From positions 1,120,001-1,184,000 of the forward strand of contig OY970192.1 of the NCBI GenBank assembly GCA_963708135.1: a stretch of DNA of 64,000 bases, in the 5' to 3' direction. A model generated the notes under the pieces. The model was not told the origin of the DNA and did no database searches. It worked only from the letters and a program-made list of their open reading frames with translations. A program made the translations under genes and the position numbers. The DNA comes from an uncultured Gemmatimonadales bacterium (GTDB taxonomy: Bacteria; Gemmatimonadota; Gemmatimonadetes; Longimicrobiales; RSA9). Positions 1 through 64,000 of this stretch are shown one piece after another; positions within the stretch are counted from its first letter, which is position 1, and the number at the start of each line of letters is the position of its first letter.

Positions 1-1
1 C

Positions 2-961
2 CGCTTCCTCGCCCTCGGCGTCGGCGCCTTCGTGGTGGCGACGCTGCCCCGCGCCGCCCACGCCCTGCGCGGCCGCCGCCTCGTGCGCCGCACCGTGCCG
101 GTCATGGGCACCATCGCAGAGATCGCCGTTGTCGATGGCGACGTGCGCCACGCCGAGGACGCCATCGACGCCGCGCTCGCCGAGCTGCGCCGCGTAGACC
201 GCACCATGAGCTTCTTCAGCCGCTGGTCCGACGTGGGCCGCGCCAACGCCGGCGCGGGAGCCGAGGCCGTGGAGATCGGCCCCGAGACCGGCCTCGTCCT
301 GGCCGAGGCGCTGCGCTGGGCGCACGCGAGCGACGGCGCCTTCGATCCCGCCCTGGGCGAGGCCTCCGCCCTGTGGGACGTGACGCACCGGCACGAGCCG
401 CCGCCCGAGCCCGCCTACCGCCGCTTCGCCGGCCGCCAGCTGTTCCGGCACGTGGACCTCGACCGCGGCGCCGCCGGCGCGCGGGTCCGCTACGAAAACC
501 CGGAGATCGCGCTCGACCTGGGCGGCATCGCCAAGGGCCACGGCGTGGACCTGGCCGTGAAGGCGCTGCGCGAGCGCGGCGTGAAGGACGCCCTGGTGAA
601 CGTCGGAGGCGACCTCTACGCGCTGGGCAGATCCGAGCGCGGCGACGACTGGGAGATCGGCGTCCAGTCGCCCACGCGCGCCGAGGGCATCATCGCGCGC
701 TTCACCCTCTCGGACCGCGCCGTCGCCACGTCCGGCGACTACATGCGCTACTTCGACTGGCACGGCCGCCGCTACCACCACCTGCTCGACCCGGCGACGG
801 GGGCCCCGCGTGTCACCCGCGAGCACTCCGTCTCCGTGGCGGCCGAGACCTGTATGGCCGCCGACGCCGGCGCGACGGCCGTCTACGGCCTGCCCCGCGC
901 CGAGGCCGACGCGCTGCTGCGCCGCCCCGCCGGCGGCGCGCGGGTGCTGGATCTGGCGTAG
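2..961 (+). CDS. apbE: FAD:protein FMN transferase (ApbE family), 5'-truncated by window edge
   Basis: Motifs MGT, GAFDPA, LDLGGIAKG, NVGGD, ATSGDY, YHHLLDPATG. Frame is open from position 2 (RFLALGVGAFVV, resembling the tail of a Tat signal). Confidence 0.93.
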   Translation, partial: RFLALGVGAFVVATLPRAAHALRGRRLVRRTVPVMGTIAEIAVVDGDVRHAEDAIDAALAELRRVDRTMSFFSRWSDVGRANAGAGAEAVEIGPETGLVLAEALRWAHASDGAFDPALGEASALWDVTHRHEPPPEPAYRRFAGRQLFRHVDLDRGAAGARVRYENPEIALDLGGIAKGHGVDLAVKALRERGVKDALVNVGGDLYALGRSERGDDWEIGVQSPTRAEGIIARFTLSDRAVATSGDYMRYFDWHGRRYHHLLDPATGAPRVTREHSVSVAAETCMAADAGATAVYGLPRAEADALLRRPAGGARVLDLA

Positions 962-1079
962 CCGAGCGGCCGCGGGTATAGCCTCCGCGACGGGGGGGAT
1001 TGGCGCCGCGGCCATGCCGCGGCGAGAGTGGGAAAGCCGGACGAAACGTGCACATCGCCGCGGCGATGAACACGATTGT

Positions 1080-1173
1080 CACATTGTGTACGCTATGCGG
1101 ATACAATGTGCAGCGCGCTCGGCGCCGCCGGGAGTCATCGGTGCATTGTGTACGCTATGCGGACACAATGCGC
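1080..1173. repeat. Two copies of a 27-33 bp palindrome, core CATTGTGTACGCTATGCGGAYACAATG
   Basis: Cores at 1082-1108 and 1144-1170, each an imperfect inverted repeat around TAT, between convergent genes. Confidence 0.85.
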
Positions 1174-1360
1174 GATTCGCGGCTGGGTGCACCACCGGTC
1201 GGTCGATTTCGTCCGCTCCGGCGCCCGAGGCGCGCGCCCGGCTGTTGTTCGGCGCCGCCGCCTTCGGCCAGCCGGACAAGGTCCAGGGCCCCCGGTTGCC
1301 GTCGTCCGTTGCCCCGGCGCCTGGGCCAGTGCGGGAAACCGTATCGACGCTCCCCGCCGA

Positions 1361-2761
1361 TTAGACGCCGTTCACCAGCAGGTGCACCCCGATCGAGGCG
1401 GCGAAGCCAAGCGCGATCGCCCACGTCCACTTGAGGTGGCTCTCGAAGGTGTAGATCCCGCGCGCCTGCCCCATGAGCGCCACGCCCGCGGCGCTGCCGA
1501 CGGAGAGCAGGGAGCCGCCCACACCGGCGGTGAGCGTGACCAGCAGCCACTCCGGCACCGTCATCGCCGGGTTCATCCGCAGCACCGAGAACATCACGGG
1601 GATGTTGTCCACTACCGCGGAGATGACGCCCACCGAGGTGTTCGCGCCGACCGTGCCGAGGCCGCTGTAGAGCCTGCCCGAGAGCGCCGCCAGGTAGCCG
1701 AGCGTGGCCAGGCCGCCGATCGCCATGATGATGCCGAAGAAGAACATCAGCGTGTCCCACTCGGCGCGTTGCAGGATCTCGAAGATGTCGAAGGGGCCCT
1801 CCGGCGGCGCCTCGCCTTCCTCGTCCAGCACCTCGAGCGGCCCGCCGCTCGAGATCGCGCCGCCCGTCCACTTCAGGTACCAGCTGTAGAAGTAGAGCAG
1901 CCCGAGGCCCGTCGTCATGCCCAGCACCGGCGGGATGTAGAGCGCGTTGTAGAACGTCACCGCCGTCGCCACCGTCACCGCGAACAGCCCCACGATGACG
2001 AAGCCGCCGGGACGCACCTGCACCCGCGCGTCATCACCCTCCGGCCGCTCCTTCGGCACCGCGAACGACATGATCAGCGCCGGCACCAGCCAGTTCACCA
2101 CCGCCGGGAGGAACAGGCGGAAAAATTGCCAGAACTCCACCTTCCCGGACTGCCACACCATGAGCGTCGTGATGTCGCCGAACGGCGAGAACGCGCCGCC
2201 GGCGTTCGCGGCCACCACAATGTTGATGCACGCCATCCCCATGAACTTCCGGCTCTGCTTGCCTACCGTCAGCGCGACCGTCCCCATGACCAGCGCCGTC
2301 GTCAGGTTGTCGATCATCGCCGAGAGGAAGAACGACAGGATTCCCGTCGCCCAGAAGACCGCCCGCAAGGTGAGGTTCCGCCGCGCCAGCCACGCCCGCA
2401 GCGCGTCGAACACCAGCCGCTCCTCCATGGTGTTGACGTACGTCATCGCCACCAGGACGAACAGGAACAGCTCGCTGAACTCCGCCAGGTTGTGCCGCAC
2501 CGCCGCCGCCGCCCCCGCGTGGTCGCCCGCGCGCACGTACACCAGCGCCACCAGCGCCCAGATGATCCCCGCCCCGAGCACCACCGGCTTCGACTTGCGC
2601 AGGTGCAGCCGGTTCTCCAGCACCACGGCGACGTACGCCAGCACGAACACAACGATCGCCGCCGGGCCCATCCACGTCAGCGCCAGCGCCGGCGGCGCCG
2701 CCACCGCGCCTTCGCCCTGCTGCAAAAGCGCCAGAAACGCCGTCAGTCCACTCCCTGCCAT
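1361..2761 (-). CDS. nhaD: Na+/H+ antiporter NhaD
   Basis: Polytopic membrane protein with LRKSKP, DNLTTAL, AANAGGAFSPFGDITTLMVWQ, VDNIP and GGSLLSVGSAAGVALMG. Confidence 0.9.
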   Translation of the reverse strand: MAGSGLTAFLALLQQGEGAVAAPPALALTWMGPAAIVVFVLAYVAVVLENRLHLRKSKPVVLGAGIIWALVALVYVRAGDHAGAAAAVRHNLAEFSELFLFVLVAMTYVNTMEERLVFDALRAWLARRNLTLRAVFWATGILSFFLSAMIDNLTTALVMGTVALTVGKQSRKFMGMACINIVVAANAGGAFSPFGDITTLMVWQSGKVEFWQFFRLFLPAVVNWLVPALIMSFAVPKERPEGDDARVQVRPGGFVIVGLFAVTVATAVTFYNALYIPPVLGMTTGLGLLYFYSWYLKWTGGAISSGGPLEVLDEEGEAPPEGPFDIFEILQRAEWDTLMFFFGIIMAIGGLATLGYLAALSGRLYSGLGTVGANTSVGVISAVVDNIPVMFSVLRMNPAMTVPEWLLVTLTAGVGGSLLSVGSAAGVALMGQARGIYTFESHLKWTWAIALGFAASIGVHLLVNGV

Positions 2762-3053
2762 GAGCTCCCCTCGTCAAGGCGCATCGTCGCGCCGGAACGC
2801 CTTCGTCAGCCTCGAGCCGCGCCGCCGCCCGTCCCACCCCGCCGCCGGTCACCGCGAGCACGCCCGGACCGGACACCCCGCCCGCCCGATCGGCCGCCCG
2901 GCAAGATAGCACCCCCGGCACCACGCGCTGTAGGGCGTTGCTACCGGGACTGTGGGGAATTCCACCAGCCCCCGTGGCCGCCGGGCAGGACGCGTGGGAA
3001 GTTGACGGTGCGGCGCGACGCCCGCGAGCGGCAACGCCGGAAAATGTGCCCCC

Positions 3054-3515
3054 TCACCCGCTGCCGCGGCGCCGCACCAGCGCCTTCAACTCCCCCTCCT
3101 GCGCCACCTCCCCGCGCTGGTTCACCACCTCCAGCCCGAATGCGACGTACCCCTGCTCCGCCTTCCGCGTCGCCCGCTTCGCCGCCACCTTCACCCGCGC
3201 CCGCACCGTGTCCCCCGGCCGGATCGGCGCGCGAAAGCTCCACTCCAGGCCCAGCAGCGCCACCAGCGTGCCCTCGGTCAGCCCGGAGCGGTTCAGCAGC
3301 CCCGTCGCCAGCGCCAGCCCCAGCACCCCGTGCGCCACCCGCCCGCCGAACGCCGTCCCGCGCGCGTACTCCTCGTCCATGTGCAGCGGGTTGAAATCGC
3401 CCGACACCCCCGCGAACGCCACGATCTCCGCGTCCGTCACCGTCCGCCCCCCGGTCTCGTACGCCGCCCCCACCTCCAGCTCCTCGAACCACAGCCCGCG
3501 CATCCTCGCCTCCAT
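3054..3515 (-). CDS. MaoC/PaaZ-like hot-dog dehydratase
   Basis: FAGVSGDFNPLHMD and GRVAHG motifs. Start placed at ATG 3515 after AAGGAGG. Confidence 0.9.
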   Translation of the reverse strand: MEARMRGLWFEELEVGAAYETGGRTVTDAEIVAFAGVSGDFNPLHMDEEYARGTAFGGRVAHGVLGLALATGLLNRSGLTEGTLVALLGLEWSFRAPIRPGDTVRARVKVAAKRATRKAEQGYVAFGLEVVNQRGEVAQEGELKALVRRRGSG

Positions 3516-3528
3516 TGCCACACCCTCC

Positions 3529-3585
3529 TTGACTTCTACCAACGTATGACACAATACTTACGAGCGTACGCCACATGACACAATA
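3529..3585 (+). promoter_or_regulatory. Divergent promoter region with ATGACACAATA direct repeat (candidate operator)
   Basis: TTGACT at 3529-3534, AATACT at 3553-3558, identical 11-mers at 3546-3556 and 3575-3585. Confidence 0.55.
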
Positions 3586-3594
3586 GGAGCCCGC

Positions 3595-4437
3595 GTGCCG
3601 CGACCGCAGGACCGAGTCTTCACCCTTTTCGGCGATACGCTGCTGCACCGCTCGGGCGCGGTGTGGACGGGCAGCCTGATCGCGCTGCTGGGGCCGCTCG
3701 GGCTGTCGCCGGCGGCGACGCGGACGGTGCTCTCGCGCATGCGGCGCAAGGGATGGCTGCAGGCGGAGAAGCGTGGGCGCAAGAGCTACTACGACCTGAC
3801 GGCGCGGGGGCGGCGGCTGCTGGAGGAGGGGGAGAAGCGGATCTACGATCCGCCGCGGGATGAGCCGTGGGAAGGCAGCTGGTTCGTGGTGGCGTACCGG
3901 GTGCCGGAGGAGCGGCGCACGCTGCGCGACCGCCTGCGGGTGCGGCTCACGTGGCTGGGGTGTGGGCAGATGGGGAACGGGGTGTGGATCTCGCCGCACG
4001 ACATCGAGGCGGAGGTGCGGCAGATCGCGGAGGAGCTGGGCACGCGGGACCACGTCGAGCTGTTCCGGGCCACGCACCTGGGGTTCAGCAGCGAAGCGTC
4101 GCTGGTGGCGCAGTGCTGGGACCTTCCGGCGGTGGCGGAGGCGTATCGCGATTTCCTGGCGGAGCACGAGCCGGAGCTGGAGCGCTGCGCGGGGTTGCTT
4201 CGGGCGGGCACGCTCTCGCCCAAGGAGTGCTTCGAGCGGCGCTTCGACCTGATCCACGAGTACCGGGCCTTCCCGTTCATGGATCCCTACCTGCCGCGGG
4301 AGCTGCTGCCGCAGGACTGGCCGGGGGCGCGGGCGGCGACGCTGTTCGAGGCGTACCACGCGCTACTGACGCCGCCGGCGGAGGCGTACGTGGACGAGGT
4401 GCTCGTGGTGGCGAACGGCAGGAAGCCGCAGACCTGA
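3595..4437 (+). CDS. paaX: PaaX-family transcriptional regulator
   Basis: FTLFGD, RTVLSRMRRKGWL, W-G-W, LRVRLTWLGCG, WISP, WDL and DPYLPRELLPQDWPG signatures. Confidence 0.92.
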   Translation: MPRPQDRVFTLFGDTLLHRSGAVWTGSLIALLGPLGLSPAATRTVLSRMRRKGWLQAEKRGRKSYYDLTARGRRLLEEGEKRIYDPPRDEPWEGSWFVVAYRVPEERRTLRDRLRVRLTWLGCGQMGNGVWISPHDIEAEVRQIAEELGTRDHVELFRATHLGFSSEASLVAQCWDLPAVAEAYRDFLAEHEPELERCAGLLRAGTLSPKECFERRFDLIHEYRAFPFMDPYLPRELLPQDWPGARAATLFEAYHALLTPPAEAYVDEVLVVANGRKPQT

Positions 4438-4496
4438 ACGCGTGGCCGGCTGCTGGAGGCGGGGCCGGCCGCCCCAACCGAGTTGCAGGGGGAGCG

Positions 4497-5597
4497 ATGC
4501 GTCAGTTCGAGTCGAAGCCCGCGGAGTCCTTCGAGCTCCGCGAGGTGCTGTACCGGAAGTCCGACTGGGTCGCGACGGTCACGATCGACCGTCCCCATGC
4601 CTACAACGCCTACTCGACGGCGGCGCTCGTCGAGCTCGCCACGGTGCTCCGCGACGCCGCGTTCGACGACTCGATCGGGGTGATCGTGCTGACCGGCGCG
4701 GGCGATCGCGCCTTCTGCACGGGCGGCGACGTGAAGGAGTACGAGGAGGTCTACACCTCCTATCCGCGCGACTACTGGAAGTACATGGGCCTGTTCCGGG
4801 CCTACATCGAGGCGATCGTGAACGCCGGCAAGCCGGTGATCGCGCGCCTGAACGGGATGGCGGCGGGCGGCGGCAACGAGAGCCAGCTCGCGTGTGACCT
4901 GTCCGTGATCGCCGAGCACGCCTGGATCGGGCAGGTCGGCACGCGCGTCGGCAGCGTGGCGGCCGGCGGCTCGACGCAGTGGCTGCCGATCACCGTGGGC
5001 GACCGCCGGGCCAGGGAGATCCTGCTGCTGAACGAGCGGATCCCCGCCTACCAGGCGCTCGAGTGGGGGCTGGTCAACCGCGTGGCGCCCTCGGTCGTGA
5101 AGGACGGCGCCTTCGTCACGCGCGCCACGCCCGAGCAGATCAAGGATGCCCAGGCCGGCCGGAACGGCTACTCGATCTCCCTCGAGAAGCTCAATGAGGA
5201 GGTCGCGAAGCTCGCCGGCCGGCTGCTCGAGCAGTTCCCCGAGTGCACCCGCTACACCAAGCAGCAGGTGAACTTCTGGAAGGAGCTCGCCTGGCACCAG
5301 ACGATCGGCCACGCGCGCGACTGGCTCTCCGTCCACTACACGGCCCGCGAGCCGTGGGAGGGGATGCGCGCGTTCGTCGAGAAGCGCCCCGCCGGCTACA
5401 TGGAGCAGCGCCGCCTGGCGGCGGCGGGCGCCTCCAGCGAGTTCGTCTGGGGCCCGAACGAGCGCGAGTGCCCGGCGTGCGGCGCGGTGGGTCTGCCTGC
5501 CGGCTTCGCCTGGTGCGGCGCCTGCGGCCAGGCCCTGGCGGACGCGGTGGCGGCGGGGAACGGCGTGGCGGCTTCGGCGCCGGCGGAGGCGCGATGA
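4497..5597 (+). CDS. oah: 6-oxocyclohex-1-ene-1-carbonyl-CoA hydrolase (Oah/BamA-like) with C-terminal Cys4 ribbon
   Basis: Crotonase fold (AFCTGGD, NGMAAGGGNE), FPECTRYTK, EGMRAF; context beside dch, bcr and had. Confidence 0.8.
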   Translation: MRQFESKPAESFELREVLYRKSDWVATVTIDRPHAYNAYSTAALVELATVLRDAAFDDSIGVIVLTGAGDRAFCTGGDVKEYEEVYTSYPRDYWKYMGLFRAYIEAIVNAGKPVIARLNGMAAGGGNESQLACDLSVIAEHAWIGQVGTRVGSVAAGGSTQWLPITVGDRRAREILLLNERIPAYQALEWGLVNRVAPSVVKDGAFVTRATPEQIKDAQAGRNGYSISLEKLNEEVAKLAGRLLEQFPECTRYTKQQVNFWKELAWHQTIGHARDWLSVHYTAREPWEGMRAFVEKRPAGYMEQRRLAAAGASSEFVWGPNERECPACGAVGLPAGFAWCGACGQALADAVAAGNGVAASAPAEAR

Positions 5598-6376
5598 GCG
5601 ACGCCTCGGCCGCCGCGACGTCCGCGGTGCGCGTGGAGCGGCGCGGCGGCGTCGCCTGGCTCGTGATGGACCGTCCGCCGCTCAACGTCCTCGACATCGC
5701 GATGATGCGCGAGCTCGGCGCGGCGCTGGACGCGCTCGCCGGCGCGCCGCCGAGGGTGGTCGTCCTGACCGGCGCCGGCCGCGCCTTCTGCGCGGGCGTG
5801 GACGTGGCGGACCACACGGAGTCCCGGGTGGCGGAGATGCTGGCGGCGTTCCACGGCGTGCTCGGGAGGCTCCTGCACATGGGAGCGCCGGTGGTCGCGG
5901 CGGTGAACGGCGCGGCGCTGGGCGGCGGCTGCGAGCTCGTCCAGGCCTGCGACATCGTCCTCGCCCGCGCCGGCGCGAAGCTCGGACAGCCGGAGATCGG
6001 GCTGGGCGTCTTCCCGCCCGCGGCGGCGGCGCTGCTGCCGCGGCGCATCGGCGTGCAGGCTGCGCTGGACCTGGTGCTGACGGGGCGGGTGGTCGAGGCG
6101 GAGGAGGCGCGCGCGCTCGGTCTCGTCGCGCGGGTGCTGCCGGCGGATGGCTTCGAGGCGGAGGTGGCGGCGTACGCGGGGAAGCTCGCGGGGCTGAGCG
6201 CGCCGGTGGTGCGGCTGGCCAAGCGCGCGGTCATGGATGGACTGGAGCGCCCGGCGGCGGAGGCGCTGGCGCGGGCGGAGACCCTGTATCTGGACGAGCT
6301 GATGCGGCTCGGGGACGCGGCCGAGGGGCTGGCGGCGTTCCTGGAGAAGCGGGCGCCCGTCTGGAAGGATGCGTGA
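5594..6376 (+). CDS. dch: Cyclohexa-1,5-diene-1-carbonyl-CoA hydratase (Dch)
   Basis: Crotonase with [37 protein letters not shown] overlap with oah. Confidence 0.82.
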
Positions 6377-6380
6377 GGCG

Positions 6381-7595
6381 ATGAGCACGGCAGCGATGAC
6401 GCCGACGCGGGCGCCGGCGCCCCGTCCGGAGGGTCCGTTCCTGGAGATCGCGCGGGGCGCCGGGCTGGACGCTATCCTGGCCGCCTGCCGCGAGCTGGTG
6501 GAGGACACGGATTTCCCCACGGTGCGCCGCTGGCGGGAGGCGGGCGGCCGCGCCGTGGGCCATTTCCAGGTCTACTTCCCGGAGGAGCTCGCGCACGCCG
6601 CGGGGCTGCTCCCCGTGAAGGTGCGCGGGGCGCCGGTCGAGCGCGAGCGGGCGGACTCGCACTTCGGCTCCTACCTCTGCTCGATCCTGCGCAGCTCGCT
6701 CGAGCTGGCGCTTTCCGGCCGGCTGGAGCTGGACCTTTTCGTGACCCACCCGATCTGCGACGCCGCCCGCAACCTCGCCGGCGTGTGGGGCCGCAACGTG
6801 CCGGCCGCGCCCGCGCAGATCCTCTACCTGCCGCAGAACCCGAACTCGGCCTTCAGCGCCACCTACCTGCGCGCCGAGTACGCCCGCGTGCTGGCGGACA
6901 TCGAGGCGGTGGCGGGGCGTAGCGTGACGGTGGACGACCTGCGTCACTCGATCGGCGTGTTCGACGAGAACCGGCGGCTGCTGCGCGAGCTGTACGCGGT
7001 GAAGCGCGAGACGCCGTGGCTGCTGTCCGTGGACGAGGCGTACGTGCTCATGGCCGTGGGCGGGCTCATCCCGCGCGAGGAGCACAACGCGCTGCTCGCC
7101 ACGGCGCTGCCGCTCGCGCGCGCCCGGCAGGCGCGGCGCCAGGACAAGATCCGGGTGGTCTTCGAGGGCGGCTTCTGCGAGCAGCCGCCGCTCGACCTGC
7201 TGCGCGCCATCGCGCAGTTCTGCTACGTGGTCGATGACGACCTGCTCATCGGGCTGCGCTGGATCGAGGAGGACGTCGGCACGGCCGGCGACCCGCTCGC
7301 GGCGCTGGCCAATGCCTACCTGAACCGCTCCTCCTACAGCCCCGTGCAGCACGATCTGCGCAAGCCGAAGGAGAAGATGCTGCTCGAGCGCATCCGCGGC
7401 GCGGAGGCGAGCGCCGCGATCATCGCCGCGGCCAAGATGTGCGAGCCGGGGCTGGACGAGCAGGTGGCGTACTCGAAGGCGCTGGACGGGGCAGGGGTGC
7501 CGTACTTCGTCACCGAGTTCGAGGAGCGGATGACGGGGTTCGACCATCTCCAGATCCAGCTCGAGACATTCGTGGAGAACATCCTCTTCGACTAG
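6381..7595 (+). CDS. bcrC: Class I benzoyl-CoA reductase subunit C (HAD/BCR family)
   Basis: [51 protein letters not shown]. Confidence 0.85.
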
Positions 7596-7669
7596 CGCCG
7601 CGGCGCCGCCTCCGCGTCGGAGCGGAGCGCGGCGGGCCGCGGCGCCATGCCGGTGAACGGAGGCGGGTC

Positions 7670-9067
7670 ATGCCGATGGTGGCCGAGAGAGAGCTGCTGG
7701 GACGCGGCGCCCACGAGGGGCGGCGCCTGTTCCGGGAGTGGTTCGACAGCCTGACGGGCGCGGCCGAGCGCGGCGAGCCGACGGCCTACGTGTTCGTCAT
7801 GGGCAGCATGGTCGAGGTGCTGCGCGCCTTCGACTTCCACGTCGTCTTCCCGGAGATCAACTCCTTGCAGACGGCCGTGCGGCGCACGGCGGACGAGCTG
7901 CTCGGCTTCGCCGAGGACTACGGCTACTCGCCCGACGTGTGCGGCTACGTGAAGGCGGACGTGGCCGTCCAGCTCCAGAACGGGCGCCACCCAATGGGCA
8001 CGATCCCCCGCCCGACGCTCGCCGTCCTCACCAACGCCTGCAACACCTACATGAAATGGGCGGAGATCTGGGAGCGGCTGCACGGCACCCCCGTCGTCAC
8101 GATCGACGTGCCGGTCTCGCGCAGCGCCGCCGCCGCCGGTGCGCCCGCGGCCGCCGACCTCGCCCGCGACCGCGCGTACGTGGACGCGCAGGTGCGCGAG
8201 CTCATCGCCACCTGCGAGCGCACGACCGGCAGGCGCCTGGACATGGACCGGCTGCGCCAGGTGATGGAGTGGACGAACCGGATGACGCGCGCGTGGGTCC
8301 GGCTGCTCGAGCTGAACGCCGCCCGCCCCGCGCCCTTCGACGCGCTCGTCGAGGGCACCGTCTACCTGGGCGTGGCCAACGCGCTGCGCGGCACCGAGGA
8401 GGGCGCCCGCTACTTCGAGGACCTGGTCGAGGAGATCGAGTACAAGGTCGCCCACGGCATCGGCGCGCTCCCCGACGAGCGGCACCGCCTCATCTTCGTG
8501 GGCGTGCCCTGCTACCCGATCTTCCGCCGCTTCTTCGAGCTCTTCGCGGACTGGGGCGGCGCCTTCGTCGGCTCGACCTACCTCTGGTTCGCCGCGGGCG
8601 GCATGAACCTCGGCTACGAGTACGACCTCGACCACCCGCTCGAGAGCCTGGCCGAGGGGCTCGTCCGGAGCATCCGCACGGCCACGGACGCCATGATGTT
8701 CCACGACGACGCCCTGATCGACGCCATCGACCGCCTCGGCGCCGACGGCGTGGTCTACCACCCGGTCAAGAGCTGCCGCACCGTCTCCACGGGGCTCGCC
8801 GACAGCCGGCGCGCCGTCATGGCCAGCCGGGACGTGATGTCGCTCTACATCGAGAGCGACATGATGGACAAGCGCGTGGTCTCCGAGGCGCAGCTGAAGA
8901 ACCGGATCGACGCCTTCTTCGAGGGCCTCGACAGCCGCCAGCTGCGCCAGGCGACGGAGGCCGACGCCGCCGCCACCGCCCGTGCCGCGTCCGCGGCGGC
9001 CGAAGGCGTGACGGCCGCCGCGGCGGCGGAGTCCGGCGAGGGCCGCGCCTGCAGCGCGAACCCCTGA
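7670..9067 (+). CDS. bcrB: Class I benzoyl-CoA reductase subunit B
   Basis: [47 protein letters not shown]. Confidence 0.85.
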
Positions 9068-9098
9068 CCCCTGGTCCCCAGCACCTCGCGAGGTTCAG

Positions 9099-9914
9099 AT
9101 GCTCTATGCAGCGGGAGTGGACGTCGGCTCCACCCAGACCAAGGCGGTCATCGTGGACGAGGCCGGGCGACTGGCGGGGAAGAGCCTGATCGGCACCGGC
9201 GCGAACGTCGTCACGGCCGCCGAGAAGGCCTTCGACCTCGCGCTCGACGACGGCCTCGTGCGGCGCGCCGACGTCGGCTTCGTCATCGGCACCGGCTACG
9301 GCCGCTACAAGGTCGAGTTCGGCGATGCGCAGGTGACCGAGATCCTGTGCCACGCGCGCGGCGCCTCGCACATGTTCCCCGGCACGCTGACCGTGCTCGA
9401 CATGGGCGGGCAGGACACCAAGGCCATCCGTATCCGCCCCGGCGGCGAGGTGGCCGACTTCTGCATGAACGACAAGTGCGCCGCCGGTACGGGCCGCTTC
9501 CTCCAGTCCGCCGCCGCCGCGCTGGACATTCCGCTCGACGAACTCGGCCCCACCGCCCTGCGCGCGCAGCGCCCCGTCGAGATCAGCACGACGTGCACGG
9601 TCTTCGCCGAGTCCGAGGTCCTCTCCTGGCTCGCCCGCGGCAAGAAGATCGAGGACATCCTGGCCGGCGTGCACCACTCGATCGCGCAGCGCTCGATCGC
9701 GCTGCTGCGCCGCGTCGGCATCGAGGCGGAGCTCACCTTCACCGGCGGCGTGACCCGCAACGAGGCCATGGTCGCCGTGCTCCAGGAGCTGCTCGGACTG
9801 CGCCTCAACGTGAGCCCCGAAGCCCACTTCATGGGCGCGCTCGGCGGCGCGCTCTTCGCCCTCGACCGCGTGGCCGCCGGCCAGCCGGCCGTGGCCGGAG
9901 GAGGTGCCGCATGA
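9099..9914 (+). CDS. bcrA: BCR ATPase/activator subunit (BcrA/BzdQ-like)
   Basis: ASKHA motifs [43 protein letters not shown]. Confidence 0.8.
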
Positions 9915-10735
9915 GGTACACGGCCGGAATCGACGTCGGCTCGACCTACACCAAGGCCGCCATCGTCTCGGGCGACGGCCGCCTGGCCGGCACCGCGCTC
10001 ACCGAGACCGGGTTCCGCCTCGAGGAGGCCGCCTCGCGCGCCCTCGACGGCGCGCTCGCCCAGGCCGGCATCCGCCGCGAGGAGCTCGCCTACATCGCCA
10101 GCACCGGCTACGGCCGCTACATGGTCCCCTGGCGCGACACCCAGGTCACGGACCTCACCGCCCACGCCCGCGGCGCCCGCTTCTTCTTCCCGGGCACGCG
10201 CACCGTCCTCGACATCGGCGGCCAGACCATGAAGGCGCTGCGCATCGACGACCGCGCCCGCGTGCAGTCCTTCCGCCTGAACGACAAGTGCGCCGCCGGC
10301 ACCGGCGCCTTCCTGGAGAAGACCGCCCGCTACCTCGGCTACCGGATCGAGGAGATCGGCCCGCTCGTGGCCACCTCCCACGAGGCCGTCGAGATCTCCG
10401 GCGTGTGCGCCGTCTTCGCCGAGTCGGAGGTCATCAACCAGATCAGCGCCGGCGCCACGGCCGCCGACATCATGCACGGCGCCATGCGCTCGCTCGTGAA
10501 GCGCGCCGTCCAGCTCATGCGGCGCGTGCAGATGGAGCCGGAGATCGCGCTCGTCGGGGGCATCATCCGATTCCCCACCATGGTCGCCGTCCTGCGCGAG
10601 AGCCTGGGCGAGGGGCTGAACGTGGCGCAGGGGCCGCTGCCCCAGTTCACCGGCGCCCTCGGCGCCGCCGTCCTCGCCCGCCGCCGCCTCGAGAAGCTCG
10701 AGCGCCAGGAGGCCGCCGGTGGCGTTCCCGCCTGA
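9911..10735 (+). CDS. bcrD: BCR ATPase/activator subunit (BcrD/BzdP-like)
   Basis: [36 protein letters not shown] overlap with preceding gene. Confidence 0.8.
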
Positions 10736-11051
10736 GGCCGCCGCTTCCGGCGCCGCCGCGCCGCCCCGCGCGGACGAGGTCTCCGCGCACCCGGGGACGC
10801 CCGCCGCGCCCGCCCCGGAGCTCGGCCCGGAGGACCCGCTCGCCCGGGACGCCGCGCTCGAGGCCCTCGGGTGGGAGCGCCGCTTCACGGAGGGGGCGGC
10901 GCGCCTGCGCGAGAGCGTCGCCCTCTACGAGTCGCTCGGCTGGGAGGTACGCACCGAGCCGCTTGCCGCCGCCGAGCTCGCCGACGAGTGCCACGACTGC
11001 ACGCTGGCGCTCGCCCTCTTCCGGATCCTCTACGTCAGGAGGCGCGCGTGA
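10719..11051 (+). CDS. Small hypothetical CxxC protein of the benzoyl-CoA cluster
   Basis: GWERRF...LYESLGWEV...ECHDC...ILYVRR; overlaps both neighbours (GTGA coupling to had). Confidence 0.7.
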
Positions 11052-12067
11052 GAGCCGCCGTGTTCCACGGCGCGGGCAAGCCGCTCGCCGTCGAGGAGCT
11101 GCCTACTCCCGAGCCCGGTCCGGGCGAGGTGCGCGTGAGGGTCGCCGCGTGCGGCGTCTGCCACACCGACCTGCACTACACCGACCACGGCACGCGCACC
11201 TTCAAGGAGCCGCCGCTGGTGCTCGGCCACGAGGTGTCCGGCACGCTGGACGCCCTGGGCGCGGACGTGCGCGGCTGGTCGGAGGGCGCCCGCGTCCTGC
11301 TCCCCGCCGTCCTGACCTGCGGCCACTGCGCCGCCTGCCGCGCGGGGCGCGAGAACATCTGCGAGAACGGCGTCATGCTGGGCAACCACATCGACGGCGG
11401 CTTCGCGGAATACATCGTGGTCCCGGCCAAGGACCTGATCCCGCTGCCGGAGGAGATCCCGCTGGTGGAGGGCGCGATCATCGCCGACGCGCTGACCACC
11501 CCGTACCACGCGGTGGTGAACCGCGGCCGGGTTCGCCCCGGAGACCGCGTGCTCGTCGTCGGCTGCGGCGGCATCGGGTTGAACCTCGTGCAGATGGCCG
11601 CCGCCGTGGGCGCGCGCGTCCTCGCCGTGGACGTGAGCCCCGAGAAGCTCGAGTGGGCCCGCCGCTTCGGCGCCGAGACGATCGACGGTGCCGCGACGCC
11701 GCGCATCGACCGGGACGTGCGCGCCCGGACGGATGGCGGCGCCGACGTCGCCTTCGAGGCCGTCGGCCGCGCCGCCACCCAGGAGCAGGCCTTCGCCTCG
11801 CTCCGTACCGGCGGCCGCCTCGTCTGCGTCGGCTACAGCCCCGAGACCCTGCCGCTGAACGCCGGCCGCGTCATGTTCCGCGAGATGGAGGTGGTCGGCT
11901 CGCTCGGCTGCCGGCCCGGCGACTACCCGCGCGTCATCGAGCTCGTGCGCCAGGGCCGGCTCCGCCTGAGCGAGCTCGTCACCGCCCGCTTCCCGCTGGG
12001 CCGCATTGCCGATGCCCTCGACACGCTGCGCGCCGGCAACGGCATCCGCTCCGTCGTCGTGCCGTGA
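11048..12067 (+). CDS. had: 6-hydroxycyclohex-1-ene-1-carbonyl-CoA dehydrogenase (Zn-dependent ADH)
   Basis: CGVCHTD, GHE, CxxCxx[16 protein letters not shown]; pathway context. Confidence 0.82.
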
Positions 12068-12111
12068 CCGGCGCCGCCCCGGGCGGCTCGCCCCCGAACC
12101 CTGGAGTCGCC

Positions 12112-12549
12112 GTGCGGATCATCGATTCGCTCCTCGCCGAGCACGGTCTGCTCTACGCTCAGCTCGACCACCTCGAGGCGACGGTTCCCGGCGCCGACCT
12201 GCCCTCGCTGCGTGCCACGGCCGCGCTCCTGGCCGCCGCGCTCCGGGTCCACGCCGAGGCCGAGGACGAGCTCCTCTTCGCCGCCGTCCGCGACGCCACC
12301 GGCGGGCTCCCCGGCCCGCTCTCCGCCATGCACGACGACCACGACGAGATCGCCGAGGCGCTGGACGAGGTCGCCGCCGCCGACTCCGTCGAGCGCGCCA
12401 GACAGCTGCTCCTGTGGACGCTGCGCCACGCCCGCGACCACTTCGCCCGCGAGGAGCACGCCGCGTTCCCTATGGCCGAGGAGGCACTCGACCGCGTCAC
12501 GCTCGAGCGGCTCGGCGCCGAGCTGGCCCGACGCCGCGGCCTGGCCTAG
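12112..12549 (+). CDS. Hemerythrin-domain protein
   Basis: EH...HAEAEDELLF...MHDDH...HFAREEHAAFP pattern. Alternative coupled GTG start at 12064. Confidence 0.85.
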   Translation: MRIIDSLLAEHGLLYAQLDHLEATVPGADLPSLRATAALLAAALRVHAEAEDELLFAAVRDATGGLPGPLSAMHDDHDEIAEALDEVAAADSVERARQLLLWTLRHARDHFAREEHAAFPMAEEALDRVTLERLGAELARRRGLA

Positions 12550-12564
12550 TCCCCTCGCCCGCGG

Positions 12565-13833
12565 TCAGCCCTTCCTGTCCTCCGCCGCCTGGTCGGGGTG
12601 CCCGTGCCGCCGCGCGACGACGATGGTGCGCCAGAGGGCGAGCCAGCCGAGGATCGCGAGCACGCCGACGGTGGGCCACATCATCGGGTAACCCTTCACC
12701 TTCGGCATGAAGCCCTTGCCCAGGTCGATGGCGGCGCCCACCAGCATCGGCGAGAAGATGCGGCCGAAGCCGACGCTGAAGACGAACAGCCCCGTGTACT
12801 CGCCCTGGTGCCCCTCGCCCATGAGCTCGGCGAAGTAGGGGTAGGTGATGGTGACGGCGCCCGCGGCGCCGAGGCCGCCGAAGCCGAGCGCGATCCCGGC
12901 GCCGAGCGGGTGGCGCAGGAAGGTGGCCACGGAGAACGCGGCGGCCAGCACGGCGGTGCCGACCATCAGGAGCCGGCCGCGCGGCAGCTTGTCGCCGAGC
13001 TTGCCGAGCACGGCGGAGCCGATGCCGATGCCGATGACGAGGATGCCGAGGCCCTCGGATGTCTGCGCGACCGTCACGCCGAGCACCGTGGTCGAGTAGA
13101 GGAAGATGTAGGGTCGGATGCCGTCGATGGCGCCGTTCCAGAACGCGTTCGCCACCAGCAGCCATATTCCGGCCGGGTGCTTCTTCAGCTGTTTCCACAT
13201 CTGCTTGAGGCCGACGTGCCGGCGCCCGTCCTCCTCCCGGTCGCCGCCCACCCGCCGCTCCGCGAGCCAGGTCGCGCCGGTGGTGCCGAGCAGCAGCGCG
13301 GCGCCGACGAGGAACGGCAGCAGCTTGCCGATGGAGAAGAGGAGCCCGGCCGCCACGAGCCCGTACGCGAGCCCCGCCGCGCGGAAGATCCCGCGCGACC
13401 CCTGCACCCGCCCGCGCCGCTCGTCCGGCACGGAATCGAGCATGAGCGTCCAGAGCGGCGTCAGGTAGGTGTGCAGCGCGGCGAAGAAGACGAACGCCAC
13501 ACCGGCCATCATCCAGTAGCTGCCGAGGAACGGCTCGATCACCATGGCCGCGGCCATGGCGGGCGCGGCCAGGAGCAGGAACAGCATCCGGCGCCCGAAG
13601 TGGCGGGCCAGCCCGCGCGGCATCTTGTCGCTCAGGTAGCCGACCCAGAACGGCACCAGCAGCGCGAACACGCCCTCCCCGCCCACGGCGAAGCCGATCC
13701 AGAAATTCGAGGCCGCGTACTTCTGGAGCAGCAGCGGCAGCACGACGACGATCGTCGTCTGCGCGGCCGCCGCGCCCAGCTCGCCGCTGGTGAGCGCGTA
13801 CTCCCACCGGCTCCCGCCCTCCCGCTCGCTCAA
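12565..13833 (-). CDS. MFS transporter
   Basis: About 12 hydrophobic segments, GYLSD..FGRR and GKLGDKLPR motifs; TTG start after AGGAG. Confidence 0.88.
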   Translation of the reverse strand: MSEREGGSRWEYALTSGELGAAAAQTTIVVVLPLLLQKYAASNFWIGFAVGGEGVFALLVPFWVGYLSDKMPRGLARHFGRRMLFLLLAAPAMAAAMVIEPFLGSYWMMAGVAFVFFAALHTYLTPLWTLMLDSVPDERRGRVQGSRGIFRAAGLAYGLVAAGLLFSIGKLLPFLVGAALLLGTTGATWLAERRVGGDREEDGRRHVGLKQMWKQLKKHPAGIWLLVANAFWNGAIDGIRPYIFLYSTTVLGVTVAQTSEGLGILVIGIGIGSAVLGKLGDKLPRGRLLMVGTAVLAAAFSVATFLRHPLGAGIALGFGGLGAAGAVTITYPYFAELMGEGHQGEYTGLFVFSVGFGRIFSPMLVGAAIDLGKGFMPKVKGYPMMWPTVGVLAILGWLALWRTIVVARRHGHPDQAAEDRKG

Positions 13834-13971
13834 TCTCGCTCCTGTTCCGCCGTCCTCCCCGCCCCGGGTCGCGCGCGAGCCGGGGCCGGGAAGGGGAGCA
13901 ACAAGCGTTCCCTCCCCGCCCCGTCCCATGGCACCGTTCTCGCACAGCGGCCGCCACCGGGAGGAGGCCGA

Positions 13972-14532
13972 ATGATTCATCCGTGGCACGACCTGCCGCC
14001 GGGGCCGTATCCACCCGAGGAGGTCACCGTGCTGGTGGAGATCCCCGGCGGCAGCCGCAACAAATACGAGCTCGACAAGGCGATGGGGATCCTGCGGCTG
14101 GACCGGGTGCTCTACTCCCCCATGCATTACCCCGGCGACTATGGCTTCATCCCACGCACGCTCTCACCCGACGGCGACCCGTGCGACGTCCTCGTCCTCG
14201 TGAAGGAGCCCACCTTCGCGGGGTGCCTCATCGACGTGCGCCCCATCGGCATGCTGCGCATGCGCGACGCCGGCGCGCTGGACGAGAAGATCGTCGCCGT
14301 CCCGCTCCGCGACCCGCTCCAGGCCGCCTACTTCGACATCGCTGACGTGCCCCGCCACCTGCTGCGCATGATCGAGCACTTCTTCGAGGTCTACAAGCAG
14401 CTCGAGGGCCGCGGCGTCGAGGTTTTCGGCTGGGCCAAGAGCGAGGCCGCCTTCTCCGTCATCAGCGACGCGATCGACCGCTACTGGCGCGAGTTCGGCG
14501 GCCGCGGCGCCCCGGCCCCGACCGTCGGCTGA
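13972..14532 (+). CDS. ppa: Inorganic pyrophosphatase (family I)
   Basis: HPWHD, NKYELDK, YPGDYGFIPRT, DGDPCDVLV, DEKI, FFEVYK. Confidence 0.95.
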   Translation: MIHPWHDLPPGPYPPEEVTVLVEIPGGSRNKYELDKAMGILRLDRVLYSPMHYPGDYGFIPRTLSPDGDPCDVLVLVKEPTFAGCLIDVRPIGMLRMRDAGALDEKIVAVPLRDPLQAAYFDIADVPRHLLRMIEHFFEVYKQLEGRGVEVFGWAKSEAAFSVISDAIDRYWREFGGRGAPAPTVG

Positions 14533-14533
14533 C

Positions 14534-15229
14534 GTGCCCGGTTGGCTCCTCGTCCTCGCCTGGGTCTCGCTCGGCGCCGCCACCCTGTGCGCCCTCGCCA
14601 TCGCCCTGGACATCGCCGCCGGGTACCGCCAGCACATGTGGATCATGAACGCCGTCTGGCCGGTCACCGCCCTCTACGCAGGACCGCTCGCCCTCCTGGC
14701 CTACTACCGCGTGGGCCGGCTCTCCACCGAGCGGCGTGTCCGCCAGGCGAAGGCGCGCGGCGAGGAGCCGCCCTCGATGCGGAAGCCGTTCCGGCAGACC
14801 GCCGCCGTCGCCGCCACCCACTGCGGCGCCGGCTGCAGCCTCGGCGACCTCGTGGCCGAATGGCTCGTCTTCCTCGCCCCGCTCACCCTCTTCGGCCATC
14901 ACCTCTTCGGCGCCTGGGCCGTCAACTACGCGGCCGCCTACACCTTCGGTATCGCCTTCCAGTATTTCACCATCGCCCCCATGCGCGACCTCTCCCTCGG
15001 TCGCGGCATCCTGGCCGCCATGAAAGCCGACACCCTCTCCCTCTCCGCCTGGCAGATCGGCATGTACGGCTGGATGGCCATCGCCACCTTCGCCATCTTC
15101 GGCCACGAGCTCGAGCAGGACTCCCCCGTCTTCTGGTTCATGATGCAGATCGGCATGCTCGCCGGCTTCCTCACCGCCTACCCCGTGAACCGCTGGCTCC
15201 TGAAGAAAGGCCTGAAAGAACCGATGTGA
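14534..15229 (+). CDS. DUF4396 membrane protein
   Basis: HCGAGCSLGD, FQYFTIAPM, FWFMMQIGM, YPVNRWL. Confidence 0.85.
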   Translation: MPGWLLVLAWVSLGAATLCALAIALDIAAGYRQHMWIMNAVWPVTALYAGPLALLAYYRVGRLSTERRVRQAKARGEEPPSMRKPFRQTAAVAATHCGAGCSLGDLVAEWLVFLAPLTLFGHHLFGAWAVNYAAAYTFGIAFQYFTIAPMRDLSLGRGILAAMKADTLSLSAWQIGMYGWMAIATFAIFGHELEQDSPVFWFMMQIGMLAGFLTAYPVNRWLLKKGLKEPM

Positions 15230-15473
15230 CTCCTCCTCACCCCCTCCCTCCCCCCGCACTCACCCCCACCCGAATCCCCACTCTCCCCCTCCCCCTCACC
15301 CTCCCACCCCGGCGCCGGGCCAACCTGTCCCATCTCAGCCTCGCCAGCCACCTGGGGTTGGTCGCTAGAAGTTGCTGTACCGCATTGACTTGGTACCCAG
15401 CATAGCCGCGGGGATGCCGCGGGCCCGGCCTTCGCATCGCTCTTCCTCCGCGATGTCAACGGGAGGAGGTAGC

Positions 15474-16409
15474 ATGGCCCATCCCGCCAATCCCTCGATC
15501 CTCGTGGCGACGGACCTCACGGAGTCCTCGGACGCCGCGGTGGCGAGCGCCGCCGCGCTCGCGGCGCGTACGGGAGCGCCGCTGCACCTGGTGCACGCCC
15601 TCGACTTCGCGGACGCGCCGTACGCACGCGTCGAGCCGGCGCCGGCGACCTTCCAGGACCGGCTGGCCGCGGCGGACGAGGCCGTGGAGGCGCAGCTCGC
15701 GCGGGCCGCGCCTGAAGGTGCCGTCGTCGCCACGCGGGAGCTCATCCTCTATTCGCCCTGGAAGGCCATCGCGGAGCGCGCCGTGCGCGTGCGGGCGGAG
15801 CTCATCGTGCTGGGCGGTCACTGTCCGCGCGGGCTGGCGGACCGTCTGCTCGGGACGACGGCGGACCGCGTTCTGCGGCGCGCGCCGGTCCCCTGCCTGC
15901 TGGTTCGGATGCCGCTCCCGCTGCCGCTCGCGCGCGTCCTCGTGCCCGTGGACTTCTCGGCCAACGGCGCACCGGCGCTGGACGCGGCGTTCAGGTGGGC
16001 CGCGCGGCTCGGGGCGCCGGCGGCGGGCGGTCGCGCCGGCCCCGGTGCGGTGGAGCTGGTCGCGTTGCACGTCGTCTCGCCGGCCATCCGGCTTCCCGGC
16101 GGGGCGGTCGCGGAGGAGGCGGCCGGGCGCGAGCTGGCCCGGCTGGTGGAGCGCGCGCGGCTGCGCGCCGGCCGTGGCGCGGAGGCTGTATCGGTCCGGC
16201 AGGAGATCCGCTCGGGGGACGCCGCGGAAGAGATCCTGCGCCGCGCCGCGGACGGCGCGGCGGACCTCGTGGTCCTCGGAACGCACGGGCAGGGCGCGAT
16301 CGAGCGGGCGATCATCGGCAGCGTGGCGCAGGCGGTGGCGCGCGCGGCCTCCTGCGCGGTTCTGCTCACGCCTCCCTCCGGCGGGCTGCCGGGCACGGGC
16401 TCGCGCTGA
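15474..16409 (+). CDS. Tandem-domain universal stress protein
   Basis: ILVATDLTESS, LLGTTADRVLR, VLVPVDFS, VVLGTHG..IGSVA. Confidence 0.9.
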   Translation: MAHPANPSILVATDLTESSDAAVASAAALAARTGAPLHLVHALDFADAPYARVEPAPATFQDRLAAADEAVEAQLARAAPEGAVVATRELILYSPWKAIAERAVRVRAELIVLGGHCPRGLADRLLGTTADRVLRRAPVPCLLVRMPLPLPLARVLVPVDFSANGAPALDAAFRWAARLGAPAAGGRAGPGAVELVALHVVSPAIRLPGGAVAEEAAGRELARLVERARLRAGRGAEAVSVRQEIRSGDAAEEILRRAADGAADLVVLGTHGQGAIERAIIGSVAQAVARAASCAVLLTPPSGGLPGTGSR

Positions 16410-16536
16410 CGGAACCCGATGGCGCTTCGGGTGGTATGGTCTCTGCGCCCATCCGTTTGCGCGCGCGACAAAGGTGGGGCCACCGGCCACGCGGACAGGT
16501 GCCGAGCCCGCCCCGCCGGCCTCACCGGGAGGATCC

Positions 16537-17403
16537 ATGTCCACGAATGCGCAGCCTCCAGCCCGCTCCCTTCCGTTGCTGTTCGCGGCCGCGGCACTCC
16601 TGGCCGCCCCCGCGCTGCTCGCCGCGCAGAGCCCGGCGCCCGCGCGGACCGCGCCGGCCGCGTCCGCGACGTCGGCCCCGCTGCCGCCGCCTCCCGCGGA
16701 TGCGGTTCCGGCCCCAGTCGAGACTGCCCGTCACCATGACGGCGGCTTCCTCTTCGGTCGGCCGCAGGGGTACGTGACGCTGCGCGCCGGCATGACGTTC
16801 CCGCGCGCGAGCGGCCAGATCTACCAGGACCTGACGCGGCAGTTCACGCTGAGCAAGGGCGATTTCCGGACGACCGCGCTCGAGATGGACGTCGGGGTCC
16901 CGATCAACGACCGCTTCGACGCCACCTTCGGCATCGGCTACGGTCGCACGACCCGTCCCTCGGAGGACCGTGTGTACGTGGATGACAACAACCTGCCGAT
17001 CCGCCAGACCACCCGGCTCACGCGCGTGCCGCTGATGGCGGGCGTGAAGGCGTACCTCGTGCCGAATGGCCGCGAGATCGGGAGTCTGGCGTGGGTGCCC
17101 CCGCACGTTGCACCTTACGTGGCGGCGGGTGCGGGCTTCGCCTGGTACCGGCTCACGCAGCAGGGCGACTTCGTGGACTACGGCGACCTCACCATCCAGA
17201 CGGACCGGCTGAGCTCGAGCGGCTTCGCTCCGCTGGGGCAGCTCGCCGCCGGGGTGGACCTCTCGCTCTCGCCCCGCTTCGTGCTCACCGCCGAGGCGCG
17301 CTACACGCTCTCTTCCGCGTCGATGAACCAGGATTACGCGGGCTACGACAGGATCGACCTGAGCGGGCTGCAGACAACGGCCGGCCTGTCGGTACGCTTC
17401 TAG
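16537..17403 (+). CDS. Outer-membrane beta-barrel protein
   Basis: Signal peptide, amphipathic strands (PYVAAGAG, LTAEARY), C-terminal Phe (GLSVRF). Confidence 0.75.
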   Translation: MSTNAQPPARSLPLLFAAAALLAAPALLAAQSPAPARTAPAASATSAPLPPPPADAVPAPVETARHHDGGFLFGRPQGYVTLRAGMTFPRASGQIYQDLTRQFTLSKGDFRTTALEMDVGVPINDRFDATFGIGYGRTTRPSEDRVYVDDNNLPIRQTTRLTRVPLMAGVKAYLVPNGREIGSLAWVPPHVAPYVAAGAGFAWYRLTQQGDFVDYGDLTIQTDRLSSSGFAPLGQLAAGVDLSLSPRFVLTAEARYTLSSASMNQDYAGYDRIDLSGLQTTAGLSVRF

Positions 17404-17417
17404 GAAGGAGGAGGACC

Positions 17418-18740
17418 ATGCGCGATTCCCGATTCCAGCTCTCCCGCCTCGCGGGCGGCCTCGCGGCCGCGCTCCTCGCGGTGGGCACCGTCGGCGCCTC
17501 CGTCCTTTCCGCCGCGCCCGCGCCGGACGCGCGCTGGCAGCCGTGGCTCGGTTGCTGGCAGCCCGTCGCGGAACCTGGCGCCGGCGCGCAGCCGGCCGCC
17601 GGAACCGTGGTCTGCGTCGTTGCCGACGGCGATGGCGTGCGCGTGCTTTCCTACGCCGGCGGCGCGCAGGTCTCGGAGCGCCGGATCGTGGCCGATGGGC
17701 AGCCGCGGCCGGTCACGGATGATGGCTGCACCGGCACCGGCACGGCGCGCTGGTCCGAGGACGGCTTCCGCGTCTTCCTCGAGTCGGACCTCTCCTGCGG
17801 CACGCGCGGCGAGACGCGCGGCGCCGGCGTGATGGCGATCCTGCCCGGCTCGCACTGGCTGGACGCCCGCTCCGTGCTCGTGCAGGACCAGCCGCTGATG
17901 CGCGTCGAGCGCTACCGACTGGCCGGCGCGGAGGCGATGCAGACGGCCGGCGTGCCGGCGGGTCTCGTGCCCGCCGCGGCCACGCCGGAGACGCTTGCCC
18001 GCATGGCCGCCGCCTCGCCTCTCGGCACCGCGGATGTGATCGAGGCCAGCCGCGAGCTGCGCCCCGAGCTCGTGCAGGTGCTGCTGGCCGAGCGCCACGC
18101 CGGCTTCGACCTCGACGCCGCCACCCTCGAACACCTCGCGGACGCGGGCGTGCCGGGCGAGGTCACGGACCTGATGGTCGCGCTCTCGAACCCCGACCGC
18201 TTCGTCGTGGACGCCGGCTCCGGCGAGATCGCCAACACGGCGGATCTCCAGGAGGAGCAGCCCGGCCGCGAGCACGTCGCCTACGCGCCGGGCGCCCGGG
18301 TCTACACCGGCTGGGACTGCGGCGGCTTCGGCTACGATCCGTTCTGGGGCAGCCCCTACTGGGGCGCCGCGTACAGCTACGGCTACGGCTCTTCCTGTGG
18401 CTACGGCTACGGCTACGGCTACGGCTACGGCGGGTACTCGCCCTACGGCTTCGGTGGCGGCTACGGCTGGTCGCCCTACCTGCCCGGGCAGGTTATCGTC
18501 GTGCGGGGCGAGAATTCCGGCGAGTCCGGCGGCACCATGGTTCCCGGCCACGGCTACTCCCACGGCAGCGGCGGGAGCGCGAGTCGCACCGCCCACCCGC
18601 GCGGGTCCGGCGCCTCCGTCCAGGTGCCACGCGGTACGTCGTCGGGCGCGTCCTCGCACTCGGGCTCCTCGGGCGGCGGCTCCTCGAGCAGCGGCTCGGC
18701 GCCGGTGCGGCACGCGCATCCGCGCGGGAGCCACCACTAG
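17418..18740 (+). CDS. Exported hypothetical protein with Gly/Tyr-rich tail
   Basis: Strong RBS, signal peptide, WLGCW, YGYG repeats, Ser/Gly-rich C-terminus. Confidence 0.75.
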   Translation: MRDSRFQLSRLAGGLAAALLAVGTVGASVLSAAPAPDARWQPWLGCWQPVAEPGAGAQPAAGTVVCVVADGDGVRVLSYAGGAQVSERRIVADGQPRPVTDDGCTGTGTARWSEDGFRVFLESDLSCGTRGETRGAGVMAILPGSHWLDARSVLVQDQPLMRVERYRLAGAEAMQTAGVPAGLVPAAATPETLARMAAASPLGTADVIEASRELRPELVQVLLAERHAGFDLDAATLEHLADAGVPGEVTDLMVALSNPDRFVVDAGSGEIANTADLQEEQPGREHVAYAPGARVYTGWDCGGFGYDPFWGSPYWGAAYSYGYGSSCGYGYGYGYGYGGYSPYGFGGGYGWSPYLPGQVIVVRGENSGESGGTMVPGHGYSHGSGGSASRTAHPRGSGASVQVPRGTSSGASSHSGSSGGGSSSSGSAPVRHAHPRGSHH

Positions 18741-18764
18741 GCGCGGCGCGGCGGAGGCGTGCCG

Positions 18765-19865
18765 ATGACGGCGGCGCGGAACGCGCGCGGGGATAGGCGC
18801 CGGCTCGCGCTGGCCGTACTCGTCGCGCTCGGCCTCGGCGTCGGCTACGCGCTCGCCCCCTACGCCACCGGGCTCTTCGGCGCGACCATCCTCTACGTGA
18901 TGGCCGCGCCCGTGCATCGGGCACTCGCGCGCCGGCTCCCCGCCGGCTGGGCCGCGCTCCTGGTCATCCTGGCCGTGCTGCTCCTGATCCTGGTGCCGAC
19001 CCTCTGGCTGGTCAGCGTGGCAGTCGGGGAGACTCCAGGGATCCTGGCCGACCTCGGCAACGGGAACGCCCTCGCCCGCCTCCAGGCAATCCGCATCGGG
19101 CCGCTCGCCATCGGCGGCCAGCTCGCCGCGCTCGGCGGACAGCTGCTCTCCTGGGCCTCGCGCCAGGCGGTCTCCGTCTTCGGCAGCGCCACGCGCGGCA
19201 CGCTCAACCTGGTCATCGCGCTCACCGGGCTCTACTACCTGCTGCTCGAGCCGGACACGCTGTGGGAGCGCACGAAGGCGCTGCTGCCGTTCTCCGACGC
19301 CACCGCCGAGCGGCTGCGCCTGCGCTTCCACAGCATCACGGAGTCGATGCTGCTCGGCACGGCCCTCACGGCCGTGCTCCAGGGCACCGTGATCGGGCTG
19401 GCCTTCTGGGGGCTCCACATCCACAACGCCCTCTTCTGGGGCGCCGTCACCGCCCTCGCCTCGATCGTGCCCGTCGTCGGAAGCGCCCTCGTCTGGCTCC
19501 CGGCCGCCGGCATCATGGCGCTTGGCGGCCGCTACGGCGCCGCCATCGCGCTCCTCGCCATCGGCGGCATCGTCGCCGCCAACATCGACAACGTGGCGCG
19601 CCCGCTCATCTACCGCCGCGTCTCCAACCTGCACCCGATGATCACCATCGTGGGCGCCTTCGCGGGTGTCACCGTCATGGGGTTCGCCGGCGTGCTCATC
19701 GGGCCGCTCGCCATCAGCTACTTCTTCGAGCTCGTGACCGCTTACCGCGAGGAGTATGGCGCCGCCGCGGCCTCCGCCACGCCCGCGGCCCCCGCGGCCG
19801 CGCCGGTGGCCGCGGGTCGGGCCGACCCTCCCGCGCCCGCGCCGCTCGAACCCACGATCTCCTGA
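18765..19865 (+). CDS. AI-2E family transporter
   Basis: VPVVGSALVWLP, DNVARP, LHPM, FAGVLIGP. Confidence 0.9.
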   Translation: MTAARNARGDRRRLALAVLVALGLGVGYALAPYATGLFGATILYVMAAPVHRALARRLPAGWAALLVILAVLLLILVPTLWLVSVAVGETPGILADLGNGNALARLQAIRIGPLAIGGQLAALGGQLLSWASRQAVSVFGSATRGTLNLVIALTGLYYLLLEPDTLWERTKALLPFSDATAERLRLRFHSITESMLLGTALTAVLQGTVIGLAFWGLHIHNALFWGAVTALASIVPVVGSALVWLPAAGIMALGGRYGAAIALLAIGGIVAANIDNVARPLIYRRVSNLHPMITIVGAFAGVTVMGFAGVLIGPLAISYFFELVTAYREEYGAAAASATPAAPAAAPVAAGRADPPAPAPLEPTIS

Positions 19866-20143
19866 AGGGGCGCGGGGCGCCGCGCGCGCGACTCCGTGGG
19901 CGGCGCCCCCGCCGCGATCCGGGCGGCCAGCCGCTACGCGCGCGAAAGCGCCCCGCGGGCGCGGTCGGGCCGTCTCATCCTGTCCCGTCCGCACCTGCCG
20001 CGGGCGATGTCAGGATGCCATAAGCACCACCCGTGCGGTATATGGCCGTGGACGAAGCCGGATGTCGGCTCGGCCGCGCCGGAGCCGGGTGGAGCGCCGG
20101 AGAGCAGCGGGGCGTCGTCGCCTTCAGCGTGGAGGGAAATCCG

Positions 20144-20815
20144 ATGAGCAGCATGTCCGGCGAGCTGGGCCACGCGACCAGCTATCCAGTGGACGTCCTC
20201 GTCGTGCCGGCGGTGCACGAGAGGAACCGGCTCACGACGGCGTTCCGCCCGATCCTCGCCCTGCCGCACCTCGTGCTGGTGGGCGGCCCGATCGTCAGCG
20301 GCCTCGCCTGGCGCTGGACCGGCGAGCACGGCAGCATTACCGGGGTCGGCGCCGGCGGCGTGCTCGGCGCCGCCGCCGTGGTGGGGTCGGTCATCGCGTG
20401 GTTCGCCATCCTGTTCACCGGCCGCTATCCGCCCGGGCTGTGGAGCCTGGCCGCCCTCTACCTGCGCTGGCGGGTCCGTGCCGTGGCGTACATGATGCTG
20501 CTGCGGGACGAGTTTCCGCCCTTCGGCGACGGCTCGTATCCGACCTCGCTCGAGCTCGAGCCGCCCGACGCGCCCCGCGACCGGCTGAGCGTCGCGTTCC
20601 GGGTGATCCTCGCGCTGCCGCAGGTGCTCGTGGTCTGGGCGCTCGGCATCGGCTGGGTGATCGGCACGGTGCTCGCCTGGTTCGCGATCGTCTTCACGGG
20701 CACCTACCCGCGCGGGCTCTACGACTTCGGCGTGGGCGTGCTCCGCTGGAGCACCCGCGTCGAGGCGTACCTGCTGCTGCTGCGCGACGAGTACCCGCCG
20801 TTCTCGCTGGCGTAG
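20144..20815 (+). CDS. DUF4389 membrane protein
   Basis: Twice-repeated FR.ILALP...WFAI.FTG.YP.GL...LLRDE.PPF. Confidence 0.85.
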   Translation: MSSMSGELGHATSYPVDVLVVPAVHERNRLTTAFRPILALPHLVLVGGPIVSGLAWRWTGEHGSITGVGAGGVLGAAAVVGSVIAWFAILFTGRYPPGLWSLAALYLRWRVRAVAYMMLLRDEFPPFGDGSYPTSLELEPPDAPRDRLSVAFRVILALPQVLVVWALGIGWVIGTVLAWFAIVFTGTYPRGLYDFGVGVLRWSTRVEAYLLLLRDEYPPFSLA

Positions 20816-20886
20816 GGTCGTGGCGGCGGCTCCCCCCGGCCGGCGGGCCGACGGGGTCCTGGACGACTGCCCTGGAGGAGATCGAC

Positions 20887-21255
20887 ATGCCCCTGTCCGA
20901 TGAGCAGCGTGCGTATCTCGAGCGACGGCTGGAGGAGGAGCGCGCCAGGGTCCTGGGCGCGCTCAACCGCGGTGTCGCGGAGCACTCGAGGGCGGAGGAG
21001 AGGGAGCGCGCGGGCGACCTGTCGGCGGTGCCGCTGCACCTGGCCGACATCGGGACCGACGCCATCCAGGAGGAGATCGATGCCGCCAACGAGACGCGCG
21101 AATCGAACGAGCTCGCCGAGATCGACGCCGCCCTCGAGCGGCTCCGCCAGGACCCCGAGCGCTTCGGGATCTGCGAGGACAGCGGAGCCGAGATCCCCTT
21201 CGAGCGGCTCAGCCTGATCCCGTGGGCGCGCACCTGCGCCCGGGCTGGCGCCTGA
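20887..21255 (+). CDS. TraR/DksA-family regulator
   Basis: [39 protein letters not shown]. Confidence 0.88.
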
Positions 21256-21412
21256 CGCCGTCCCCCGTCGTGACACCGCTGGACGCGGCCGCCCTCCCAC
21301 GCGATCTTGGGTCGCCGGAACAGCGACGGGGCGGCCGCGCCGGAGCGCCGGGGCGCATGCCGACGCCCCCGCGGAGCCGCGATCGACACGACAGGGCGCG
21401 ACGGGAGACGGA

Positions 21413-22297
21413 ATGGTGACCGGGACACGGAAGCAGGCGGGAGGGCAGGGAACGGCGCCGCGGGGCGGCCCGCTCCTGTGGGTGCTGGTGCTCGTTGCCA
21501 TCGCGCTCGTCGGCACCATCCTGCTCGCCGCGCACCGCCGGCGGGCGGCGCGCGAGGCGGCCGTCGCGCCGCACGTCCGCACGCCGGTGCCGGCCAGCGT
21601 GATGGCCGATCTCCAGGGCATTCCGGACTCCACCTGGGCGCGCGTCGGGACGGCGCGGGCCGCGCCGCCGACCTTCGTCGGCGATTCCGACCGCGTCGGC
21701 GGCAAGCCGGTGGTGCTCTACATCGGCGCCGGGTACTGCCCCTACTGCGCCGCCGCACGGTGGTCGATGATCGCCGCGCTCTCCCGCTTCGGCACGTTCT
21801 CCGGCCTGACCTACGCCGCGTCCTCCGTCGTGGACGTCTTTCCCGGCACGCCCACCTTCTCCTTCTACGGCGCGCGCTACGCGAGCCCCTACGTCGAGTT
21901 CCAGTCGGTCGAGCTGGAGAGCGACGAGATGCTCGCGAACGGCCGCTACGTGCCCCTGGAGACCCCCACGCTCCGGCAGCAGGCGCTGCTGGAGACGTAC
22001 GACGTCCCGCCCTACGTCCCCACCGGGAGCGCCGGCGGCATCCCCTTCATCCTCGTGGCCGGCTGCTACATGTGGAGCGGCTCCCCGTTCTCGCCCGGCC
22101 TCCTCGCCGACCGGACGCAGGCGGAGATCGCCGCCACGCTGCCCGCCGGCTCCGCCGATGCCGCGCGTGCCATCCTCGCTTACGCCAACGAACTGACGGC
22201 GACGATCTGCGCGAGCGACGGCAACCGGCCGGCCCAGGTCTGCGCGCAGCCCGCCGTGCGCGACGCCATCCGGGCGCTCCCCTCCAGCGCCCCCTGA
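21413..22297 (+). CDS. DUF929-like membrane-anchored thioredoxin-fold protein
   Basis: N-terminal TM helix, [33 protein letters not shown]. Confidence 0.8.
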
Positions 22298-22761
22298 TGC
22301 GCCCGCGCTCCCTCGACCGCCTCCGGCTCGCGCTGGCGGCGCTCGGCCTGCTGATCTCCGCCTACCTCACGCTCCTGCACTACGACAGCGCCGTGCCGCT
22401 GGTCTGCGGCCGCGGCGCGCTCGTCGATTGCGAGACCGTGCTCGCGAGCCCCTCGGCGAGCGTGCTGGGCGTGCCCGTCGCCGCGTGGGGACTCGCCTGG
22501 TTCGCCGTCGCGCTCGCGCTCGCCCTGCTCTCGCTGCGCCCCGGCACGCGCGGCGAGTCCCCGCCCCTGCGCGCCGCCGGCCTGGGCTGGACGCTGATCG
22601 GCACTGCCGCCGTGCTCTGGCTGATCTATCAGGAGGTGGGCGTCATCGGCCGCCTCTGCGCCTGGTGCACCGCCGTGCACCTAGTGGTGCTCGCGCTCCT
22701 CGTCCTGCAGGTCCTGCGGGAATCGCCCCGCGCGGCGCCCGCGCAGCTCCGGGAGCCGTGA
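22297..22761 (+). CDS. Vitamin K epoxide reductase (VKOR) family protein
   Basis: ISAYLT, C...DCETVLAS, LGVPVA, CAWC; TGATG overlap with upstream gene. Confidence 0.88.
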   Translation: MRPRSLDRLRLALAALGLLISAYLTLLHYDSAVPLVCGRGALVDCETVLASPSASVLGVPVAAWGLAWFAVALALALLSLRPGTRGESPPLRAAGLGWTLIGTAAVLWLIYQEVGVIGRLCAWCTAVHLVVLALLVLQVLRESPRAAPAQLREP

Positions 22762-22774
22762 GGCTCCGGCCGCG

Positions 22775-23374
22775 TCAGGGCGTGGCGGGCGTGGCGGGCT
22801 CCGGGCGCGCGCCGCCCGGCCCGGTGAAGACGGCCGGGACGCTCAGCTCGAGCGCCGGCGCGGAAGGCGACGGCTGCCAGCGCAGCACGTCCGCGCAGAT
22901 CTCCGGGCCCGCATCCGCAGAGAGCCGCTGGCGCTCGATGCGCCGGCCGTCCGCATCGACCACCCAGTACTCCGGCACCCCGAAATCGCGGTAGCGCGGC
23001 GGCTTCTTCAGCCGGTCGATCCGCTTCGAGCCCGGCGAGAGCACCTCGACCACCAGCGCCGGTGGCGACTCCACGCCCCGGTCCGACAGCTCAGCGTCCG
23101 GCGGCACGAAGACCATGTCCGGGCGCAGGAAATTCCCGGAGACGAACAGCACGTCCACGTCCCACAGCATCTCGCCGAGGCGATGCTCCTCGACGTAGTC
23201 GTCGAGCATCCTGAAGAGCCTCGCCGCGACCCGCTGGTGCGCGATTCCGGGCGCCGGCGTAACGCACAGCTCCCCGTCGATGACCTCGTACCGGTTGCCA
23301 TCGTTCGGCAGGCGGGCATACTCCGCGTAGCTCCACTCCGGGGCGGTTCCCGTCGGCTGCGCCATGGTCGTCAT
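22775..23374 (-). CDS. Uma2-family (DUF820) endonuclease
   Basis: RYEVIDGEL, PD, LVVEVLSPGS, K..RY..GVPEYWVVD. Confidence 0.9.
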   Translation of the reverse strand: MTTMAQPTGTAPEWSYAEYARLPNDGNRYEVIDGELCVTPAPGIAHQRVAARLFRMLDDYVEEHRLGEMLWDVDVLFVSGNFLRPDMVFVPPDAELSDRGVESPPALVVEVLSPGSKRIDRLKKPPRYRDFGVPEYWVVDADGRRIERQRLSADAGPEICADVLRWQPSPSAPALELSVPAVFTGPGGARPEPATPATP

Positions 23375-23566
23375 CCGGTGAAGGTGCGTGTGAGGCCGGG
23401 GCACTCCGATAGCGGCCCGCGACATTCTTCCCTCCAACCATAACCTCGCCCGCCGCGCGGAGGCGAGGGCAGAGGCCGCTACACGCGTCCGGCCCCCGTC
23501 GTTATCTTCTTCACGCGCGGTCGGACCCGGGGAAGCATCGATGCCCCCGGCCCGCAGGAGCACCTC

Positions 23567-23648
23567 GGAGGGTTGGCAGAACGGTAATGCAGCGGTCTTG
23601 AAAACCGCCGGGCGCAAGCCCTTCCGGGTTCGAGTCCCGGGCCCTCCG
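23567..23648 (+). tRNA. tRNA-Ser(TGA)
   Basis: Acceptor GGAGGGT/GCCCTCC, anticodon arm GCGGT-CTTGAAA-ACCGC, long variable arm, T arm CCGGG-TTCGAGT-CCCGG, discriminator G; CCA not encoded. Confidence 0.95.
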
Positions 23649-23881
23649 CTACGAGCAACGACGCGGGTTTCTGGCGATTCGGCAGGAGCTCGCGCCGTTC
23701 GCCTCCCCGCCCCAAGCGGATGCCGGCTGGTCGGGGCCGGGGCGGCCTGCCGGCGCACGGAAACCAGCGGTCGGCGTGGGGCGCCGGCTGCCGGTTCGCT
23801 CACCCGAACCCGGAGTATCGGTAAGACGATGGGCAAGCACCTCGCCCTCCCCGCCTGGGCGAGCGTCGAGGGGCGGGGCTA

Positions 23882-24784
23882 CTAACGGAACCGGTGGAAC
23901 ACGGCGACGCGTAGATTGAAGAGACCGTCCCGAATCCGCCTGCCCCCGCGCCTGACGTAGAGGGGCGTATACAACCCGGTCACGGAAATGAGGCTGCGGG
24001 GGAGGAATCGGTAATCCGCGCCTCCTCTCAAGAAGAAGGTCGATCCGGAGCTCCGGAGCAGGGTCCGGTCGCGTTTCCCGGAATACCGTGCATCGACCTG
24101 GAACTCGTTCCCGAAGTAGTTCCAGCCGAATGCGATGTTGGGCTCGAAGCGCGTGGCCATCGGGAACGCGGCCCCCACCTCGAGGCCGACGGCGCGCAAG
24201 CGCAGCTCGTCGTGGGACACCTGCTCACAGTCGTACGGGTTGCGAACGGAGTCCGCTCCCGCGGCGACCTTCTTTCGGTCGCAGGTGATGTCGCCTTCGA
24301 GGTCGCCGACCTGGCCATGCAAGCGCCCTCCCACCCGCCACCCCTGGTGCGATGCAATCGGACGCCCCAAAGACCAGCTCAGGTGGTCGGGGCGGATTCC
24401 TCCGACGCGAATGGGCGGGATGTATCCAACCCCGAGGGAAAACCGCCCCGGAAGCCCGATCGACACCCGCGCGCGTCCGAACGCGGGGCTGCGATTCACG
24501 TTCTCGTCGTTCATGCCGTTGAAGCCGACCCGGCGCTGCTGCGCGCTCAGCGAGGGGAGCCACCCCGCTTCCAGGCCGATCCGAACGCTCCAGGGCTCGA
24601 CCTCGTGGGCGATCGGCGCCGTCATGAGCAACTCGGACCCCACGAGGCTCATGAGCCAGGCCTCGGGTTGTGTGTGCCCCAAGTCCAGTGTGTCGGAGAT
24701 CAGCTGCCCGGCAAGGGGTGACCCGCCGAGCAGCAGCCAGGCGAAGAAGAGACATGGACCGGGCGTGGAACGCCTTCGTGACAT
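23882..24784 (-). CDS. Exported hypothetical protein, possibly beta-barrel
   Basis: Signal-peptide-like N-terminus, amphipathic strands, lower GC than flanks. Confidence 0.65.
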   Translation of the reverse strand: MSRRRSTPGPCLFFAWLLLGGSPLAGQLISDTLDLGHTQPEAWLMSLVGSELLMTAPIAHEVEPWSVRIGLEAGWLPSLSAQQRRVGFNGMNDENVNRSPAFGRARVSIGLPGRFSLGVGYIPPIRVGGIRPDHLSWSLGRPIASHQGWRVGGRLHGQVGDLEGDITCDRKKVAAGADSVRNPYDCEQVSHDELRLRAVGLEVGAAFPMATRFEPNIAFGWNYFGNEFQVDARYSGKRDRTLLRSSGSTFFLRGGADYRFLPRSLISVTGLYTPLYVRRGGRRIRDGLFNLRVAVFHRFR

Positions 24785-24793
24785 TGGCCTTCC

Positions 24794-25411
24794 TCACGTC
24801 GGGGGACTGAAGAGGAGCTGGAATCGAACGCGCACCAGATCGTCCACATCGATGGTCCCGAGGCCCGCGCTCTGCGGCTCGATGCCGTAGTCCGTCTGTC
24901 TCAGCTGGAACGTCCCCGATAGCGACAGCGTCCCGTCTCCGCGCCGCGCACGGAGAGCCGGCACCTCGATTTCGCGGCTGTGCCCGTGCATCGAGAATCG
25001 GCCGGAGAGGCGGAGCTCGCTCGGGCTCTCACCCTGCACGACGTCGGTCGTGACGAAGCGGATGGTCGGATGTCGGGCGGCATCCAGCGCATCCGGACCG
25101 AGCATCCGTTTCTGGACCTTGCGCACGGTGGCAGCCCCGGGTCCACCTTTCAATTGCGCGATCCTCCTGGCGTCGGCTCTGTCGATCACCAGGGAAGCCA
25201 CAGGAATCGTCAGCGTGAAGGGAGTCCCGGTCCAGTCGGAACCATCCCATTCCGGCTCGACGGACCATTCGGTCGCGAGCACGGCATGCTCGTGGCCGAG
25301 GAAGCCCAGGATCCCGGCCCTGCCGGTGATCGCGAGCAAGTAGGCGTCTGGTTGATCCACTGTCAACCCCTTCCGTGGCGGCTCCCGGACGCGGTAGCGC
25401 ATGCATACCAA
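24794..25411 (-). CDS. YceI-family protein
   Basis: GHEH, IPVASL, LDAARHPTIRF, G.FSMHG, LRQTDYGI. True start may be GTG 25360. Confidence 0.82.
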   Translation of the reverse strand: MVCMRYRVREPPRKGLTVDQPDAYLLAITGRAGILGFLGHEHAVLATEWSVEPEWDGSDWTGTPFTLTIPVASLVIDRADARRIAQLKGGPGAATVRKVQKRMLGPDALDAARHPTIRFVTTDVVQGESPSELRLSGRFSMHGHSREIEVPALRARRGDGTLSLSGTFQLRQTDYGIEPQSAGLGTIDVDDLVRVRFQLLFSPPT

Positions 25412-25636
25412 TCAGTTACCGCCCCGGAATCGTTCCAGGTGCGCAGCCGGGGCTCCCGATTCGCCCAATTCGCGGAATGGACCTGCCTTTCCCCGGTGGA
25501 GGTGGAGGACCGGGCGGGGGAGGGCGCTACTCGTGTGGCGCGGCTCTTCGCCGCGCCGTGCTTGACCCATCCAGACCGGCCTCCTATGCTTGAGGGAGTC
25601 CCCCCCGAGATCCTTCTGTTTCTCCAGTGCCGAGAG

Positions 25637-26248
25637 ATGCTCGTGCGTCTGCCGCCGCATCCCGCCTCGGAGGCCGCCGCGCTCGCCCCTTCCCGCCAGA
25701 AGTCGGCGGCGGTGAGCGACGAGGTGCTGCTCGCGCGCCTCGCGGAGGACGACGCCGGCGCGCTGGAGCTCATCCTCTCACGCCACTGGCCGCTGGTCGT
25801 GGGCTACCTCTCCCGGATGACGGGGGCGGTGGACGCGGCCGAGGACCTGGCGCAGCGGACGTTCTGCCGGCTGTGGGCCCGGCGCGCCGCCTGGCGGCCG
25901 GACGGCTCGCTGCGGGCGCTGCTCTGCCGGGTGGCGCGCAACCTGGCCGTGAGCGAGCACCGGCGGCGCGCGTCGAGGGAGCGGAGCGAGGCGGCGTTCC
26001 TCGAGCTCTCGGCGCCCGGCGAGACGGCGGCCGACCACGCGGCCCGCTACGAGCTCCGCGTCGCCCTCGAGCGCGCGATCGACCGGCTTCCGGAGCGGCG
26101 GCGCGAGATCGTGGTCCTGCGCTGCGTCCACGGGCTGTCCTACCGCGAGATCTCCGATGTCATGGGCATCGCGGAGCAGACGGTGGCGAACCAGCTGAGC
26201 CGGGCGCTGCGCACGCTGCGCACGACTCTCGGCGACGCGCTCGGGTGA
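25637..26248 (+). CDS. ECF sigma-70 factor (FecI-like)
   Basis: DAAEDLAQ..F.RLW, VARNL, LPERRREI..L...GLSYREI. Confidence 0.88.
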   Translation: MLVRLPPHPASEAAALAPSRQKSAAVSDEVLLARLAEDDAGALELILSRHWPLVVGYLSRMTGAVDAAEDLAQRTFCRLWARRAAWRPDGSLRALLCRVARNLAVSEHRRRASRERSEAAFLELSAPGETAADHAARYELRVALERAIDRLPERRREIVVLRCVHGLSYREISDVMGIAEQTVANQLSRALRTLRTTLGDALG

Positions 26249-26289
26249 GCGCGCGCACCCCCCCCCGGCCCCCCCCCGCATAGGATCGC

Positions 26290-26400
26290 GGGCACAAGCC
26301 AACTGCGGCACGACTGACTGCGGCACGACTGACTGCGGCACGATTGACTGCGGCACGACCAACTGCGGCACAAACCAGCTGCGGCACGACCAACTGCGGC
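26290..26400 (+). repeat. Type-A tandem array (~15-bp ACTGCGGCACGAC unit)
   Basis: About 7 units read directly. Confidence 0.9.
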
Positions 26401-26438
26401 CGGAGTCGGGAGGGGGAGTGGCGTCGGTGGGCCGGAGT

Positions 26439-26496
26439 CCCACCGAGCGGCCGGGCTTCGGCCACCGACCCGCGAGCGATCTCCGCCGTCAGGTGG
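26439..26496 (-). pseudogene. Internal fragment of four-helix-bundle gene
   Basis: 26452-26484 matches 51787-51819 at 28/33 nt and translates EIARGSVAEAR versus EIARGSVDETR. Confidence 0.7.
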
Positions 26497-26680
26497 TGTC
26501 GCCTCAGGTGGTGCCGCCTCATGTAAGTGCCGCCTCAAGCAGTGCCGTCTCAAGCCGTGCCCCTCAGGTAAGTGCCGCCTCAAGTAGTGCCGCCTCAAGT
26601 AGTGCCGCCTCAAGCAGTGCCGCCTCAAGCAGTGCCGCCTCAAGCAGTGCCCACCTCGAGCACTGCCCGCCTTCAAGTAG
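26484..26680 (-). repeat. Type-B tandem array (AGTGCCGCCTCAAG on +), inverted relative to the type-A array
   Basis: About 12 degenerate units read directly. Confidence 0.9.
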
Positions 26681-26730
26681 TCGCGGGTGGTCAGGTGGTA
26701 GGAATCGCTCGCGGCGTGCGTGTCATCGGC

Positions 26731-28395
26731 ATGAAACGACGACTGCTCCGCCTCGCCGCCGTGTGCCTGGCCACGGTACCGCTCTTCGGCGCCGTCCGCG
26801 CCGGACCTCCCACCTTCGAGATCTCGTTTGCCGGCGCGGCCCATCCGGGTCCGGTCACGGGCCGGCTCGTGCTCATGATCTCGACGCGGCCCACGCCCGA
26901 GCCGCGCTACCTGGTCTCGGCGCGGGGCCCGGCGGTCTACGGCGTGGACCTCGACCAGCTTCCGCCCGGGCGCTCGGCGACGATCGACGAGCGCACGCTC
27001 GGCGCGCCCGTCTCGCTCGCGGAGCTGCCGCCCGGGGACTATTACGCCCAGGCGGTCCTCAACGTCTACACGCAGCTCCACCGCTCGGACGGCAAGACGA
27101 TCTGGGCGCACATCAACGACGGCTCGGTGGAGTTCTTCTCGACGGCGGCCGGGAACCTCTACAGCGACGTCGTACCCGTCCACATCGGTGATGGGGGCAC
27201 GGTCCGCATCACCATGTCGCACGTGATGCCGGCCGAGCCGGACCCGCCGGACACGAAGTGGCTCCAGCACGTCCGCATCCAGAGCCGCCTGCTCACGGCG
27301 TTCTGGGGCCACCCGGTCTACATCAAGGCGCACGTCCTGCTCCCGCGCGGTTACGCGGAGCACCCAAACACCTACTATCCGAGCATCTACACGCTCGGGC
27401 ACGGGAGCGCGCCGCTCTCCTTCACCACGACGCCGCCAAAGCCGGGCGCGCCGACGGGGGTGAGCCCGGTGACCGGCCTCGAGCCCGGGTACGAGACGTA
27501 CCTGAAGTGGAGCGCGGACGGCTACCCACGCGTCATCTGCATCAGCCTCGAGCAGCAGACGCCCTACTTCCCCGACTCGTACTCGGTGAACTCGGCGAAC
27601 AACGGTCCCTACGGGGATGCCTTCGTCCAGGAGGTGGTCCCCTATCTCGAGAAGCACTTCCGGATCATCGGCAAGCCGTACGCGCGCCAGCTCGAGGGTG
27701 CCTCCACGAGCGGGTGGCAGTCGCTCGCGCTGCAGCTCCGGCACCCCGCCTTCTTCGGCGGCGCGTGGATCTTCCAGCCGGACCCGATCGACTTCACGCG
27801 CTACCAGACGACCGACATCTACGCGGACACGAACGCCTTCTCCGTCCCCAACGGCGAGTTCTTCCCGGCCGTGCGCTACTTCCAGCGCACCACGGAAGGG
27901 CAGGGCGTGATCACGACGCGCCAGCTCAGCCGGCTCGAGGCGGTGCTCGGCTCGCACGGCCGCTCCGGCTACCAGCTCGAGGCGTGGGAGGCGATCTACG
28001 GCCCCGTGGGCGAGGACGGCTACCCCGTGCCGCTCTGGGACAAGCTCACCGGCCACATCGACCACGACGTCGCGCGCTACATGCGCGAGCACGGCTACGA
28101 CCTGACCGCCTACGCGCGGGAGCACTGGCCATCGATCGGCCACGACCTCGTGGGGAAGCTCCACTTCTCGGCCGGCGACATGGACAACTACTGGCTGAAT
28201 CTCGGCGTTTACCGCTTCGAGGACTTCCTGAAGGGAACGGCGAACCCGCACTACGAGGGAGACTTCACCTACGGGCGGCCCATGAAGGGGCACGCCTGGC
28301 ACTCACAGCCGTGGGCGGCCTTCATCCGGCGCGTGGCGGAGCGGATCGAGAGCTCCGCGCCGGCGGGCGAGGACGTGGCCCGGTGGCACTACTGA
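26731..28395 (+). CDS. Exported alpha/beta-hydrolase (putative esterase)
   Basis: Signal peptide, HVLLPRGY, NSANNGPYGD, GASTSG nucleophile elbow, GDMDNY, GH.W. Confidence 0.8.
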   Translation: MKRRLLRLAAVCLATVPLFGAVRAGPPTFEISFAGAAHPGPVTGRLVLMISTRPTPEPRYLVSARGPAVYGVDLDQLPPGRSATIDERTLGAPVSLAELPPGDYYAQAVLNVYTQLHRSDGKTIWAHINDGSVEFFSTAAGNLYSDVVPVHIGDGGTVRITMSHVMPAEPDPPDTKWLQHVRIQSRLLTAFWGHPVYIKAHVLLPRGYAEHPNTYYPSIYTLGHGSAPLSFTTTPPKPGAPTGVSPVTGLEPGYETYLKWSADGYPRVICISLEQQTPYFPDSYSVNSANNGPYGDAFVQEVVPYLEKHFRIIGKPYARQLEGASTSGWQSLALQLRHPAFFGGAWIFQPDPIDFTRYQTTDIYADTNAFSVPNGEFFPAVRYFQRTTEGQGVITTRQLSRLEAVLGSHGRSGYQLEAWEAIYGPVGEDGYPVPLWDKLTGHIDHDVARYMREHGYDLTAYAREHWPSIGHDLVGKLHFSAGDMDNYWLNLGVYRFEDFLKGTANPHYEGDFTYGRPMKGHAWHSQPWAAFIRRVAERIESSAPAGEDVARWHY

Positions 28396-28405
28396 GAGAG
28401 ACGCC

Positions 28406-29161
28406 ATGAGCTCCGACCTCGAGCGCGACGTGCGCTGGCTGAAGCGCTACGCGGCGGTCACCACCGCCGCCATCGTAATCCTCTCGGCGGGCGCGTTCAC
28501 CCGCTCCGAGCAGCACCAGAAGTTCGACGAGATCGACGTGCAGCGCATCAACGTGGTGGAGCCGGACGGCCGCTATCGGCTGGTGATCTCCAACCGCGCG
28601 AAGTCGATCGGGCCGATCTACAAGGGGAAGCCGTTCGGCTACCCGGGCGGCAGCCGGCCCGGGCTGATCTTCTTCAACGACGAGGGCACCGAGAACGGCG
28701 GCCTCACCTTCACCGGCCGCCAGCGGCCGGATGGCACCTACGCGGCCTCCACCCACATGTCGTTCGACCAGTTCGACTCGGACCAGGTGCTGAACCTGGA
28801 CTACGCCGACAACAACGGCCGCCGCCTCGTGGGGTTCTCCGTCAACGACCGGGCGAACGTCAACATCCACGACCTCGTGGTGGAGCGCGACTCGATCATG
28901 AGCATCGCCGACACGGTGGCGCGCGCCGCCGCGCTGCGCCGCTGGGCCGGGCCCCGGAACGGCGTGCCGCTCGTCGCCCAGCGCGTCTTCGTCGGCCGCA
29001 ACCCCTCGAAGGCGGCGGTCGTGAACCTGTCGGACCCGGACGGACACCCGCGCCTGCGGCTGAGCGTCAACTCCCTCGGAACGCCGCGCCTGGAGTTCCT
29101 CGATTCGGCGGGCCACGTGCGCTACAGCCTCCCCGACGAGCGCGAGCCCGGGCACCGATGA
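28406..29161 (+). CDS. Membrane-anchored hypothetical protein (paralog of 34932-35681)
   Basis: LKRYA + TM, IDVQRINVVEPDG, IFFNDEGTENGGL, LSDPDGHPRLRL. Confidence 0.8.
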   Translation: MSSDLERDVRWLKRYAAVTTAAIVILSAGAFTRSEQHQKFDEIDVQRINVVEPDGRYRLVISNRAKSIGPIYKGKPFGYPGGSRPGLIFFNDEGTENGGLTFTGRQRPDGTYAASTHMSFDQFDSDQVLNLDYADNNGRRLVGFSVNDRANVNIHDLVVERDSIMSIADTVARAAALRRWAGPRNGVPLVAQRVFVGRNPSKAAVVNLSDPDGHPRLRLSVNSLGTPRLEFLDSAGHVRYSLPDEREPGHR

Positions 29162-30162
29162 GCTTCCTCCGATTCCGCCGGCGCCGGCCGGCCGCGCTCG
29201 AGGCGCTGATCGAGCGCGCCGTTCGCGGCGAGGCGGGCGAGGCCGAGCTGCGCGAGCTCGAGCACTGGCGCGAGGCGTCGCTTGCCAACGAGCAGACGTA
29301 CCGGCGCACGGTCGAGCTTCTCGCCGCGCTGCGCGGGCTCGAGGCCGTCCGGACCAGCGCGGCGCCGCCGGCGGAGACGCTCCTCTCGGAGCGGGCGGCG
29401 GCACCGGCGGGAGCCGCTCCCGGGCACCGGGCGTGGCGTTGGGCGGCGGCCGCCGTGGTGGTCGTCGGGCTCGGCGTGGCCGCCGCGCACTTCGGGCCGG
29501 CGCCGTCGGGCCCGCCGCGGCCGCCGGAAGGCGCGGGCGCGTGGGGCTACATCACCGGCCCATGGGAGATGGCGACGGTGCACCTACCGGATGGCTCCAT
29601 GGTCCGGCTCGCGCCATCGACGCGGCTGCGGTTCGTCGGCAGCGACAGTGCGCGCGAGGCGACGCTCGAGGGGCGGGCGTTCTTCGAGGTGGCGCACGAC
29701 CCGGCGCACCCGTTCTACGTGCACACGCGCTTCGGCGAGGCGCGCGTGCTGGGCACGCGCTTCGAGCTGACGATGGAGCGCGGCGAGGTGCGGCTCGTCG
29801 TCGCCTCGGGGCGGGTTCGTCTCTCGGGCCGCGCGAGCCGCGTCGAGGTGGCGGCGGGGGAGGCGAGCGAGGTGCGGAAGGGGAAGGCTCTCCACCCGCG
29901 CCACATCGCCGATCCGGCCCGGATGGACGCCTGGGTCGGGAAATATCTCGCCTTCCAGTCGACCCCGATGCCGGAGGTGCTGCGCCAGATCTCCGACGTC
30001 TACGGCGTCCGCGCGGTGGCCACGGATTCGGTCGTGGCCGCGCGCACCGTCACCGGCTCGTTCGCCGATCAGGACCTGGCCCACGTCCTCGACGTGGTCT
30101 GCGCGATCGTCGAGGCCCGGTGCGAGACGCGCGGCGCGACGATCCTGGTCTCGAGCCGCTAG
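29158..30162 (+). CDS. FecR-family anti-sigma factor
   Basis: LPDGSMVRL, LEGRAFFEVAHD, RVLGTRF, central TM helix. Confidence 0.9.
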   Translation: MSFLRFRRRRPAALEALIERAVRGEAGEAELRELEHWREASLANEQTYRRTVELLAALRGLEAVRTSAAPPAETLLSERAAAPAGAAPGHRAWRWAAAAVVVVGLGVAAAHFGPAPSGPPRPPEGAGAWGYITGPWEMATVHLPDGSMVRLAPSTRLRFVGSDSAREATLEGRAFFEVAHDPAHPFYVHTRFGEARVLGTRFELTMERGEVRLVVASGRVRLSGRASRVEVAAGEASEVRKGKALHPRHIADPARMDAWVGKYLAFQSTPMPEVLRQISDVYGVRAVATDSVVAARTVTGSFADQDLAHVLDVVCAIVEARCETRGATILVSSR

Positions 30163-30234
30163 CGCAGTGATTCCGGGGCACCCGGTGCCCCGTCCGCACC
30201 CGCGATCCCTACTCGACTCGCGAGGAGCCTGGCC

Positions 30235-33200
30235 ATGAGCACCTCCCATGCGCGCCGCGCGCGCCTTCCGATCACCGTGATGCTCGCGATCCTCGCCTCG
30301 GCCGCCTGGAGCGGCGCGAGGGCGGCGGCCCTCGTTGTCCAGGGACCGGAGCGCACCCCCCTCGACCGACCCGCCCGGCTCGACGTGCACGACGTGCCGC
30401 TCGGCACGGCGCTCCGGACGCTCGCCGACCGCTCGGGCGTCCAGCTCGCCTACAGCCCGAGCCTGCTGCCGCTCCAGCTGCGGGTGAGCTGCCCGTGCCG
30501 GGCCGCCACCACCCGCCAGGCGCTCGAGCTGCTGCTCAGGCGGACCGGCTACACGGCGCGCGAGTCCGTCCGCAACGTGATGATCGTGCCGGCCGACCCG
30601 GCGGCCGCCCGGCCGCTCGATCCTTCGGCGCAGCCGGATGCCGCCTCGCCGCGACTGTCGCTGAGCGTGCCGGCGCCCGCCGCCGCGCGCATGCGGGCGC
30701 CCGGCACCATCACCGGCCAGGTGACGGCTGCCGAGACCGGTGAAGCGATCCCCGCCGCGAGCGTGATCATCGAGGGATCGCAGCTGGGCGCGATCACGGG
30801 CGAGGACGGGCGGTATCGGATCGGCGGGGTCCCGGCCGGCCCGCAGACCGTGACCGTGCGGCGCATCGGGTACGTGGCGGCGAGCCGGCCGGTGACGGTC
30901 CCCGATGGCGGAGCTCTGAGCGTGGACTTCTCGCTCAAGACCTCGGCGGTCAACCTGCAGCAGATCGTGGTGACGGGGACGGCCGGCAACCAGACGCGGG
31001 CCGCGCAGGGGGCGGTCGTGGCATCGGTCAATGTGGCCGCCCTGACGTCCAAGGCGCCCGTCTCGTCGGTGACGGAGCTCCTGTCGGGGCGGGTGTCGGG
31101 CGTGAACGTGACCACGGCCTCGGGGACCGTGGGCGCGGCGCCCCGCATCAACATCCGGGGCGCGGCGTCCATCTCGCTGTCGAACGCCCCGCTCGTGTTC
31201 ATCGACGGCATCCGGGTCTCGAGCGAGTCGCGCACCGACGTCGGCACCTACCACGGCCTCGAGCAGCTGGGCGGGCAGTCGGTCACGGCGCTCAACGACC
31301 TGAACCCCGACGACATCGCGAGCATCGAGATCGTCAAGGGACCAGCGGCGGCCACGCTCTACGGCGCGGACGCCTCGGCGGGCGTGATCCAGATCGTCAC
31401 CAAGAAGGGGCGCCTCGGCAGCCATGCCTTCGTGCAGAACGCCTCGTTCGAGTGGAACGTCGTGGATCCGAACTTCACCCCCTACTCGGTGTTCGGCACG
31501 TGCAGCGCGGGCCTGGTCGGGCCCGGCGGGCCGGCGCTGTGCCAGGGGCTCTCGGCGGGGAGCGTCGTCTCGGACAACCCGCTGGTGCGGGAGGGCGTGT
31601 ACCGGAACGGCCACCTCGAGTCGCTGGTCTACGACGGGCACGGCGGCGGGGACAACTTCGGCTACTACGTCTCCGCGAGCGCCACGGACGAGAAGGGCAC
31701 GACGCCGAACAACTCCTACACCCGGCGCACCGGCCGCGCGAGCTTCAACTGGGCCGTGGGGCGGCAGCTCGGCATCGACTTCACCGCCGGGCTGAGCCGC
31801 AACGTCTACAAGCTGCCGCAGGGCGACGACTCGCAGTACGGCTACCTTGCGGATGGCGAGTTCGAGTCGAGCCCGTTCGCGGTGCAGCTCGACGCGAACG
31901 GCAACCGCACGGGCGGCGCGGCGTTCCCGATCGTCGGGCTGACGCAGATCCGCGACGAGCTGACCACGCTCCGCTTCACGCCCTCCGCGCAGGTGCACTA
32001 CGCGCCGGTGAGCTGGTTCACGAACCGGCTGACGCTGGGCGCCGACCTCTCTTCGACCCACGGCGTCACGTTCTTCCCGACCAGCACCGAGAACTGGTAC
32101 AGCGGCGACCAGGTCAACGGCTACGTCGAGGACGTGCAGAACCCGATCGACATCTACACCGTGGACTACCTGGGCGACCTGCGCGCCAGCATCCACGGCG
32201 TCCAGTCGGACTTCTCCTTCGGCAGCCAGTACATCATCAACACCCACAACTACCTGGCCGGCGTCGGGATCGGGCTGGCCACGAACTCGGCCAACCTGGT
32301 CTCCTCCGCCTCGACCAACGAGTCGCACCAGACCTACGCGCAGACCAAGTCGTGGGGCCTCATCGGCCAGGAGCAGCTGGCGTTCGGCCAGCGCCTCTTC
32401 CTCCAGATCGGCGCCCGCATCGACCAGAACTCCTCCTTCGGCCAGGCCTACGGCGCCTTCTTCCTGCCGAAGGCCAGCGTCTCGTACGTGATCTCGCAGG
32501 AGCCGTTCTGGAGGCGCTTCGCGCCCGTCGTCTCCACGCTGCGGCTGCGTGCCGCGTACGGCACCACGGGCCGCTCGCCCACTCCCGGCGCCTCGCTGCG
32601 GACCTACGCGCCGGCGCCGTACGTGACCGCCACGGGAGGCGTCGGTCCCGGCGTCGTGCAGGCCAGTCCCGGCAACGCCGATCTGAAGCCGGAGCGAGGG
32701 AAGGAGTTCGAGGCGGGCTTCGACGCCGGCTTCTTCGACGAGCGCGCGGGCATCGAGCTCACCTACTTCGACAAGCGCACCTCCGACCTGCTGCTCGTCA
32801 ACCCGCTGGCGCCGTCGCTGGCCTATACGGTGAACCCCTTCGTGAACGCGGGCGCGGTGGACAACCGGGGCCTGGAGCTCACGCTGCGCGCGACGCCGAT
32901 CGCCGGTCCGCGCGCCACCTGGGACATCAGCTTCACCGGCAACACGCTGCGCAACCGGCTGACCAGCCTCGGCTCGCTCGCGATCCCGGACCAGAGCTGG
33001 ATCTTCCCCGACCTGACGACCCGCTACGTGATCGGCAAGCCGCTGAGCGCGTGGTACTCCAAGAAGATCCTCGCCGTGGACACGGCGGCCGGCTACGCCA
33101 CCGTGACGGACGGCCCCGTCTACTACGGCTCGCAGTTCCCCAGCTTCCAGGGCAACCTGAGCAGCACGCTCACGCTCTTCCACAACCTGCGCCTGTACGG

Positions 33201-33651
33201 GCTGCTCAGCGGGCAGAGCGGCGGCAGGATCCTCAACATCACGCAGCTCATCCAGGACCTGGTGGGGACCAGCGCCCAGGTGAACCTGGCGCCGGGACAG
33301 GGCGGCTACAGCGAAGCCGAGCGGCTGCGCCACCAGGGACCCTTCAGGACCGAGAGCGGCCAGCCGGCGGGCGGGGTGCTGGCCGCCTACGTCCAGCCGA
33401 CGGACTTCCTGCGCCTGAGCGAGCTCTCCGCCACCCTCACGCTGCCAGAGGGTTTCGCGAGCGCGGCGCACGTGCGCGCGGCGTCCCTCACGGCCGGCGG
33501 GCGGAACCTGCACCTCTGGAAGAGCGCCGACTACCAGGGCTGGGACCCCGAGGTGCTCGCCAACACCACCGGCACCCAGTTCCTCACGACCGAGGAGTTC
33601 ACGGTGCCGCAGGCGCGCCGCTGGATCTTCCGGCTCAACCTCCAGTTCTGA
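30235..33651 (+). CDS. SusC/RagA-type TonB-dependent receptor with N-terminal signalling domain
   Basis: STN-like N-terminus, PLVFIDG, LNPDDIASIEIVKGPAAATLYG, LKPE, C-terminal F. Confidence 0.92.
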   Translation: MSTSHARRARLPITVMLAILASAAWSGARAAALVVQGPERTPLDRPARLDVHDVPLGTALRTLADRSGVQLAYSPSLLPLQLRVSCPCRAATTRQALELLLRRTGYTARESVRNVMIVPADPAAARPLDPSAQPDAASPRLSLSVPAPAAARMRAPGTITGQVTAAETGEAIPAASVIIEGSQLGAITGEDGRYRIGGVPAGPQTVTVRRIGYVAASRPVTVPDGGALSVDFSLKTSAVNLQQIVVTGTAGNQTRAAQGAVVASVNVAALTSKAPVSSVTELLSGRVSGVNVTTASGTVGAAPRINIRGAASISLSNAPLVFIDGIRVSSESRTDVGTYHGLEQLGGQSVTALNDLNPDDIASIEIVKGPAAATLYGADASAGVIQIVTKKGRLGSHAFVQNASFEWNVVDPNFTPYSVFGTCSAGLVGPGGPALCQGLSAGSVVSDNPLVREGVYRNGHLESLVYDGHGGGDNFGYYVSASATDEKGTTPNNSYTRRTGRASFNWAVGRQLGIDFTAGLSRNVYKLPQGDDSQYGYLADGEFESSPFAVQLDANGNRTGGAAFPIVGLTQIRDELTTLRFTPSAQVHYAPVSWFTNRLTLGADLSSTHGVTFFPTSTENWYSGDQVNGYVEDVQNPIDIYTVDYLGDLRASIHGVQSDFSFGSQYIINTHNYLAGVGIGLATNSANLVSSASTNESHQTYAQTKSWGLIGQEQLAFGQRLFLQIGARIDQNSSFGQAYGAFFLPKASVSYVISQEPFWRRFAPVVSTLRLRAAYGTTGRSPTPGASLRTYAPAPYVTATGGVGPGVVQASPGNADLKPERGKEFEAGFDAGFFDERAGIELTYFDKRTSDLLLVNPLAPSLAYTVNPFVNAGAVDNRGLELTLRATPIAGPRATWDISFTGNTLRNRLTSLGSLAIPDQSWIFPDLTTRYVIGKPLSAWYSKKILAVDTAAGYATVTDGPVYYGSQFPSFQGNLSSTLTLFHNLRLYGLLSGQSGGRILNITQLIQDLVGTSAQVNLAPGQGGYSEAERLRHQGPFRTESGQPAGGVLAAYVQPTDFLRLSELSATLTLPEGFASAAHVRAASLTAGGRNLHLWKSADYQGWDPEVLANTTGTQFLTTEEFTVPQARRWIFRLNLQF

Positions 33652-33662
33652 AGGAGACGCCC

Positions 33663-34922
33663 ATGAGAACCATCCTCCGGTGGTCCATTGCGCGGGCGGC
33701 CCCGGCGTGCGCCTGCATCCTGATCGGGCTGGCGGGCTGCAACATGGACGTCGCCAACCCGTCGGTCATCGACGCGTCCACCTTCGACCCGAGCACGAAC
33801 GGGCAGACGCTCGCCCTCTCCGCCCAGACCAACTTTTTCAGCGCGTTCCAGACCGTGGCGCTCTTCGGGGGCCTCATCTCCGGCGAGCTGTACACGGGCG
33901 CGATCCGGCTGCAGACCAACAAGCTCAGCAGCCGGACCTTCCTCTCGACCAATGACATCAATGGCGACTTCTTCGCCCCCCTGAGCCTCGCCATCGCCTC
34001 GAACCTCAACGCCGCCGAGACGCTGCGCCGCGGCGGAGCGGCCGCCTCCGACCTGAACCTGGCGCGGGTCGAGATGAACGCCGGCTTCTCGCTCGAGCTC
34101 ATGGCCGAGACCATGTGCTCCGGCGTCGTGCAGGGCGGGCCGGAGCTGAGCGACGCCGAGCTCCTGGACTCCGCCGCCGTGCACTTCGCGAACGCCGTCG
34201 CCATCGCGAGCGCCGCCGGCGCCGCGGGCGCGGACCTGGCCGCCGAGGCCAACGTCGGCCTGGCGCGCACCTACCTCCAGCAGGGCGACGACGCGGGCGC
34301 CGCGCAGACGGCGGCCCTCGTGCCCGCGGACTTCGTCGGCTACGTCTACACCAGCGCGAACGTCAGCACGCAGGCCACGCTCGGCAACCAGATCTACGCC
34401 ACGACCATCGGCGGCCAGGCCATCATCCCGCGCCTCTACCGCGACCTCTCCGACCCGCGCGTGCCGATCGACAGCACGGCCGTCGGACACACCACCGCGC
34501 CCGGGCTGCCCTACATCATCCAGCGCAAGTACGACGGCTACGGCGCCTTCTACCGGCTGGCGTCGGGGCTCGAGGCGCGTTTCATCGCCGCCGAGGCGAC
34601 GCTCCACGCCAGCGGCGACACCGGCCCCGCCCTCGCCCTCATCGCCACCGAGCGCGCCGCCGGCGGCCAGCCGCCCTACGCGGGCGGCACCGACGCGGCC
34701 TCCGTGCTCGCGGAGCTGCTCAACCAGCGCGCCCGCGAGTTCTGGATGGAGGGCAAGAAGCTGGGCGACCTGCGCCGCAACCCGTCCGTCCCGCTGGAGG
34801 TCGTCCTCACCGATCCCGTGGGCGCGCCGTACTACAACGCGGGCGCGGCACAGTTCGGCGACGCCTTCTGCACGCCGATCCCGCCCCAGGAGACGAACGC
34901 GAACCCCAACTTCCAGCCATAG
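33663..34922 (+). CDS. SusD/RagB-like lipoprotein
   Basis: Lipobox LAGC, RAREFWMEG..LGDLRR, PIPPQE..NPN. Confidence 0.85.
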   Translation: MRTILRWSIARAAPACACILIGLAGCNMDVANPSVIDASTFDPSTNGQTLALSAQTNFFSAFQTVALFGGLISGELYTGAIRLQTNKLSSRTFLSTNDINGDFFAPLSLAIASNLNAAETLRRGGAAASDLNLARVEMNAGFSLELMAETMCSGVVQGGPELSDAELLDSAAVHFANAVAIASAAGAAGADLAAEANVGLARTYLQQGDDAGAAQTAALVPADFVGYVYTSANVSTQATLGNQIYATTIGGQAIIPRLYRDLSDPRVPIDSTAVGHTTAPGLPYIIQRKYDGYGAFYRLASGLEARFIAAEATLHASGDTGPALALIATERAAGGQPPYAGGTDAASVLAELLNQRAREFWMEGKKLGDLRRNPSVPLEVVLTDPVGAPYYNAGAAQFGDAFCTPIPPQETNANPNFQP

Positions 34923-34931
34923 AGGCCCGCC

Positions 34932-35681
34932 ATGTCGGACGACAGCAGCAAGGAACTCCGCTTCCTGAAGGCCTACGCCTACGGCGCGACCACGCTGATC
35001 GTCCTGCTCGGCGTGCTCGCCTTCCGCGCGCGCCAGACGCCCCGATTCAGGGAGATCCAGGTCCAGCGCATCGACGTGGTCGAGCCCGACGGCACCCTCC
35101 GCATGGTGCTCTCCAACCACACGCTCTTCCCCCAGCCGATCATCGGCGGAAAGGCCTATCCGCTCCGCACCGGCACCGGCGGCGCTGGCGCCGGCATGAT
35201 CTTCTACAACGATGAGGGAAACGAGGACGGCGGGCTCACGTTCACCGGCCGCAGGACGGCGGACGGCTACGCCGCCGGGGCCGGGCTGTCGCTCGACCAG
35301 TACAACCAGGACGAGACGGTGACCCTCTCCTACGACGACCGCAACGGCCGCCGCCGCGCCGGCCTCACCATCGCGGACCGGCCGAACGGCTCCATTCAGG
35401 TGTTCGCCGACAGCGCCATGGCCATCCGCGCCCTGCCCGACGGGCCGGAGAAGACGCGGCGCCTGGCCGCGCTGCAGACCTACATGCGCAGCCAGGGCTA
35501 TTTCGGCGACACCCCCCGCGTGTACGCCGGCAAGGACCCCGATCGGACCGCCCTCGTGGTCCTGTCCGATCCGCAGGGCCGCCCCCGCCTCCGGCTGGCG
35601 GTCGATTCCCTCGGCGCCCCGAAGCTCCAGTTCCTGGACGAGGCCGGCAAGGTCACGTCCGAGCTGCCCGCCAGGCGTTGA
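34932..35681 (+). CDS. Membrane-anchored hypothetical protein (paralog of 28406-29161)
   Basis: LKAYA + TM, IQVQRIDVVEPDG, IFYNDEGNEDGGL, LSDPQGRPRLRL. Confidence 0.8.
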   Translation: MSDDSSKELRFLKAYAYGATTLIVLLGVLAFRARQTPRFREIQVQRIDVVEPDGTLRMVLSNHTLFPQPIIGGKAYPLRTGTGGAGAGMIFYNDEGNEDGGLTFTGRRTADGYAAGAGLSLDQYNQDETVTLSYDDRNGRRRAGLTIADRPNGSIQVFADSAMAIRALPDGPEKTRRLAALQTYMRSQGYFGDTPRVYAGKDPDRTALVVLSDPQGRPRLRLAVDSLGAPKLQFLDEAGKVTSELPARR

Positions 35682-35928
35682 GCCGGCCGGGTCGGGCCGC
35701 GTAGCCTTCCCACCGCCCGCCGGGCGGTGAGCCCGCTCCCCGGCCGGAGGTCACCGCGCACCATCCCGCCGCTGCGGCTCCGGCGGCGCATCTTTCTGGT
35801 GGTCCGCGCCCCTTCGTCCTAGCTTTCCCGCATGGCTGAAGAGCAGCGACGCGACCATCGCTGCACAACCCCCTTCCGTAGCCCCTCTACGGGAACCGCC
35901 CGGCCACCGCTGCGACGGAGGTGAGCCC

Positions 35929-37224
35929 ATGCCCCGCCCGATCCGCTCCTGCCTCGCCCTGCTCCCCTTCGCGCTGCTCGCCGGCATCGCCGCGCCCGGG
36001 CCCGCCCGCGCGCAGGTGCGCGTTCCGCTCGAGCGCATCACGCGCATCGCGCCGGACTCCACCCTCCGGCGCGGGGTGACGGTGCTCAGCGCGCGCGGCG
36101 TGGACACGGCGCGCGTGTCGAGCGCGGGGCTCAGGCTCGAGCGCGGCACGTTCGCTGTGCTGAAGACGGCCGAAGCGCCGCGGCCGGTGGCGGGGCCCGT
36201 CGAGACCGGCGTCCATTACCGCGGCGACCCGGCGCGGCCGGCCGGCCCGTTCATGGCCCTGCCGATCCGCCTGCTCACGCCCAATGCGACGGGGACCGGC
36301 ACCTGGGTGCTGCGCCCCGTCTACCAGATCGCCCGCCGCATGCGCTGGAACGCCGGGGACGGCTCCTTCGACGGCGCCATCTTCATCGCCGTGGAGGACT
36401 CGCTGCACCCGCGCGAGAGCCGGCCCCTGCCCACGCCCGTCCGGTTCCAGCTCTCCGCCGACGCCGACAGCCTCGCGCCCGACACCTTCGCCGTCACCCG
36501 GACCAACTTCCCGTTGAAGCGCGTCAACGTGGCCGCGCGCGACGCCACCGACTCCGTCCGCGTGCACCTCGCCGCCGAGTTCGACGCGCAGGGCACCGAC
36601 GTCTGGGTGCCGGTCGAGCCGACGCTCCGCATCGAGGCGCCGGCGCGCATGCAGGGCTGTGGCGTCGGCAGCGCGCGCGTCATCGTGCGCATCGCCGGCA
36701 GCCGCGCCCACCCGCCCTCCGCGGTCACGCTCGTGCCGAGCGCCGGCGAGCTCGACGCCGACACCGTCGCCATCGGCGGCGCCGCCAGCGGCAGCGCCCG
36801 CCTGCGCTCGGCCGGAACCGGGCCCGTGACCCTCACCGCGTCCGCCCCGGGCTACCAGGACGCGACCGCCACCATCCAGTTCGTCTTCCCGGTCGTGTTC
36901 CTGCTCGCGGCGCTCCTCGGCGGCGTGTTCGGCGGCCTCGCGAGCGCCGTCCAGAGCCGTGTGCCGGGGGCGAGGACGCGCTGGGGAGAGGCCGCGCTGA
37001 AGGGAGTCGCGGCGGGCGCGCTCGGCGCGCTCGCGTGGTACGCCCTCGGCGTCAACCTGCTCAAGCTCCAGCTCGGCGTGCCCCGATTCAACGAGCTGGC
37101 CGTCTTCACCACCTCCGCGCTCTTCGGGTTCGCCGGGCTCCAGCTGCTGCCCGCCGCCGACAGGACCGAACCAGCACACGCACCCGAGCCCGCACCGGCG
37201 GAGCCCGGAAAAATCACCCGGTAG
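35929..37224 (+). CDS. Hypothetical exported protein with C-terminal TM helices
   Basis: GGAGG RBS, signal peptide, beta-rich body, three hydrophobic C-terminal segments. Confidence 0.75.
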   Translation: MPRPIRSCLALLPFALLAGIAAPGPARAQVRVPLERITRIAPDSTLRRGVTVLSARGVDTARVSSAGLRLERGTFAVLKTAEAPRPVAGPVETGVHYRGDPARPAGPFMALPIRLLTPNATGTGTWVLRPVYQIARRMRWNAGDGSFDGAIFIAVEDSLHPRESRPLPTPVRFQLSADADSLAPDTFAVTRTNFPLKRVNVAARDATDSVRVHLAAEFDAQGTDVWVPVEPTLRIEAPARMQGCGVGSARVIVRIAGSRAHPPSAVTLVPSAGELDADTVAIGGAASGSARLRSAGTGPVTLTASAPGYQDATATIQFVFPVVFLLAALLGGVFGGLASAVQSRVPGARTRWGEAALKGVAAGALGALAWYALGVNLLKLQLGVPRFNELAVFTTSALFGFAGLQLLPAADRTEPAHAPEPAPAEPGKITR

Positions 37225-37242
37225 GGGGTGCCAACCCCCCCC

Positions 37243-37433
37243 CGACTGATTGCGGCACGACCCACTACGGCACGACCGACTGCGGCACGACCCACTACGG
37301 CACGACCGACTGCGGCACGACCAACTGCGGCACGGCCAACGGCGGCACACCAACTGCGACTGACTGCGGCACGACCCACTACGGCACGACCGACTGCGAC
37401 TGACTGCGGCACGGCCAACTACGGCACTACGGC
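37243..37433 (+). repeat. Type-A tandem array
   Basis: CTGCGGCACGAC / CTACGGCACGAC units. Confidence 0.9.
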
Positions 37434-37455
37434 GTGAACGGCTGCGGGTAGGCTC

Positions 37456-37785
37456 TTGGGGGCAGCCTGGCGGTCCAGGAAGAAAGCAATCGTCGCGGTC
37501 GTGACGGTCAGCGCGGTGGCCCTCGCGAATCGCGGTGGGCTCGCGCCCACCACGAGCGGCCAGGACTCCGCAGAATCGCTCGGGGGTCCTGCCGAGCCGC
37601 GAGCGGACCTCCAGGTGGTTGCGCTTTGCGCCCCGGCTGCTCGCACCCGTACGCCTCGGAAATCTTGTACTGGCCGGGAACCCCGCCGCGCGCCGAGTCT
37701 GGTCAACGTCCGGGCCGAACCCCGGCGGAAGCAGCTCGATCGGCGCGTGCCCACCTCGGCACCGAGCGCGCTCAGCCGCCAATGA
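37456..37785 (-). pseudogene. Frameshifted four-helix-bundle gene
   Basis: Colinear DNA similarity to 51663-51990; fragments LLPPGFGPDVDQTRRAAG, KRNHLEV and RATALTVT lie in different frames; N-terminus absent. Confidence 0.82.
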
Positions 37786-37807
37786 TGCGCGGTTGGCTGC
37801 GCCGTCC

Positions 37808-38106
37808 GCCGCCGCAAGGAGTGCCGCCGCCAGGAGTGCCGCCGTAAGCAGCTGCCGCCGTAAGCAGTGCCGCCGTAAGCAGTGGCGCCGCCGTAGGTAG
37901 TGCCGCCGTAAGCAGTGCCGCCGTCGGTAGTGCCGCCGTAAGCAGTTGCCGCCGTAAGCAGTGCCGCCGTAAGCAGTGGCGCCGCCGTAAGTAGTGCCGC
38001 CGTAAGGAGTGCCGCCGTCGGTAGTGCCGCCGTAAGCAGTTGCCGCCGTCCGTAGTGCCGCCGTAAGCAGTTGCCGCCGCAAGAAGTGCCGCCGCCGTAA
38101 GCAGTG
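37808..38106 (-). repeat. Type-B tandem array (GYAGTGCCGCCGTAA on +)
   Basis: About 19 units of 15-18 bp. Confidence 0.92.
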
Positions 38107-38176
38107 TCTCCCCCGAGGGCCGGGGGGGGGACGGCCTTCCGCGGTCCAAGACGTGATCCTTGACTTTGTGCCCCCT

Positions 38177-38192
38177 GCCAATACGTATTAGC
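38177..38192. promoter_or_regulatory. Candidate LacI-type operator GCCAATACGTATTAGC
   Basis: Near-perfect palindrome with central CG, downstream of TTGACT (38160-38165) and upstream of the LacI gene. Confidence 0.6.
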
Positions 38193-38347
38193 TCTCGATT
38201 CCACTTTGCTGCACGTATCGGTGGTACGGGCGCGTTTGTCCGCCCGGCGGCGCCCCTCCCCCCGAGGCGGCTGGGTGTTGGGGTGGGGCCGTCCCGAACG
38301 CCGGGGGGGCGGGGGGAATCCCCCGCGTCAAGATGGAGGGGAGGAAA

Positions 38348-39382
38348 TTGCCCAAGCGTCCTCGTGTCACCAGCCACGACGTCGCCGCGCGAGCTGGCGT
38401 CTCGCAGGCCACCGTCTCGCTCGTGTTGAGCGGGAACCCGCGGGCGCGGGTGGCGGAGGCGACGCGAGCGCGGGTGGCGCGGGCGGCGGAGGATCTGGGC
38501 TACCGGCCGAACCTGGTGGCGCGGGCGCTGGTGCAGCGGCGCTCGTACGCGATCGGGGTGGTGGTGCCGACGTTGGAGAATCCGTTCTTCGTGGATGTGG
38601 TGAGCGGGCTGGAGCGGGTGGCGGTGGAGAAGGGCTATGCGGTGCTGCTGTCGAACGCGCGGGGCAACCCGGTGGCGGCGCAGGTGGAGACGCTGCGGGC
38701 GCGCATGGTGGACGGGCTGATCATCGATGCTGCGGGGGCGGCGGCGCTGCCGGAGGAGCTGCTCACGGACGTGAACGTGGTGCTGCTGGAGGAGGTGTCG
38801 GAGCGCTGGCCGACGGTGTCGAGCGATGCCGAGCGGGCGGGCGCGCTGGCGGCGGAGCACCTGCTCGGGCTCGGCCACCGGGCGCTGGCGATGATCGGCC
38901 CGGCCACCGACGTCCATGCGTTCCGGCGGCGGGAGCGGGGGTTCATCGGGGCGCTGCGTGCGGCGGGCCTGTCGGTCCGCTCCGAGTGGCTGCGGCGCTC
39001 GCCGGCCACGGTGCGGGGCGGGCGGGAGGCGATGCGGTCGCTGCTCGGGCTGGCCGAGCGGCCGACGGGCGTCTTCTGCGTGAACGACCTGGCGGCGCTC
39101 GGTGCGCTGAAGGCGTGCCTCTCGGCGCGCGTGCCGGTGCCGGGCGAGGTCTCGCTGGTGGGGTGCGACGACATCGAGATGGCGCGCCTCACGACGCCCG
39201 AGCTCAGCACCGTGACCGTGCCGGCGCGCGAGCTGGGCGCGCGTGCCGCGCGGCTGCTGATCGAGCGGGTCGAGCGGGGCGGGGAGGCGACGCCGCCGCG
39301 CCGGCCGCTCCCGGTCTCGCTGGCCGCGCGGGGGACGACGGGTCCGGCGCCGGCCGCGGCCGCTCCGGAGGTGGCGGGGTGA
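38348..39382 (+). CDS. LacI-family transcriptional regulator
   Basis: DVAARAGVSQATVSLVL, LGYRPN, NPFF, NDLAALG, VSLVGCDD; TTG after GGAGG. Confidence 0.93.
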   Translation: MPKRPRVTSHDVAARAGVSQATVSLVLSGNPRARVAEATRARVARAAEDLGYRPNLVARALVQRRSYAIGVVVPTLENPFFVDVVSGLERVAVEKGYAVLLSNARGNPVAAQVETLRARMVDGLIIDAAGAAALPEELLTDVNVVLLEEVSERWPTVSSDAERAGALAAEHLLGLGHRALAMIGPATDVHAFRRRERGFIGALRAAGLSVRSEWLRRSPATVRGGREAMRSLLGLAERPTGVFCVNDLAALGALKACLSARVPVPGEVSLVGCDDIEMARLTTPELSTVTVPARELGARAARLLIERVERGGEATPPRRPLPVSLAARGTTGPAPAAAAPEVAG

Positions 39383-41280
39383 CGGGCGTCGTGGCGGGCG
39401 GTCTCGTGGCGGGCGGCGCATCGTCGCCGGCGGCCGCGGTCGGCCCGTGGCCGGGCGTCGGGGCGCTCTTCCTCGAGCGCGCCCGGGCGCATCCGGGCCG
39501 CGTGGCCTTCCGGGAGCTGGCGCTGGCCGGCGCGGACGCGGACGGCGCGCTCACGTGGGGCGAATGGGAGGCGGCGGCGCGCCGCTTCGCGGCGGCGCTG
39601 GTGGCGCGCGGCGTGGCGCCGGGGGACCGCGTGGCGGTGCTCGCGGGGAACCGGCGGCAGTGGCCGATCGCGGACCTGGGGACGTTGCTGGCGGGCGGGG
39701 TGGGCGTCGGGATCTATCCGACCAGCGCGCCGGCGCAGGTGGCTCAGGTGCTGGTGGACTCCGGCGCGGCGGTGGTCGTGGTGGACACGCCCGAGCACGC
39801 CGCCATGGTGGCCGCGGTGCGCGCGGCGGTACCCGGCCTCCGGCTGGTGGTCGGCCCGGACGCAGGGGCTGGTGCCCCCGAGGCCATGTCCTGGGCTGCC
39901 TTCCTCGACGCGGGCGGCGCCGCGCTCGCGGACGCGGCGGTGGCGGCGGAGCTCGAGCGGCGGATCGCCGGCGAGCGGCCGGGCGACGTCGCCCTGCTGA
40001 TCTACACGTCGGGCTCGACCGGCGAGCCGAAGGGCGCGCGCATCACGCACGGCGCCCTGCTGGCGTCGGCCGCCTCCATCCGCGAGGCGCTCGGGCTCGG
40101 GCCGGACGACACCTCGCTCTCCCTGCTGCCGTACTGCCACGCGGCCGAGCGGATCTTCGGCCTCTACACGCGCATCCTGGCCGGCATGGAGGCGCTGCTG
40201 GTGCCGGACCACACGCGGGTCTGGGCGGCGGCGCGGGCGTACGGCCCCACGCTCTTCGGCGGGCTGCCGCGCTTCTTCGAGAAGGCGTACGAGGCGCTGC
40301 GGGAGGCGGAGGCGGAGGCGGAGCCGGGCGAGGAGGCGGAGCGCTGGCGGCGCGTGCTGGAGCTGGGCCGCGCCCTCTCGCGCTCGCGCCGCGGCGCCCC
40401 CGGCGCGCCGGCCTGGTCGGCTCGGGAGCTGCGCGCTGCCGGGGTCGAGTGGGCGGCGCTCGGCGAGCCGCTGTTCCGTCGCGTCCGCGAGCTCTTCGGC
40501 GGCCGCGTGCGGACGGCCACGTCCGGCGGCGCCGCGCTGCCGGAGGAGGTGGCCGAGTACCTGGACGCCCTCGGGCTGCGCGTCCTCGGCGCCTATGGGC
40601 TGACGGAGCACCTGTGCGTGGCCATGAACCGGGCCGGCCACTACAGCTTCGACAGCGCCGGCCCGCCGATGCCGGGTACCGAGCTTCGCATCGCGTCCGA
40701 CGGCGAGGTCCAGGTGCGGCGCGGGCCGCTGACCTTCGCCGGCTACCACGGCCGCGAGGCGGACACCGCCGCGGCCTTCACGCCGGACGGGGAGTGGCTC
40801 CTCACCGGCGACGTCGGCACCCTCGACGCGCGTGGCTTCCTCCGCATCACCGGGCGCCGCAAGGAGCTGATCGCGCTGTCAACGGGCAGGAAGGTCGCGC
40901 CGCTGCCGATCGAGGCGCGCCTGTCCGAGCAGCCGCTGATCTCGCGGGCCGTGCTGTACGGCGAGGGCCGGAAGTTCGTCTCGGCGCTCCTGACGCCGCG
41001 CCGCGGCGCCGTCGAGGCGTGGGCGCGGGGCCGCGGCCTCGACCTCGACTACCCGCGCCTGCTCGAGCACCCCGAGCTCCTGGCCCTCGTGCAGCGCGAC
41101 GTGGACGCGGTGAACGCGGGGCTCTCCCGCTCGGAGCGGGTGCGCCGCTTCCTGCTCCTCTCCCGCGAGCTCGCGCCCGAGCTGGACGAGCTGACGCCCA
41201 CGCTCAAGGTGCGCCGCGACGTGGTGCTCGCGCGCTTCGGCCCGGCGCTGGACGCGCTGTATCAGGGGGACGCGCCGTGA
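39379..41280 (+). CDS. Long-chain acyl-CoA synthetase (AMP-forming)
   Basis: YTSGSTGEPKG, YGLTE, TGDVG, GRRKELI, LTPTLKVRR. Confidence 0.9.
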   Translation: MTGVVAGGLVAGGASSPAAAVGPWPGVGALFLERARAHPGRVAFRELALAGADADGALTWGEWEAAARRFAAALVARGVAPGDRVAVLAGNRRQWPIADLGTLLAGGVGVGIYPTSAPAQVAQVLVDSGAAVVVVDTPEHAAMVAAVRAAVPGLRLVVGPDAGAGAPEAMSWAAFLDAGGAALADAAVAAELERRIAGERPGDVALLIYTSGSTGEPKGARITHGALLASAASIREALGLGPDDTSLSLLPYCHAAERIFGLYTRILAGMEALLVPDHTRVWAAARAYGPTLFGGLPRFFEKAYEALREAEAEAEPGEEAERWRRVLELGRALSRSRRGAPGAPAWSARELRAAGVEWAALGEPLFRRVRELFGGRVRTATSGGAALPEEVAEYLDALGLRVLGAYGLTEHLCVAMNRAGHYSFDSAGPPMPGTELRIASDGEVQVRRGPLTFAGYHGREADTAAAFTPDGEWLLTGDVGTLDARGFLRITGRRKELIALSTGRKVAPLPIEARLSEQPLISRAVLYGEGRKFVSALLTPRRGAVEAWARGRGLDLDYPRLLEHPELLALVQRDVDAVNAGLSRSERVRRFLLLSRELAPELDELTPTLKVRRDVVLARFGPALDALYQGDAP

Positions 41281-41786
41281 AGCCCCTCATCCTGCGCGCG
41301 ATCGTCGCGAGCACCCTGCTGCTGGCCGCCGCGTACGCCTCGGCGTTCCTGCCCGGCGGCGCGCCCGCCTGGGCGGCCTGGCTGATGGTCGTCGGCACGG
41401 CGGGGCTCATGGTCTCGACCATGGCGCTCGGCGCCGCCCGCGCCGGCCGCATCGGCCGGCTGGCCATCCCCTTCGCGCTGGTGTTCGTGATCCTGGTGGC
41501 CGGCTTCGGCCTCGTGCTGGCCCTGCCGCCGGGCGGCCCGGGCGAGGCGCTGTGGCTGGGGCTTCCCGCGCGCGCCGCCATCGTGCTCTACGGCGTGGGG
41601 CTGCTCCCGCTCTTCGCCGTGCCGCTGGTCTACGCGCTGACCTTCGAGGAGAGCACGCTCTCGGCCGCGGACCTCGAGCGGGTGCGCGCGGCGGCGGCGG
41701 CGCTGCGGGCGGAGCGGCGAACGTCGGCGTGGCCGGGACACGCGCCGGCGGCGGCAGCCGGCGCGGATCGGGAGGCGTCGCCATGA
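41277..41786 (+). CDS. Small membrane protein, probable symporter accessory
   Basis: Four hydrophobic segments, translationally coupled on both sides. Confidence 0.75.
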   Translation: MKPLILRAIVASTLLLAAAYASAFLPGGAPAWAAWLMVVGTAGLMVSTMALGAARAGRIGRLAIPFALVFVILVAGFGLVLALPPGGPGEALWLGLPARAAIVLYGVGLLPLFAVPLVYALTFEESTLSAADLERVRAAAAALRAERRTSAWPGHAPAAAAGADREASP

Positions 41787-43294
41787 CCGCCCTTCTCGCC
41801 CTCCTCCAGGCGAAGCCGCTGCCGCCGCTGGCGCAGCCGGCGATCGTGGCGGTCGCCGTCGGCTACTTCGCGGTGGTGGCGGTGATCGGCGCGTGGGCCA
41901 CGCGCCGGACGCGCACGGCGCGCGACTTCTTCGTGGCGGGGCAGGGGATCGGGCTGTGGGCGCTCGCGCTCAGCGCGATGTCCGCCACGCTCTCGGGCTT
42001 CGCGTTCATCGGCGGACCGGGGCTGGTCTACTCGATCGGGCTGGGCGCGATGTACATCATGCTGCCGGCGGCGATCACGGGCGCGATGGGGGCCTGGGTG
42101 CTGGCCAAGCGGCTGCGGATCCTGGGCGAGATCCGCGGCCTGATCACGGTGCCGGACGCCATCGGCGCCCGCTACGGCTCGCCGGCCGCGCAGGGGCTCT
42201 CGGCGCTGGCCATGCTCATCGCGATCGTGGGCTACATGGCCACGAACGTGCTCGCGCTGGGGCTCGTCATCGACGCCATCTTCGGCACCGGCCTCGGCGC
42301 CGGCATCTGGATCGGCACCGCCATCACGCTGGCGTACTCGGTCTCGGGGGGGATCGTCGCCGGCATCTACACGGACATGTTCCAGGGCGCGCTCATGGCG
42401 CTCGCGTCCGTGCTGGTCTTCCTGTTCACGCTCAGGATCGGCCACGGGCTGGCCGGCATCTCGCGCACGCTCGTGGCCGCCGACCCGCGCTTCCTCGGGC
42501 CCTGGGGCGTCCTCACGCCGCTCGCCGCGCTCTCCTTCTTCTTCGTCTTCGGCATGGGCTCGCTCGGGCAGCCGCACGTGCTCCACAAGTTCTACATGCT
42601 GCGCGACCCGCGCCGGCTCAAGTGGTTCCCGCTGCTCGGCACGTCCGCGATCCTCGTGGCCACGCTCCTCTTCTTCGGCGTGGGCGTGGCCGTGAAGAGC
42701 CTCGTGGCCCGCGGCGCGCTCGCGCCGCTCGCGAGCCCCGACGAGGCGACGCCGACGTTCCTGCTCCACTTCACCCCGACGCTGCTCGCGGGCCTCGTCT
42801 TCTCCGGCGTGGCCGCCGCGATCATGAGCACCGTCAACTCCTTCATGAACATCGGCGCGGCGGCGCTGACCCACGACCTGCCCCTGGCGCTGGGGCTCGC
42901 GCCGGGCGACGAGCTGCTCGGCGGGCGCATCGCCACGGTCGCGCTGTCGGTGCTCGCCGCGGCGCTGGCGCAGGTCTCGGGCACCCTCGTCGCCTTCCTC
43001 GGCATCTTCGGCTGGGGGCTCTTCGCCTCCACGCTCGTGCCCGCCCTCGCCATCGGGCTGAACTGGACGGGCGCCACCCGCGAGGGCGCCATCGCCTCGA
43101 TCCTGACCGGCATCGTATTGACGCTCGTCTTCGAGACGCTCGGCTATTTCCGCCTCTACAGCTTCCCCGCGGGCGTGACGGTCTCCGGCCTCTCGCTCGT
43201 GTGCAGCTTCCTGGTGTTCTTCCTCGTCTCCCATCTCACGCGCGGGCGTGCCGGGTCCCTCGACCCCGACGTCCGCCTGGCCATGGAGGTGTGA
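41783..43294 (+). CDS. Sodium:solute symporter (SSS family)
   Basis: DFFVAG, SGFAFIGGPG, YTDMFQG, GQPH, AAIMSTVNS. Confidence 0.9.
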   Translation: MTALLALLQAKPLPPLAQPAIVAVAVGYFAVVAVIGAWATRRTRTARDFFVAGQGIGLWALALSAMSATLSGFAFIGGPGLVYSIGLGAMYIMLPAAITGAMGAWVLAKRLRILGEIRGLITVPDAIGARYGSPAAQGLSALAMLIAIVGYMATNVLALGLVIDAIFGTGLGAGIWIGTAITLAYSVSGGIVAGIYTDMFQGALMALASVLVFLFTLRIGHGLAGISRTLVAADPRFLGPWGVLTPLAALSFFFVFGMGSLGQPHVLHKFYMLRDPRRLKWFPLLGTSAILVATLLFFGVGVAVKSLVARGALAPLASPDEATPTFLLHFTPTLLAGLVFSGVAAAIMSTVNSFMNIGAAALTHDLPLALGLAPGDELLGGRIATVALSVLAAALAQVSGTLVAFLGIFGWGLFASTLVPALAIGLNWTGATREGAIASILTGIVLTLVFETLGYFRLYSFPAGVTVSGLSLVCSFLVFFLVSHLTRGRAGSLDPDVRLAMEV

Positions 43295-43434
43295 CGGTGA
43301 CCGACGACCCCGGCACGACCGGCCGGCGCGCCTCCGGGCCCGCCGCCCCCGTGCGCGGCCTCCGCCGCGCGCCGCAGCGACTCAACCGTGTCCGTCCGCG
43401 GGCACACTCCATCTCTCCACGCAAGGAGCAGACA

Positions 43435-45945
43435 ATGCACAGGACCTCATCGGCGCGTCCCGGATGGTGGACGCTCCTCGTGGCGGCGGCGCTCGCGCTC
43501 GTCCCCGCCGCGGCCGTCGCGCAGGCGGGTGCCATCACGGGCAGGGTGAGCGACGAGAAGTCCGCCCCCGTCCCGGCCGCCCAGGTCGTGGTCGAGGGCA
43601 CCCGCTTCGGCGTGCTGACCGACGCCGCCGGCGTCTACACGATCCGCGGCGTGCCGGCCGGCAGCCAGACGCTGGTCGTGGACTACCCCGGCTTCAGGAC
43701 GGCCCGCGTGCCGGTCACCGTGGCGGCCGGCGCCACGCTCACGGCCGACATCCGCCTCGAGGGCCGCCCGATCGCCATCGCGGGCGTGGTCGTCTCCGCC
43801 TCGCGCCGTCCCGAGCGCATCACCGATGCGCCCGCCACGATCACGCGCATCGGCACGGCCACGCTCGACAACTCGGTCGGCAACACCTGGGCGGGGGCCC
43901 TCAAGGAGGTGAAGGGGCTCGACTTCATCCAGGTCGGCATGACGAGCATCGCCGTGAACGCGCGCGGCTTCAACTCCTCCTTCAACAACCGCATGCTGAT
44001 GATGGAGGACGGGCGCGTGGCCGTGCTGCCGGAGAGCGGGCTGCCGACGGGGCCGCTCTCGGCGCTGCCCAAGATCGACCTGTCCGGCGTCGAGGTGCTG
44101 GTCGGCCCGGGCGCCGCGCTCTACGGCCCGGACGCCTCGAACGGCGTGATCACCCTCACCTCGAAGGACCCGAAGCAGTTCCCCGGCACCACCCTCGAGC
44201 TGACGGGCGGCAACCGCTCCTACCGCGACATCCAGTTCCGCCAGGCGAGCGTGCTCGGCGAGGGCGACTGGGGGCTCAAGGTCGCGGGCGAGTACCAGGA
44301 GGCCAACGACTGGAGCAACGCGCTGCGCTACGCCGGCGTCGGCGGCGCCATGGTCAGCGAGGACTCGATGGGGATCAACTCCATCGACTTCCACAGCAAG
44401 GTCGCGCGCGGCGAGGGCGCGCTCGTGCGCTACATCGGCGACGCGCGCATCGAGCTCGCCGGCGGCGTCAGCCGCACGGACGGCGTCGGCCAGACCAACG
44501 TCGGCCGCAACCAGTTCCGCGGCTGGATCTACGACTTCCAGCAGCTGCGCGCCTCCAACCGCAGCTGGTACTTCGACGCCTACCGCACGCACTCCAACTC
44601 GGGCGACTCCTACGCGCTCAACCGCTATGCGACGTTCTACACGACCGCCCTCTCGCCCGACTCCGTGCGCCACCTGGCCGACTGGCCGAGCAACGGCCAG
44701 ATCTTCGCGGCCGAGCTGCAGAACAACTTCACGCTGCCGCGGCTCCTCAACACGCACTTCATCTGGGGCGGCCAGATCCGCCACGACGTGGTCACCAGCG
44801 ACCGGCAATGGCTGACGGACCGCCTCACGGGCAAGGACCTCACGATCGACCAGAAGGGCGTCTACGCCCAGGCCGAGGCGCCGCTCATGCCCTGGCTCCA
44901 GCTGGTGCTCGCCGGCCGCTACGACGACCACGACAAGTACGACGGGCAGTTCAGCCCCAAGGCCGCGCTCGTCCTGAAGCCGACCGAGAACCAGTCGCTG
45001 CGCCTCAGCTACAACCGCGCGTTCAAGTCGCCGACCATACTGCAGACGGACTTCTTCATTCCCGACTGGACGCCCGTCATCTCGGTGCTCGGCAACACGA
45101 CCGGCTACACGATCAAGGACGCGAGCGGCGCCGTGAAGCGCACCTTCGGCCCGCTCCAGCCCGAGGAGAACCGCACCTGGGAGGTGGGCTACAAGGGGAT
45201 CCTCGCCGACCGCCTCTACCTCGACGTGGCCGGCTACTACTCGAAGTACAGGAACTTCATCAGCCCGCTCTCCATCGTCTCCGACCCGTTCGGGCTCGGC
45301 TACGCCGGCTACCCCGCGGGCGTGAAGACCATGGCCTACGATGCCGGCGGCCAGCTCGTCACCAACCTCTCGGGCATCCCGCCGATCCTGCTCATCTACT
45401 ACAACCTCGGGCAGGCGACGGTGAAGGGCCTCGACGCCGGGGTGAACTTCTACGCCAGCCCGAAGCTCACCCTCGACGGCACCTTCTCCCTCGTGGACCT
45501 CGCCAGCACGGACGTGGCCGCGGGCCTCGAGGAGGCCACGGCGCTGAACTCGCCCGGCACCAAGTGGACGCTCGGCGCCGCCGTCCAGGACCTCGGCCGC
45601 TCGCAGTCGCTGCAGAGCTTCTCCGGCCGCTTCGTCGCCCGCTACGTGAACGGCTACTACTTCCGCTCCGGCATCAACCGCGGCGTGATCCCGACGTTCA
45701 CCACGCTGGACATGAACCTGGGCTACGACCTGCCCTCGCTCAGCTCCACCATCACGCTCGGCGTGAGCAACCTCTTCACGTGCGCGCAGGACGGCGCCCT
45801 GCAGTACGCCGCGACGGACGCGCTCCAGACCAGCCCCACCAACCGGAGCACGAGCTGCGGCTTCAACGTGAAGCACCAGGAGATGATCAACATGCCCTCC
45901 ATGGGCACCATGCTGTTCCTGGGCGTCCGCTACCACGCGCGGTAG
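43435..45945 (+). CDS. TonB-dependent receptor
   Basis: Signal peptide, VVVSASR, NARGFN, EVLVGPGAALYG, FSPK. Confidence 0.92.
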   Translation: MHRTSSARPGWWTLLVAAALALVPAAAVAQAGAITGRVSDEKSAPVPAAQVVVEGTRFGVLTDAAGVYTIRGVPAGSQTLVVDYPGFRTARVPVTVAAGATLTADIRLEGRPIAIAGVVVSASRRPERITDAPATITRIGTATLDNSVGNTWAGALKEVKGLDFIQVGMTSIAVNARGFNSSFNNRMLMMEDGRVAVLPESGLPTGPLSALPKIDLSGVEVLVGPGAALYGPDASNGVITLTSKDPKQFPGTTLELTGGNRSYRDIQFRQASVLGEGDWGLKVAGEYQEANDWSNALRYAGVGGAMVSEDSMGINSIDFHSKVARGEGALVRYIGDARIELAGGVSRTDGVGQTNVGRNQFRGWIYDFQQLRASNRSWYFDAYRTHSNSGDSYALNRYATFYTTALSPDSVRHLADWPSNGQIFAAELQNNFTLPRLLNTHFIWGGQIRHDVVTSDRQWLTDRLTGKDLTIDQKGVYAQAEAPLMPWLQLVLAGRYDDHDKYDGQFSPKAALVLKPTENQSLRLSYNRAFKSPTILQTDFFIPDWTPVISVLGNTTGYTIKDASGAVKRTFGPLQPEENRTWEVGYKGILADRLYLDVAGYYSKYRNFISPLSIVSDPFGLGYAGYPAGVKTMAYDAGGQLVTNLSGIPPILLIYYNLGQATVKGLDAGVNFYASPKLTLDGTFSLVDLASTDVAAGLEEATALNSPGTKWTLGAAVQDLGRSQSLQSFSGRFVARYVNGYYFRSGINRGVIPTFTTLDMNLGYDLPSLSSTITLGVSNLFTCAQDGALQYAATDALQTSPTNRSTSCGFNVKHQEMINMPSMGTMLFLGVRYHAR

Positions 45946-45949
45946 GCGC

Positions 45950-47026
45950 GTGGCTCGCGGGCGGGGCGGGCAGGACGGGGCGCCGGCGGTCGGCATCGTG
46001 GCCGTCGGCACCTACCTGCCCGCCGGCCACCTGACGGCCGCGGACATCGCGCAGGCGTCCGGCATCCCGGAGACCGTCGTGGTGGAGAAGCTGGGCATCA
46101 CCCGCAAGACGGTCGGCTCGCCGGACGAGCACCCGAACGAGATGGGTGTGCGCGCCGCGCTCGACTGCCTGGCCGCCGCTCCGGTGCCGGCGGAGGAGAT
46201 CGACGTCGTCCTGTGCACGACGGAGGAGTGGAAGGAGTACCCGGTGTGGACGGCGGGCATCGACCTGGCCGACCGGATCGGCGCCCGCCGCGCCTGGGCC
46301 GCCGACGTCCACATGCGCTGCGCCGGCACCGTCGGCGCCATGAAGATGGCGCGCGACATGATCCGCTCCGACCCCGAGATCCGGCACGTCCTGATCGCCG
46401 GCGGCTACCGCATCGCGGACCTGATCGACCTCGGCGACGCGCGCACCTCGTTCCTCTTCAACATCGGCGCGGGCGCCGGCGCCATGCTGCTCTCCCGGGA
46501 CTGGCCCCGCAACGAGGTGCTCGGCAGCCACATCATCACGGACGGCTCGCTCAGCCGCAGCGTGGTCGTCCCGGTGGGCGGGACGCTGCGGCCCCTCACG
46601 GCCGGCGCGGACCCGGCCGACTTTCACCTGACCCTCGTCGAGCCGGAGCGGATGAAGCGGCGGCTGGACGAGGTCTCCATGGACAACTGGCTGATGTGCG
46701 TGGACGAGGCGCTCCGCAGGAGCGGCACCCGCCCCGACGGCCGGCCGTGGACGCGCGCCGACCTGGACTACCTGAACATCCTGCTGATCAAGCCGTCCGC
46801 GCATCGCGAGATGCTGGCCCGGCTGGGGATGGACGAGACGCAGTCGTGCTACCTCGGCGAGATCGGCCACATCGGCGAGCAGGATGCGATGTTCTCGATC
46901 CGCGAGGGGCTCCGCACCGGCCGGCTGCGCGACGGAGGGCTCATGGCCATCGTGGCCGCGGGGATCGGATACGTCTGGGCGGCGGGGGTGGTGAGGTGGG
47001 GGGAAAGGGAAGGGGGAACTGCTTGA
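45950..47026 (+). CDS. 3-oxoacyl-ACP synthase III-like (thiolase fold)
   Basis: GTYLP, catalytic MRCAG, GAGAGAMLL, GHIG, AAGIGYVWAA. Confidence 0.85.
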   Translation: MARGRGGQDGAPAVGIVAVGTYLPAGHLTAADIAQASGIPETVVVEKLGITRKTVGSPDEHPNEMGVRAALDCLAAAPVPAEEIDVVLCTTEEWKEYPVWTAGIDLADRIGARRAWAADVHMRCAGTVGAMKMARDMIRSDPEIRHVLIAGGYRIADLIDLGDARTSFLFNIGAGAGAMLLSRDWPRNEVLGSHIITDGSLSRSVVVPVGGTLRPLTAGADPADFHLTLVEPERMKRRLDEVSMDNWLMCVDEALRRSGTRPDGRPWTRADLDYLNILLIKPSAHREMLARLGMDETQSCYLGEIGHIGEQDAMFSIREGLRTGRLRDGGLMAIVAAGIGYVWAAGVVRWGEREGGTA

Positions 47027-47208
47027 AGCGGCACTACATAAACCGGCACTACACAAACCGGCAACTGCTCAAACCGGCACTACACAAACCGGCACTGCAT
47101 AAACCGGCAACTACTCAAACCGGCACTACATAAACCGGCACTACACAAACCGGCAACTGCTCAAACCGGCACTACACAAACCGGCACTACGTGAACCGGC
47201 AACTGCTC
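47025..47208 (+). repeat. Solo type-B array: 4 x 46-bp higher-order repeat (15+15+16)
   Basis: AAACCGGCACTACAY, AAACCGGCACTRCAY and AAACCGGCAACTRCTC units. Confidence 0.92.
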
Positions 47209-47235
47209 GAGGCGGCAGGACACGGGGGGGAACGG

Positions 47236-48000
47236 ATGCGGTTGAAGGACAGGGTGGCGCTCATCACCGGGGGCGCGGCGGGGATCGGGCGGGCTGCGGC
47301 GGAGCGGTTCGCGGAGGAGGGAGCCCGGGTCGCCATATGCGACGTGGACGAGGCGCGCGGGCGGGAGGCGGCGGCGGGACTCGGAGCGGACGCGAGCTTC
47401 GACCGGGTGGACGTGGCCGACCGGGCCAGCGTGCAGGCGTGGGTGGACGGGGTGCGGGCGCGGCTCGGACGGATCGACATCCTGGTGAACAACGCGGGGA
47501 TCGTCCGGGACGCGCAGCTCGTGAAGTTCCGGGACGGCGAGCTGGTCGGGCAGATGGCCGAGGCGGACTGGGACCAGGTCATCGCGGTGAACCTGAAGGG
47601 GACGTTCAACTGCGGCCAAGCGGCGGCCATCCACATGGTGCGCCAGGGGGGCGGCGTGATCCTGAACGCGTCCTCGGTGGTCGGGCTCGACGGCAACTTC
47701 GGCCAGACCAACTACGTGGCCACCAAGGCGGGGGTGGTGGGAATGACCCGCACCTGGGCCCGCGAGCTCGGCCGCTACGGCATCCGCGTGAACGCCGTGG
47801 CGCCCGGGTTCGTGGCCACGGAGATCCTCTCCGCCATGCCGGAGAAGGTGCTCGCCGGGATGCGCGCGCGCACGCCGCTCGGCCGCATGGGCGAGCCGCG
47901 CGAGATCGCCAACGCATACCTCTTCCTGGCCTCCGACGAGGCGGCCTTCGTGACCGGCGCCGTCCTGCGCGTGGACGGCGGCCTCGTGGTCGGGACCTGA
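47236..48000 (+). CDS. fabG: 3-oxoacyl-ACP/CoA reductase (SDR)
   Basis: [32 protein letters not shown]. Confidence 0.85.
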
Positions 48001-48019
48001 GGGGAAGGGAGGCACCTCC

Positions 48020-49567
48020 ATGCACGCGGGCGACCTGCTGACGCACCGGGCGCGCATGACCCCGGACGCCGAGGCGCTCCTCGAGCTGCACACCGGCCGG
48101 CGCTACGGCTACCGCGAGCTGAACGAGCGCGCCTGCGGCGCGGCCAACTTCCTGCGCGAGCGCATCGGAATCCGCGCCGGCGACCGGGTGGCCGTGCTGG
48201 CGCACAACGGCGTCGCCTGCCTGGACCTGCTCTACGGCGTCGCCAAGATCGGCGCCATCCTGGCCCCGCTCAACTGGCGCCTGAGCGCGCCCGAGCTCGC
48301 CTTCATCCTCGGCGACATGGAGCCCGCCGTGCTCCTCGCCGGCCCCGAGTTCACGGGCGTGCTGGACGAGCTCGCCGCCGCCACGGCGCTGCCGGCCATG
48401 GTGGCGCTCGACGGCGCGCCCATCGCGGGCGCCGCGGACTACGAGGCGGAGCTCGCGCGCGCCTCAGCCGCCGAGCCGGCGCGTCCCCCGCTCGATGCCG
48501 GGACGCCGTACTGCCTGCTCTACACCTCAGGCACGACCGGCACACCGAAAGGCGCGGTGCTGCCGCACCGGCAGGTGCTCTGGAACTGCATCAACACGGT
48601 CGTGAGCTGGGGGCTGCGGCCCGACGACGTGACGCCGGTCTTCACGCCGCTCTTTCACACGGGCGGCCTCTTCGCCTACCTGGCGCCGGTGCACTACGTG
48701 GGCGGGCGGGTCGTGCTGGCGCGAGGGTTCGACGCGCAGGCGTCGCTTCGCACGATCGTGGAGGAGCGCTGCACGGTGGTCCTCGGCGTGCCCACGATCT
48801 ACCGCATGTGGATGGACGCGCCCGGCTGGGCGGAGGCGGACTTCTCCCACGTCCGCAACTTCAACAGCGGTGGCGCGCCGTGCCCGCCCGAGCTCATGGA
48901 CCGCTGGCGCCGCGACAAGGGCGTGGTGTTCCGCCAGGGCTACGGGCTCACCGAGGTCGGCCCCAACTGCTTCAGCATGACCGACGCGCAGTCCCTCGCC
49001 AGGTCCGGCTCCGTGGGCACGCCGATCCTGAACAGCGCCATGCGCCTCGTGGACCCCGCCACCGGCCGCGACGTCGGCACCGACGAGCCCGGCGAGCTGT
49101 GGATCTCCGGGCCGCACGTCTGCGCCGGCTACTGGCGCCGCCCCGAGGCCACCGCCGAGGCGCTGGTCGACGGCTGGTTCCGCACCGGCGACATGTTGCG
49201 CCGCGACGCCGACGGCTTCCACTACGTCATCGGCCGCTACAAGGACATGATCAAGAGCGGCGGCGAGAACATCTACGCCGCCGAGGTCGAGGCGCTCTTC
49301 CGCCAGCACGACGCCGTGGCCGACGCCGCCCTCATCGGGCTCCCGGACGAGACGTGGGGCGAGGTCGGTCTCATGGTCGTGGTCGCGCGGCCGGGCGCAC
49401 GCTGCACGCCGCAGGAGCTGCTCGACTTCTGCCACGGCCGCATCGCCCGCTACAAGATCCCCCGCCGCGTGGTCTTCGCGGACGCCCTGCCCTACTCCGC
49501 CTACGGCAAGGTGCTCAAGGCGGAGCTGCGCCGGATCCACCTGAGCCCCATGGAAGGCGACGCATGA
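48020..49567 (+). CDS. Acyl-CoA synthetase (AMP-forming)
   Basis: YTSGTTGTPKG, GYGLTE, GWFRTGD, SGGENIY. Confidence 0.92.
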   Translation: MHAGDLLTHRARMTPDAEALLELHTGRRYGYRELNERACGAANFLRERIGIRAGDRVAVLAHNGVACLDLLYGVAKIGAILAPLNWRLSAPELAFILGDMEPAVLLAGPEFTGVLDELAAATALPAMVALDGAPIAGAADYEAELARASAAEPARPPLDAGTPYCLLYTSGTTGTPKGAVLPHRQVLWNCINTVVSWGLRPDDVTPVFTPLFHTGGLFAYLAPVHYVGGRVVLARGFDAQASLRTIVEERCTVVLGVPTIYRMWMDAPGWAEADFSHVRNFNSGGAPCPPELMDRWRRDKGVVFRQGYGLTEVGPNCFSMTDAQSLARSGSVGTPILNSAMRLVDPATGRDVGTDEPGELWISGPHVCAGYWRRPEATAEALVDGWFRTGDMLRRDADGFHYVIGRYKDMIKSGGENIYAAEVEALFRQHDAVADAALIGLPDETWGEVGLMVVVARPGARCTPQELLDFCHGRIARYKIPRRVVFADALPYSAYGKVLKAELRRIHLSPMEGDA

Positions 49568-50664
49568 CAACCGAAACCTCACCGGCGCCGACCCTCACGG
49601 GGGTCGAGGCCCGCACGGTCCGCTCCTCCCGCCTCGCCACGCGCGTGCTCTTCTCGGGCCGCGCCGACGGCGTGCCCGTCCTCTTCCTCCACGGCAACCT
49701 GAGCTCCGCCACGTGGTGGGAGCAGACGATGCTCGCGCTGCCGGACGGCTTCCGCGCCATTGCGCCCGACCAGCGCGGCTTCGGCGAGGCCGACTCCGCC
49801 GCCACGATCGACGCCACCCGCGGCCTCGCCGACCTCGCGGACGACGCCTTCGCGCTCCTCGACGCGCTCGCCATCGCGCGCGCGCACGTCGTCGCGTGCT
49901 CGCTCGGCGGCGGCGTCGTCTGGCGCATGCTCGCCGACGACCCCGCGCGCATCCTCTCCGCCACGCTCTCCGCCCCCGGCTCGCCGTACGGCTTCGGCGG
50001 CACCATCGACGCGGAGGGCACGCCCGCCTGGGGCGACCACGCGGGCAGCGGCGCCGGGCTCGTCCACCCCGAGCTCGCCCGCCGCCTCGCGGAAGGCGAC
50101 CGCTCCGCCGACCACCCGCTCTCCCCGCTCAACGGGCTCCGGCGCCTGGTCTGGAACCCGCCGTTCATCCCCGCCCGCGAGGCCGCGCTGCTCGACGCCA
50201 CGCTGCGCACTCACCTCGGACGCGACGCCTACCCCGGGGACGCCCAGCCCTCGCTCAACTGGCCCTTCTTCGCCCCCGGAATGCGCGGCCCGAACAACGC
50301 CATCTCGCCCGCCTACGCGGGAGGCGTCGAGCGGCTCTGGGAAGGCGACGCCGCGCGCCCGCCGATCCTGTGGATCCGCGGCGACCGCGACCTCGCCGTC
50401 TCCGACGCCGCCGCCTCCGACCCCGGCACCCTCGGTCGCTTGGGGCTCATCCCCGGCTGGCCCGGAACCGACGTCTTCCCGCCGCAGCCGATGCTGCGCC
50501 AGACCCGCCGGGTGCTCGAGCGCTACGCCGCCGCGGGCGGCGCGTTCCGGGAGCACGTCATGCCCGGCGCGGGCCACGCCCCGTTCCTCGAGCGCGCGGA
50601 GGAGTTCGACGGACTGCTGCACGCAATGCTCCGCGAGCCGGTGGGGACGGTGAAAGATGGTTGA
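49564..50664 (+). CDS. Alpha/beta hydrolase
   Basis: LHGN, PDQRGFG, ACSLGG, GHAPFLE. Confidence 0.88.
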   Translation: MTTETSPAPTLTGVEARTVRSSRLATRVLFSGRADGVPVLFLHGNLSSATWWEQTMLALPDGFRAIAPDQRGFGEADSAATIDATRGLADLADDAFALLDALAIARAHVVACSLGGGVVWRMLADDPARILSATLSAPGSPYGFGGTIDAEGTPAWGDHAGSGAGLVHPELARRLAEGDRSADHPLSPLNGLRRLVWNPPFIPAREAALLDATLRTHLGRDAYPGDAQPSLNWPFFAPGMRGPNNAISPAYAGGVERLWEGDAARPPILWIRGDRDLAVSDAAASDPGTLGRLGLIPGWPGTDVFPPQPMLRQTRRVLERYAAAGGAFREHVMPGAGHAPFLERAEEFDGLLHAMLREPVGTVKDG

Positions 50665-51472
50665 AAGGACGGCGGACGGCGGCACGACGAACACCGGCAC
50701 GACCGACACCGGCACGACCGACACCGGCACGGCTGACGGCGGCACGACGAACACCGGCACGACCGACACCGGCACGACTGACGGCGGCACGACGAACACC
50801 GGCACGACCGACACCGGCACGACTGACGGCGGCACGACTGACGGCGGCACGACTGACGGCGGCACGACCGCCGGCGGCACGACCAGCCTCGGGGTGGGGA
50901 GGGCGGGGCCGGGCGCGAAGGGGTTGACCGTACTGGCCACGTTGGCATACATCCGCCGCACGGCCGGGGAGGAGCGGATGGAGGCGGTGCTCGGGCGGCT
51001 GCCCGAGAAGGCGCGGCGGGGGCTGAAGGGAATCGTCGCCACGGAGGAGGTGCCGTGGCAGGTGCTGTCGGGGCTGCTGCGGGCCGCCGATGCGGTGCTC
51101 GCGGCGGACGACCCGGGCTGGATCGAGGCGGCCGGTGCCTACGCGATCGAGTCGCTCGGGGTGGAGTACTACGGCGGGATACTGCGCAAGAAGAGCCCGC
51201 TCGAGTTTCTCATGCAGCCCGTCTCGCTCTTCCAGCTCTACTATCACCCCGGCAACATGGAGGTGGTCGAGGCCGGCACCGGCCTGGCCGTGCTGCGGCT
51301 GGTCGGCTTCGAGCACGGCAACGTCCTCTTCTGCCGCCGCCAGACGGGCGGCCTGCGCCGAGCGCTCGAGCTCGCGGGCGGCCGCCAGCCGACCGTCCGC
51401 CACGTTCGCTGCACCGAGGACGGCGACGGCTACTGCGAATGGGAGCTGCGCTGGGGAGAAGCGGGGGAGTAA
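50657..51472 (+). CDS. Hypothetical protein with V4R-like C-terminus; N-terminal repeat in frame (alternative start GTG 50894)
   Basis: KG motif, then C...G...ALELAG and HVRCTEDGDGYCEWELRW. Confidence 0.7.
   Translation: MVERTADGGTTNTGTTDTGTTDTGTADGGTTNTGTTDTGTTDGGTTNTGTTDTGTTDGGTTDGGTTDGGTTAGGTTSLGVGRAGPGAKGLTVLATLAYIRRTAGEERMEAVLGRLPEKARRGLKGIVATEEVPWQVLSGLLRAADAVLAADDPGWIEAAGAYAIESLGVEYYGGILRKKSPLEFLMQPVSLFQLYYHPGNMEVVEAGTGLAVLRLVGFEHGNVLFCRRQTGGLRRALELAGGRQPTVRHVRCTEDGDGYCEWELRWGEAGE
50681..50884 (+). repeat. Solo type-A array: 13 full 15-bp GGCACGAC units plus a partial unit
   Basis: Read directly; translates as (GTTDT/GTTDG/GTTNT)n. Confidence 0.92.
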
Positions 51473-51481
51473 GGGGCGGGA

Positions 51482-51630
51482 GCACAAGCTGACTGCGGCA
51501 CGGCTGACTGCGGCACGACCGACTGCGGCACGGCTGACTACGGCACGGCTGACTGCGGCACGACCGACTGCGGCACGGCTGACTGCGGCACCACCAACTG
51601 CGGCACCAACAGCGGCACGGCTGACCGCGG
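51482..51630 (+). repeat. Type-A tandem array
   Basis: GACTGCGGCACGRCY units. Confidence 0.92.
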
Positions 51631-51662
51631 GCGGACTCGGGAGCGGGGGGGCGGGGCTGCTT

Positions 51663-52010
51663 TCAGGGCGGTAATGTCGCGGACCAGGAAGTAAGCATCT
51701 TCGCAATCGTCACGGTCAGCGCGGTGGCCTTGGTGATTGCGGCAGGCTCGAGCCCACCGCGATTGGCCAGCCGGCGCAGGATCGCGCGGGTTTCATCCAC
51801 TGAGCCGCGAGCGATCTCCAGGTGGTTGCGCTTCCGGCCTGGCTGCTCGGATCCGTACGCCTGGGCAATGTTGTACAGGACGGATCCCGCTGCGCGGCGA
51901 AGCTGGTCGATGTCCCTGCTGAAGCCCGGCGGAAGCCGCGCGATCAGCACGTGCACCTCCGCGTCGAGCCGCTCCGCCGCCTGGTACACCCGTAGCCGTT
52001 CGAAGCTCAT
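51663..52010 (-). CDS. Four helix bundle protein (23S rRNA IVS / Avd-like)
   Basis: 115 aa: FERLRVYQ.A, DQLRRAAGSV..NIA, HLEIARGS..E. Confidence 0.9.
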   Translation of the reverse strand: MSFERLRVYQAAERLDAEVHVLIARLPPGFSRDIDQLRRAAGSVLYNIAQAYGSEQPGRKRNHLEIARGSVDETRAILRRLANRGGLEPAAITKATALTVTIAKMLTSWSATLPP

Positions 52011-52198
52011 GGCCGAGGATGGCTGCGCGATCGGGGCACCGCCATGCCCGTCGGGGACGATGCTCGTGCCGCTCGAGTAGCCGCCGCCGGGATCCACGGA
52101 AGGGGCCTTGATCGCCGGACGGAGCGCCGCCAGAAGGCGCAGATCGGGTTGGACGACGCCCACCAGTGGACGCACGCGCTGCACGATCAGCACCTCGA

Positions 52199-52582
52199 CT
52201 ACCAGGGCGCTCCGCCCTCCCGGCGCTTGGTCCACAGGTCCGAGCTCGGGCCGGTAGGCACTCCCCCCGCCGCTTTCAACTGCTTCTGACGCTGGTGCCT
52301 GACGCGAAGGACCCACGCGGTGTCTTCGGGACGTCGTAGAGAACTCGGTATCCGTTCGAGAGTATGACGTTCCGGACGTCGCGACCCCAGGCGGCACGCT
52401 CCGGCGCGTACGGGTGACGCTTCGCGAACTGGTCCAGGCGGTGGATGCCCTCCATGACATCCTCGAACCACCGATCCGGAAACTCGACGCTCACCTTGCC
52501 TGAACGCGCTCGGGCTTCGAGTTCCTGGTGGATCCGCTCGAATGTCTCGCTCTGCCGATGGAGCGACGCCGATGGCGTACAC
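52199..52582 (-). pseudogene. RelE/ParE-family toxin, frameshifted
   Basis: Fragments YAIGVAPSAERDI / WFEDVMEGIHRLDQFAKRHPYAPE...VRNVILSNGYRVLYDV / TAWVLRVRHQRQ in different frames. Confidence 0.72.
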
Positions 52583-52613
52583 CCGCTACCGCGCCCGCCG
52601 CCGGACGTTCAGC

Positions 52614-52672
52614 CCGCCTCAAGTCGTTGCCGCCGCAAGTAGTGCCGCCGTAGAAGCAGTTGCCGCCGTAAG
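52614..52672 (-). repeat. Short type-B array
   Basis: CCGCCTCAAG, TTGCCGCCGCAAG, GTAGTGCCGCCGTAG, GCAGTTGCCGCCGTAAG. Confidence 0.8.
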
Positions 52673-52686
52673 AGCCGTCCCTCCTC

Positions 52687-53478
52687 TCAGCCGGGTGCTT
52701 TCACTCCCGCGAGCACGTCGATCACGGCTGCGGGGTCCCGCAGCTCGCGGGCGCGCACGACCCAGAGGGCCGCGGTCAGCGACGGTCCAGGGTTCAGGAT
52801 CCGCCGCCCGAGCTGCTCGACGATCCGGTCCTGCAGCGCCACCTGCGCGTCGAATCCGGCGGGCGTCTCCGCGGCGAGGAGCTGCGCCGCCTGCCACGCC
52901 GTGCCGCGTGTCGCGGAGAGGCCGAAGGCGGCGAGTCGCTCGTCCTCGCGGCCCGCGAGCGCGTCCAGCAGCCCGGACCACGGCGAGATCCGGTTCAGCC
53001 GCTGCTGCACGGATTCGATCATTCCGTCCAGCAGCGTGGTGATCTCGCGGAAGTCGCGCTCGAGTCCCGGCAGCTGCGCGCCGGGCGAGGTCCTGGCCGC
53101 CGCGATCGCGAGGTCGAGGTTGATGTGCGCGTTCATCCCCGCGAGCAGGTGCTGCAGCACCACGGGTGGCCAGGTGGCGGCGGCGCGGAACGCGAGTGCC
53201 CAGCTGCGCGTCGTCTCCTGTCCGGCACGCTGACGCCAGAGCGCGTCGAGGTAGCGGCCCGCGAAGAGGACGTCGAGCCGCTCCATCCTCGCGCCATCCA
53301 CGAATCGGCCGCCGGCGATTCCGCGCTGGACCTCCGCCGTGACGCCACGGTAGAGGACGGCGAAGTAGCCGAGCCGGCTGCGCGTCCGGCGGCACTCATC
53401 CACGACGCGGTCGAGCTCCTCGAGCACGCCGTCGATCGTGGCCGGCAGGAGTCGGGTGTCGACGTTCGGCAAGGGCAT
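52687..53478 (-). CDS. DUF5995-family protein
   Basis: RLGYFAVLY..VT, LDVLFAGRY, LLAGMNAHINLDL. Confidence 0.8.
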   Translation of the reverse strand: MPLPNVDTRLLPATIDGVLEELDRVVDECRRTRSRLGYFAVLYRGVTAEVQRGIAGGRFVDGARMERLDVLFAGRYLDALWRQRAGQETTRSWALAFRAAATWPPVVLQHLLAGMNAHINLDLAIAAARTSPGAQLPGLERDFREITTLLDGMIESVQQRLNRISPWSGLLDALAGREDERLAAFGLSATRGTAWQAAQLLAAETPAGFDAQVALQDRIVEQLGRRILNPGPSLTAALWVVRARELRDPAAVIDVLAGVKAPG

Positions 53479-53601
53479 TACCTGGACCCGCTTCTTGGGG
53501 GGGGAATTTCGGCCGCCCGCGGACCCCCGGGGGGGAAGGGGGCCCGGGCACCAAGGTAGGGCGCGTGGCTCCGTTTGGGGATGGTCTTAACCACGAGGTG
53601 C

Positions 53602-54099
53602 CGGCGCGACGGACTACGACCGACAGCGGCACGACCGACTACGGCGAACTGCGGCACCACCGACTGCGGCACCGCCGACCGCGGCACGACCACTACGGCG
53701 AACTGCGGCACGACTCGCTGCGGCACCGCGGACTGCGGCATGACGGACTGCGGCACCGCCGACTACGGCACGACGGACTACGACCGACAGCGGCACGACC
53801 GACTACGGCGACCTGCGGCACGACGCACTACGGCACCGCCGACTGCGGCACGACGGACTGCGGCACCGCCGACTGCGGCACGACGGACTGCGGCACCGCC
53901 GACTGCGGCACGACGGACTGCGGCACCGCCGACTACGGCACGACCAAATACGACCGACTGCGGCGAACTGCGGCACGACTCGCTGCGGCACCGCGGACTG
54001 CGGCACGACGGACTGCGGCACCGCCGACTACGGCACGACGGACTACGACCGACAGCGGCACGACCGATTACGGCGACCTGCGGCACGACTCGCTGCGGC
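53602..54099 (+). repeat. Long type-A array with internal ~125-bp duplication
   Basis: 53701-53824 is nearly identical to 53966-54089. Confidence 0.92.
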
Positions 54100-54141
54100 C
54101 AGGCTCGTGAGCCGCGCCGGAGTGCGGCACCTACTGCTCGT

Positions 54142-54290
54142 CCCGCCTCAAGTAGTGCCGCCTCGCTGCCGCCGCAGGTGGTGCCGCCGTAGGTAGTGCC
54201 GCCGTAAGGTAGTGCCGCCGTAAGTGGTGCCGCCGTAAGTAGTGCCGCCGTAAGCAGTGGCGCCGCCGTACGCAGTGCCGCCGTATGCAG
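54142..54290 (-). repeat. Type-B tandem array
   Basis: GTAGTGCCGCCGTAA units. Confidence 0.9.
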
Positions 54291-54295
54291 TCCGC

Positions 54296-55624
54296 TCAGT
54301 CCGGCGCGGATTCCCCTGCCACCTGCGCCCCAACTGGCCGGCGGAAGGTGTATAGCCCCGCGCCGATCAGAAGGGCGACTGCGCCCGCGAGCAGGCTCGC
54401 GCGGCTCGAGCTTGCCACCAGGGCGAGCGAGACCGCGACTGCCGCGCCCGGAATGAGCGCTCCGCCCGGCAGCCGGAGCGCGCCCGGCCGCTCGCCGAAT
54501 CGGCGCCGCAGGATCGGCACCGCCGCCGTCGTCGTCACATATGTGACCAGACGCGCGATCACGGAGACGAGCGCAAGGGTCACGAACGAGCCGGACAGCG
54601 CGAGCACGAGCGCGGCCGCGGACTGCACCACGATCGCCGTGGCGGGCGTGTGGTAGCGGGGGTGGATACGGGCGAGGGCGCGCGGGCCGTAGCCGTCGGC
54701 GGAGAGCGCCAGCGCGAAGCGCGGGCCCGCGAGCGTCGCGGCCGCGTTCGTCCCGAGCATGGACACGAGCGCCCCGACCGTGAGCAGCAGCGCCGCCGCG
54801 GGGCCCGCGAAGCGGCCGGCCGCCTCCGCGAGCGGGGACGCCGACGCGGCCAGGTCCGGCAGCGTCCCGAGCGCCACCACCTGCACCGCCGTGTAGAGGG
54901 CCATCACGATCACCACCGTCGCCAGCAGCGCGAACGGCACGTCCCGGCGCGGGTCGCGGTACTCGCCGGCCGCGGCGGGCACGTTCTCGAAGCCCGCGTA
55001 GGCGAACAGCAGCAGCAGCGCCGCCCGCCCGAGTCCGCCCGAGCCCGGCACCGCCACGTGCGAGACGGCCCCCCAGTCCACGAACCACAGGCCGACCGCC
55101 ACGAAGAAGAGCAGCGGCAGCGCCTTCCCCACGAGCAGCACCACGGTCGCGCGCGCCCCGGCCTTCACCCCGGCCACGTTGATCCACGTCAGCCCCGCGA
55201 GCGGCAGCGCGATCACCGCCGCTCTCCCCCAGCCGCCGTGCGCCGCCGGCCACAGGTACCCCGTCGCCAGCGCCATCCCGTTCGCCAGCGACGCCACGGA
55301 CGTCATCCGCGCCAGCCAGCACATCCAGCCCACCTCGCAGGCGACGAGCGGGCCGAACGCTTCCCGCGCGTACAGGTACGGCCCGCCCGCCTCCTCGAAG
55401 TGGCTCGCCGCCTCCGCGAAGCACAGCGCGATGAGCCCCACCGCGAGCCCCGCCACGATCACCGCCAGCGTGCTCGCCGCCCCCAGCACCGCCGCGGCCG
55501 CCGCCGGCAGCAGGAAGACCCCGCTCCCGACCACCTGGTTCACCGAGATCGCCACCACCTCCCACCGCGACACCACGCGCTGGAGGGTCGGCGGGGCAGG
55601 GGAGGCCGCCGTGCTCGAACCCAT
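54296..55624 (-). CDS. APC-family amino acid permease
   Basis: VGSGVFLLP, GGPYLYAREAFG, FAYAGFE, HPRYHTP. Confidence 0.9.
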   Translation of the reverse strand: MGSSTAASPAPPTLQRVVSRWEVVAISVNQVVGSGVFLLPAAAAAVLGAASTLAVIVAGLAVGLIALCFAEAASHFEEAGGPYLYAREAFGPLVACEVGWMCWLARMTSVASLANGMALATGYLWPAAHGGWGRAAVIALPLAGLTWINVAGVKAGARATVVLLVGKALPLLFFVAVGLWFVDWGAVSHVAVPGSGGLGRAALLLLFAYAGFENVPAAAGEYRDPRRDVPFALLATVVIVMALYTAVQVVALGTLPDLAASASPLAEAAGRFAGPAAALLLTVGALVSMLGTNAAATLAGPRFALALSADGYGPRALARIHPRYHTPATAIVVQSAAALVLALSGSFVTLALVSVIARLVTYVTTTAAVPILRRRFGERPGALRLPGGALIPGAAVAVSLALVASSSRASLLAGAVALLIGAGLYTFRRPVGAQVAGESAPD

Positions 55625-56031
55625 GCGTTCGCCTTCGCCGATCGGTTGAGAGTGGGGAGCCGGGTCCATGGTGGGGGCGGGACGCGGCGGTGTCAACGGT
55701 GGCCGCGGGCCCATGCCCAACCCGAACCGCACCCGGACCCGTTGGTCGAGGTCGCCCCGCGGCCGCCGGGCCGCCGGCGCGCTCTCATGCCCTCACAATC
55801 GACTTGATGTCGGGACTGTCAAGCTGTTGAGCGGTGAATGCTTGCGCGCGGCACCCGCAGGCGGTTCCGAGCCCCGGGCCCGGTGCCCAGCCAGGGGGAT
55901 CAGCTCGGCCGGGCTCCCGCGCTCGTCCTGGACGTGTGCAGCGCCGCGGGCGACGCGCTCAGCGCAGCCACCCGAGCCCGTCCCGCACCGGGTTGCCGCC
56001 CGACGCCTCGGCGGCGCGCATCGACCCGCGA

Positions 56032-56886
56032 TCACGGCGCCAGCTCGAAGATGATCGGAATGGCCACCCACACCTTCACCCGGCGATCCCGGTAGATCCC
56101 GGCCGAGAACTTCATCCTGTCCGCCACCTGGAGCGCGGCCCGGTCGAGGGCCGGATGGCCCGAGCTCTCCTTCAGCCGCGTGCGCACCACCCGGCCGCCC
56201 TCGTCGATCAGCAGCCAGACGAGGGACGTGCCGCCGATCCCGGCGTCGCGCTCCTGGCGCGGGTAGAGTCGGCGCAGCACCGCGGCCACCTCCTCGCGGT
56301 TCTTCAGCTCGGGGGCGACGGTGAACGGCGTCCGCGTCGGCCCGCTCATGAGCGTCGAGTCCTCGCCTCCGGGTGCCACCATGACCAGGGCGCCCGGCGG
56401 CACGACCACCGCGGCCCCGCTCCCGCTCCCGCCCTCCACCCCCTCGCCCGTGTAGTCCGCGGCGTCCGTCGCGGCGCCGCCCGGGCCGATCGCGGTCGGG
56501 ATGGCGCGCGGCGCCTGGAGCACCTGGAACCCGCGTGGCAGCTCCTTCAGCACGATCCGCGGCGGCGGCGCCGGGCCGCGCAGCACCGGCAGGCGCCGCA
56601 GCACGGTGGGCGCGCTCGGCCGTGGCGGCGCGGCGAGGCGGGGGGGCGGCGGCGTCTCCGTCGCCGGGAGCGGCGAGTAGTGGATCAGCGTGACCTCCTC
56701 CTCGAGCGCGGGCGCGACCGGCCGCGTGGCCATGAGGCTCACCCACACGAGCGCGCTCGCCACCGCCACGTGCAGCCCGAGCGAGCCGCCCAGGGCCGTG
56801 GCGGTGCTGCGCCGGTGTGGCGCGGGCGCGGAGAAGTAGAGGTGCTGGAGGAGCGGCGGATCGGCTGCGACGCTGTGCGTGTCCAT
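56032..56886 (-). CDS. tonB: Energy transducer TonB
   Basis: TM helix with S...H, Pro-rich linker, YP..R.AGIGG, SSGHPALD.AAL. Confidence 0.88.
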   Translation of the reverse strand: MDTHSVAADPPLLQHLYFSAPAPHRRSTATALGGSLGLHVAVASALVWVSLMATRPVAPALEEEVTLIHYSPLPATETPPPPRLAAPPRPSAPTVLRRLPVLRGPAPPPRIVLKELPRGFQVLQAPRAIPTAIGPGGAATDAADYTGEGVEGGSGSGAAVVVPPGALVMVAPGGEDSTLMSGPTRTPFTVAPELKNREEVAAVLRRLYPRQERDAGIGGTSLVWLLIDEGGRVVRTRLKESSGHPALDRAALQVADRMKFSAGIYRDRRVKVWVAIPIIFELAP

Positions 56887-56960
56887 GGGGCCTCCCGGCT
56901 TGCCGGGGGCGCCGCGGCGCGCGCGTGGCCGTGCGAGCGCCGGCGCCCGCCGCACAGAGG

Positions 56961-57017
56961 TGTCAACCGCCGTGCCACGGCCCGTGCCGGATGGAAGCGT
57001 TGCAATGTGTTGCAACG
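56961..57017 (-). promoter_or_regulatory. Candidate tonB promoter: sigma54-like TGGCACG-N4-TTGA plus CGTTGCAA-N4-TTGCAACG palindrome
   Basis: Read directly about 75-130 bp upstream of tonB. Confidence 0.45.
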
Positions 57018-58285
57018 ATAGGAGTTACGTCACGATGTCGGCGGCGGCCCCCGGCCGCTCCGTCGCGTCCTGCCGCGCCCCGGGACTTTGTGCCGCTGGC
57101 GACGTCGCCCCGCCGGGCTCGCCGCGCCCGGTCCACGCCGGCCGGTGCTGGCGGCAAGACGGTGGCGGGCCGCCCGCTCACCCTCGCGAAGAACCCGCTC
57201 AGCGCGTCCGCCGTGCGCTCGAGCGCGCGCGCGCCGTCGATCGGGCCGAGCAGGCCGACCAGGTGCAGCGCCGGGCTGAACAGGGCGGCGGCGTCGGTGA
57301 AATCGAAGTGGCGGGCACCGCGCAGCGTGAGTCGGGCGCTCCCGGGGGCGTTCCGCAGGATGGCGTCGATCTCGCGCGCCGCGTCGCGCGCGGCCGGGTC
57401 GCCCCTGCCCGTGCTCTCGCTGGCCACGTACAGCACGGGCCGGTCGAGGCCGGTGCGGGCGACGGTGCCGAACGGCCAGCCGTCGAGGTCGGCGGCGCCG
57501 GCGCAGCGCGCGTCCTCGCGGCAGGCCTCGAGCGCCGCGGCGCCGCCGAAGGAGTGGCCCCAGAGGCCGAAGCGAAGGGTGTCCAGCCGTCCCGCGAACG
57601 CTCCGTCTGCCGCGCGGTCGAGCCGCGTCGCCTCGTCCATGGCGAAGCGGTCGTCGGCCGCCCACACGCGGATGAGGGCGTCCGCGGCGCGCCGGAGCTG
57701 CGCCGGCGTGCCGTTCTCGGGCAGCGTCCCGCGCGCCGTGGGCGCCACGGCCTCGCCGTCCAGCACCGTGAGCGTCGCGCTGTAGGTGGGGTTCACGCCG
57801 ATCACCACGTAGCCGCGGCTGGCCAGCGCCTCGGCGAGCGACGTGTAGTCGCTCACGCTCGGGCCCATGCCGGGCTCGAAGACCAGAACGGGGAAGGGTG
57901 CCGTCGCCGCGGCGGGCGGCGCGTCGGCGCGCGCGTGGGAGCGCACCGCCGTCGTCGCCTGGAAGAGCAGCGCCGCGGGGCCGCTCCGCTCCGCCTCGTG
58001 GGCCCTCTCCCACGCGGGCGGCAGGTACGGCGCCGGCGTCCCCCCTGCCTGCGCCGGGTACCAGATCCACACCGCCAGCCGGCGCGGCCCGCCGCTCCCG
58101 CCGAGCGTCTCGCGGCGCGCGGAGTCGGTCCACACGGCGACGATCCGCCCGACCGCGTGAATCCCGCCCGGCGCCGGCAGCGTGGCGGTGCGGTGGCGTC
58201 GCAGGGCGAGGAAGAGGACGGTGCCGGCGAGCAGCACGAGGAGCAGGGCGACGCCGCCGCCCACCGCCTTCAGCGCGCGCCTCAC
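56963..58285 (-). CDS. Alpha/beta hydrolase (PAF-acetylhydrolase-like)
   Basis: IWYPA, FPVLVFEPG, LASRGYVV, GHSFGG, LDG, HFDFTD. Confidence 0.85.
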   Translation of the reverse strand: MRRALKAVGGGVALLLVLLAGTVLFLALRRHRTATLPAPGGIHAVGRIVAVWTDSARRETLGGSGGPRRLAVWIWYPAQAGGTPAPYLPPAWERAHEAERSGPAALLFQATTAVRSHARADAPPAAATAPFPVLVFEPGMGPSVSDYTSLAEALASRGYVVIGVNPTYSATLTVLDGEAVAPTARGTLPENGTPAQLRRAADALIRVWAADDRFAMDEATRLDRAADGAFAGRLDTLRFGLWGHSFGGAAALEACREDARCAGAADLDGWPFGTVARTGLDRPVLYVASESTGRGDPAARDAAREIDAILRNAPGSARLTLRGARHFDFTDAAALFSPALHLVGLLGPIDGARALERTADALSGFFARVSGRPATVLPPAPAGVDRARRARRGDVASGTKSRGAAGRDGAAGGRRRHRDVTPIVATHCNASIRHGPWHGG

Positions 58286-58366
58286 GGCGGCGGCCGCCGC
58301 GCCCGCCCGGTGTTCCCGCGTCGCGCGCGGTGCGCGCCGTCGCGGCGGTGCACGGCCCGGCTCCCC

Positions 58367-59911
58367 TCAGGAAAGCGAAACGGTCTGCCGGCCCAGGTAG
58401 GCGTGCGGGTCGTGCTCGAGCGCGCCGGCCGGGAGGAAGTCCCACCACGGGCCCAGGTCGCGCTTCACGCGCTCGATGTAGAAGGGCGGCAGCGTCCGGC
58501 TCTCGCCCTCGAAGTAGGCGCGCATGCCGCGGTCCTCGTCCAGCAGCCGGCGCACGGTCGAGTGGTAGCGGATCCGGCCGGCGCCCTCGGAGGAGACGCC
58601 GCGCACGAGGTTCATCCACGTCGCGAAGCTCCGCTTGGTGCCCCGCGCGCGCTGCAGCATGCGCGGCCAGGAGAAGGAGAAGCGGGTCAGGTCGATCAGC
58701 CGGTCGTAGAACTCGGTCCAGCCGTAGTTCTTCGGCCGCACGTTCATGGCGTGGTGGTTGTTCAGGAAGTGGAACGGGAAGGGAAGCACCCGCCCCGCGC
58801 GCTGCAGCTCCAGGTTCAGCGGCGCGGCCGCGCCGAAGGCGCTGAGCAGCGAGTAGCCAGGGAAGGCCCCCGGCGTGCGGCGCAGGAACTCCTTGGTCAG
58901 CTCGAAGGGCTCCTCTCCCGCGTCGTCGTCCAGCCCCAGCACGAAGTTCGTCTGCACGTACGGCACGTGACGCAGGATCATGTTCACGTGGTCCGCCACC
59001 TGCGCCACCTTGGCCAGCCCCTGCTTGCTGCCCGTGCGCGCCTTGTTGCCGAGCGAGTACCACGACTCGATCCCCGGCAGCATCGCCTTGAAGCCCGCCC
59101 GCCGCAGCCGCTTCATGCGCGGCTCCGACAACAGCGACAGGCTGCTCTCCGCCGCGAACCAGATCGACCCCGGCGGCACCGCCTCCTCGATCGTCCCCAG
59201 CACCTCGTCGAAGCGAACCCCGAAGTTCGGGTCGTGCCACCCCACCATCGGGCGCCGGAACTTCCCCGCCAGGAAGCGCAGGTCCTCCCGGATCTGCTCC
59301 TGCGCCATCGGCTGGTGCGGCACCACGCTGTCGATGCAGAAGCTGCACGTGTAGGGACACCCCAGGCTGCCGATCATCGGCACCATCTTGATGCTCGTCG
59401 GCGCCTTCTCCAGCGTCGGCGCGATGAACTTCCAGCGCTCCCGCACCCCCGGCAGCGTCTCCGGCTGCGTGCGTGCCCCCAGCTCCACCCCCAGCGGCCG
59501 GTGCGGCTCGCAGTCCGCCAGCACGTCCTCCAGCACCCCCCGGTCCGTGAACCCCAGCACGTAATCGAAGTACTTGCGCGCATCCTCCGGGTAGCAGCGC
59601 GCGTGCGGACCCCCGAGCACCGTCACCGCGCCCCGCTGCCGGAACGCCGCGCTGATCGCGTAGGACAGCTGCGCCGCCTGCGTGAACGCGCCCACGAACA
59701 GCACGTCCATGTCCTCCGGCAGCTCCGCGCGCAGGTCCTCGAACCCCGTGTAGCAGATGAACCGGACGTCGTGCCCCAGCTCCTCGCACCACGTCGCCAG
59801 CGCCTGCGGCATCACGCTCGCCAGGTTCGGATTCATCACCCGCGCGAACAGCGCCCGCGTCGGCGCCTTCGTCACCAGGTCCAGCACGCCGATCCGGTAC
59901 CTCTTCTGCAT
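58367..59911 (-). CDS. B12-binding-domain radical SAM protein
   Basis: VLGGPHA N-terminal domain, GCPYTCSFC, GIES, FVLGLD.D. Confidence 0.88.
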   Translation of the reverse strand: MQKRYRIGVLDLVTKAPTRALFARVMNPNLASVMPQALATWCEELGHDVRFICYTGFEDLRAELPEDMDVLFVGAFTQAAQLSYAISAAFRQRGAVTVLGGPHARCYPEDARKYFDYVLGFTDRGVLEDVLADCEPHRPLGVELGARTQPETLPGVRERWKFIAPTLEKAPTSIKMVPMIGSLGCPYTCSFCIDSVVPHQPMAQEQIREDLRFLAGKFRRPMVGWHDPNFGVRFDEVLGTIEEAVPPGSIWFAAESSLSLLSEPRMKRLRRAGFKAMLPGIESWYSLGNKARTGSKQGLAKVAQVADHVNMILRHVPYVQTNFVLGLDDDAGEEPFELTKEFLRRTPGAFPGYSLLSAFGAAAPLNLELQRAGRVLPFPFHFLNNHHAMNVRPKNYGWTEFYDRLIDLTRFSFSWPRMLQRARGTKRSFATWMNLVRGVSSEGAGRIRYHSTVRRLLDEDRGMRAYFEGESRTLPPFYIERVKRDLGPWWDFLPAGALEHDPHAYLGRQTVSLS

Positions 59912-60140
59912 GCCGCCCCCTCTCCTCCGGCCGGCGCGGTCGCCCTCGGCCTCGTGCTCCCGGATTGCGCGCCCGGCGCGCTCGTCGCGCCGGCGCGTCC
60001 CTCGCCCGACCGTGGCGCCCGTTCGGGGTCGCCGTGCCGCGTCGACCCCGCCGGCCAGGCCTGCTGTTCGTTCGTGTTGAGTCGAGTGCCACTCGCCCGC
60101 CGCTCTCGCCCGGGGGCGGGATCGCTCGCGCGCCCCCCGC

Positions 60141-60157
60141 AGCAAGCTATGTACCGA
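60141..60157 (-). promoter_or_regulatory. Candidate sigma54 promoter (TCGGTACATAGCTTGCT)
   Basis: GG-N10-GC spacing with TTGCT, about 230 bp upstream of the radical SAM gene. Confidence 0.55.
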
Positions 60158-60266
60158 GGGCCGGCGGCGCGATGGGGGGGCGGGGAGCGGGGGGGCGGGG
60201 CGGGCGGAGGTGCTGTGGCAATGGGGCCGACGCTGCTGCCGGGGCGGGGGTGCGGCGGCGCGCCCG

Positions 60267-62153
60267 CTATCCGTCGAGCAGCGCCCGCACGCGCGCAGCC
60301 AGCTGCCGCGCGGTGAACGGCTTCTCGAGGTAGTGGGCGGCGCTCTCGGCGCCGTGTCGCTCGGCGAATTCGGGTGCGTACCCCGATGTGAAGAGGACGC
60401 CCAGCCCGGGTCTGCGCTCCCGCACGCGCGCGGCCAGGTCCCAGCCCGTCATGCCGGGCATGACCACGTCCGTCACCACGAGCTGGACGGGGTGCTCGGC
60501 CGCATCGATGATGGCCAGCGCGCTCTCTCCGTCCTGCGCCTCGATCACCGAGAACCCGCGCCGCCGCAGGATGCTGCTGGACACGGCGCGTACGTTCGCA
60601 TCGTCCTCCACCACCAGGATGACCTCGCCGGCGCCGCGCGCGTCCGGGGCGGCCTGCGATGAGCCGGCTTCCGCTCCCTCTGCGGCCGACTCGGACGTGG
60701 CGGGCAGGAAGATCGAGAACGTCGTGCCCCGCCTGGGCGCGCTCTCCACATCAATGGTGCCGCCTGCCTGGGTCACGATGCCGTGCACGGTGGCGAGGCC
60801 GAGGCCGGTCCCGCGGCCGGGCTCCTTGGTGGTGAAGAACGGGTCGAAGATATGCTCGCGCGCGTCCGCGTCGATGCCCATGCCGGTGTCACGCACCCGC
60901 ACGACCAGAACCTCCTCTGCGCTCACTCCGCGGGCGGCGGCGGGGCGGCGCCCGGCAAGGCGGCCTGCCTCGATGACGAGCTCGCCGCCATGCTCCATGG
61001 CATCGCAGGCGTTCACCACCAGGTTGAGCGCCACCTGCTGGAGCTGGGTCGGGTCGAGGCGGACGTGGCCGGGGCCCGGCTCGATGCGCATCTCCAGCGT
61101 GATGTCTTCGCGCACGAGCCGGCGCAGCATCGGCTCGGCTTCGCGGAGCACGGCGCCCAGGTCGACCACGCGCGGCACCACGGCGCGGCCGCGGCTGAAG
61201 GACAGGAGCTGGTGCGTGAGTGCCCTGCCGCGGTCGGTGGCGGCGCGGATCTCATCCAGCTCCGCCTGCGGCGCGGGGACCTTCTCGGCCAGCAGGTCGG
61301 CAAAGCCGCGGATCGCCGTGAGGATGTTGTTGAAGTCGTGCGCCACCCCGCCAGCCATGCGCCCCACCGCGTGCATCTTCTGTGAGAGGTGGAGCTGGTC
61401 CTCAAGCCGGCGGCGCTCCGTGAGGTCGCGTGCGATGTGCACGAACCGATCCGTGGCGAAGCGCGAGGTGATCACCTCCACGATGCGCTCGCCCCCGCCG
61501 GCGACGCTCACGGTGAACTCCCCCGACAGTCCCGCTCCGTGAGGCTCGCCGGCGCGGCTGGTGCCGCTACGCCTGCCGAAGATCGTGGCGACCGGACTCC
61601 CCGCCACCGCCTCGAGCGGCCGGTCCACCAGCCGGAGCGCCGCTTCGTTCGCCGTGAGGACGAGGCCCTCGCCGTCGCTCAGGACGATCGCGTCGCCGAC
61701 CGCCTCGAAGATGGCCCGCAGCTGCCGCTCGCTCTCCCGCTGCGCCGCCTCCGCGACGCGCCGGTGCCACCGCTCCCGCACCTTGTCCAGCGTCTGGAAC
61801 AGCTCCTGAGGGCGGACGGGCTTGACCAGGTAGTCGAAGCTGGCGGTGCGCAGCGCCTGAACGGCGCTGTCCATCGAGGCGTTGCCGGTCAGGATGATCA
61901 CTTCGATGGACTCCGACACGGCGTGCAGCGCGCCCACCAGCTGGATGCCGTCCATGTCCGGCAGCCGCAGGTCCACCAGCGCCGCCGCGGGTGGGTGGCC
62001 GAGCTCCTGCGCGATGCGCAGCCCGTCTTCGCCCGTGGGCGCCGTATGGGCGCTGTAGCCGCGCAGGCGCAGGATGTCGGAGAGCGTGCGGAGCAGAAGC
62101 GGATCGTCGTCGACGATCAGCACTTCCAGCGTGCTAGCTTCGGCTGAGGTCAT
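60267..62153 (-). CDS. Hybrid sensor kinase (REC-PAS-HisKA-HATPase-REC)
   Basis: VDDD..DLRLP..KP, AHDFNN, NACDAM, DPFFTTK..GTGLGL, second receiver domain. Confidence 0.92.
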   Translation of the reverse strand: MTSAEASTLEVLIVDDDPLLLRTLSDILRLRGYSAHTAPTGEDGLRIAQELGHPPAAALVDLRLPDMDGIQLVGALHAVSESIEVIILTGNASMDSAVQALRTASFDYLVKPVRPQELFQTLDKVRERWHRRVAEAAQRESERQLRAIFEAVGDAIVLSDGEGLVLTANEAALRLVDRPLEAVAGSPVATIFGRRSGTSRAGEPHGAGLSGEFTVSVAGGGERIVEVITSRFATDRFVHIARDLTERRRLEDQLHLSQKMHAVGRMAGGVAHDFNNILTAIRGFADLLAEKVPAPQAELDEIRAATDRGRALTHQLLSFSRGRAVVPRVVDLGAVLREAEPMLRRLVREDITLEMRIEPGPGHVRLDPTQLQQVALNLVVNACDAMEHGGELVIEAGRLAGRRPAAARGVSAEEVLVVRVRDTGMGIDADAREHIFDPFFTTKEPGRGTGLGLATVHGIVTQAGGTIDVESAPRRGTTFSIFLPATSESAAEGAEAGSSQAAPDARGAGEVILVVEDDANVRAVSSSILRRRGFSVIEAQDGESALAIIDAAEHPVQLVVTDVVMPGMTGWDLAARVRERRPGLGVLFTSGYAPEFAERHGAESAAHYLEKPFTARQLAARVRALLDG

Positions 62154-63185
62154 CCAGCAGCTCCAGGAGTCGATCGGGATCGAAGGGCTTCTCCAGCCGG
62201 GCGTGCACCCACCCGTCGGGCACCGCGTCCTCGGCCTGCCGCAGCAGCGACGGATGACCGCTGTAGAGGATGAGCGCCACGGCGGGGTCGACGCGCCGGA
62301 TGGCCGCGATGTTGTCGTGCGCGTCCAGACCATCGAGGCGGAGATCGAGCACGACCACGGACGGGTGCTCCGCCGACAGCCGCCGCCAGCAGCACTACCA
62401 GCCCGATCAGCACCATCTCCGCCAGCAGCGCCCGCGCCGGCTCGAGCGTCGTCGCCTCCGGAAACGCCGCCAGCACCCGCCACGGCGTTCCTTCCACCGC
62501 CGCCGAGACCCCTGGCCTCTCCCGCCCGTCCGCCGTCTCGAAGAGCGCCGGCTGCGCCGCGCCGCCAGCGAGCTGAGCCGAGCCGGAGGGCCGCCCCGCC
62601 AGGTCCAGCCACGGCCCACGCCGTTCGTTCCCGATCAGCACCTCTCCCCCCACGCCCACCAGCCGGTTCAGCGCCGCCGCGCCCGCCCGGTCCGCCAGGT
62701 ACGCGCCCGTCGCTCCTCCCCCGGTCCACGGATCGGGCCGGCCACGTCGTAGTAGCCGAAACCGCCCCCCTCGCGCAGCGGGCCCACCCGCCCACCGGCT
62801 TCCCGGCCCCGGCCGCCGGCCGCGCCCCCAGCGAGTCCGCCAGCGGTGTGCGCGCCACGAGCCGCGCCTCCGGCGCCGGCAGCCACACCGCCACCGAGAG
62901 CGCCTGCGTCGCGGAGCCCGCCAGCCGCGTGAGCGCCGCCTGCGCGGCGGCACGCGTCTCCGCATCCGCCGGCACCGCCAGCTGTTCCGTCAGCTGGTTC
63001 GCGCCACGCACCAGCAGTCGCCGCAGCTCATCCGTCGCGTCGGCCAGCCGCCGCTCCGCCACCGTCACCAGGGTCCGCTGCAGAACCCGGTAGCGGCTCG
63101 ACGCCAACGCCGTCACGGTGCCCAGCACGAGCGCGCCGATGAGCACCGGCAGCCGATACCTGAGCGAGAGCCATCGTCGACTCAT
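62134..63185 (-). pseudogene. Decayed membrane sensor N-terminus joined to truncated receiver domain
   Basis: TM1, periplasmic part and TM2 span three frames, then join VVLDLRL...KPF near 62365; no kinase core. Confidence 0.65.
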
Positions 63186-63657
63186 TGCCCTGTCTTCTTG
63201 CGGGGAGAACAAGGAACTTCCACCGCCGAGCGGGGCGCGGCGGTGCGCAAGGCCGGAGGGGCCGGCCATCATCAAGATATGTCGCGTTCTGTCCGAGGAG
63301 AACCTCTGCCACCGGCCGGCCGCTCAGCCCGCCATTCGCTAGTGTTGGGTGGAGTGCCGCTCGCCCGCCTGCCGCCGGAATTGCTCCGCGCGCGCCCCGC
63401 GATGCTCGTGGGCGCGAGCGACGTCCGGTACGACCCGAGGCAACGCGCATGGCGCACGCGACGGTGTGGCCGTTAGATTTTCCCTTAGTAAACAGGATCT
63501 CTCCCGCAACGTCGAATGCACCCTCGTTGACGAGCAACCGGGCTGTCCCGTTGGACGGGGGCAGTCGCGCTTGGCCGCAGCGTGGCTTTCGCGCAGAGTG
63601 GCCGACGTCACGGCCAGGAAGGGGCACCCGAGTGATTTACGGCGGCAGAAGCCGTTC

Positions 63658-64000
63658 ATGAAGATCCTTCTCCTCTGCGATTATTACCCTCCCGCCAAGA
63701 TCGGTGGAGTGGGCGAAATCGCGAAGCAACTCCGGGAGTCCTATCAAGCCCTCGGGCATCATGTGCTCGTCCTCACAACCGGGGCCCCAGTCGGAGGCGA
63801 GGTGGCAAACGGGATCGTCCGTGGCAGCGAGAGCCTTGTACTTGGCGTATTCATCAACAACCTGCGTGTGCTGGGGATGATTCGGCGCGAGCGCATTGAT
63901 TTGGTGCACATGCATCAATCTAGCTCAACGCTATTTCTATTAGCTAGGAGGATGTTTAGACGGTTTCCAATCGTTATCTCATCACTACAAGTGTCCTATC
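63658..64000 (+). CDS. Glycosyltransferase family 4, N-terminal part (runs off window)
   Basis: Translated by hand: MKILLLCDYYPPAKIGGVG...LGHHVLVLT...IDLVHMHQ; low GC. Confidence 0.85.
   Translation, partial: MKILLLCDYYPPAKIGGVGEIAKQLRESYQALGHHVLVLTTGAPVGGEVANGIVRGSESLVLGVFINNLRVLGMIRRERIDLVHMHQSSSTLFLLARRMFRRFPIVISSLQVSY

Follow-up and report, generated by a model that had tools for sequence, protein, structure and literature searches.

Facing 15-bp tandem arrays around PF05635 four-helix-bundle genes: a probable family of repeat-hairpin cassettes in a Gemmatimonadota genome

Why do four loci within a single 64,000-nt stretch of a Gemmatimonadota genome (5.45 Mb) each consist of two tandem arrays that face one another, with an intact gene, a ruined gene, a fragment of it or nothing in between? 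The gene belongs to PF05635, a large and widespread family for which we know of no function outside diversity-generating retroelements (DGRs). The short dispersed tandem repeats of bacterial genomes are, to our knowledge, largely unexplained as well, and the stretch, hereafter called the window, links the two.

A common layout of the four loci had been proposed in a sequence-only reading, and Tandem Repeats Finder located facing arrays at the same positions; its boundaries are slightly narrower at W3 (51488-51630 facing 52614-52672) and W4 (53616-54107 facing 54167-54285) than those listed below. The loci, termed W1 to W4, are four of the genome's nine convergent pairs of 15-bp arrays with a GCGGCAC core. 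Their array units are about 15 bp long: the type-A unit is CTGCGGCACGACYRA on the + strand and the type-B unit is GGCGGCACTRCTTRMG on the - strand, with a 16-bp variant that contains CGGCAACTGC. The window contains the following features.

26291..26400, + strand: type-A arm of W1, roughly seven 15-bp units, preceded by the terminal motif GCACAAGC at 26292
26401..26482, - strand: W1 inner segment, junction motif CGGAGTCGGGAG and then about 60 nt left over from the four-helix-bundle gene (its NHLEIARGS region)
26483..26681, - strand: W1 type-B arm, about 13 units
37243..37433, + strand: W2 type-A arm, about 10 units, 30-bp higher-order period
37440..37800, - strand: W2 four-helix-bundle pseudogene, about 75% DNA identity to W3, several frameshifting indels, start region absent
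37808..38106, - strand: W2 type-B arm, about 18 units of 15, 16 and 18 bp, 94-bp higher-order period
47017..47217, + strand: solo array of B-like type (CGGCACTACACAAAC), with a FabH-like gene on one side and an SDR gene on the other
50680..50885, + strand: solo array of A-like type (CGGCACGACCGACAC) with 13.7 units and no indels, sharing the reading frame of ORF 50657-51472
51482..51630, + strand: W3 type-A arm, downstream in the sense of the gene, beginning with GCACAAGC
51663..52013, - strand: W3 intact four-helix-bundle gene, 116 aa, PF05635 and TIGR02436
52202..52608, - strand: W3 toxin-antitoxin remnant, end of a Phd/YefM-like antitoxin and a RelE/ParE-like toxin, frameshifted after ...YDVP
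52613..52672, - strand: W3 type-B arm, upstream in the sense of the gene, only about 3.6 units, beginning with CCCGCCTCAAGT
53602..54107, + strand: type-A arm of W4, with about 32 units longer than any other arm in the window
54142..54290, - strand: W4 type-B arm, about 9 units, beginning with CCCGCCTCAAGT

The two solo arrays had not been listed before, and no inverted partner of the array at 47017-47217 was found within 2 kb. The arms of a single cassette differ in higher-order period, which points to independent growth of the arms.

The cargo forms a series of decay, and the earlier description of it (an intact gene plus toxin, a frameshifted copy, a short internal remnant, almost nothing) held in all parts except the toxin. 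W2 carries a homologous but degenerate copy, a pseudogene that has many indels and lacks the start region, W1 retains about 60 nt of the gene (E 0.025), and W4 consists of arms 34 bp apart with a cargo-free spacer. In W3 the PF05635 gene is intact, whereas the putative toxin is a frameshifted RelE/ParE-like remnant; it gave no Pfam or NCBIfam match, and the one indication of its nature is a tblastn alignment (E 3e-3) in which it is 34.6% identical to a toxin annotated as RelE/ParE together with the final part of that toxin's antitoxin. The remnant sequence matches a short-read contig. A type II toxin-antitoxin system with intact frames was rejected as the second cargo of W3, given the frameshift and the lack of a profile match. 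A search of W3 for promoter-like or terminator-like sites returned none. Wherever a gene or remnant is present (W1 to W3), it is oriented from B to A (3/3).

Recurring junctions outside the repeat unit, also noted in the first reading, were confirmed at W1/W3 and W3/W4. In the whole genome the motif CGGA[CG]TCGGGAG has just two occurrences, one at W1 and one at W3; CCCGCCTCAAGT also has just two, one at W3 (52613, a one-base shift from the figure first given) and one at W4. GCACAAGC is itself common, with 101 genome hits as an 8-mer, and adjoins an array at W1 and W3 only. W1 and W3 have the edges of the A arm in common on both ends. As two motifs are found exactly twice each in 5.45 Mb and always at cassette edges, the cassettes have spread as units; shared termini at unrelated intergenic sites bear out the term 'family of cassettes'. 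W1 to W4 are one family, a pattern that fits a cassette first spreading as a whole and decaying afterwards. In a check for target-site duplications, TCGCGGG was present on each side of W1 and nothing comparable was seen at W3.

Across the genome, the spaced triplet GCGGCAC-N6-9-GCGGCAC-N6-9-GCGGCAC occurs 140 times and its reversed control 0 times. A whole-genome search for CGGCAC-core chains identified 37 chains. All nine close pairs of chains are convergent (+ then -) and none is divergent; 17 further chains are solo, so that arrays are not limited to cassettes. A/B arms make up seven of the nine pairs, with A matched to B in each of the seven, and variant units are found in the pairs P5 and P8. 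A PF05635 gene or its remains lies inside four of the nine pairs, with 12 PF05635 hits in the whole 5.45 Mb. The scatter in random orientation, with no enrichment near four-helix-bundle genes, that would have spoken against a cassette family was therefore not observed.

The protein encoded in W3 matched PF05635 with 63.6 bits (cut-off 33.8; residues 5-109 of 116) and TIGR02436 with 58.7 bits (cut-off 24), above both curated cut-offs for the four-helix-bundle (IVS/Avd-like) family. A phmmer search against PDB sequences gave 0 matches at E 0.01 or better. The second intact copy used for comparison, at P8 (4811476-4811820 of this genome, G000), has 82% amino acid identity to W3 with a dS of 0.60; the dN/dS of 0.22 shows that purifying selection keeps the two copies intact. 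A motif R-x3-S-x3-N-x2-E is conserved in the family (PMC3936711). R40, S44 and N48 are present in W3 and position 51 is Q; the family's near-invariant E51 is retained in P8 and in at least 90% of 11 aligned sequences.

To compare PF05635 loci at large, the upstream flank of each gene was aligned with the reverse complement of its downstream flank, and a score above 17, the 99th percentile of 400 random controls, was taken as positive. Complementary tandem arrays were found on both sides of 10 of the 11 loci in this genome, the single miss being W3, where the B arm is set off by 580 nt, beyond the toxin-antitoxin remnant. The test was also positive at 25 of 28 loci in relatives of the same order and at 26 of 30 loci across the phylum. 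The design of a gene between complementary arrays holds for nearly all PF05635 genes of the genome and its relatives, and our literature search found no paper that describes PF05635 genes packaged in this way. Array units vary from copy to copy and their type tracks the gene lineage (W3 with P8; genome G107 with G119), which indicates that gene and arms are inherited together. The nearest foreign homologues, in G107 and G119, have 60-62% identity and arms of 13-15-bp units of the GCGGCAC type.

The arms had been expected to pair into a long imperfect duplex around the cargo. Minimum free energy folds do pair them, with z-scores of -2.5 and -3.7 that are modest (2 of 100 shuffles fold as well as W1), and arm-to-arm cofolds contain 42-170 inter-arm pairs. 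In both kinds of fold, base pairing between the complementary flanks closes a stem around the ORF. Unit by unit, about 12 of 15 positions can pair, one G-U included. Mismatches compatible with G-U pairing numbered 123 in the sense and 119 in the antisense direction (16 loci to 12, with 8 ties; transversions exceeded transitions), a test that gave no signal of RNA-specific pairing.

On this evidence we consider it rather probable that W1 to W4 are one lineage of repeat-hairpin cassettes, in which the arms pair, the gene lies in the loop, the package spreads and the gene decays. A complete cassette would run from an upstream type-B array (GCGGCAC core in the sense of the gene) through the PF05635/TIGR02436 gene to a downstream type-A array (core inverted). 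The sequences show this package copied as a unit into unrelated intergenic sites; the gene later decays or is lost by deletion, while the arms remain and change length by local tandem duplication. Persistence of the arms after gene loss leaves gene-less hairpins and possibly solo arrays. The working form may be a stem-loop in single-stranded nucleic acid, either a transcript or ssDNA. The four-helix-bundle protein may act on or with it, perhaps by recognising the conserved core of the repeats, a step that is purely conjectural. The relationship would be selfish or semi-autonomous, with a layout like that of REPIN-RAYT systems. The window shows the life cycle of such a cassette side by side, with an intact copy, a pseudogene, a remnant, an empty hairpin and solo arrays all present.

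The alternative that survives best, which we regard as unlikely, is that the arrays are host-level intergenic hairpin repeats, comparable to REP/BIME elements or mRNA stabilisers, that originate and expand by slippage independently; PF05635 genes would merely insert into them or be retained there, and the empty pairs would never have held a gene. Five of the nine pairs are indeed empty and these, like the 17 solo chains, are intergenic, so the gene may not be needed for arrays to exist and spread. Arrays of the same core stand as arms without a gene between them in genomes G018, G001 and G217, the commonest short tandem-repeat units of this genome occur at many gene-less sites too, and one inverted array pair encloses only a Phd/YefM-PIN pair. 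However, random insertion of genes would not be expected to place arms at 10 of 11 own and 25 of 28 related loci, nor does a host-level origin account well for unit types that follow the gene lineage, or for W1, which has both A-arm edges in common with W3 and still holds a piece of the gene.

The repeat-hairpin cassette could also be extended into a claim that we put forward only tentatively and hold to be doubtful, namely that PF05635 and inverted arrays constitute a new self-propagating system with a REPIN-RAYT-like layout. A non-nuclease four-helix-bundle protein would read the conserved core of the hairpin-forming arrays (here GCGGCAC) and promote copying, spread or maintenance of the arrays at the DNA level, without RNase III or reverse transcription, and the gene-less hairpins and solo arrays would be its non-autonomous offspring. 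If this were true, much of the short tandem repeat content of many bacterial genomes would have an explanation.

A third explanation draws on the 23S rRNA intervening sequences (IVS). Excerpts of PMC4990558 describe the ORF-bearing ones as carrying a PF05635 gene in a stem loop, as being regarded as selfish and as tending to lose the ORF by decay; their excision by RNase III is covered in excerpts of the same source and of PMC8708148. By analogy, the arms would form in mRNA a double-stranded stem cut by RNase III, which would free the loop RNA and separate the host transcripts. The long stem in the predicted folds agrees with this, and a PF05635 gene in the loop of a stem of complementary flanks is what the cassettes have in common with the IVS of Leptospira and the S23p IVS of Coxiella burnetii. 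Nevertheless, the RNase III profiles PF14622, PF00636 and TIGR02191 gave 0 hits in the host genome, and tblastn with three RNase III proteins of the same phylum gave a best E of 0.63. No TIGR02191 match turned up among 41 genomes of the order or 42 of the class, compared with matches in 18 of 19 genomes of sister classes, yet the cassettes are common in this class, where 38 of 42 genomes have PF05635 genes. Since the host lacks RNase III, excision as in 23S rRNA IVS cannot be the mechanism here; the explanation is contradicted for canonical RNase III, finds no excess of G-U-compatible mismatches and is improbable overall. Of the earlier proposal of a non-autonomous mobile or excisable cassette, the excisable half falls in this sense. 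Further differences from 23S rRNA IVS are that the cassettes lie between protein-coding genes (Rfam finds nothing in 25000-56000), that their stems are long arrays of 13-15-bp units instead of short unique sequences, and that the protein they encode is subject to purifying selection. For rRNA maturation, too, it is noteworthy that RNase III is absent across the class Gemmatimonadetes.

That the arrays are coding, as pentapeptide repeats (GTTDC or GTTDT) of neighbouring genes, is very improbable and would leave the paired arrays unexplained. The frame GGC-ACG-ACC-GAC-TGC places G or C at each third position, there is a weak Pentapeptide_2 match (E 0.042), and the indel-free solo array at 50680-50885 is read in frame by ORF 50657-51472, whose ATG overlaps the upstream stop; the conserved domain of this ORF, however, starts only past the array. 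Units of 16 and 18 bp are present in the paired arrays, whose indel content is 2-16%, type-B arrays have TAA or TAG on the + strand, and most arrays lack a long high-GC3 ORF across the repeats.

The idea that the protein is the Avd accessory of a DGR, with arrays related to template and variable repeats, can practically be dismissed: the excerpted text of PMC10053308 places Avd in a homologous four-helix-bundle fold family and ranks PF05635 first in frequency among the Pfam families in the neighbourhood of DGR reverse transcriptases, but PF00078 has no match in the whole single-contig genome (97.65% complete) despite its 12 PF05635 hits, and the cassette genes stand alone inside inverted arrays. 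The proposed link to Avd therefore keeps its homology and loses its DGR role. As first reported, the window has no transposase, reverse transcriptase or integrase (0 of 43 scanned ORFs match such families), and we found no enzyme that would mobilise the cassettes. With neither RNase III nor reverse transcriptase in the host, any account of the gene-in-hairpin design must do without both. The absence of these two enzymes is a new result, as are the purifying selection, the unique shared junction motifs and the null result of the wobble-pair test.

Two other known systems resemble the cassettes. REP/REPIN elements with a RAYT transposase, reportedly the subject of Nunvar 2010 and of Bertels & Rainey 2011, also have one small gene flanked by inverted repeats, together with gene-less inverted doublets and singlets dispersed between genes, the counterparts here being the empty pairs and solo chains. 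The likeness is one of layout only: the cassette protein matches PF05635/TIGR02436 and no HUH/Y1 transposase family, and its repeats come as tandem arrays, where REP elements are single palindromes. Unlike the cassettes, an IS21-family insertion sequence present in three copies in the genome carries its own transposition genes, IstA/IstB; its multiple subterminal repeats likewise form inverted motif arrays at both ends.

The genome is a single contig of 5.45 Mb with 72% G+C. Using Tandem Repeats Finder and direct reading, the four loci with a shared facing-array layout were found as the sequence-only reading had described them. In each, a type A array with a unit of about 15 bp and the core CTGCGGCACGAC on the + strand stands opposite a type B array on the - strand that reads GGCGGCACT(A/G)CTT.... 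The GCGGCAC-core arrays considered here are as follows:

26291-26681, A arm + strand, B arm - strand, cassette W1
37243-38106, A arm + strand, B arm - strand, cassette W2
51482-52672, A arm + strand, B arm - strand, cassette W3
53602-54290, A arm + strand, B arm - strand, cassette W4
47017-47217, solo array in the window
50680-50885, solo array in the window
2.49, 2.96, 3.74, 4.81 and 5.05 Mb of the genome, close array pairs P5 to P9

Three GCGGCAC cores at 6-9 nt spacing occur 140 times in the genome (0 for the reversed control pattern), and a genome-wide search for chains of the CGGCAC core gave 37 chains, with nine close pairs and seventeen chains standing alone. Orientation was not random in this search, as all nine close pairs were convergent and none divergent; A faced B in 7/7 cassettes whose units could be recognised as A and B. 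Solo arrays lay in sense with respect to neighbouring genes in 10 cases and antisense in 6, showing no clear bias. The arrays at 4896825 and 4901016 were rejected as one cassette and counted as two solos, being 3.8 kb apart with ordinary genes between (judged from a GC3-based ORF call and inspection of translations). The two arms of W2 differ in their higher-order period (30 bp on the left, 94 bp on the right), which indicates growth by local tandem duplication and not by mirrored copying. Contigs of run X1 differ from window 53868-53898, inside the W4 A arm, at three positions with a 15-bp spacing; these differences could stem from heterogeneity of the array or from contigs assigned to the wrong repeat unit.

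The W3 gene (51663-52013, - strand, 116 aa, intact) was confirmed by profile search as a member of the four-helix-bundle family, with 63.6 bits for PF05635 (cut-off 33.8) and 58.7 bits for TIGR02436 (cut-off 24). Its paralogue at P8 has 82% amino-acid identity and is flanked by 14-bp arrays with the GCGGCAC core. In W2 the homologue is a pseudogene, disrupted by several frameshifting indels and missing its start region, W1 retains about 60 nt from where the gene is most conserved, and the arms of W4, P5, P6, P7 and P9 are 13-74 bp apart with no trace of a gene. In W1, W2 and W3, the gene or what is left of it runs in the B-to-A direction. The W3 and P8 genes, both intact, show a dS of 0.60 and a dN/dS of 0.22, and the protein has therefore been kept by selection. 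No match was found for the W3 protein among PDB sequences at E 0.01 or better, a scan of W3 found neither promoter nor terminator, and an Rfam search of window 25000-56000 found no family.

W3 had also been read as carrying a toxin next to the intact gene. This second part did not stand: the stretch between the gene and the B arm is a decayed toxin-antitoxin remnant whose frame is broken after ...YDVP. It matched neither Pfam nor NCBIfam and was recognised solely by tblastn (E 3e-3), through similarity to a toxin annotated as RelE/ParE and to the end of the accompanying Phd/YefM antitoxin. The frameshift is found in identical sequence in a short-read contig of run X1, which may be the genome's own assembly sample. 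Logan contigs from three DNA runs gave low and fragmented cover of the window, including an exact match to 51658-52519 and another contig matching 54038-54302. Elsewhere in the genome (L071, G000:C1:212936-214311), inverted 7-bp arrays, GATGCGG versus GCGTCCC, surround a PIN-domain toxin together with a Phd/YefM antitoxin, and the interval contains no remnant of PF05635; thus toxin-antitoxin pairs can be the sole cargo of a repeat hairpin.

The recurring non-unit junctions were located by genome-wide search at the array edges of W1/W3 and W3/W4. The motif CGGA[CG]TCGGGAG occurs twice in the genome, both times at the inner edge of an A arm (W1 and W3), CCCGCCTCAAGT occurs twice, both times at the inner edge of a B arm (W3 and W4), and GCACAAGC adjoins an A arm on its outer side at W1 and W3 only. 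The host genes around the cassettes are unrelated (a sigma factor and an esterase, a LacI-type regulator, DUF5995, an amino-acid permease). This is most simply explained if entire cassettes were copied into new intergenic sites and lost their cargo later. The nearest relatives matched by the DNA around W3/W4 and W1 belong to other genera, at 67-73% identity and without conserved synteny, and the best match among metagenome contigs to the DUF5995 gene, located between W3 and W4, was 58% identical. Against genome contigs, the W3 protein as query gave no match and a four-sequence alignment reached two Gemmatimonadota MAGs only.

The arrangement extends beyond the A/B family. PF05635 matches were found at 12 places in the genome, and nearly every locus is flanked on either side by tandem arrays, mutually reverse-complementary and built from units other than A/B, for example CCCACTCT/GAGAGTGG, GGGTGA/ACCCTC, ACGGGC/TGCCCG, AGGGGCAGGT/ACCTGCCCCT and TGGTTG/AACCCA. 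Flanks were scored by local alignment of the 450 nt upstream with the reverse complement of the 450 nt downstream, with a threshold of 17 corresponding to the 99th percentile of 400 random controls. This threshold was exceeded in 10/11 loci of this genome, the miss being W3, because the toxin-antitoxin remnant pushes its B arm 580 nt away. It was also exceeded in 25/28 loci from other genomes of the order (23/26 when the unpublished genomes G146 and G084 are left out) and in 26/30 loci across the phylum, a set that includes L160 of the unpublished genome G208. Outside this genome, the closest homologues of the W3 protein, in genomes G107 and G119 (60-62% identity), have arms of 13-15 bp units with a GCGGCAC-like core, and the arm units of more distant paralogues are unrelated; gene and arms were therefore inherited together. 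A literature search, whose reach stopped short of subscription journals, found no paper on PF05635 genes between inverted tandem arrays; passages of PMC3936711 describe PF05635 genes wedged within cas operons, and the family goes unmentioned in the HEPN survey PMC3710099.

Genome-wide, the short tandem-repeat units found most often (ACCCTC in 17 arrays, ACTCTCCC in 10, AAAACC in 8, plus others) are those flanking the other PF05635 genes, and they also occur at many gene-less sites. PF05635 cassettes may be the source of much of its microsatellite-like DNA. At G000:C1:3234426-3234980, a higher-order repeat adjoins a PF05635 gene (3235055-3235360); its 141-bp unit is present in 3.9 copies of 96% identity, each with a CCCACTCT run. 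The region G000:C1:2369145-2370787, bounded by GCAAGA and CTTGCC arrays, holds two partial PF05635 matches (profile positions 1-54 and 56-105) separated by 1.3 kb, which resembles a gene interrupted by an insertion. In G119 (L059, G119:C11:2700-3466), a W3-like four-helix-bundle gene, inside which the contig ends, is preceded at about 70 nt by a pair of 13-bp GGCGGCAC arrays that is complete but empty. In draft genomes, many PF05635 matches are located at the ends of contigs, a pattern to be expected if short-read assemblies break at the arrays.

The proposal that A and B arrays pair into a long imperfect duplex was borne out in minimum-free-energy folds of W1 and W2, with z-scores of -2.5 (2/100 shuffles as good) and -3.7 (0/20), respectively. 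Between an A and a B unit, 12/15 positions pair, one of them as G-U. A wobble test for RNA-specific pairing at 36 loci gave no bias, with 123 mismatches that would be G-U in the gene-sense transcript versus 119 in the antisense only (16 loci to 12, with 8 ties), and transversions outnumbered transitions. Cofold energies of sense and antisense arms were mixed, the - strand being better in W1, W2, W4 and P7 and not in P6 or P9, where sense would be the + strand. The complementarity is thus symmetric between strands and is as compatible with a DNA-level structure, or with common descent combined with concerted evolution, as with an RNA stem. The GCGGCAC core is kept across genera while the remainder of the unit drifts; to judge from this pattern, the core could be a protein-binding site or merely the strongest helix segment, frozen.

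Passages of PMC4990558 and PMC8708148 describe RNase III cutting the stem around the ORF of 23S rRNA intervening sequences. In contrast, the cassettes studied here reside in a host without RNase III: PF14622, PF00636 and TIGR02191 had no match in the genome, and three RNase III proteins of the phylum, used as tblastn queries, reached a best E of 0.63. Excision as in these intervening sequences is ruled out for this genome, as the enzyme is not encoded. TIGR02191 matched 0/41 genomes of the order, 0/42 of the class and 18/19 of the other classes of the phylum, and from these profile searches RNase III looks to have been lost class-wide in Gemmatimonadetes; among the papers listed by a literature search with the same reach, none tied such a loss to this class. 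PF05635 genes are present in 38/42 genomes of the RNase III-less class versus 7/19 in the others, and inverted flanks in 22/24 versus 4/6 sampled loci. As the genomes are kin, these counts lack independence, yet they point clearly one way, hairpin packaging being independent of RNase III. An Avd-like role is likewise ruled out: Avd, a PF05635 homologue, assists the reverse transcriptase of DGRs according to passages of PMC10053308, whereas PF00078 has no match across this genome.

Combined, these results confirm the observation and support in part the proposal of a non-autonomous mobile or excisable cassette: shared junctions at unrelated sites fit copying as a unit, and RNase III-type excision is contradicted. 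With moderate confidence, we favour a semi-autonomous hairpin-bounded cassette in which the PF05635 protein would act together with the arms of its own cassette; hairpins that lack a gene would be its relics or non-autonomous copies, as perhaps would the solo arrays. The window is an unusually complete instance of this design, which is undescribed in the literature searched, and adds the constraint that the design works in a lineage that has neither RNase III nor reverse transcriptase.

The inverted-array scan also caught three copies of an IS21-family element (L072; G000:C1:1833047-1835698, 3221053-3223703 and 4286986-4289636), a conventional transposon with IstA (Mu-transposase C domain), IstB and inverted 23-bp subterminal repeats at its ends. 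Finally, the solo array 50680-50885 consists of 13.7 units with zero indels, in frame with a V4R/HNOB-like ORF (50657-51472) whose ATG overlaps the stop codon upstream. If translated, the array would place about fourteen GTT(D/N)(T/G) pentapeptides ahead of the conserved domain; the alternative is a 5' leader.
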